Positions 1 through 32,600 of a stretch of DNA of 32,600 bases are shown piece by piece. Every line of letters starts with the position of its first letter. Position 1 is the stretch's first letter. Origin of the DNA: an uncultured Candidatus Saccharibacteria bacterium (lineage in GTDB: Bacteria > Patescibacteriota > WWE3 > UBA101185 > UBA10185); assembly GCA_964480825.1 (NCBI GenBank), contig CAYZRJ010000001.1, forward strand, positions 55,154 through 87,753, written 5' to 3'. Under the pieces are notes generated by a model. It was not told the DNA's origin. It saw only the letters and a list, made by a program, of their open reading frames with translations, and did not search any database. Position numbers and translations under genes: made by a program.

Positions 1-23
1 TTTCCCGATTTATTTATAGACAC
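1..23 (-). CDS. Possible 5' end of the next gene after adk (runs off window), perhaps methionine aminopeptidase
   Basis: GTG at 23 opens MSINKSG..., 9 nt after the adk stop; map usually follows adk. Too short to identify. Confidence 0.25.
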
Positions 24-32
24 CCTTACATC

Positions 33-596
33 TTAAGATTTCGACTGATTAATTTCAAGAGCTTTTAATGCGCGCAGATGGACGTCATTTATCGTACCTA
101 CCGCGTCAATTTCAACAAGTTTGCCTTTTTTACGGTACATATCAATTACCGGTATAGTTTCTTTATTAAAGATCTCTTGTCTTTTTAAAACCACTTCTTC
201 ATTGTCATCTTCCCGAATGACTAAATTGTCTTTAATTCGACGTCCGGCAATTCTTTTTATGCTTTCTTCAAGAGGAATATTAAAGTACAAAACAACGTCG
301 GGATGGGGATTAAAAAAATCTAGCTCATCTAACACTCTTAACCAACCGTCTAAAATATAACCCTGAGTACAATCGGACATCGCAACGCGTTCTTTTATAA
401 TGGCGGCGGTAGTTTCATAGTCAACCAATACACCTTTTTGCATCTGTTGTTTAATTAACGCATATTTTGGATGATCTGTCGGAGTATCTCGCAGTAACTC
501 TCCTACACCAATTAAGGGTAGGTTGAGAGCTTCGGATAAAAGCTTTCCTTCAGTACCTTTTCCTGATCCTTGAGGACCTATTAATAGTAGTATCAT
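33..596 (-). CDS. adk: Adenylate kinase, short-LID form
   Basis: P-loop GPQGSGKGT, G.LLR, GYILDGW.R and REDD motifs; start reassigned to ATG 596 (MILLLIG); ATG 617 overlapping the upstream stop is an alternative. Confidence 0.9.
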   Translation of the reverse strand: MILLLIGPQGSGKGTEGKLLSEALNLPLIGVGELLRDTPTDHPKYALIKQQMQKGVLVDYETTAAIIKERVAMSDCTQGYILDGWLRVLDELDFFNPHPDVVLYFNIPLEESIKRIAGRRIKDNLVIREDDNEEVVLKRQEIFNKETIPVIDMYRKKGKLVEIDAVGTINDVHLRALKALEINQSKS

Positions 597-613
597 ATTG
601 TATAGACCGTACG

Positions 614-886
614 TCAAAACCCCGGTAAACCAAGATCTCCGAGCTTACCGCGCATTTGTTTTTCAACTTTTTTATCAACTTCTTTCATAGCAATGTTGAG
701 TATATCTTTAAGTGCCTTATCTTCGTCGCCGTTGACTTCTATTTTTTCGATATGTTTATCTCCACGGACAACAACCCGCGCATTGCCTTTTTCTACAACA
801 GAAAATATCTTCTCGAGCTCTTTTGTCATTTCGGCTCTAATTTTTCGCATCTTATTAAAATCTTTTAATTTGTCCATCATGCCCAT
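614..886 (-). CDS. ybaB: YbaB/EbfC-family nucleoid-associated protein
   Basis: 90 aa; helix, then VVEKGNARVVVRGDKHIEKIEV beta region, then helix ending GLPGF; matches family pattern. Confidence 0.75.
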   Translation of the reverse strand: MGMMDKLKDFNKMRKIRAEMTKELEKIFSVVEKGNARVVVRGDKHIEKIEVNGDEDKALKDILNIAMKEVDKKVEKQMRGKLGDLGLPGF

Positions 887-887
887 A

Positions 888-2132
888 TTATCTTAAAAAA
901 CTTTCGTAATTTCTTGTTACTGTTAATGATTTAACCTGCCTAATTGTTTCCAGCACGACCGACACAACTATTAATAAACCTGTTCCACCAATGGTAACAG
1001 AAGTTGTACCGATGTAGGACTGAATTAAATAAGGAAGTATTGCAATCAAACCTAAAAATATCGCGCCAGATAAGGTTATTCGATCAACAATGTACTTAAG
1101 GTACTGGGTTGTATTTCTCCCGGGCCTGATTCCGGGGATAAATCCACCTCTTTTTTTAATATCGTCAGCAATTTTTTCAGGGTTGAATTGAACCGAAGTA
1201 TAAAAATATGTAAAAGCGATTACCAAAAGAAAATAGGTTAAGTTATACGGCCAACTGTTTTGATGAAAATTTATTGCAAAAAACTCACCTACATTGCGCG
1301 CGAAATCGCTTGTTGCCGCCTGCAACGGAGCACTAATAAGAGATGGGATCATGACAACGGAAACCGCAAAAAGTATCGGAACAACACTTACCTGATTAAT
1401 TTTAATTGGCAGATAATTTACAACTTTTTCTGATTTTAAACCCCTTCTGCCGTATTCGATTGCTACATTTCGGGTGCCCTCGTTAACAAGAACAACTCCG
1501 ACTATTACTAAAATGGCCAGTGCCGCGAATATTAAAGTATTAAATAGGTTGTCGGCGGTAATTGTATTTACAAATCCTACTAAAGTTGCCGGAATTCGGC
1601 CGATTATACTGATGAAAATTAACATCGAAATACCGTTTCCAATTCCGTACTCTGTGATTAGCTCCCCAAACCAAACCATGATTAAGGCACCGGCTGACAT
1701 TGTCAAAACTAAAATAATTAAGTCAAAAACATTGAGTGACGGCAATATTCCTTGTTTGCTTAGTAAAAAATATATTCCATAGGCTTCCACTAGCGCCATG
1801 GGTAAAGTTAACAATCTGGTATACATATTTATTTTTTCACGACCGTATTCACCCTCTTTTTGTAATTCCTCCAATGAAGGAATCATTACGGTAAGCAGTT
1901 GCATTATAATAGAGACGTTGATGTAAGGAGCCATTCCTAAGGTAACTATAGAAAAATTCTGGAATCCGCCGCCTGAAAATAAATCAAACATTCCGAAAAA
2001 GATATTGTTTTGAAGGTAAGCTCTGATCGCGTCTGTATCTACTCCGGGCACCGGTATATGAGCCAAAAATCTAAATACAATTACAATAAATAAAGTGAAA
2101 AGAATTTTCTTACGAAGTTCCGGATTCTTCAT
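888..2132 (-). CDS. secY: Preprotein translocase subunit SecY
   Basis: HIPVPGV, LGMAPYI, GIGNGISM, FIPGIRPG, GGTGLLIVV motifs; follows rplO. Confidence 0.99.
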   Translation of the reverse strand: MKNPELRKKILFTLFIVIVFRFLAHIPVPGVDTDAIRAYLQNNIFFGMFDLFSGGGFQNFSIVTLGMAPYINVSIIMQLLTVMIPSLEELQKEGEYGREKINMYTRLLTLPMALVEAYGIYFLLSKQGILPSLNVFDLIILVLTMSAGALIMVWFGELITEYGIGNGISMLIFISIIGRIPATLVGFVNTITADNLFNTLIFAALAILVIVGVVLVNEGTRNVAIEYGRRGLKSEKVVNYLPIKINQVSVVPILFAVSVVMIPSLISAPLQAATSDFARNVGEFFAINFHQNSWPYNLTYFLLVIAFTYFYTSVQFNPEKIADDIKKRGGFIPGIRPGRNTTQYLKYIVDRITLSGAIFLGLIAILPYLIQSYIGTTSVTIGGTGLLIVVSVVLETIRQVKSLTVTRNYESFLR

Positions 2133-2136
2133 TAGA

Positions 2137-2586
2137 TTATTTTAAAACTTTTGCTCCTGCTTTCTCAATCTTTTCCAGCGCAGAAGCAGAAATCTTAAAG
2201 CCTTTAAACGAAATCTTCTTTTTTAAATCACCGTTAGATAAAATTTTTATTCCAAGCTTAGGTAATGTTCTTATCATTCTTTTCTCCTTTAACATTATTG
2301 GAGTTACTTCATCACCGTTTTTGAATACGTTAAACATGCTTAGCGAAACCGCCAAAGGAGCAACTTTACCTTGTACTGTAAAACCTTGTATTCTTGGCAT
2401 GCGTTTGTACAACGGTACCTGACCGCCCTCGAATCCCAAGTTTGGTTTGCTTCCTCCGCTTCGTGCTTTTTGACCTTTGGCTCCTTTACCCGATGTATGC
2501 CCGCCTTTACCACTACCAATGCCGCGGCCTATCCGTTTTTTGCCTTCTGTTTTTCCTTTTAATGTTTCTAAATTGTTTAGTTTCAT
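2137..2586 (-). CDS. rplO: 50S ribosomal protein uL15
   Basis: KRIGRGIGSGKG, GFEGGQVPL.KRMP. Confidence 0.99.
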   Translation of the reverse strand: MKLNNLETLKGKTEGKKRIGRGIGSGKGGHTSGKGAKGQKARSGGSKPNLGFEGGQVPLYKRMPRIQGFTVQGKVAPLAVSLSMFNVFKNGDEVTPIMLKEKRMIRTLPKLGIKILSNGDLKKKISFKGFKISASALEKIEKAGAKVLK

Positions 2587-2593
2587 ATTTTTG

Positions 2594-3067
2594 TTATTTT
2601 AATTTTTTTAGCATCTGCAAAGCTTTTAATGTGCATCTAATATTGCATATCTTATTGCTTGAGCCCAACATTTTAGCCGAAATATCCTTAATTCCTGCTA
2701 ATTCGACGACGACTCTGACCGAACCCCCTGCGATAATACCCGCACCTTGCGGAGCCGGTTTTAACAATACTACGGCTGATCCGTATTTAGCTTGAACTTC
2801 GTGTGGAATAGAACCGTTTTTCATTTCAACTTTTATCAATTCTTTCTTTGCCATTGTTATGGATTTTGTTATACCCGAAATAACATCCCTACCTCTTCCG
2901 TATCCGGTTCCGACTTGGCCTTTTTTGTCACCTACGACAACAAGCGCAGCAAAACTAACGGTGCTACCACCTTTTGTCTTTTTAGACACACGTTTTATTT
3001 GAATTACGCGTTCTTGAAAGTCATCTGTTCTTACCTGTGTTCTTGGTCCTCTGTTATCGTTTCTCAT
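2594..3067 (-). CDS. rpsE: 30S ribosomal protein uS5
   Basis: RVSKKTKGG, ALVVVGD, PAPQGAGIIAGG. Confidence 0.99.
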   Translation of the reverse strand: MRNDNRGPRTQVRTDDFQERVIQIKRVSKKTKGGSTVSFAALVVVGDKKGQVGTGYGRGRDVISGITKSITMAKKELIKVEMKNGSIPHEVQAKYGSAVVLLKPAPQGAGIIAGGSVRVVVELAGIKDISAKMLGSSNKICNIRCTLKALQMLKKLK

Positions 3068-3423
3068 AATAGTAGGCCTCCTTCTTTGGCGGCATCAGCT
3101 ACGCTTTTCACTCTTCCGTGAAACTTGTAGCCGTTTCTATCAAAAACAGCTTTTTTAATTCCAAGTTTTAATGCTTTTTCAGCCATTAGTTTTCCAACTG
3201 CCTTTGCTGATTCTACTTTAGTGCCTTTTTTGTGCAATGCTTTTACTTCGGACGAAACCGAGACAAGTGTTGTCCTTTTTACATCATCAACAAGTTGAGC
3301 GTAAATGTATTTGTTAGATCTAAAGATTGTAAATCGCGGTTTTTCGGCGTTACCCGAAACTCTACTTCTTATGAGTAGCTTTCGTCTTTCTCTGTTAGTC
3401 TTTCTTAATTTGACGTGGTACAT
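3064..3423 (-). CDS. rplR: 50S ribosomal protein uL18
   Basis: FRSNKYIYAQLVDD, VFDRNGYKFHGRV. Confidence 0.99.
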   Translation of the reverse strand: MYHVKLRKTNRERRKLLIRSRVSGNAEKPRFTIFRSNKYIYAQLVDDVKRTTLVSVSSEVKALHKKGTKVESAKAVGKLMAEKALKLGIKKAVFDRNGYKFHGRVKSVADAAKEGGLLL

Positions 3424-3426
3424 AAT

Positions 3427-3966
3427 TTAGACCTTTCCTGACTTTCCTTGCTTTCTTCTGACAACTTCGGTTGAATACTTTATACCTTTACCTTTGTAAG
3501 GCTCCGGTTTTCTTATTTTTCTGATATTAGCCGCCACTTGACCGACTAATTGTTTATCAAAACCTTTTATGCTTACAAACTGGTTGTCGGTAACAGCAAC
3601 CTCTATTCCGGCCGGAACTATAAAGTCAACCGGATGTGAATACCCCACAGATAAACCCAAATCTTTGCCATTCATTTTTGCTCTGTAGCCGACTCCCACT
3701 AATTCTAATTTCTTTTCAAATCCCTCTAAAACTCCTTTTACCATGTTATTAATCAGCGAACGGGTCATGCCCATGTAAGCACTCGAACTTCTACCCGGTT
3801 TTATAATTTCAACATGTAGTAGGTCTTCAACAATATTTACACTAATTTCGGGCCTTAACTCTAAAGATAAAGAGCCTTTCGGTCCCGTTACTTTAATATT
3901 ACGATCAATTACCGTCACGGTAACCCCGGATTCTATTTTAATAACTTTTTGTCCAATTCTTGACAT
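3427..3966 (-). CDS. rplF: 50S ribosomal protein uL6
   Basis: MSRIG, GVGYRA, PEPYKGKGI. Confidence 0.99.
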   Translation of the reverse strand: MSRIGQKVIKIESGVTVTVIDRNIKVTGPKGSLSLELRPEISVNIVEDLLHVEIIKPGRSSSAYMGMTRSLINNMVKGVLEGFEKKLELVGVGYRAKMNGKDLGLSVGYSHPVDFIVPAGIEVAVTDNQFVSIKGFDKQLVGQVAANIRKIRKPEPYKGKGIKYSTEVVRRKQGKSGKV

Positions 3967-3967
3967 A

Positions 3968-4354
3968 TTATTTGATCTGACAAATTAATTCTCCGCCTAG
4001 TTTCTTCTTTCTGGCTTCTTCGCCGCTCATTATACCTCGTGATGTAGAAACCACCGAAACTCCTAAGCCTGCCTGAACCTTGTGTAATTCATTGTAACCT
4101 CTGTATTGGCGTCTTCCTGACTTCGAAATTCTTTGTACATCAGTTACCAGCGGTATTTTACCTTCGTAGGCTAAGGTCAGATTTAACCTCTTAAACTGAC
4201 CTTCTTTAAATATCTTCACTTCAGATAAGAATCCGCGATCTTTGAGTACTTTTGCAACAGACTCACATTCTTTAGAGTAAAAAGATTCAACAGACTTTTT
4301 TCTAGCCATTGATGCGTTTTTTATTGAGCTAAGCATTTCAGACATTCTATCCAT
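3968..4354 (-). CDS. rpsH: 30S ribosomal protein uS8
   Basis: RISKSGRR.Y, GLGVSVVSTSRGIM, GGELIC. Confidence 0.98.
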   Translation of the reverse strand: MDRMSEMLSSIKNASMARKKSVESFYSKECESVAKVLKDRGFLSEVKIFKEGQFKRLNLTLAYEGKIPLVTDVQRISKSGRRQYRGYNELHKVQAGLGVSVVSTSRGIMSGEEARKKKLGGELICQIK

Positions 4355-4372
4355 TATTTTTATCCTTTCGCA

Positions 4373-4558
4373 TTACCAGCTTGCCTTTCTCACACCGGGA
4401 AGATCCCCACGATGAGCCATTTCTCTAAAACATCTTCGACATATTTTAAATCTTCTATAATATCCGTGGGCACTCCCGCAAACAGGACATCGGTTATATT
4501 CTCTAACCTTAAATTTTTGTTCTTTTGCATGTCTTGCTATCATCGATTTTTTTGCCAT
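4373..4558 (-). CDS. rpsN: 30S ribosomal protein uS14, short zinc-binding type
   Basis: 61 aa with CPVC...CRRC and LPGVRKASW. Confidence 0.98.
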
Positions 4559-4580
4559 AATTTCGAGTGAAATGAGAAAT

Positions 4581-4624
4581 TATATGAGGAAGCGCAGGTG
4601 CAAAGCACCGAGCAAGCTCATATA
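4581..4624 (-). other. Structured rplE-rpsN spacer (nested stem-loop)
   Basis: Outer inverted repeat TATATGAG/CTCATATA encloses GGTGC-AAA-GCACC. Confidence 0.6.
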
Positions 4625-4625
4625 T

Positions 4626-5180
4626 TTATCTTCCTTTCTCCTCCTTTACAAACGGTATTCCTAATTCCTTTATCAAAAATCTGTTTGCTTCTATATCCCT
4701 TTTGCTAATAACAATAGTCAATTGTAATCCTCTTATACCTTTGGTGTTGTTCTGATTTACCTCAGGGAATATAACATGTTCTCTTACTCCAACGGAATAG
4801 TTTCCGTTGTCGTCAAAAGCATCTTTACTCAAACCTCTAAAATCGCGGACTCTGGGTAAAGCAATATTTACGAATTTATCTAAAAATGCCCACATTCTTT
4901 CGCCTCTTAAGGTTGCGGTATACCCTACGACATCGTTTTGTCTAATTTTAAAGCTGGCGATGGACAATCTTGCAGATCTTGGACTCGGTTTTTGACCAAC
5001 TAAGGCTGTTAAATCGGCAACGAATGATTCTACGGCTTCACGATTCTCCCTAAAAGGGCCTATTCCTGCGTTAACCACTATTTTTTGGATTCTGGGCACG
5101 TCCATAACATTTGCATATTTAAATTCTGCAATCATTTTGGGAACTATTATTTCGTTGTATTTTTGCTTTAATCTATTCAT
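4626..5180 (-). CDS. rplE: 50S ribosomal protein uL5
   Basis: [25 protein letters not shown]. Confidence 0.99.
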
Positions 5181-5404
5181 TTTTTCCCATCCACTACCAT
5201 AGCATTAGACACATGGATTGGTCTTTCTACACTTATTATTCCGCCCTCTTTTGATACAGCACCCGGTTTGACATGCCTTTTTACAATATTTACACCTTCA
5301 ACTAAGATCTTGGCCTTGGCTTCGTAAATTTTCAGGACTTTACCCGTTTTGCCTTTGTCTTTTCCTGTTATTATTTTTACTTTGTCGTTTGTGTGTATTC
5401 GCAT
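5177..5404 (-). CDS. rplX: 50S ribosomal protein uL24, short form
   Basis: KOW motif [19 protein letters not shown]; ATG at 5404 overlaps the rplN stop (TGATG). Confidence 0.97.
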
Positions 5405-5772
5405 CACCACACCTCCTTAGCTAACGAAGCTATCTTAACAAAACCGCGATCTCTAACTTCTCTTGCGATAGGCCCGAAAATGCGGGTACCAACCAAAGTT
5501 TTTTCTTTATCAATAATAACTGCCGCGTTATCGGAAAATCTTAGATAACTGCCGTCTTTTCGTCTGACTTCTTTTCTACTTCTAACCAAAACCGCTTTTA
5601 CAATGGAATGGTCTTTTACAACACCGACCGAAGATGCGCCTTTTACAACAACCGTTATGATGTCGCCTACTTTGGCTACTTTAACTCTTGAACCACCGGG
5701 TATGCCGACCAACTTTAATCTTTTGGCTCCCGAATTATCAGCCGAATTGATTACTGCACCTACCGGTATCAT
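5404..5772 (-). CDS. rplN: 50S ribosomal protein uL14
   Basis: [21 protein letters not shown]. Confidence 0.99.
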
Positions 5773-5773
5773 A

Positions 5774-6019
5774 TTAGACCTTTTTCCCTTCTGATTTAGT
5801 AACGACTATCCACGAGCAATCTTTAGAAAACGGGCGTGATTCTTCGATGTTTACCGTGTCTCCAATGTTAACATCAACTGCAACGTGTACTAAAAATCTT
5901 TTTGTAGTTCTGATATTTTTACCGTATATTTTATGTTTTTTTGGCATATCTACGGCAACAACAACAGTTTTCTGCATTTTTTTTGATACTATTTTACCTG
6001 TGTATGTTCTTTTGCTCAT
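5774..6019 (-). CDS. rpsQ: 30S ribosomal protein uS17
   Basis: KMQKTVVV, GDTVNIEESRPFSK. Confidence 0.98.
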   Translation of the reverse strand: MSKRTYTGKIVSKKMQKTVVVAVDMPKKHKIYGKNIRTTKRFLVHVAVDVNIGDTVNIEESRPFSKDCSWIVVTKSEGKKV

Positions 6020-6228
6020 TATTTAACCTCAACAGCCTTTAAAATTTGTTTTTCTTTCAAAATACTAAGAATCCGAGCTATATCTTTTCGTAAATTTCTG
6101 GGTTTCTTAACATTCTTTTCTTTTCTATTCAAAACAGACATACTAACCTCTTTTAACTCTTTTCTCAAGCTTTTTAGCTGTTCTAACAATTCCTTGTCTT
6201 TTTTAGATCTTAAGTCTTTTGCTTGCAT
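6019..6228 (-). CDS. rpmC: 50S ribosomal protein uL29
   Basis: RKDIARIL motif; lies between rplP and rpsQ. Confidence 0.96.
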   Translation of the reverse strand: MQAKDLRSKKDKELLEQLKSLRKELKEVSMSVLNRKEKNVKKPRNLRKDIARILSILKEKQILKAVEVK

Positions 6229-6232
6229 CGTG

Positions 6233-6643
6233 TCATTCCTCTTTTGCTAAAAATTTGGTAGCGATCGGCAACTTGTGTGAAGCTTTTCTGAATGCGTCTT
6301 TTGCGAGATCTTTACTCAAACCGGATAATTCAAATATTATTTTTCCCGGTTTAATAACTGCCGCGTAATGGTCGGTTGCTGCTTTACCACTGCCCATTCT
6401 TGTTTCCGCCGGTTTTTTAACAACTGCTTTGTCGGGAAATACCATAATCCAAAGTTTTCCTCCGCGTTTTGTGGCGTGGGCAATTGTTTTACGAGCTGAT
6501 TCTATCTGCCGCGATGTTAATAAACCTCTTCCCAATGCTTTTAATGCGTAATCGCCAAACGAGATACGCGACCCTCTGGTTGCAATACCTTTGTTATTGC
6601 CTCTTTGCTGCTTTCTATACTTAACTTTCTTTGGCATCAACAT
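6233..6643 (-). CDS. rplP: 50S ribosomal protein uL16
   Basis: MLMPKKVKYRKQ, ETRMGSGK. Confidence 0.99.
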   Translation of the reverse strand: MLMPKKVKYRKQQRGNNKGIATRGSRISFGDYALKALGRGLLTSRQIESARKTIAHATKRGGKLWIMVFPDKAVVKKPAETRMGSGKAATDHYAAVIKPGKIIFELSGLSKDLAKDAFRKASHKLPIATKFLAKEE

Positions 6644-6662
6644 ATTTGCGTTTGACTCTTAA

Positions 6663-7295
6663 TTAAAGTTCAACCTCCCCTTTGTAAATCCATACTTTAA
6701 TGCCAATAACACCAAAAAGTAATTTACAATCCAATTGCGCGTAATCAATGGTTGCTCTCAAAGTCTGAAGTGGGACCGAACCTACAACAAACTGCTCGGT
6801 TCTTGATATCGTATTACTTCCGCTTAAAACTCCCGACATTCTTATTTTTATACCCTTTGCTCCTTTATCAATCGCGGCGTTTGATGCGAATACGCAAACT
6901 CTTCGGTAAGGAATACGCCTTTTCATTTGTCTACAAATATAATCGGCAACCAGCTGTGCTTCTATTTCTGATACTTTAACCTCTTCGGCTGTAATCTTAA
7001 TTTTTGCATTGGTCATAGCCTTAAGTTCTTTTTCTAAACTTTCAACACCGGAGCCGCCTTTTCCTATAACCAATCCCGGTTTAGACACTTTTATAAATAA
7101 GCTGATTTCATTTTCGGTGCGTTCAATATCAATAACTTTTAATCCCGCTTGACTAAGTTTTTTTCTCAAAAATTCTCTGATTTTTAAATCTTCAAGTATG
7201 TTGCGGGCATAAGTAGCTTTGTCCCCAAACCAACGGGAACTCCAGTCTCTTGATATTCCTAATCTATACCCTATCGGGTTTATTTTTTGGCCCAT
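6663..7295 (-). CDS. rpsC: 30S ribosomal protein uS3
   Basis: Start reassigned to MGQKINPIGYRLG at 7295; PGLVIGKGG, VPLQTLRA.IDY, GIKVWI. Confidence 0.98.
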   Translation of the reverse strand: MGQKINPIGYRLGISRDWSSRWFGDKATYARNILEDLKIREFLRKKLSQAGLKVIDIERTENEISLFIKVSKPGLVIGKGGSGVESLEKELKAMTNAKIKITAEEVKVSEIEAQLVADYICRQMKRRIPYRRVCVFASNAAIDKGAKGIKIRMSGVLSGSNTISRTEQFVVGSVPLQTLRATIDYAQLDCKLLFGVIGIKVWIYKGEVEL

Positions 7296-7669
7296 ATTTT
7301 TGACGGCTTTGCCACCCTTTCGCTCAAACCAACGTAAATATTCGAAGTTCTTTTTAAAATAGGGCTCATTCTGGATTTTGCAACAATACGTCCTCTTTTC
7401 ATTGTTGGCCCGGGGCCTACCCAAACTTCAGAAACAAAAAGTTTGTTGTTTGCTAACTGATTGTTGTGTTTAGCGTTGGCTTCAGCAGATTTTAAAACTT
7501 TTAAAATCATGTCTGATCCCTTTGTTGTATCAAAAGTCAAAATAACCTTGGCGTCAGTAACGCCTTTACCTCTTATCAGGTCAGCAACAGGAGCAACCTT
7601 TTTAGGAGATATTCTGGCACCAAGATGTTTTGCGTACACAGTTGATATGTCTAAAATACTTTTTTTCAT
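7280..7669 (-). CDS. rplV: 50S ribosomal protein uL22
   Basis: ISPKKV..VADLIRG, SAEANA; 16-nt overlap with rpsC. Confidence 0.98.
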   Translation of the reverse strand: MKKSILDISTVYAKHLGARISPKKVAPVADLIRGKGVTDAKVILTFDTTKGSDMILKVLKSAEANAKHNNQLANNKLFVSEVWVGPGPTMKRGRIVAKSRMSPILKRTSNIYVGLSERVAKPSKIWAKK

Positions 7670-7673
7670 AGTC

Positions 7674-7703
7674 TAGTCCTTTGGGACGGACGCTTTAGCG
7701 TCA
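7674..7703 (-). repeat. Stop-codon-anchored double hairpin (rpsS to rplV)
   Basis: mRNA sense T-GACGC-TAAA-GCGTC-C-GTCC-CAAA-GGAC-TA, starting at the rpsS TGA. Confidence 0.8.
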
Positions 7704-7988
7704 CTTTGTAGCTTCGGGTGCTACGCCTTTCTTTGATGAGTGAGCTCTAAAGGTTCTTGTAGGTGCAAACTCTCCTAACTTATGACCAACCATAGCTTCG
7801 GACACAAAAATCGGCAAAAACTTCTTGCCGTTGTAGACTTCTATTGTCATTCCAACCATTTCCGGAATAACCGTGGATCTTCTTGACCATGTTTTTATAC
7901 CGGATTTAGAACCGGTTTCTTTGGCTTTTAAAACCCTTTGTTGTAGTTTTTCTTCTATATAAAATCCTTTTCTAAGTGACCTACTCAT
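7701..7988 (-). CDS. rpsS: 30S ribosomal protein uS19
   Basis: [20 protein letters not shown]. Confidence 0.99.
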
Positions 7989-7998
7989 AGTTTTATCC

Positions 7999-8826
7999 TC
8001 ACTTTAAGTGCCTTGATTTCACAACTGTATAATCTGTTTGATGTCTTTTTCTGGTTCTAACGCCTCTTGCAGGCTTGCCCCATGGTGTTTTTGGTCCGGG
8101 CATACCAATACCGGTTGTCTTGTAAGAACCTCCGTGCGGGTGACCTTTTTTAGGATTACCCATCGCGACACCTCTAACTGTCGGTCTAACACCCAAATGT
8201 CGATTTCTTCCGGCTTTACCCAAGCGTACATTTCGTTGTTCCATGTTGGTCAAGGCACCTATTGTAGCATAACAGCGCCCAGAAATCCTTTTTACTTCGC
8301 CGCTCGGCATCTTTAAATTTATCATTCCGGCATCTTTTGCTATAACAACAGCGTAGCCACCTGCCCCACGAATTAAAACACCGCCTTGACCCGGATTTAG
8401 CTCAACATTGTGTACCTGCATGCCCAAGGGAATATTTTCTAAAGGCATCGCGTTTCCGGCTGTTGGCTCGCTTTTCTCGCCGGAGAAAAGTATCATTCCG
8501 GTCTTTACGCCCTCGGCGGCTAAAATATATCGTTTTTCCCCGTCAACATAAGACAATAGTGCTATATGCGGACCTCGGTTCGGATCATATTCAATCGAAA
8601 GAACTTTTGCCGGAATATCTTTTTTATCGCGTTTAAAATCTATAATTCTATACAATTTTCTCGAACCTATTGATTGATGTCTCACAGATACTCTTCCACC
8701 ACTTCTTCCTTTGGCACCACGAATACTTAAAGTTAACCCTTTCTCAGGACGAACTTTATCAACTTCTCTTACCAAAGTTTTTTGTGAACGCTTAGATGAA
8801 GTTGTTGGTTTATATGTTCTAATCAT
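7999..8826 (-). CDS. rplB: 50S ribosomal protein uL2
   Basis: [29 protein letters not shown]. Confidence 0.99.
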
Positions 8827-9125
8827 TTTTGCGCTTTCTCGTGCGGTGCGACATCAATTTTTTGACCTTCTTTTATAGTAACAATTACCTTTTTTCTTTT
8901 GGCGGTTTTTTTAAATCTGCCTGATTTACCCATTCTTCTTTTTTTACCCGGCAAAATTATAACGTGAACTGACGTAACGTCAACGTTATAAAGTTTTTTG
9001 AGTTCTCGTTTAACTGTTCCTGCACTGGCGTCCTCGGTAACATGAAAAACGTATTTACCGTTTTCACTCAACCACATGCTTTTTTCGGTAATTATTGGTT
9101 TTAATACAAAGGCACTTATTCTCAT
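8823..9125 (-). CDS. rplW: 50S ribosomal protein uL23
   Basis: PIITEKS, KKVIVT; lies between rplD and rplB. Confidence 0.97.
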   Translation of the reverse strand: MRISAFVLKPIITEKSMWLSENGKYVFHVTEDASAGTVKRELKKLYNVDVTSVHVIILPGKKRRMGKSGRFKKTAKRKKVIVTIKEGQKIDVAPHEKAQK

Positions 9126-9718
9126 TATTTACCTCCCAATCTTTGTTCTAATTTTTCGACTGCATTCTTTGAAAATACTATATTATCAGCTCTAACCACT
9201 TGGTAAGCGTTAAGTCTGGTAGCATCGGCCAGATCAACGTCTTTAATATTTCGCAGGCTTGTGCTGATTTCTCTTGTAAGAATGTCGGCAACAAACAACG
9301 TCTTTCTGTTTAGTTTTAATGTCTTTAGTAGCTTTGATGCATCTTTGGTTTTACCTTTTAGTGCATCAAATGAAGAAACAACGATCAAGTTATCCTCTTT
9401 TACTTTTTCTATCACGGCAGTTATCAACGCGGTATTCTTTAAATCTTTGCTAATATCTAAATTCCAACTTTTTGGTTTTGGACCAAAAACAATACCTCCG
9501 TGTCTCCAAAGAGGTGTTCTTTTACTGCCCACTCTTGCTCGACCCGTACCTTTTTGTGCCCAGGGTTTAATTCCGCTTCCAGATACCTCACCTCTGGTTT
9601 TTGTAGACGATGTACCTTGTCTTTGGTTGGCCATATACACTCTTAGATATTGATTTAAAACCTCGGGTTTGGGATCAACACCAAATATTTTTTTGTTTAA
9701 AGTCAGTTCTATTTTCAT
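9125..9718 (-). CDS. rplD: 50S ribosomal protein uL4
   Basis: RQGTSSTKTRGEV, KPWAQKGTGRAR. Confidence 0.99.
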   Translation of the reverse strand: MKIELTLNKKIFGVDPKPEVLNQYLRVYMANQRQGTSSTKTRGEVSGSGIKPWAQKGTGRARVGSKRTPLWRHGGIVFGPKPKSWNLDISKDLKNTALITAVIEKVKEDNLIVVSSFDALKGKTKDASKLLKTLKLNRKTLFVADILTREISTSLRNIKDVDLADATRLNAYQVVRADNIVFSKNAVEKLEQRLGGK

Positions 9719-9723
9719 ATATT

Positions 9724-9754
9724 TAGACGGTACTCCGTCGGACGCTTAGCGTCA
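9724..9754 (-). repeat. Stop-codon-anchored double hairpin (rplC to rplD)
   Basis: mRNA sense T-GACGC-TAA-GCGTC-C-GACGG-AGTA-CCGTC-TA, starting at the rplC TGA. Confidence 0.8.
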
Positions 9755-10192
9755 TTCAACAACCTTTATCTTTAAAGCAGAGTTTCTGCTTCCCGGAACC
9801 GGTCCGGAAACCAATAGCTCTTTTTTTTCGGTATTAACACCGACTATTTTTAAACCCTTTATTGTTACCGTATCATTGCCGTGTCGTCCTGCCATTTTTT
9901 TACCCTTAAAAACTCTTCCGGGAGTTTGACCTCCGACAGCACCCGCCGAACGTGGTTTTGTAGACTGACCTCGTGTTGCCATTTCTCCGTGAAAACCCCA
10001 TTTTTTCATGGCACCGGTCCAACCTTTACCTTTGGACGTTCCGGTTACTACAACATCTTTATTGGATAAATTTTCGGCAATATCAGATGAGCACAGAACT
10101 TTGGTAACTGTAATAACAGCTCCAGTATCGCTAAAAATTTGCGACATCTCCTGTTTTATTCCTTTTATTAATATTTTTTCTTTCTGTTCCAT
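9752..10192 (-). CDS. rplC: 50S ribosomal protein uL3, internally shortened (146 aa)
   Basis: GIKQEMSQIF, VTGTSKGKG, QTPGRVFKGKKMAG, GPVPG; start reassigned to ATG 10192. Confidence 0.95.
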   Translation of the reverse strand: MEQKEKILIKGIKQEMSQIFSDTGAVITVTKVLCSSDIAENLSNKDVVVTGTSKGKGWTGAMKKWGFHGEMATRGQSTKPRSAGAVGGQTPGRVFKGKKMAGRHGNDTVTIKGLKIVGVNTEKKELLVSGPVPGSRNSALKIKVVE

Positions 10193-10245
10193 ATTTCTAC
10201 GAGCTTGCGAGTGGAAATACTTTGGCAAAACCAAAATATATCCTC

Positions 10246-10270
10246 AAAAAAAATGCGCCCGAAGGACGCA
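10246..10270 (-). terminator. Intrinsic-terminator-like hairpin between rpsJ and rplC
   Basis: mRNA sense UGCGUCC-UUC-GGGCGCA followed by U7. Confidence 0.6.
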
Positions 10271-10314
10271 AAAAACGCACCTTAGATTGTAAAAAACTCA
10301 ATTAAGTTCCTTTT

Positions 10315-10344
10315 GGGCCGTAAACGGCTCGCGCTGAAGCGCTA
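10315..10344 (-). repeat. Double hairpin variant inside the rpsJ-rplC spacer
   Basis: mRNA sense TA-GCGC-TTCA-GCGC-GA-GCCG-TTTA-CGGC-CC; same TAGCGCT start as other copies but not at an annotated stop. Confidence 0.6.
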
Positions 10345-10402
10345 AGTTTTTTATCATTTTTTTAAACATACCCACTAACAGGGCTCTCAGACCGATAATT
10401 TA

Positions 10403-10723
10403 TCACATTTTAAGTGAAATACCAACACCTGCGGGCAAGCTCAACCTGGAAAGGCTTTCCACAGTAGAACTCGTTGGATTTAAGACTTCTATAACCCTTT
10501 TGTGGGTTCTTAATTCGAACTGCTCACGCGATCTTTTATCAATGTGTGGCCCTCTAATCACTGTGAAACGTTCGATTCTGGTCGGTAACGGAACGGGACC
10601 TACAATTTTGGCACCTGTTCTTATTGCAGTATCAATAATTTTAGAACAACTTATGTCTATAATTCTACTGTCATATGATTTGAGCTTTATTCTTATTTTT
10701 GCCTCTTTTTGTACTTTCGCCAT
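10403..10723 (-). CDS. rpsJ: 30S ribosomal protein uS10 (NusE)
   Basis: [28 protein letters not shown]. Confidence 0.99.
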
Positions 10724-10731
10724 ATACCGCC

Positions 10732-10759
10732 AAAAAAGCCCCGCGTTGTAGCGCGGGGC
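10732..10759 (-). terminator. Intrinsic terminator after tuf
   Basis: 8-bp GC stem GCCCCGCG/CGCGGGGC followed by U6 in mRNA sense. Confidence 0.75.
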
Positions 10760-10774
10760 CTTTGAGTTTCAACT

Positions 10775-11956
10775 TTATGCAGATACCTTTGTGATAACAC
10801 CTGCTCCGACCGTGTGTCCGCCTTCTCGAATAGCGAAACGCAATCCTTCTTCTAAGGCGACCGGAGTAATCAACTTAACCTTGATGGTAACATTGTCACC
10901 CGGCATAACCATCTCCACACCTTCGGGAAGAGTGATTTCACCTGTAACATCAGTGGTTCTAATGTAAAACTGTGGTCTATAACCGCTAAAGAACGCCTTG
11001 TGTCTTCCGCCCTCTTCTTTGGATAAGACAACGATCTCTGCATCAAAGGATGATAGTGGTTTTACTGAACCCGGTTTTGCCAAGACTTGTCCTCTTTCCA
11101 CCCCTTCTCTATCAATACCTCGAATAAGTATTCCTACATTATCTCCGGCCTGACCTTCTTGCATTGATTTCTTGAACATTTCAACGCCTGTAACAACTGT
11201 CTTAACCGTGTCTCTGATACCAACGATTTCTATTTCTTCGTTGAGTTTTACTTTACCTCTTTCAATTCTTCCGGTTACAACTGTTCCGCGGCCGGAAATT
11301 GAGAAGACGTCTTCAACAGGCATTAAAAATGGTTTGTCCAAATCTCTTACCGGTACAGGAATGTATTCGTCAACCGTGTCCATTAATTTAACAATGGCTT
11401 CGATAGCTTTTTCGTCGCCTTCGATTGCTTTCATTGCCGATCCTCTGATTATAGGGGTTTTGTCTCCGGGAAATCCGTACTTAGTTAAAAGTTCTCGAAC
11501 TTCAAGTTCGACAAGTTCCAAAATTTCCTCATCCTGTACCATATCGCATTTATTTAAGAATACGACTATAGAAGGTACGTTTACTTGTTTGGCTAACAGT
11601 ATGTGTTCTCTTGTTTGAGGCATCGGGCCGTCCGGTGCGGAAACAACTAAAATAGCGCCGTCCATTTGTGCGGCACCGGTGATCATATTTTTAATATAAT
11701 CGGCGTGTCCCGGAGCGTCAATATGGGCGTAGTGCCTTTTTGCTGTCTCATACTCAACGTGAGTAATGTTAATTGTAATACCTCTGGTTCTCTCTTCCGG
11801 AGCTTTGTCTATGTTTTCAAAAGCAACGTAGGTGGCTGTTCCTTTGGAAGCCAAAACTTTTGTAATTGCCGATGTTAACGTTGTCTTACCGTGGTCTACA
11901 TGACCAATAGTTCCGATGTTAATATGCGGCTTATTTCTAACGAATTCAGCTGTCAT
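10775..11956 (-). CDS. tuf: Elongation factor Tu
   Basis: [23 protein letters not shown]; start reassigned to ATG 11956 (MTAEFVRNK). Confidence 0.99.
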
Positions 11957-12057
11957 AATATTGTACTTTCTTGCGAAAAATATATACACTAAATGCAAAT
12001 GATAGTTAATCAAATTAAAGTGCAAAAATCAAGGGTTTTTCCCTTTAGAACAGGAAG

Positions 12058-14139
12058 CTATCTTGCCGCGGCACTTTTTATTTGTTCAGCCACACTCGTT
12101 GGAACCTCCTCGTAATGGCTTGGTTCCATAGTAAAACTGGCTCTTCCTTGGGTCATACCTCTTATTTCAGTAGCATAACCGAACATTTCTGCTAGTGGTA
12201 CTTTGGCCTTAACAACACGGGCATTTCCTCTTTGGGTCGTTTGCTCAATCTTTCCTCTTTTACTTGATAAATTACCGATAACATCGCCCATAAATTCTTC
12301 GGAAACAATAACCTCGACATCCATGATAGGTTCTAACAAAAATGTGTCTGCAACACGCTGGGCGATTCTCATACCGTCAATAGTAGCCATCTTAAACGCC
12401 ATTTCACTTGAGTCAACTTCGTGATAAGAACCGTCATAAAGTGTTACTGCGATATCTACCAAAGGATAACCGGCGATAATACCGCATTCGACAGCTTCTT
12501 TGACACCTTTTTCAACTGCAGGTATATACTCTCTTGGAATTTTGCCTCCGACGACTTTATCTATGAATTCAACGCCTTTACCGCGCTCTAAAGGTTCGAT
12601 CTTAAAGATAACGTGACCATATTGTCCGCGACCGCCGGATTGTCTGATGTGCTTTCCTTCTATCATATCTACTTTTTTACGAATTGTTTCTCTGTACGCA
12701 ACTTGTGGTTTACCTGTATTAACTTCGACATTAAACTCTCTTTTCATACGGTCAACGATAATTTCCAAATGTAGTTCTCCCATTCCGTATAAAACCGATT
12801 GGGAAGTCTCTTCGTTGGTTTTCATTCTCAAAGTTGGATCTTCCTCTAAGAACTTTTTGATTGCATCTGACATTTTATCTCGGTCAGCTTTAGTTTTGGG
12901 CTCTAAAACTATTCCGATGACGGGATCTGCAAAAGTAATTGATTCTAATAATATCGGATTTTCTTCTGTGCAAAGCGTATCTCCGGTTTTTGCATCCAGA
13001 CCCACTGCCGCTCCGATTTCACCCGCAGAAATTTCTTTTAACTCTTCTCTGTGATTTGCGTGCATTAAAAGGATACGACCCAATCTTTCTTTAGAATCCC
13101 TTGTGGAATTAAAAACGTACGCGCCGGTCTTAATTTTTCCGGAATAAACTCTAAAATATGTTAAACGACCCACATAAGGATCGGTTTGAATTTTAAATGC
13201 TAAAGCAACAAACGGTCCGTTTGGATCCGGCGATAAGTTAAGTTCATCGCCTTCTTCGGTGTGACCTTTTACCTCGCCGACATCACTTGGAGAAGGAAGG
13301 TAATCTACAATTCCGTCGAGTAATTTTTGAACGGCTATATTTCCTAGTGCTGAGCCACAAAACACAGGGTATATTTTTGCAACAATTGCTAGTTTTCTTA
13401 TTCCGGATTTTATCTCTTCTATTGATATTTCTTGTCCTGATAAAAATTTCTCAATTAATGTGTCGTCTGATTCGGCTATTTTTTCAACCAACTTGTTTCG
13501 GTATTCTTCCATTTTTGATTTCATGTCTTCGGGAACTTCGATCTCGGTAACTTCAACACCAAGTTTTCCGGAAAATTTGTAGGCTTTTTTTTCGACTAGA
13601 TCTATTATCGAATTAAATTCGCCCTCGATACCAATTGGAAGTTGCACTACAATAGCATTTGGAGTTAATCTTTCGTGAATTGATGCAAGAGACATATAAA
13701 AATCTCCCCCGACTTTGTCCAGTTTGTTAGTAAAAAATAACAAAGGTACGTTATATTTTTCAGCTTGCCTGAAAACTGTTTCTGATTGAGGTTCTACTCC
13801 CTGAGAAGAATCCAATAAAATAACACCACCATCTAAAACTCTCAAAGAGCGCTCTACCTCCGCAGTAAAATCCACGTGTCCGGGGGTATCAATAATGTTA
13901 ATTCTGTTGTCGTGCCAAAAACAAGTTGTTGCCGCTGAGGTAATTGTAATACCGCGCTCTCTTTCTTGAGCCATCCAATCCATTTGAGTGTCACCTTCGT
14001 GAACTTCACCGATTTTGTGGGATTTTCCTGTGTAAAAAAGAATACGCTCGGTGGTAGTGGTTTTTCCTGCATCAATATGAGCAATAATGCCGATATTTCT
14101 GATTTTATTTAGGGGGTAGTGTTTGGTGTCATCAGCCAT
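12058..14139 (-). CDS. fusA: Elongation factor G
   Basis: [29 protein letters not shown]. Confidence 0.99.
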
Positions 14140-14152
14140 ATGTTTCTAATAA

Positions 14153-14620
14153 TTAAAACCTGGCGAAGTGGGCAAAAGCTCTGTTTGCATCAGCCATTCT
14201 ATGAGTGTCTTCTTTCTTTTTAATTGCATCTCCTGATCCATCAACTGCGTTTCTAAGTTCTTCAAAAAGTCTGTCAACCATCGGTTTACCGCTTTTTCTG
14301 CGAGCTGAATCTACTATCCACCTCATTGCTAATGCTTCGGCTCTATCGTGTTTTAACGGCATAGGTACTTGGTATGTGGCACCACCTACTCTTCGCGAAC
14401 GAACTTCTTGTGAAGGCGTAACATTTTTCATAGCTTGTTCAAACATTTTTAATGCTTCTTTTGAATCTTCGTTTAGTTTTGCCATTGAATCGTAAACTAT
14501 TTTTCGCGCTAAAGATTTTTTACCGTCATACATTATTGTATGAATAAACCGTTCGACAGCTCTCGATTTATAAACCGGATCAGCTTCTATTATTCTTTTT
14601 TTTGCTTTTTTAGTACGCAT
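14153..14620 (-). CDS. rpsG: 30S ribosomal protein uS7
   Basis: SRRVGGATYQVP, MADANRAFAH. Confidence 0.99.
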   Translation of the reverse strand: MRTKKAKKRIIEADPVYKSRAVERFIHTIMYDGKKSLARKIVYDSMAKLNEDSKEALKMFEQAMKNVTPSQEVRSRRVGGATYQVPMPLKHDRAEALAMRWIVDSARRKSGKPMVDRLFEELRNAVDGSGDAIKKKEDTHRMADANRAFAHFARF

Positions 14621-14623
14621 ATG

Positions 14624-14653
14624 TAGTCCTTTGGGACTAGCGCGTTAGCGCTA
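14624..14653 (-). repeat. Stop-codon-anchored double hairpin (rpsL to rpsG)
   Basis: mRNA sense TAGCGC-TAAC-GCGCTA-GTCC-CAAA-GGAC-TA, starting at the rpsL TAG. Confidence 0.8.
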
Positions 14654-15073
14654 AACTTTAGCTTTCTTTGGTCTTTTTGTACCGTAAATTGATCTCGAAG
14701 TTTTTCTATTTGTCACACCGGCTAAATCTGATACACCCCTTACAATTGTAAATTTAATACCCGGAAGGTCCTGAATCTTACCTCCTTTTACAACTACTAC
14801 CGAGTGCTCTTGCAAATTGTGACCTTCACCCGGAATGTAAGCCGTAACTTCACGTCTATTGGAAAGTCTAACTCTTGCAACTTTTCTTAAGGCAGAGTTT
14901 GGTTTTCTGGGTGTTTGAGTCTTAACCTGCAAAACTACCGCACGTTTAAAGGGACTTGGAAATTTAACTACTCGTCTTTTAATACTGTTAAATGATTCCT
15001 TTAGTCCAGGAGTTTTTTCTTTTTGATTCTTAGGTTTTCTTCCTCGTCTAACGAGTTGATTTATTGTCGGCAT
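14651..15073 (-). CDS. rpsL: 30S ribosomal protein uS12
   Basis: MPTINQLVR start at 15073; [25 protein letters not shown]; has the ~13-aa insertion also seen in Firmicutes. Confidence 0.99.
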
Positions 15074-15074
15074 A

Positions 15075-18000
15075 TTAGTCCAATTTAGCTCTCTCACCTG
15101 TTGGGATCAAGCGACCTATGATAACGTTTTCTTTTAATCCTAGCAAGTTATCTACTTTTCCCGAAGCTGCTGCGTCGGTCAGTATATTGCTTGTTTGAAT
15201 AAACGAGGCAGCAGATAAAAAGCTATCTGTATTAAGAGATGCCTTAGTTATACCCAATAAAGTAAGTTTTGCTGTTGCCGGCGTGCCTCCTCCGGCGATA
15301 ACTTCCTCATTTTGTTCTTCGAAAGTTGCTTTTGTTGCGAGTTCGCCGGCCATAAAGTTTGTGTCGCCTGATTCTTCGATTCGTACGTGGTTAAACATTT
15401 GTTTTACGATAACTTCGATGTGTTTATCGTTTAAAGCAACACCTTGGGACGCGTAAACTCTTTGGACTTCTTCGATGATGTATTTCTTGGTTTCATCAAC
15501 ACCAACTGTTCTTAGCAATTCTGTTAAATCTAAATTTCCTGCTGTTAATTTATCCCCACGAGCAACCAGTTGTCCATCTTCAACAACTATTTCGGATACC
15601 GGATCAACCATATATTCAACCATCGGAGGATCTTCGTTTAAATCTAATGCTTCGACAATAACTTTTCTTTCGTCACCGTTTCTAATAACGCGTGCTCTGC
15701 CCGGAATTTCTGTCATTGTAGACATAAACTTAGGTGATCTGGCTTCAACAAGCTCTTCTACTCTTGGCAAACCCTGGGTAATGTCTTTTCCAACAATTCC
15801 TCCTGTGTGAAAGGTTCTCATTGTTAACTGAGTTCCCGGTTCACCGATTGATTGTGCCGCTTGAACACCAACCGCTGTACCCATACCGACTAAGCTTCCT
15901 GTCATAAGGTCTGTCCCGTAGCACATCGCACACATACCACGTCTGGTTTCACAGTGTAACGGCGATCTAGCATAAATATACCCGATGCCTGATTTAACTA
16001 TGTCATCGATATTTGATCTGGTTAAAATAGTATTTCTCTTGAAAAGAACTTTTTTACCTTCCTTGACGTCTACTGCTAAAACTCTACCGGTAATTCGGTC
16101 AGCAAAGCTCTGTAAAATTGTACCTTCGCCAACTTTTAATTTTCTACCCTTTTCGGTGTTACAGTCGTGCTCTCTTATTAAAACGTCTTGAGAAACATCA
16201 ACGAGTCTTCGGGTCAGATAACCTGCATCTGCAGTCTTTAGACCTTTGTCAACCAAACCTTTTCTTGCACCACGGGCGCCGACAAAATACTCAAGCGCGG
16301 AAAGTCCGTATTTAAAGTTTCCGATGATAGGCATTTCTACTACTTTACCTGTTGGATCCGAAACCATACCTTTCATACCTGCTATCTGTCGTACTTGATC
16401 CCTTGAGGCTCTTGTAGAACCCGATTTTACCAGTATTTTTACCGGGTTCGTGTCGTCAAGATTATTCCATATTGCGTTATCAACTTGAGTAATAACGCCA
16501 TCCCAAGCTTCAGTGGTTAGTCTTCGCGCTTCTGTTCTGGTAATCAAACCTCTTTTGTAGTTTTTATCTATTTCAGCAACCATCGCTTTACCCTCTGTAA
16601 TAAGTCCTGTGCGCGAAGCCGGAACTTGGATATCAGCAAGCGACACTGACTGACCCGCAATTGTTCCATATCTAAGACCCATGTCTTTAATATCGTCAAT
16701 TAGTTTTACAACAACCTCGTGTTCTTCGCTGTCGAACGCGTTTTGTAAAAGAGCCACAACTTTCTTTTTATCCATCGTGTCATTTATGTACCCGAACGAG
16801 GCCGGAACTACTTCGTTAAAGTAAACTCTTCCTGCGGTTGTCTCTATAATTTCACCGTTTAATTGGATTTTCATTTTTTGGCGTAAATTCAGCTCTTTAT
16901 TTGCATCCAAAGCGTAGGTCATTTCGAATTTAGATGAGAAAACTCTGTCGAACACAGGTAGTTTGTCATCAATTGAGGTTACAAAATAGACGCCAAACAA
17001 CATGATCTTTGACGGAACCGACATTGGTGAACCGTTTGACGGGTTTAATAAATTGTTTGTCGAGATTAATACGGTGCGCGCCTCTTCTTTGGCTTTTTCG
17101 CCCAACGGCACGTGCACTGCCATTTGGTCACCGTCAAAATCTGCATTGTAGCCGGAGCATACGCACAGATGTAAACGAATAGCATTGCCCTCGATCAATT
17201 TTGGATAAAATGCCTGTATACCAAGTCTCCAAAGTGTAGGTGCTCGATTTAGTAAGACCGGATGTCCCACTACGACTTCGCCTAAAATATCCCAAACTTC
17301 CGAGCTTCTTTGATCAACAAAAAATTTGGCGCTTTTAACATTTGGGGCAAAACCTCTTGCTAATATTTCTCTTAAAACTATTGGCTTAAATAATTCAAGA
17401 GCCATTTCTTTTGGCAAACCACATTCGTTTAATTTAAGGTTAGGTCCGTTGATAATAACTGCCCGCCCCGAATAGTCGACTCTTTTACCGAGTAAATTCA
17501 AACGGAATATACCCTGTTTACCTTTGATCATGTCGGCAAGCGATCTTAGTTCTTTTTTACCTCTTGTTACTCTTGTTTTTTGTCTCTGTTTAGACGAATC
17601 AAACAACGCGTCTACGGCTTCCTGCAACATTCTTTTTTCATTTCGTACAATAATTTCCGGCGCGCCAAGATCCAAAAGTCTTTTCAAACGATTATTTCTG
17701 TTTATTAACCTTCGATATAAATCATTTAAATCAGAACTTGCGAAACGCCCGCCCTCGAGTTGTACCATCGGTCTTAAATCAGGAGGAATAACGGGTATGA
17801 CATCTAAAACCATTCTTTCTGGATCAACGCCCGAACGTCTATACTGCTCAACAACCCGCAGTCTTTTCGAAATTTTTGCAGCTTTTTGTCCTTTTGCTCT
17901 TGCTAGATCTTCTCTTAATTTGCTCGAAAGGGTATTTAATTCCATATCAGCGAGTATGTTTTGCAAGGCTTCGGCGCCGATTTCCAATGTACAGAATCTG

Positions 18001-18749
18001 TCTAAGTATGTAGCTAATGCCATGTACTCGTTGTCAGAGATTACAGAAAAAAGTTCAACGCTTTCAATCTTTTTTTGCATTAACTTGTGTTCTTTTTCTT
18101 GTTCGTCGATTTTTTTATCAGATTGATTTCTAACAGTTTGAATTTTTTGCTTTATTTTTAGTTCTTGTTCCTGAGCTCTCAGTTCATCTTTTTCTTTTCC
18201 GGCTTTTGTTAAATCTTTATCAAGTTCTTTTGTAGCAACGTCGAATTCTTTTTCGATTGCGGATTTTACTTTTTCTAAATCTTTTTCGATTTGTGAAATA
18301 GCTTCAGCTTTTTTCTTACCGTCCATTGCGGTAACGATAAACGAAGCAAAGTAGATCACCGATTCTACGTTTCTTGGAGTTAGATCCAAAAGTAAAGCCA
18401 TCTTTGATGGAATACCTTTAAAAAACCACACGTGAGCAACAGGGGAAGCAAGTTTGATGTGACCCATTCTTTCGCGTCTTACTCTTGAGTGAACAACCTC
18501 AACCCCGCATTTGTCGCAGATAACACCTTTGTATCTTATTCCACGGTATTTACCGCAATAACATTCAAAATTCTTAACCGGTCCGAAGATTCTTTCGTCA
18601 AACAAACCTTCTCTCTCGGGTTTAAAGGTGCGGTAATTTATTGTTTCCGGTTTTACTACCTCTCCATGAGACCACTGAAGTATCTCGGCCGTTGAAGCTA
18701 AGTAAATTCTTATTGCATCAAAATGTTTTAATTGGTTTAAATCTTTCAT
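15075..18749 (-). CDS. rpoC: RNA polymerase beta' subunit
   Basis: Zn-finger [41 protein letters not shown]. Confidence 0.99.
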
Positions 18750-21700
18750 ATTATTACCTCGGTCAAACCCTCGGCTCCTTCTTCTACTACTACTTCTCCC
18801 GGCGTTAGTTCTTCTGACTCTGTTTCTGTTACGTCAGTTTCTTCGACAACTGCTTCCGGTGTTTCGGTTAAGGCCTCTAAACTTAAACCTAAACCGTTTA
18901 ATTTTCTTACTAAAAGTTTAAATGTTTCAGGAACGGTTGATGCCGGTATTTCCTTGCCTTGTATTAAAGCGCTGTATGCTTGAGTTCTACCCAGCATGTC
19001 ATCAGATTTTATAGTTAACATTTCTTGCAAGATGCTAGAGGCACCATAGGCCTCAAGTGCCCAAACTTCCATTTCTCCAAACCTTTGTCCGCCGAATTGA
19101 GCCTTTCCGCCGAGCGGCTGTTGAGTAATCAAACTGTAAGGACCTGTGGATCTTGCGTGCATTTTTTCTTCGGACATGTGTATTAATTTCAAAATGTAAG
19201 TATGGCCTACGACAACATCTTCATGGAAAAATTCTCCTGTTCTACCGTCAATTAATTTCATCTTTCCCGAGACGGGAAGATTCGCCTTTGCCAATTCCTC
19301 CGCGAGAACTTCTTCGGTAATTTCTTGCAACGATGGAACTTCGTATGTTTTGTTAAGTCGCGCACCGGCCATACCCAACGATGCCTCGAGTATTTGTCCG
19401 ACATTCATACGCTTTAAAACAGCCTCAGAAGAAAATATAATATCAACAGGAGTTCCATCAGGTAGCATCGGCATGTCAATAGAAGGAATTACTGCTGAAA
19501 TAACACCCTTGTTTCCGTGTCTTCCCGCCAGCTTATCTCCGATTTCAATTTTCTTTTGTTGAGCTACATAGATTGTTATTTCTTCTAAAGTTCCGGCTGA
19601 CAAGGTCTCGTTTTCGGACTTAGTTACTCGTTTTACGCTTATAACAACACCGTGTTCACCGTGAGGCATGTATAAAGAGTTATCTCTAACATCTTTTGCT
19701 TTTTCACCGAATATTGCTCTTAGCAATCTTTCTTCTGCGGTTAAGTCTACCTCACCTTTTGGCGCGACTTTACCAATCAAAATATCGCCTGCTTTTACTT
19801 TAGAACCGACTGCGACAATTCCTCGTTCGTCAAGGTTTCTTAAAGCTTCTTCGGATACATTGGGAATATCTCTTGTTATTTCTTCTGGTCCAAGTTTTGT
19901 TTCTAATACAGACAGGTCGTAATCAGAAATATGAATGGATGTGAGTTTGTCCTCTTTTACTAATCTGTCTGAGATAACAATTCCGTCTTCATACTCAAGT
20001 CCTTCGTAAATCATATATGCAACTGTAACGTTTGTGCCAATTGCGATTTCGCCGCGGTCAGCTGAGGGTCCTTCGAGTATGACGTCGCCTTTTTTGATTT
20101 TTTGACCGGTTGTTACGCGAATTACCTGATTGTAGCAAGTATCGGCGTTGCTTTGGTGAAACTTCATTGTCTTGTACTCGACTTTGGATTTTTTATCTTT
20201 ACCGTATTTAATTACGACTTTTTCTGCATCGGCAAATTCAATTTCGCCGTCGTGTTCGGCTAAAATTACGGCTTCGGCGTTTTGCGCAATGTCAGCCTCA
20301 ATACCTGTTCCGACTATCGGGCGTTCCGGTCTTACCAGGGGAACTGCTTGAGTCATTTGTTGAGTACCCATTAAAGCTCGGGCGATATCATCGTTTTGTA
20401 AAAAGGGAATCAAACCTGCTGAAATACCGACGACCTGTCTTGGAACAACCTCGATATATTGAGCCTGAGATGCATCTCCAATAAAAAATTGATCCCCTCT
20501 TCGAAGCGGGATCTGTTTGTCTAATATATACCCCCTGTCGTCTATATTAATAGATTGGTCAGTAATATAAACTTCCATTTCGTCATACGCAGCAAGATAT
20601 GTAACTTTGTCAGTCAGTTTTAATCTCCCGTCAGCTTCTTTCTCAATCTTGTAATACGGGGTTTCTAAAAATCCGTACTCGTTCATTTTTGCGTACATTG
20701 CCAGATAGTTGATAAGTCCGATACTTGGCCCCTCGGGAGTTCTAACCGGACAAATTCTACCGAAAGATGAATAATGAACATCTCGAACGGACATGCTTGC
20801 TCTTTCTTTTGTCAGTCCGCCCGGTCCGAGAACGGATATTCTTCTCAAATGCTCGAGAGCAGTCAAGGGGTTTTGTTGGTCATGCAGTTGCGAAAGCTGT
20901 CCTGTTGCAAAAAAGCTATGTACAGCCGCGGCGATTGCGCGAGGAGAAATCAACTGTGACGGCTCAGGTAACAAATCTCTTGGAGTTAAACTCATTCTCT
21001 CTTTTACGTTCTTTTCCATTCTTAAAAATCCTATACGTACCTGCCACTGTAAAAGTTCACCGACACATTTAATACGTCTGTTGCCTAAAAAGTCTATGTC
21101 ACTTACTTCTCCGGTTCCGTTGTTTAGCGTGATGATTCGTGAAAATATTTTTATTAAATCTTCTAGTTGTAAAAGTCTATGTTTTGGATCGTTAGGAAAT
21201 TTAACACCAAGAGTCTGATTTAATTTAAATCTTCCGACCGGCCCCAAACTATATCGTCTTTTATTAAAGAACATAGCATCAACTAATGATTTTGCGTTTT
21301 CTAAAACCAAAGGTTCGCCCGGCCTCATTTTTCGATAAACTTCGATACAAGCTTCTTCGTACGATGAAGCCGGATCTTTTGCTAAAGTGGATTCTATATA
21401 ATTAATCTCGGGGTTTGTTTCGACTCCAACAAATGTATTTATAATATCCTGATCTTTTTCTAAACCAAATATTCTTAGCAATGTTGTTGCGGTAATTTTT
21501 CTTTTTCGGTCTATTCTTACACTCATAACACCGCTTCTTGATGTTTCGAATTCAAGCCAAACGCCGCTTCTTGGCAATACCTTTGCTCCTGCTAAAAACT
21601 GGCCGGTAATGGGTGAGATTTCACCGGTAAAAAGAACGCCCTCTGCTCTTATAATTTGGCTAATCGAAACTCTTTCGACCCCGTTAACTACAAAAGTTCC

Positions 21701-22033
21701 CCTTTTTGTCATTAGGGGAATGTCGCCCATGTATATATTTTGTGATTTTTTTTGTTTTTTAATCGGATCTTCCAGCGTAGCTTTTACATACCAAGGAGCG
21801 TCATATGTTCTCCCGTGACTCAGTGCTTCTTCGACGGTTAAGGTAGCCTTGTCAATACGCGGATCTGATAATGTAAGGCGCCAACCTCGCCCCGATGTAT
21901 CCTCAATGATTCCCAATTCATTAAGTATTTCCTGAAGGCCTTCTTTTTTAAGCCATTCGTACGACTCAAATTGAACGCCTATAAGATTTGGCAAAGGAAG
22001 ATATATTTTTCTTTTGGAAAAACTGTGGCGCAT
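18746..22033 (-). CDS. rpoB: RNA polymerase beta subunit
   Basis: LGPGGL, GDKLAGRHGNKG, HARSTGPYS, GQRFGEMEVWA. Confidence 0.99.
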   Translation of the reverse strand: MRHSFSKRKIYLPLPNLIGVQFESYEWLKKEGLQEILNELGIIEDTSGRGWRLTLSDPRIDKATLTVEEALSHGRTYDAPWYVKATLEDPIKKQKKSQNIYMGDIPLMTKRGTFVVNGVERVSISQIIRAEGVLFTGEISPITGQFLAGAKVLPRSGVWLEFETSRSGVMSVRIDRKRKITATTLLRIFGLEKDQDIINTFVGVETNPEINYIESTLAKDPASSYEEACIEVYRKMRPGEPLVLENAKSLVDAMFFNKRRYSLGPVGRFKLNQTLGVKFPNDPKHRLLQLEDLIKIFSRIITLNNGTGEVSDIDFLGNRRIKCVGELLQWQVRIGFLRMEKNVKERMSLTPRDLLPEPSQLISPRAIAAAVHSFFATGQLSQLHDQQNPLTALEHLRRISVLGPGGLTKERASMSVRDVHYSSFGRICPVRTPEGPSIGLINYLAMYAKMNEYGFLETPYYKIEKEADGRLKLTDKVTYLAAYDEMEVYITDQSINIDDRGYILDKQIPLRRGDQFFIGDASQAQYIEVVPRQVVGISAGLIPFLQNDDIARALMGTQQMTQAVPLVRPERPIVGTGIEADIAQNAEAVILAEHDGEIEFADAEKVVIKYGKDKKSKVEYKTMKFHQSNADTCYNQVIRVTTGQKIKKGDVILEGPSADRGEIAIGTNVTVAYMIYEGLEYEDGIVISDRLVKEDKLTSIHISDYDLSVLETKLGPEEITRDIPNVSEEALRNLDERGIVAVGSKVKAGDILIGKVAPKGEVDLTAEERLLRAIFGEKAKDVRDNSLYMPHGEHGVVISVKRVTKSENETLSAGTLEEITIYVAQQKKIEIGDKLAGRHGNKGVISAVIPSIDMPMLPDGTPVDIIFSSEAVLKRMNVGQILEASLGMAGARLNKTYEVPSLQEITEEVLAEELAKANLPVSGKMKLIDGRTGEFFHEDVVVGHTYILKLIHMSEEKMHARSTGPYSLITQQPLGGKAQFGGQRFGEMEVWALEAYGASSILQEMLTIKSDDMLGRTQAYSALIQGKEIPASTVPETFKLLVRKLNGLGLSLEALTETPEAVVEETDVTETESEELTPGEVVVEEGAEGLTEVII

Positions 22034-22127
22034 GTTTTTTATTTTTTATGACTTCCGTGACTTGTTATGTCTTTTAATTATAGTACTAACGAAAAAGTTT
22101 CGTCTAATGATATTCGAAACGTAGGAC

Positions 22128-22156
22128 AGCCTATCATAGCAACAAAAACTTGTCAA
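22128..22156 (-). promoter_or_regulatory. Sigma70-type promoter for rpoBC
   Basis: TTGACA-17 nt-TAGGCT with extended -10 TG. Confidence 0.65.
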
Positions 22157-22159
22157 CAA

Positions 22160-22708
22160 TCACCTCAAAAACCCGGCTTTTGCTGGTGGCCAGAACCTAA
22201 AGACTACGCGTCCTAATAAGTTTTTTCTCGCAATAATACCGAAAAACCTAGAATCTACGGAGTGAGAACGATTATCTCCTAAAACCGCATATTCCTGAAA
22301 CCCCAGTTTAACAGATCTGCCGTCTCGTAACAAGGTACCGCCAAATGTGCAGGTATCGAGCGTTAAATAAGATTCCTGAAGCACAAACTGACCTGTATCA
22401 TTTGATATGAGAACATTACACTCAAAAATTTTTATAATATCCCCGGGAACTGCTACTATACGTTTAATGTAGTGCTTAGAGGATTCGTTAGGAGGGATTA
22501 ATACAACTATTTCGCCCCGCTTAAAGGGTTTAAAAAACGGAGAAACTTTGTCGACAAGTATTCTTTCGCCGGTTTCAAAAGACGGTTCCATACTTGATCC
22601 TGATACAACCTCCATTGAGGCTACAAACTTATATATTAAGAAAATAACGACAAAGGAAACTACAAAAGTTTCGATTAATTCTAAAAGAGTATCTTTTATT
22701 TTATTCAT
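22160..22708 (-). CDS. lepB: Signal peptidase I
   Basis: N-terminal TM segment, SGSSMEP (catalytic Ser), YIKRIV (catalytic Lys), GDNRSHSVDSRFFG. Confidence 0.97.
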   Translation of the reverse strand: MNKIKDTLLELIETFVVSFVVIFLIYKFVASMEVVSGSSMEPSFETGERILVDKVSPFFKPFKRGEIVVLIPPNESSKHYIKRIVAVPGDIIKIFECNVLISNDTGQFVLQESYLTLDTCTFGGTLLRDGRSVKLGFQEYAVLGDNRSHSVDSRFFGIIARKNLLGRVVFRFWPPAKAGFLR

Positions 22709-22743
22709 ACCTAAAATATAATGATACTAGTTAACGTCTATTC

Positions 22744-24360
22744 ATGAAGAAAATCAAGAAGAAAGAAAGAATAAAAGAAAACATAATAACAAGGGAGCCG
22801 CGCTATCCGATAAAAATTTTTAAAGAAAACGTGCTTTTTTTCGTACTTATATTTGTAGCAGTACTGATATTGTACGGTAATACTTTTAACGGGCAATTTT
22901 TATCTGCCGACGATTTGCCGGGTATCGTTAATAATCCGATGGTTAAAGACTTTGCGGGCTCAATGAAAACTTACGAAATAGAAAAAATGTTTCCGGCGTT
23001 AATCTTTAAACTATTCGGCATGAATGCCGTGGCTTTTCATGCGTTTTCTATATCAATGCACTTTATAAATATTGTACTGGTTTTCATCTTTGTAATGATT
23101 TTATTCGGTAGGACCGAAGCAATAATTACCACTCTAATATTTATGGTGCATCCATTAAATTCGGAGACGGTATCTTGGATATCGGCCTACGGATATCTTA
23201 TTTATACTTTTTTTACATTACTAATTCTTATTACGTATGTGATATGGTTTAAAACTAAAGACAGTAAATACTTGACACTATCTATTTCGATATTTGTAAC
23301 GTGTATGATTTTTTATCGCAAACCGTGGATTGCTTTGATTCCTGTTTATATTGTTTTAATTGATCAATTAATCCTTGGAAAAAACGTGAATCTAAAAAAG
23401 ATAACAACATACTTTTGGTTTATAGTTCCAACTCTTATATATATGCTGGTTTGGGTACGCGAATCACTGGCAACAAGACAACAACTGCTAGCCACCGTTT
23501 ACTACAACGACCCCGCAACCGCGACCCCGTATTTTATTCGTGTTTTATATACAATCTATATGACCGCAAAGTTAATCCTTTTTCCTTCTTCTCTCACGAT
23601 CTACCACGAAGGAGAAAAGGTGCGATCCATCACTGAGTTTACGATGCTGTCGGGTACAGCAACTGTCTTGGTGGTCATGCTCGTTATATATCTATTTAAG
23701 AAACCTACACCTTTTAAAAAATATATCGGCGCTCTTATACTTTTGATTTATTCAACAATGGCACTGTCTTTTTATCCAACCGTTGTTGTATGGTCAATGG
23801 CCGAAAGATATCTCTATTTGGCAACACTATTTTTTGGACTAATCGTTGCCCTTTTATATAAAAGGTACGGAGGTAAAGTTGCAGCAAAATATATTTTGAT
23901 TGCAGTGCTTGTTATTTATTCCATAAAAACGGTCTGGAGAACAAATGATTGGAAATCCAGTAAAAACTTATGGATTGCAACACAAAAAGTTTCGCCGTAC
24001 AGTTACCGAGTTTACAATAATTTAGGAGATATATACGCCGGTGAAAAAGACTATCCTAAGGCAATAGAAAATTTTCAGATCGCACTTCAAATTAGTCCTA
24101 AGTTTGCCGATGCCGTTCATAACTTGGGTTACACTTATTATCAAATGGGAAATTTAGAACAAGCCAAGACGTACCTTGAAAAATCATACGAAATAAATCC
24201 CTTGATGTATCAAGCTTTACATAAGTTAGGAGTTATTGCTTACCAACAGAAAGATTTAAATCTGGCCAGACAATATTTTGTTAAAACTTTGGAGGTAGAG
24301 CCAAGTTTTGAACCTGCAATTAAAGCGATTAAGTTTATTGATTCACTTCCGGCGAAATAA
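22744..24360 (+). CDS. Multi-pass membrane protein with C-terminal TPRs; TMTC-like GT-C glycosyltransferase
   Basis: DD in first external loop (SADDLPGIVNNP), HPLNSETVSWI, AERYLYL, RTNDW, many hydrophobic segments, then ~3 TPRs (YNNLG, HNLG, HKLG). Confidence 0.75.
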   Translation: MKKIKKKERIKENIITREPRYPIKIFKENVLFFVLIFVAVLILYGNTFNGQFLSADDLPGIVNNPMVKDFAGSMKTYEIEKMFPALIFKLFGMNAVAFHAFSISMHFINIVLVFIFVMILFGRTEAIITTLIFMVHPLNSETVSWISAYGYLIYTFFTLLILITYVIWFKTKDSKYLTLSISIFVTCMIFYRKPWIALIPVYIVLIDQLILGKNVNLKKITTYFWFIVPTLIYMLVWVRESLATRQQLLATVYYNDPATATPYFIRVLYTIYMTAKLILFPSSLTIYHEGEKVRSITEFTMLSGTATVLVVMLVIYLFKKPTPFKKYIGALILLIYSTMALSFYPTVVVWSMAERYLYLATLFFGLIVALLYKRYGGKVAAKYILIAVLVIYSIKTVWRTNDWKSSKNLWIATQKVSPYSYRVYNNLGDIYAGEKDYPKAIENFQIALQISPKFADAVHNLGYTYYQMGNLEQAKTYLEKSYEINPLMYQALHKLGVIAYQQKDLNLARQYFVKTLEVEPSFEPAIKAIKFIDSLPAK

Positions 24361-24381
24361 ATTATTTCCCGTGGCAATTTT

Positions 24382-26937
24382 TTAGTGTACCCACGAAATT
24401 TTGCCGTGGCAAAATTTGAACTTCTTCCCGCTGCCGCAGTGACAGGAATCGTTGCGTCCGATCTTTTCTTGACCCGAAATTATTTTCTCGACTTTTAATT
24501 CCCGGCCCGATTCACCGATAACTTTTCGTTCGCTGGCCTCTTCGGATACACCCGTTTCAACATCGGCACTGTACTTATACTCAACGTTTTTCAAGTTTTC
24601 TTTTTGTGGATTTCTCAACAGTTCGGCCGGGTCTTGTAACCCTAAAAATCTTTGAGCAATGCTGAAATAAACTCTTGAAATTAAAATAGAGAATCTCTCG
24701 TGGCCCTCGTGTTTGTATTCAACCATCGGGTCTCGCTGGGCGTAGCCGCGCAAACCAATTCCGTCACGGATTTGGTCCATATCAACAAGATGTTCCATCC
24801 ATAATAAATCAACAACCGGTAAACTCATCTGTGCCACGACGTTTCCCCATATATTTTGACCTATCTGCTTTTTTCGTGTCTCCCAATCTTCTTTTGAAAT
24901 TTTTGCGTGCTCCGAAAGTTTTGATAAAAACCAATCTTCATGTTCATAATTTCCTTCGGAAATTTCAAGTATTCTTCGTCGCAATTTATAAATAACTTCC
25001 CGGTGAACATTCATAACATCATCCATTTCGACAACTTGTTTTCGTCGATCAAAATTAAGACCCTCTACTCTTTTTTGCGCGGTTTCTATGGACTTTGTAA
25101 CCAGCCCGGCTTCAAGTGGAACATTTTCATCTAACCCAAGTCTATCCATCATTTTTGTAATTTGCTCGCCACCAAAAATCCGCATTAAATCGTCTTGCAA
25201 TGAAACATAAAATTTGGACGAACCCGGATCTCCCTGTCGTCCGGCACGCCCTCTTAACTGATTATCTATTCGTCGAGATTCGTGGCGTTCAGTGCCAATA
25301 ATGTGTAGTCCCCCTGCGTCTATAACTTCAATTTGCTCGGGCTGATTTACAGGATCTCCTCCTAAAACAATATCGACACCTCGCCCTGCCATATTTGTCG
25401 AAATTGTAACTGCACCTTTTTTACCGGCTTGTGCAATTATCAATGCTTCGCGTTCGTGATTTTTTGCGTTCAAAATTTCGTGAGCAACACCGCGTCTACG
25501 TAATAATTCGTGTAACAACTCACTTTTTTCAACAGATGTCGTACCCACTAAGACAGGCTGACCTCTTTTATTTTTTTCGGTAATCTCGTCTGCGACTGCT
25601 CTAAACTTAGATGCTTCTGTTTTATAAATTACATCGTTACTATCAATTCTGTGTGTAGGTTTATTAGTCGGAATAACAACGACGTCCAAATTGTATATTT
25701 TGTAAAACTCTTCGGCCTCGGTTAAAGCGGTACCTGTCATACCCGATAACTTTTTGTACATCCTAAAGTAGTTTTGGTACGAAATTTCTCCCAAAGTTTT
25801 TGACTCCTCCTGAATCGCAACACCTTCTTTTGCTTCTATAGCTTGATGCAAGCCATTTGAATATCTATTATTGGCAAGAATTCTTCCGGTGAATTGATCA
25901 ACGATTAATACTTTTCCGTCCTTAACAACATACTCTTTATCTTTTTCGTACAAAGCTCGCGCGGTCAACGCCTGTTCAATCAAATGAACCATTTCAAAAT
26001 CTTCTTCGTAAAGATTTTTTGCCCCCAGCATGTTTTCAACTCTACGCACTCCTAAATCAGTTAAAGTTGCGTTTCTAAATTTTTCATCTACTTCATAGTC
26101 CGAATCTTTTACCAAAGCTTTGACTATTTTGTCGGCGTCGTGGTATCTATCACTTGGTTTAGAGTCACTCGAAGAAATGATCAACGGTGTTCGTGCAACA
26201 TCAATCAAAACGAAATCCACTTCGTCTACAACCGCAAAGTTGTGAGCTCCCCATTCCCCATTTTGATTCGTTTGCACCATATCCTTAAAACGATAAACCA
26301 TGTTGTCGCGTAAATAATCAAAACCAAATTGGTGGTTTGTTCCGTAGACAATGTCGCATTGATAAACCTGTTGTTTTGGTACTTCTTTTAGATGTTTAGT
26401 GTATGCGTCCTCAAACGTATTGTTTTCGTGAGTAGTATCAAAAACGTAACCTTTTTCTTCCATGATTACTCCAACCTTAATTCCAAGTTTTTCGTACAAA
26501 GGTCCCATACAACCCGCGCCGTGTCGGGACAAGTAATCATTTGGGGTAATAAGATGCACTCCTCGCCCGGCCAGCGAGTTTAAATAAAGAGGCAAAGACG
26601 CGACTAACGTTTTGCCTTCTCCTGTTTTTTGTTCAGAAATTTTCCCCTGGTGCAATATTATTCCCGACATCATCTGCACATCAAAGTGACGCATATTTAA
26701 TGATCGTTTACTTGCTTCACGAACAAAAGCATATGCCTCGGGCAGTATTTTATCTAAGTATTTATCCTGTGATGCTTCATCAAGTTTTTTAAGTTCATCT
26801 TTCCAATATTGAGTTTTTTCTTTTATCTGGTCATCGGTAAGCTTTTGGGTCTCGGGCTCGAATGCGTTTATTTTTTCAACAATCGGTCGTAAAAGTTTTA
26901 TTTGTTTTTCGTTTGAATCAAAAAGCGATTTAAACAT
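24382..26937 (-). CDS. secA: Preprotein translocase ATPase SecA
   Basis: KTGEGKT, DEVD, TNMAGRG, HESRRIDNQLRGR, C-terminal SEC-C motif GRNDSCHCGSGKKFKFCH. Confidence 0.99.
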   Translation of the reverse strand: MFKSLFDSNEKQIKLLRPIVEKINAFEPETQKLTDDQIKEKTQYWKDELKKLDEASQDKYLDKILPEAYAFVREASKRSLNMRHFDVQMMSGIILHQGKISEQKTGEGKTLVASLPLYLNSLAGRGVHLITPNDYLSRHGAGCMGPLYEKLGIKVGVIMEEKGYVFDTTHENNTFEDAYTKHLKEVPKQQVYQCDIVYGTNHQFGFDYLRDNMVYRFKDMVQTNQNGEWGAHNFAVVDEVDFVLIDVARTPLIISSSDSKPSDRYHDADKIVKALVKDSDYEVDEKFRNATLTDLGVRRVENMLGAKNLYEEDFEMVHLIEQALTARALYEKDKEYVVKDGKVLIVDQFTGRILANNRYSNGLHQAIEAKEGVAIQEESKTLGEISYQNYFRMYKKLSGMTGTALTEAEEFYKIYNLDVVVIPTNKPTHRIDSNDVIYKTEASKFRAVADEITEKNKRGQPVLVGTTSVEKSELLHELLRRRGVAHEILNAKNHEREALIIAQAGKKGAVTISTNMAGRGVDIVLGGDPVNQPEQIEVIDAGGLHIIGTERHESRRIDNQLRGRAGRQGDPGSSKFYVSLQDDLMRIFGGEQITKMMDRLGLDENVPLEAGLVTKSIETAQKRVEGLNFDRRKQVVEMDDVMNVHREVIYKLRRRILEISEGNYEHEDWFLSKLSEHAKISKEDWETRKKQIGQNIWGNVVAQMSLPVVDLLWMEHLVDMDQIRDGIGLRGYAQRDPMVEYKHEGHERFSILISRVYFSIAQRFLGLQDPAELLRNPQKENLKNVEYKYSADVETGVSEEASERKVIGESGRELKVEKIISGQEKIGRNDSCHCGSGKKFKFCHGKISWVH

Positions 26938-26946
26938 ATCAAGGGG

Positions 26947-26955
26947 ATTATATCA
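26947..26955 (-). promoter_or_regulatory. Extended -10 promoter for secA
   Basis: TGaTATAAT ending 9 nt before the ATG. Confidence 0.6.
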
Positions 26956-26978
26956 CTATAATATTACCCAAAGCTTTG

Positions 26979-26987
26979 TGGTAAAAT
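26979..26987 (+). promoter_or_regulatory. Extended -10 promoter for the orphan ORF at 27021
   Basis: TGgTAAAAT ~33 nt upstream of the start; AAGGAG RBS follows. Confidence 0.5.
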
Positions 26988-27020
26988 CGCAGTATCAAAA
27001 CTGTTAAAGGAGAAACGCAC

Positions 27021-27320
27021 ATGTCTCAAACTTATCTTGATAAGGCACGCAAAGTAGCGGAATTGTTTGCGACCTCTTTCTTTAAGGTAGACAATCCGAA
27101 AATTGTTTGCAAGGGGAAGACTAAACTAGGATACTACTTTACAGCCAAACCTCCCAGAAACGAGATCATAACTTTGGTGGTAGATAGAACCTGCCAACTG
27201 ATCGAGATGTTTACGGGAGAAGCTACGATTGGGGATATTGAAAAAGGTCGCGGTAAGTTTGGCGAGTATGCGGCCGAAAAAGATGGGGCAAGATTCGGAC
27301 CAGCACCTGTCATAAACTAA
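27021..27320 (+). CDS. Hypothetical protein (99 aa)
   Basis: Fills the secA-uppP gap; has its own promoter-like site, AAGGAG RBS and downstream hairpin; no recognised motif. Confidence 0.8.
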   Translation: MSQTYLDKARKVAELFATSFFKVDNPKIVCKGKTKLGYYFTAKPPRNEIITLVVDRTCQLIEMFTGEATIGDIEKGRGKFGEYAAEKDGARFGPAPVIN

Positions 27321-27326
27321 TTTAAC

Positions 27327-27361
27327 AAAAGCCGAGCACTCTCAAAAAGTCCTCGGCTTTT
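27327..27361. terminator. Bidirectional terminator-like hairpin between convergent genes
   Basis: AAAAGCCGAG...CTCGGCTTTT. Confidence 0.7.
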
Positions 27362-28124
27362 ATTTATATATCAAGGCGAACAAAACTAACGTCAGAGCTA
27401 AGCGATAATAAATAAAAATATTTAATCCGTGAGATTTTAAATAATTTAACAAAAAGTGCACAACGGCCAGTCCCATTAAAAAACTTGAAATAAATCCGAC
27501 CGCCAATATATTTGTACTCACGTCTATTGTTGCCCAATCTGTACTTACCAATTTGTACCCTCCGGCCAAAACAACAATTGGAATGGACATTAAAAACGAA
27601 AGTCTGGCCGCGTCAACTTGTCCAAGCCCCGATAACATTGCACCCGATATGGTTGATCCCGACCTAGATACTCCCGGAAAAAGCGCCAAAGCTTGAAAAA
27701 ATCCAATTTTTATACTTTTAACTGCGGTAACGCCTTCGATTCTCATATGCTCCTTGCCAAACTTTTGAGCGTATACCATTAACAATGTGCCTAAAAACAT
27801 AAATAAAGTTACACTGCCAACTGATCTAAATCTTTCTTCAAAATCACTTTCGAATAAAAATCCTAAAACTCCGGCAGGAATAGAACCTAGCAGTATGAAA
27901 AAAAGTAACTTTGATTTGGAAGTTATCAAAATCATTAGATCAGACCAAAAATAAACCACTAAAGTTAGTGCGGTTGCTAAGTGCAGAGTTGTATCAAAAA
28001 CCAAAGGTTGTGGCTTCCAAGCAGGAATATGCGAAAGTAGAGCTAGATGGCCAGAAGATGAAATGGGCAAAAACTCGGACAGGCCCTGAACTATTCCTAA
28101 CACCAGTGCTTGAATTAAGGTCAT
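27360..28124 (-). CDS. uppP: Undecaprenyl-diphosphate phosphatase (BacA)
   Basis: QGLSEFLPISSSGH, PGVSRSGSTI, AARLSFLMSIP. Confidence 0.98.
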   Translation of the reverse strand: MTLIQALVLGIVQGLSEFLPISSSGHLALLSHIPAWKPQPLVFDTTLHLATALTLVVYFWSDLMILITSKSKLLFFILLGSIPAGVLGFLFESDFEERFRSVGSVTLFMFLGTLLMVYAQKFGKEHMRIEGVTAVKSIKIGFFQALALFPGVSRSGSTISGAMLSGLGQVDAARLSFLMSIPIVVLAGGYKLVSTDWATIDVSTNILAVGFISSFLMGLAVVHFLLNYLKSHGLNIFIYYRLALTLVLFALIYK

Positions 28125-28810
28125 ACTCTTGCGTAAATTAATACATTATCGCTGTTGGTGTAACCTGCAACAACAAGACTTTTTACATCACTAAAAAATT
28201 CCGAAACGTATTCTATAAATATATTAACATCCTCCTGATGATGCTCTCTGTAAATACGGTTAAATATTATCATGCCCTCGGGAGCCACTAGTTTTTTTAA
28301 ATTCCCTATGAAATTGCCCGTTTTTCCCAAATCCGGATATTTTTCACCAACGTAAATGTCTACTATGACAACGTTAAACTGGTTTTCTCTGACATCAAAG
28401 CTACTGGGCTCAATGACAACGCGTAGGGCATCGTCCACAATTACGCGATTATTTGCCACGGCTGAAAGGTTGAAATAGTTGTTAGCAATATCCACCATAG
28501 TCTGATCAATTTCGACGCTTGTCGTTGTAACATCGGGAAATTCTTGGTGTATTAAATGGACTAAGGTCGCACCACCCAAGCCAAGAAGTAAAACTTCGTT
28601 CAAATGAGTAAAATTTTCTTTTAAAAGATGAAGCATTTTTCCCCAATAAAGTTTGTGTGTATGGGGCGAATGGGGACTAATTGATTGGGAAATATTATCA
28701 ACAACAAGTCTTCGAACGTCTCCGAATTCAACGACTTTTATGTTTCCGTTATATTTTGATTCGGTCTCGTATATTACTTTTGGCGACAGCAATCCTGTGA
28801 AAATGTTCAC
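28121..28810 (-). CDS. Class I SAM-dependent methyltransferase, spermidine-synthase-like fold
   Basis: VLLLGLGGAT, VEID, VDDA, VVIVDIY motifs; GTG start; ATGA overlap with uppP. Confidence 0.8.
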   Translation of the reverse strand: MNIFTGLLSPKVIYETESKYNGNIKVVEFGDVRRLVVDNISQSISPHSPHTHKLYWGKMLHLLKENFTHLNEVLLLGLGGATLVHLIHQEFPDVTTTSVEIDQTMVDIANNYFNLSAVANNRVIVDDALRVVIEPSSFDVRENQFNVVIVDIYVGEKYPDLGKTGNFIGNLKKLVAPEGMIIFNRIYREHHQEDVNIFIEYVSEFFSDVKSLVVAGYTNSDNVLIYARV

Positions 28811-28816
28811 AAAAGG

Positions 28817-28825
28817 ATTATATCA
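28817..28825 (-). promoter_or_regulatory. Extended -10 promoter, probably giving a leaderless transcript
   Basis: TGaTATAAT ending 6 nt before the GTG start. Confidence 0.6.
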
Positions 28826-28851
28826 GTTATCTTTAGGTAAATAACTAAATA

Positions 28852-28885
28852 AAATCCCCACATACTTTGCAGTGTGCGGGGATTT
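28852..28885. terminator. Terminator-like hairpin after the 80-aa orphan
   Basis: AAATCCCC-ACATAC...GTGTG-C-GGGGATTT. Confidence 0.65.
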
Positions 28886-28895
28886 CTGGCGAGAA

Positions 28896-29138
28896 TCACA
28901 GTGTACGTATAACTTCGCCAGCAGAATTTTTAATGGATCCTATGACGTCGGGTTGATCCTGATAAGGCCATGGTAACGATTTGAAGATTAGACCGACGCG
29001 TTCGCCAAGAGTTAAGTTTGCTTTAGCGGGAACAACTACGCGTCTGTCTGAGGCCAAAGTAATCGTCTTATAACCCAAAAAAGGATCCGCTATGTGCGAA
29101 ACCGTGTCCTGTGCGTCCGGAACGAAATTAGCTGCCAT
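28896..29138 (-). CDS. Hypothetical protein (80 aa)
   Basis: AAAAGGAG-6 nt-ATG, directly after serS, followed by a hairpin. Confidence 0.75.
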   Translation of the reverse strand: MAANFVPDAQDTVSHIADPFLGYKTITLASDRRVVVPAKANLTLGERVGLIFKSLPWPYQDQPDVIGSIKNSAGEVIRTL

Positions 29139-29170
29139 TGTAGTCTCCTTTTCTATATAGTCGTATTGTA

Positions 29171-30451
29171 CTATAGGATCACATTTCGGTCAATAACATC
29201 AAAACCCGTGTATGGCCTTAAAACCTCGGGTATAACAATAGAACCATCTTTTTGCTGATAATTCTCCATGACGGCGGCAACCAAACGGGGTGTGGCCACA
29301 ACAGTATTGTTAAGCGTACTTACAAACTTTAACTCACCTTTGCTATCTCGGTATTTCATATTTAATCTTCGCGATTGAAAATCCAAAAAGTACGAATCAG
29401 AATGTGTTTCGCGATAAGTAGCTTGACCGGGAAACCAAGTTTCGACATCATATTTTTTTCGTTGCATAGCACCCATGTCACCCGTGCACATTAGTAACAC
29501 TCGATACGGCAAGTCAAGATTATGCAAAATGGTTTCTACATAACCCAACATTTTGTCGTGCCATTCCCGCGATATTTCTTCACCTTCGGGAACTAAGACA
29601 ACCTGCTCAACTTTATTAAAGTAATGAATTCGAAAGATTCCCTTGGAATCTTTCCCATAACTTCCGACTTCACGTCTGAAGCAGGGGCTAAGTCCGACCA
29701 TTTTTACCGGTAAATCTTTTTCTTCTAATATTTCGTCTGCGTAGTATGAGGTTAAAGATACTTCTGCCGTGCCGATTAAAGCCCGGTCGTCTTGGGTTTT
29801 GTAGTGATCCTCAATTCCCCACGGAAAATATCCTGTTCCTATCATATATTTTTTGTCTACCATTACAGGAACGCTCATCGGCGTAAAACCTTCTTTAACC
29901 ATGAAGTCTAATGCATAACGTAACAAAGCTTGCTCCAGTAACATTCCGGCTCCGGTTAAAAAGTATCCTCTAAAACCGGCGATTTTTGTACCACGTTTGG
30001 TATCAATAATGTTTAATTTTTCTCCAAGCTCAAAATGTTCTTTGACGATGAAATCAAATTTTTTTGGTTCGCCTACTTTTCGCAATATTACGTTTTCGGT
30101 TTCATCCTTTCCTATTGGAACGTCCGACGCGGGTACATTAGGAACCCACAATAATAGTTCGTCTATCTTGTCCTTAAGTTCTTTGAGTTCTTTTTCCCAA
30201 ACTTGAAGATCCTCTTTAACTCTTTTCGCCTCTTCGAGCAATTTAGTCTTTTCCTTCTTTTCAAGTGTGATAACTCCTTTTGAAAGGTTATTTTTTAATC
30301 CGCGATGAGTTTCAACTTTTTTTAGTAAATCTATGTATTTGTCGTATGTATCAACCAAAACGTCTACATCAACCGTTCCAACTAACTGTTTATCGATTAC
30401 CGCCTTTTTTATAATGTCTTTATTTTCCTTTATGTACCTTATATCCAACAT
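29171..30451 (-). CDS. serS: Serine--tRNA ligase
   Basis: MLDIRYI start at 30451; GTAEV, CFRREVGSYG, TLNNT..ATPR, ENYQ. Confidence 0.98.
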   Translation of the reverse strand: MLDIRYIKENKDIIKKAVIDKQLVGTVDVDVLVDTYDKYIDLLKKVETHRGLKNNLSKGVITLEKKEKTKLLEEAKRVKEDLQVWEKELKELKDKIDELLLWVPNVPASDVPIGKDETENVILRKVGEPKKFDFIVKEHFELGEKLNIIDTKRGTKIAGFRGYFLTGAGMLLEQALLRYALDFMVKEGFTPMSVPVMVDKKYMIGTGYFPWGIEDHYKTQDDRALIGTAEVSLTSYYADEILEEKDLPVKMVGLSPCFRREVGSYGKDSKGIFRIHYFNKVEQVVLVPEGEEISREWHDKMLGYVETILHNLDLPYRVLLMCTGDMGAMQRKKYDVETWFPGQATYRETHSDSYFLDFQSRRLNMKYRDSKGELKFVSTLNNTVVATPRLVAAVMENYQQKDGSIVIPEVLRPYTGFDVIDRNVIL

Positions 30452-30476
30452 TGTTGCAATTCCTATCTGTAATGGT

Positions 30477-30505
30477 AATATAGATTTCGAATCTCGAAAA
30501 GTCAA
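30477..30505 (-). promoter_or_regulatory. Sigma70-type promoter for serS
   Basis: TTGACT-17 nt-TATATT. Confidence 0.65.
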
Positions 30506-30563
30506 CGAAAAGTGGCTGTTTAGCCCGGCCGACAGTAACATAAAAATCCTCAAAAAGACTTCA

Positions 30564-30592
30564 TTGACCTCTTCCGGAGGTTTTGGTAAAAT
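30564..30592 (+). promoter_or_regulatory. Sigma70-type promoter for the infA-alpha operon
   Basis: TTGACC-17 nt-TAAAAT with extended -10 TG. Confidence 0.7.
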
Positions 30593-30665
30593 CGTCGGCG
30601 TTAAGTCTTTTGCCGATTGGGTTACCTTTAAAAGGTAAACGATAAAAAAAGGACAAAAAGATTAA

Positions 30666-30893
30666 ATGAGCACAAAAGATACAATTATAAAAGACGGTAA
30701 AGTATTAGAAGCTTTAATGAGCGGTCTTTTTAGAATTGATATCGATGACAGCGAAGATAAGACAGAGGTATTCGGTGTCTTATCGGGAAAAATGAGGAAA
30801 TTTAAAATAAGAATTTTACCCGGAGACCGCGTGAAGATAGAATTCTCACCACACGATTTGACAAGAGGAAGAATTTCTTACAGGTATAGATAA
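30666..30893 (+). CDS. infA: Translation initiation factor IF-1
   Basis: SGKMRKFKIRILPGDRVKIEFSPHDLTRGRI. Confidence 0.98.
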   Translation: MSTKDTIIKDGKVLEALMSGLFRIDIDDSEDKTEVFGVLSGKMRKFKIRILPGDRVKIEFSPHDLTRGRISYRYR

Positions 30894-30923
30894 GCAAGCT
30901 TGCGCCGCGTAACGGCATAAAAT

Positions 30924-31040
30924 ATGAAAGTTCGTTCGTCAATAAAACCTATTTGCAGAGAGTGCAAAGTAATTAAAAGGAAGGGTGTGCTAAGAGTTAT
31001 CTGCAAACGAAGCCCAAAGCATAAACAAAGACAAGGATAA
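30924..31040 (+). CDS. rpmJ: 50S ribosomal protein bL36 (not in the ORF track)
   Basis: Hand translation [38 protein letters not shown]; CxxC..C..H zinc ribbon. Confidence 0.98.
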
Positions 31041-31042
31041 TT

Positions 31043-31429
31043 ATGGCAAGACTTGCGGGCGTAGACATTCCAAACGATAAAAGGATAGAAATAGCTCTAA
31101 CTTACATTTATGGAATAGGTTTAACTTTATCCAAAAAGATTTTAAACGAAGCTAAGGTTGATTACAACAAAAGAACAAAAGATTTAAACGAAAGTGACAT
31201 CGCTGCAATTCAAGGGGCAATCACTAAAGCTGAATTAGCAATCGAAGGAGAGCTCAGAAGAAAAGTCCATCAAAACATAAGGCGTTTACAAGAAAACGGT
31301 AGTTATAGAGGTCATAGACACAAGATCGGACTTCCGGTGAGAGGTCAACGAACAAAATCTAACGCCAGAACACGAAAAGGTAAAAAGAAAACTGTAGGAG
31401 GGCAGAAAAAGAAACTCGCTAAGAAATAG
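31043..31429 (+). CDS. rpsM: 30S ribosomal protein uS13
   Basis: [27 protein letters not shown]. Confidence 0.99.
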
Positions 31430-31454
31430 CGCTTCGCGCTCGACCTTCGGTCTA
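31427..31454 (+). repeat. Stop-codon-anchored double hairpin (rpsM to rpsK)
   Basis: T-AGCGC-TTC-GCGCT-C-GACC-TTC-GGTC-TA, starting at the rpsM TAG. Confidence 0.8.
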
Positions 31455-31472
31455 GATGCTTTAAAGAAATAT

Positions 31473-31853
31473 ATGGTACTAATTAAAAAGAAAAAAGATT
31501 TAAAAAATATAACAAGCGGAAGAGTTTATATAGCCGCAGGCTTTAATAATACATTGATTACAATAACCGATACCGAAGGAAATACACTAGCAACAGGTAG
31601 CGCCGGGAAAGCCGGTTTTAAAGGTTCGAGAAAATCAACTCCTTACGCGGCAACTAAAGCCACCGAAGCAGTCGCATCAAAAGCCGCGCAGGCAGGTTTA
31701 AAAGAAGTTTCGGTTGTTGTAAAAGGCCCAGGTCTTGGTAGAATTTCTGCGATTAAAGCCTTAAGAACAGCGGGTTTAAATGTTATATCTATTTCGGATA
31801 CTACGCCGATCCCGCATAATGGTTGTAGACCAAAAAAGAGGAGAAGGATTTAA
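31473..31853 (+). CDS. rpsK: 30S ribosomal protein uS11
   Basis: [33 protein letters not shown]. Confidence 0.99.
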
Positions 31854-31865
31854 ATTAATTAAAAT

Positions 31866-32468
31866 ATGTCACGTGAATCCGGACCAAAATGTAGAATGTG
31901 CCGAAGAGAAGGCACTAAACTGTATCTCAAAGGTACGAAATGCGAGAGTGATAAATGCACTTTGACTAAACGCAACCATGCTCCGGGACAACACGGCACA
32001 TCACGAAAAACCCTTTCTGAATACGGCCGACAGTTAAGAGAAAAGCAAAAAGCCAAAAGAATCTACGGAATAATGGAAGCTCAATTTAAAAACTATGTCA
32101 ACAGCTCACTTAGATCCGAAGGTGTTACCGGAGAGGTCTTAATGCAAAAATTGGAGAGTAGATTGGATAACATGGTTTATCGAAGCGGATTTGCAGTTTC
32201 AAGAGGACAGGCCAGACAGCTTATCAGACAAGGTATGTTTTTGGTAAATGATAAATCCGTAAATATTCCTTCACAAACTCTAAAACCCGGAGATGTAATA
32301 AAACCGGTAAGTTTTGATAGAATTCACCTAAGAGAAGCTTTCGTTATGCCAGAATGGCTCGAAGCTAATGTAAAAGAGAAGTTAGTTAAATTTGGCAAGC
32401 TTCCTACTCAGGAAGACATACATGAAAGAATAGATTTGCCGCTCATTATCGAGTTCTATTCAAGATAA
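31866..32468 (+). CDS. rpsD: 30S ribosomal protein uS4, zinc-binding type
   Basis: CRMCRREG..C...KC, QLREKQK, LESRLDN, IEFYSR. Confidence 0.99.
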   Translation: MSRESGPKCRMCRREGTKLYLKGTKCESDKCTLTKRNHAPGQHGTSRKTLSEYGRQLREKQKAKRIYGIMEAQFKNYVNSSLRSEGVTGEVLMQKLESRLDNMVYRSGFAVSRGQARQLIRQGMFLVNDKSVNIPSQTLKPGDVIKPVSFDRIHLREAFVMPEWLEANVKEKLVKFGKLPTQEDIHERIDLPLIIEFYSR

Positions 32469-32505
32469 TTATTTATTTTAGGTGCCCGCACCGCTGAAGA
32501 AAGAT

Positions 32506-32600
32506 ATGCAAATAAACATAGAAAACATCAAAATCACACCAATCAAAGAGGATAAAACCTCGGGTGTATATAGCATTGATCCTTTGCCAACCGGCTTTGG
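32506..32600 (+). CDS. rpoA: RNA polymerase alpha subunit, 5' end only
   Basis: MQINIENIKITPIKEDKTSGVYSIDPLPTGF resembles the PL..GFG motif; follows rpsD; truncated by the window. Confidence 0.85.
   Translation, partial: MQINIENIKITPIKEDKTSGVYSIDPLPTGF

Follow-up and report, generated by a model that had tools for sequence, protein, structure and literature searches.

Mycobacterial interspersed repetitive units (MIRUs) are intergenic repeats of polycistronic operons that run in the direction of the genes and share end sequence with the stop and start codons on either side; with a length of 40-100 bp they contain small ORFs, and they are not known to form hairpin pairs. REPs (repetitive extragenic palindromes), in the account of Di Nocera et al. 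2013 (PMC3733652), are 20-40 bp GC-rich palindromic dispersed repeats found for the most part shortly after an ORF and between genes of the same direction; REP termini often give the TAG stop of flanking ORFs, and in-frame intragenic copies exist, tRNA synthetase genes included. The same source describes CGTC-type REPs without a dedicated transposase, and characterizes MITEs by a length of 70-300 bp, terminal inverted repeats of 15-30 bp, a target-site duplication and a cognate IS transposase. The Rickettsia palindromic element (RPE) is described as a palindromic repeat of about 150 bp in reduced genomes, mostly intragenic and lying in frame in housekeeping genes that are kept open (PMC10969869, PMC3733652).

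The 32,600-nt stretch of DNA analysed here (the window) carries GC-rich hairpin pairs at junctions between ribosomal-protein genes. Drawing on a genome-wide family, the positions of its members, their insertion relative to homologues and empty sites in a close relative, we consider it probable (roughly three chances in four) that these hairpin pairs are a lineage-specific dispersed palindromic repeat of 28-33 nt, a REP/RPE-like insertion element. The preliminary description of this DNA had named a REP/MITE-like element as the alternative to its main inference, and the evidence backs that reading.

The unit follows the plan T-(hairpin 1)-C-(hairpin 2)-TA, in which two different hairpins of 4-6 bp stand head to tail, and is located directly 5' of, or inside, a TAA/TAG trinucleotide. 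Four copies had been reported, beginning at the stop codons of rpsS, rplC, rpsL and rpsM, and both the sequences and the ORF ends agree with this; another lies in the rpsJ-rplC spacer (Table 1). The other junctions in the window are short or overlapping, as had been stated. Downstream of the rpsS/rplV, rplC/rplD, rpsL/rpsG and rpsM/rpsK copies, whose 3' ends read TA followed by G, A, C and G, respectively, the next ATG is reached after 4 nt (rplV), 5 nt (rplD), 3 nt (rpsG) and 18 nt (rpsK, at 31473). Hairpin 1 of the rpsS/rplV copy is GACGC/GCGTC. The rpsJ-rplC copy has 4-bp stems, starts with TAG, lacks the terminal TA and lies 59 nt past the rpsJ stop within a 168-nt spacer; the actual start of rplC is probably an ATG near 10192.

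Table 1. Repeat units in the window and the two genes whose listed ends fall inside a unit
Feature	Coordinates	Strand	Remarks
Copy at rpsS/rplV	7674..7703	-	first 3 nt are the rpsS TGA stop; model E 1e-6
rpsS	7701..7988	-	own stop codon inside hairpin 1 of the rpsS/rplV copy; 57-75% identity to relatives' S19
Copy at rplC/rplD	9724..9754	-	TGA stop at start; best model match, E 1.9e-8
rplC (as listed)	9752..10234	-	stop codon inside hairpin 1 of the rplC/rplD copy
Variant copy, rpsJ-rplC spacer	10315..10344	-	fifth copy of the window
Copy at rpsL/rpsG	14624..14653	-	TAG stop at start, AG paired with CT
Copy at rpsM/rpsK	31427..31454	+	TAG stop at start; model E 3e-6

Folding recovers both hairpins in all four reported copies, but with z-scores against shuffles of -3.5, -2.6, -1.9 and +0.1 folding energy on its own is weak evidence; family membership and pairing are stronger. 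In the seed alignment of 12 sequences (which omits the rpsJ-rplC and C13:1895 copies because MAFFT moved their hairpin 1 by one column), 90% of cells pair as against 79% in shuffles, none of 500 shuffles reaches 90%, and control structures slid by 1-3 columns pair at only 9-39%. Two-sided changes are found in 6 of 10 pairs. The reported covariation of stem 1 with the stop codon is real: at position 2, 7 copies have a G-C pair and 3 an A-U pair, and at position 3, 7 have A-U and 3 have G-C.

A covariance model of the unit has 20 matches (E<=0.1) on 14 contigs of the window's own genome, 8 of which were not seeds. Together with the rpsJ-rplC variant, which escapes the model even at E<=10, this makes 21 units in 0.71 Mb. 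The four reported copies, all of them seeds, score between E 2e-8 and 8e-6, and the non-seed copies recovered include one on contig C51 (E 3.6e-6), two on C50 (E 2e-3) and one on C7 (E 6e-3). Matches with E>0.1 do not enter the count of units (C5:25066, two on C4 and a reverse-strand shadow at C1:64893), and a general double-hairpin descriptor, which gave 96 matches genome-wide without a shuffle comparison, served only to pick candidates. The TAG...TAG flanks noted earlier for the rpsM copy are part of a general pattern, as 16 of the 20 model matches end in TA with A or G as the next base. The hairpins first described are real, but the family extends beyond ribosomal-protein junctions: of the 17 extragenic units, just 6 have a ribosomal-protein gene on both sides, a seventh lies at nusG/rplK, and other junctions with units involve ssb/rpsR, argS, rpoD and tsaD. 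After rpoD, identical units follow one another in tandem at a contig end. The mRNA orientation said to be universal holds for the four reported copies, but a copy in radA and two isolated hairpin-2 units of contig C40 depart from it. Within the window, GC skew tracks the coding strand, and replication and transcription orientation are not separable by skew.

In 12 of the 17 extragenic units the first base is exactly that of the upstream gene's stop codon, and a start codon comes next, within about 0-20 nt. True stops make up only 669 of 6,672 non-coding TAA/TAG sites (10%), yet they hold these 12 units, a roughly 30-fold excess over other non-coding TAA/TAG sites (P about 4e-9, based on crude gene calls). 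The stop is borne by the element: the anchored copies favour TGA (TGA 8, TAG 3, TAA 1) in a genome that prefers TAA (TAA 366, TAG 151, TGA 143). A unit landing on the native stop (TAA/TAG) of a tightly packed junction would leave the gene intact: the TGA or TAG at its start, of which bases 2-3 pair in hairpin 1, would become the new stop, and the native stop would now stand at the unit's 3' end. Spread would proceed by insertion at a TA(A/G) target, via an enzyme or template switching. Co-orientation with the genes would follow from the position of the unit on a sense-strand stop codon, and the excess at compact junctions may reflect survivorship, since imprecise deletion there would harm essential neighbours; a modest benefit is the alternative. 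The hairpins in the mRNA would be by-products, though they may alter decay or the coupling of termination to reinitiation. Neutral insertion at any non-coding TAA/TAG was also considered and fails to explain the anchoring, so that finer targeting, survivorship or benefit is needed.

Four of the 21 units are in-frame insertions of 9-10 residues, located in pheT, miaA, a radical-SAM gene and radA. The extra residues are absent from 7 homologues of pheT, 11 of miaA and 4 of the radical-SAM gene, and these three copies share one reading frame (...TEYDLK, ...TEYGLK and ...PEYGLK, respectively). In radA an inverted copy adds 9 residues that 11 homologues lack. Each orientation of the unit has one open reading frame, and therefore copies of 27-30 nt survive as protein-loop insertions of 9-10 residues.

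Empty sites are present in L104, a metagenome contig about 90% identical to the window where aligned. At the rplC/rplD copy L104 has a 32-nt gap, its junction reading GAA TAA T ATG, and at the rpsJ-rplC copy it has a 27-nt gap; both empty/filled pairs include small extra spacer changes. Contigs of relatives at ~90-93% identity show length differences of 28-32 nt across copy-holding intervals, as judged by lengths and gap counts only, and an element-like extra piece of 32 nt, with an apparent 24-nt re-alignment, at rplB/rpsS, where the window has none. In 20 same-family genomes we found no element at the orthologous junctions (readable in 20/20 for rpsS/rplV, 20/20 for rplC/rplD and 18/20 for rpsL/rpsG), no GC-rich hairpin insert comparable to the unit and no Shine-Dalgarno (SD) site there. 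Their rpsS/rplV and rpsL/rpsG spacers span -8 to +18 nt, typically TAAtATG, and their rplC/rplD spacers -11 to +47 nt, of which lengths above 20 nt are inflated by crude start-codon choice and not by hairpin inserts. The preliminary description had held that a lack of conservation at orthologous junctions, together with no reporter effect, would speak against function, and such a lack of conservation is what these 20 related genera display. More broadly, none of 24 same-family genomes has a model match at E<=0.01, 16 more distant genomes gave one weak match (E 0.007), and a scan of 185,579 species genomes for the exact pattern gave 7 single matches in unrelated taxa.

No match to Y1_Tnp (PF01797), OrfB_IS605, DDE_3, DDE_Tnp_1 or rve was obtained in this 94.4%-complete genome, whereas control genomes gave matches in the PF01797 search. 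No consistent target-site duplication was definable, nor was one seen at the two empty/filled site pairs, and insertion boundaries are ambiguous by 1-2 nt; a TA...TA duplication pattern suits the TAG-type, tandem and miaA copies, but not the TGA-type or TGG-type. A cmscan of the whole window against Rfam at E<=1 found nothing at any copy, in line with the earlier failure to recognise a described leader, and its sole match was unrelated and weak (RsaJ at 28767-28885, with 24.8 bits where the gathering score is 100). Rfam ribosomal-protein leaders are likewise structured RNA in ribosomal-protein operons, but the copies described here also occur outside such operons and are not conserved in relatives.

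Set against REPs as portrayed in PMC3733652, the family agrees in unit length and its dispersed GC-rich palindromes, in lying downstream of ORFs, mostly between genes of the same direction, with the stop supplied by a terminus, in having some in-frame gene copies, in copy sets that vary between close relatives and, as regards the CGTC type, in the absence of a recognisable transposase of its own. It differs in architecture, since a REP is one stem of 8-9 bp or a head-to-head dimer. The GTAG super-family carries an unpaired GTAG tag, absent here from both strands (the reverse strand reads T/C-TAG), and the CGTC super-family has an unpaired CGTC, a stem of 8-9 bp opening with A-T pairs and a CCA-like tail (PMC3733652), whereas the present units have 4-6 bp stems and a TA tail and show CGTC only where TGA-type copies have it within a 5-bp stem (GCGTC, CCGTC). 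Unit ends are T(GA/AG) and TA(A/G). This genome has no match to a RAYT, the Y1 / IS200-IS605-type transposase of REPs, the copy number is low (about 21), and the units sit in compact operon junctions close to both neighbours in a 0.71 Mb groundwater genome. Compared with MITEs, units of about 30 nt lack long terminal inverted repeats, a consistent duplication, and DDE_3, DDE_Tnp_1 and rve matches. The likeness to the RPE, a comparison by description, is that of a palindromic repeat in a reduced genome that lies in frame in housekeeping genes, with a transposase known for neither; the RPE is the longer repeat and mostly intragenic, whereas here 4/21 units are intragenic and 12 lie on stop codons (PMC10969869, PMC3733652).

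The excess at true stops is not explained by simple target choice, and it therefore leaves room for stop-specific targeting or selection. Along these lines one may picture, as a speculation to which we give limited credence, a transposase-less double hairpin of ~30 nt that homes to the TAA/TAG stops of coupled genes, brings its own stem-embedded stop, and has been recruited at some ribosomal-protein junctions as a masked Shine-Dalgarno site opened by the terminating ribosome. Distinctly unlikely is the main inference of the preliminary description, a cis-acting RNA module that is specific to the lineage and belongs to ribosomal-protein junctions. Under selection, a double hairpin with the stop in stem 1 would couple termination to initiation, mark a boundary of processing or stability, or bind a shared regulator, and this would accommodate the exact stop anchoring with a start codon close by, the strong excess at true stops, the compensatory pairs in both stems (stop codon included) and the AAAGGA that hairpin 2 places ahead of an ATG in two copies. 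However, the units occupy many unrelated junctions, four are within ORFs and one of these is inverted, an array stands in tandem after rpoD, and 20 related genera lack the element at the corresponding junctions, as does the ~90% relative at two sites; relatives' junctions work with spacers of 1-10 nt and no hairpin, and most copies have no SD-like motif. Moreover, in 18 of 19 copies the antisense strand folds as stably as the sense strand or more so, which argues against optimization of the sense strand. Wobble pairs counted by eye on the sense strand (~3 G-U against 4 C-A/A-C mismatches) are too few to use.

A further possibility, also quite improbable in our view and slightly more so, combines a mobile selfish repeat with secondary recruitment: the rpsS/rplV and rpsL/rpsG copies would have been remodelled (GTCC-CAAA-GGAC in hairpin 2) into a masked Shine-Dalgarno site, restoring coupling after the stop-to-start distance had lengthened. 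These two copies share a GTCC/GGAC variant of hairpin 2 that occurs in no other model match and holds AAAGGA 6-7 nt 5' of the ATG, they are 76% identical across 41 nt with a few flanking bases included (repeat D9), and relatives have no SD at these junctions. The compensatory pairing of both stems, together with this variant, would fit later recruitment. However, only two copies are concerned, one subfamily copied twice or gene conversion could give the similarity, and the other stop-anchored copies are without any SD-like motif. Chance GC-rich spacers or misassembly, with which modest single-copy z-scores would agree, can be practically dismissed given non-seed model matches down to E 3.6e-6, pairing above all 500 shuffles and all slid structures, and a second-sample contig that spans 7000-9540 of the window with 1 difference.

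Our full-text literature search turned up no account of REP-like repeats from genomes of the Candidate Phyla Radiation or Patescibacteria. On the preferred reading, that of a REP/RPE-like insertion element, a 91%-coding groundwater genome of 0.71 Mb would still carry actively varying selfish palindromic repeats, with copies in its most conserved operons (S10, str, alpha and nusG-rplK) and in the essential genes pheT, miaA and radA. The family also calls for caution, in that paralogous covariation among repeat copies is not proof of RNA function. For annotation, such repeats would account for odd GC-rich spacers, for TGA/TAG stops in a TAA-preferring genome and for insertions of 9-10 residues in conserved proteins. 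With precise placement at stops, an element-borne stop paired in a stem and no recognisable transposase, the family offers a clean natural system for studying site choice by REP-like elements and the effect that a hairpin at the stop codon has on coupled translation.

The palindromic repeat forms a genome-wide family and is not a ribosomal-protein device. All four copies first noted in the window (rpsS/rplV, rplC/rplD, rpsL/rpsG and rpsM/rpsK) are present exactly as described and do begin at a stop codon, that of rpsS, rplC, rpsL and rpsM respectively, and RNA folding predicts two adjacent hairpins in each. Folding z-scores of single window copies are only -3.5 to +0.1, so folding energy alone is little proof. 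The preliminary description also held that most other junctions are short or overlapping, and our survey of co-directional junctions in the S10-spc-str block of the window bears this out: outside three longer spacers and the unit-bearing junctions, which by our own gene calls measure 24-33 nt with a GC of 0.52-0.58, they are overlaps or spacers of at most 19 nt. The rpsS/rplV and rpsL/rpsG copies share a hairpin 2 variant with AAAGGA 6-7 nt upstream of ATG, which could be a later recruitment or simply one subfamily.

The three longer spacers have contents of their own (Table). The tuf/rpsJ hairpin resembles a classical intrinsic terminator and has no relation to the repeat family, and the rplE/rpsN spacer may have arisen by a further, unrelated insertion where the junction was once compact. 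Downstream of rpsJ, rplC is listed with a TTG start at 10234, but an ATG near 10192 is the probable start. The weak RsaJ match elsewhere in the window is most likely due to chance.

Further copies were gathered by pattern and descriptor searches of the genome (712,747 bp in 66 contigs, GC 38%, 94.4% complete, 91% coding). Fourteen copies were aligned with MAFFT and, with two whose hairpin 1 the aligner had displaced left out, the other 12 were used to build a covariance model. In this 12-copy alignment standard pairs fill 90% of pair cells versus 79% in shuffles, none of 500 shuffles scoring as high; both sides change at 6 of 10 pairs, and structures slid by 1-3 columns pair at only 9-39%. The proposed covariation of stem 1 with the stop codon holds, TGA copies forming G-C and A-U pairs and TAG copies A-U and G-C pairs. 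Scanning the genome with the model gave 20 units at E<=0.1, of which 8 are non-seeds; it missed the variant in the rpsJ-rplC spacer, the inclusion of which brings the total to 21. With flanking genes named by Pfam, units occupy the junctions nusG/rplK, ssb/rpsR, solute-binding protein/tsaD, hypothetical gene/family-4 glycosyltransferase and argS/metallophosphoesterase, adjoin several hypothetical genes, and form an array after rpoD that probably caused the assembly break at that point. Two further loci carry related-looking structures (Table), and the double hairpin between alaS and groES is perhaps a relative that has diverged, its hairpins standing in swapped order.

Table. Coordinates and properties of units, insertions within genes and neighbouring features.
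Feature	Position	Observation
Variant unit, rpsJ-rplC spacer	window 10315-10344 (-)	
ssb/rpsR unit	own-genome contig C2:24959-24991 (locus L001)	anchoring TGA mutated to GGA
Array after rpoD	own-genome contig C50:1-88 (locus L028)	head-to-tail 32-nt units, all identical, from directly 3' of rpoD stop; array runs up to contig end
Unit in radical-SAM gene		~10 residues, LGASRSPEYG as aligned; absent from 4 homologues
Unit in miaA		9 residues, RAPAPTEYG as aligned; absent from 11 homologues
Unit in pheT		~10 residues, variable loop; absent from 7 homologues
Unit in radA		9 residues, SSKSGREAS as aligned; inverted relative to gene; absent from 11 homologues
tuf/rpsJ spacer	window 10735-10775 (-)	9-bp GC hairpin and six-T run directly 3' of tuf stop
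rpsJ-rplC spacer		168 nt
Terminator-like hairpin, rpsJ-rplC spacer (second such)	window 10196-10300 (-)	eight-T run; ~50 nt upstream of rplC
Segment of ~45-50 nt	window, roughly 10196-10243	missing from L104 (metagenome contig); 7 letters instead in two aligned contigs
rplE/rpsN spacer	window 4559-4625 (-)	67 nt; begins TAAatatATG (junction-like), then small GGTGC/GCACC hairpin and 13-codon ORF
Weak Rfam RsaJ match	window 28767-28885 (+)	24.8 bits versus gathering score 100; E 0.048
Two isolated hairpin-2-like units plus further small hairpins	own-genome contig C40 (locus L013 745-865)	between two minus-strand genes, oriented opposite to them
Inverted hairpin-2 unit	C40, about L013 779-792	ends TA+A
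Second unit	C40, L013 799-822	ends TA+C
alaS-groES double hairpin	own-genome contig C10 ~4355-4391 (locus L012)	AGTCCC/GGGACT 6-bp stem, then GCGC-type stem; ~70 nt past alaS stop, just 5' of groES start

Four units lie within ORFs, and each amounts to extra residues missing from every same-family homologue aligned. The three co-oriented copies, in the radical-SAM gene, miaA and pheT, share one reading frame of the unit, the sole forward frame without TGA at its start or TAA/TAG at its end. Among 20 same-family genomes, whose L2 protein is 54-68% identical, there is no hairpin insert at rpsS/rplV, rpsL/rpsG or rplC/rplD; the first two junctions span -8 to +18 nt, typically TAAtATG, and the third is short too where the start call is unambiguous. 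A much closer relative is provided by L104, a contig retrieved by protein-guided metagenome scan and ~90% identical to the window over the aligned parts. From L104 the rplC/rplD unit is cleanly and precisely missing (32-nt gap; junction GAA TAA T ATG), and a gap of 27 nt coincides precisely with the rpsJ-rplC unit.

Contigs of four groundwater or soil runs were also aligned to window positions 7000-15200, with only lengths and gap counts inspected. Across 7000-7994, where the rpsS/rplV unit lies, one ~93% relative has 28 letters fewer (32 gap positions); at rplB/rpsS it has 32 extra letters, among them the hairpin 2 motif that the rpsM copy carries, here apparently reversed in orientation. The interval with the rpsJ-rplC unit is 28-29 nt shorter in two relatives, and another ~90% relative spans the rplC/rplD unit without a gap. 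These length differences hint at presence/absence variation of the units. Farther afield, none of the 24 other same-family genera examined had a covariance-model match at E<=0.01, and 16 genomes of greater distance yielded one weak match; when an exact degenerate pattern was run against 185,579 species (one genome each, possibly without our own), seven matches resulted, all of them single and in unrelated taxa, and no genome had several copies. The repeat family is confined to its own lineage.

The upstream stop codon forms the first three bases of 12 of the 17 extragenic units. These stops are TGA in 8, TAG in 3 and TAA in 1, versus 366 TAA, 151 TAG and 143 TGA for all ORFs of at least 100 residues in the genome; the stop therefore belongs to the element itself. 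At the other end, 16 of 20 model matches finish in TA with A or G as the next base. When the unit is excised in silico, an in-frame TAA/TAG directly follows the last sense codon and an ATG lies a few bases on in 9 of the 12 anchored cases, the same arrangement as the junctions of relatives. Because T or TA is common to both unit ends, the boundaries are uncertain by one or two bases. Flanks of the form TA...TA suit the TAG-type, tandem and miaA copies, not the TGA-type, and no target-duplication rule was adopted. With its anchoring codon mutated, the ssb/rpsR unit extends ssb by two codons to a TAA in the hairpin 1 loop, a loop triplet that serves as an in-frame second stop in three TGA-type copies.

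The main interpretation in the preliminary description, a cis-acting RNA module of ribosomal-protein junctions, is unsupported, given the genome-wide distribution, the four insertions within ORFs and the hairpin-free junctions of relatives. Co-orientation with genes is no independent evidence: if a unit is placed just 5' of TAA/TAG, its location on a sense-strand stop would fix its orientation. The inverted radA copy, too, has its TA+A end in its own orientation. The antisense fold is at least as stable as the sense fold in 18 of 19 units, and there is thus no sign of optimisation as mRNA structure. By crude gene calls, non-coding TAA/TAG sites comprise 669 true stops and 6,003 others, a background against which 12 of 17 units on true stops has P ~4e-9. 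Survivorship seems the likeliest cause of this excess: where the genome is 91% coding and prone to deletion, only a precise deletion could remove a unit that lies tightly between two essential genes, and units in free spacers would decay. The excess may instead reflect a finer choice of target, or a modest benefit.

What fared better was the alternative of a REP/MITE-like element, which is supported as REP/RPE-like palindromic insertion elements. MIRUs are a parallel to the present family, and in E. coli a REP within ~15 nt of a stop codon reportedly stalls ribosomes or leads to tmRNA tagging. According to Di Nocera et al. (2013; PMC3733652), REPs are 20-40 bp palindromic repeats that lie mostly just 3' of ORFs, with co-directional or convergent genes on either side. 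A REP terminus often supplies the TAG of a flanking ORF, some copies are in frame within genes, tRNA synthetase genes included, strain-to-strain differences are typical of mobile DNA, and REPs of the CGTC super-family have no dedicated transposase. For Rickettsia RPEs, PMC10969869 summarises the habit of in-frame insertion. Our family shares all the behaviours listed from these two accounts, but it lacks the unpaired GTAG or CGTC tags that define REPs there, it has stems of 4-6 bp, not 8-9 bp, and its unit, unlike REPs as there described, is a head-to-tail pair of unlike hairpins. Full-text literature searches turned up no account of repeats like these from genomes of the Candidate Phyla Radiation or Patescibacteria. 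The genome has no match to Y1_Tnp (RAYT-type), OrfB_IS605, DDE_3, DDE_Tnp_1 or rve, for each of which control genomes respond.

The present family, made up of palindromic insertion elements resembling REPs and RPEs, stands out for lacking a recognisable transposase among the families searched, for occurring as a repeat family in a very small genome, for its strict anchoring on stop codons at compact operon junctions, and for a stop codon that is borne by the element and paired within its stem.
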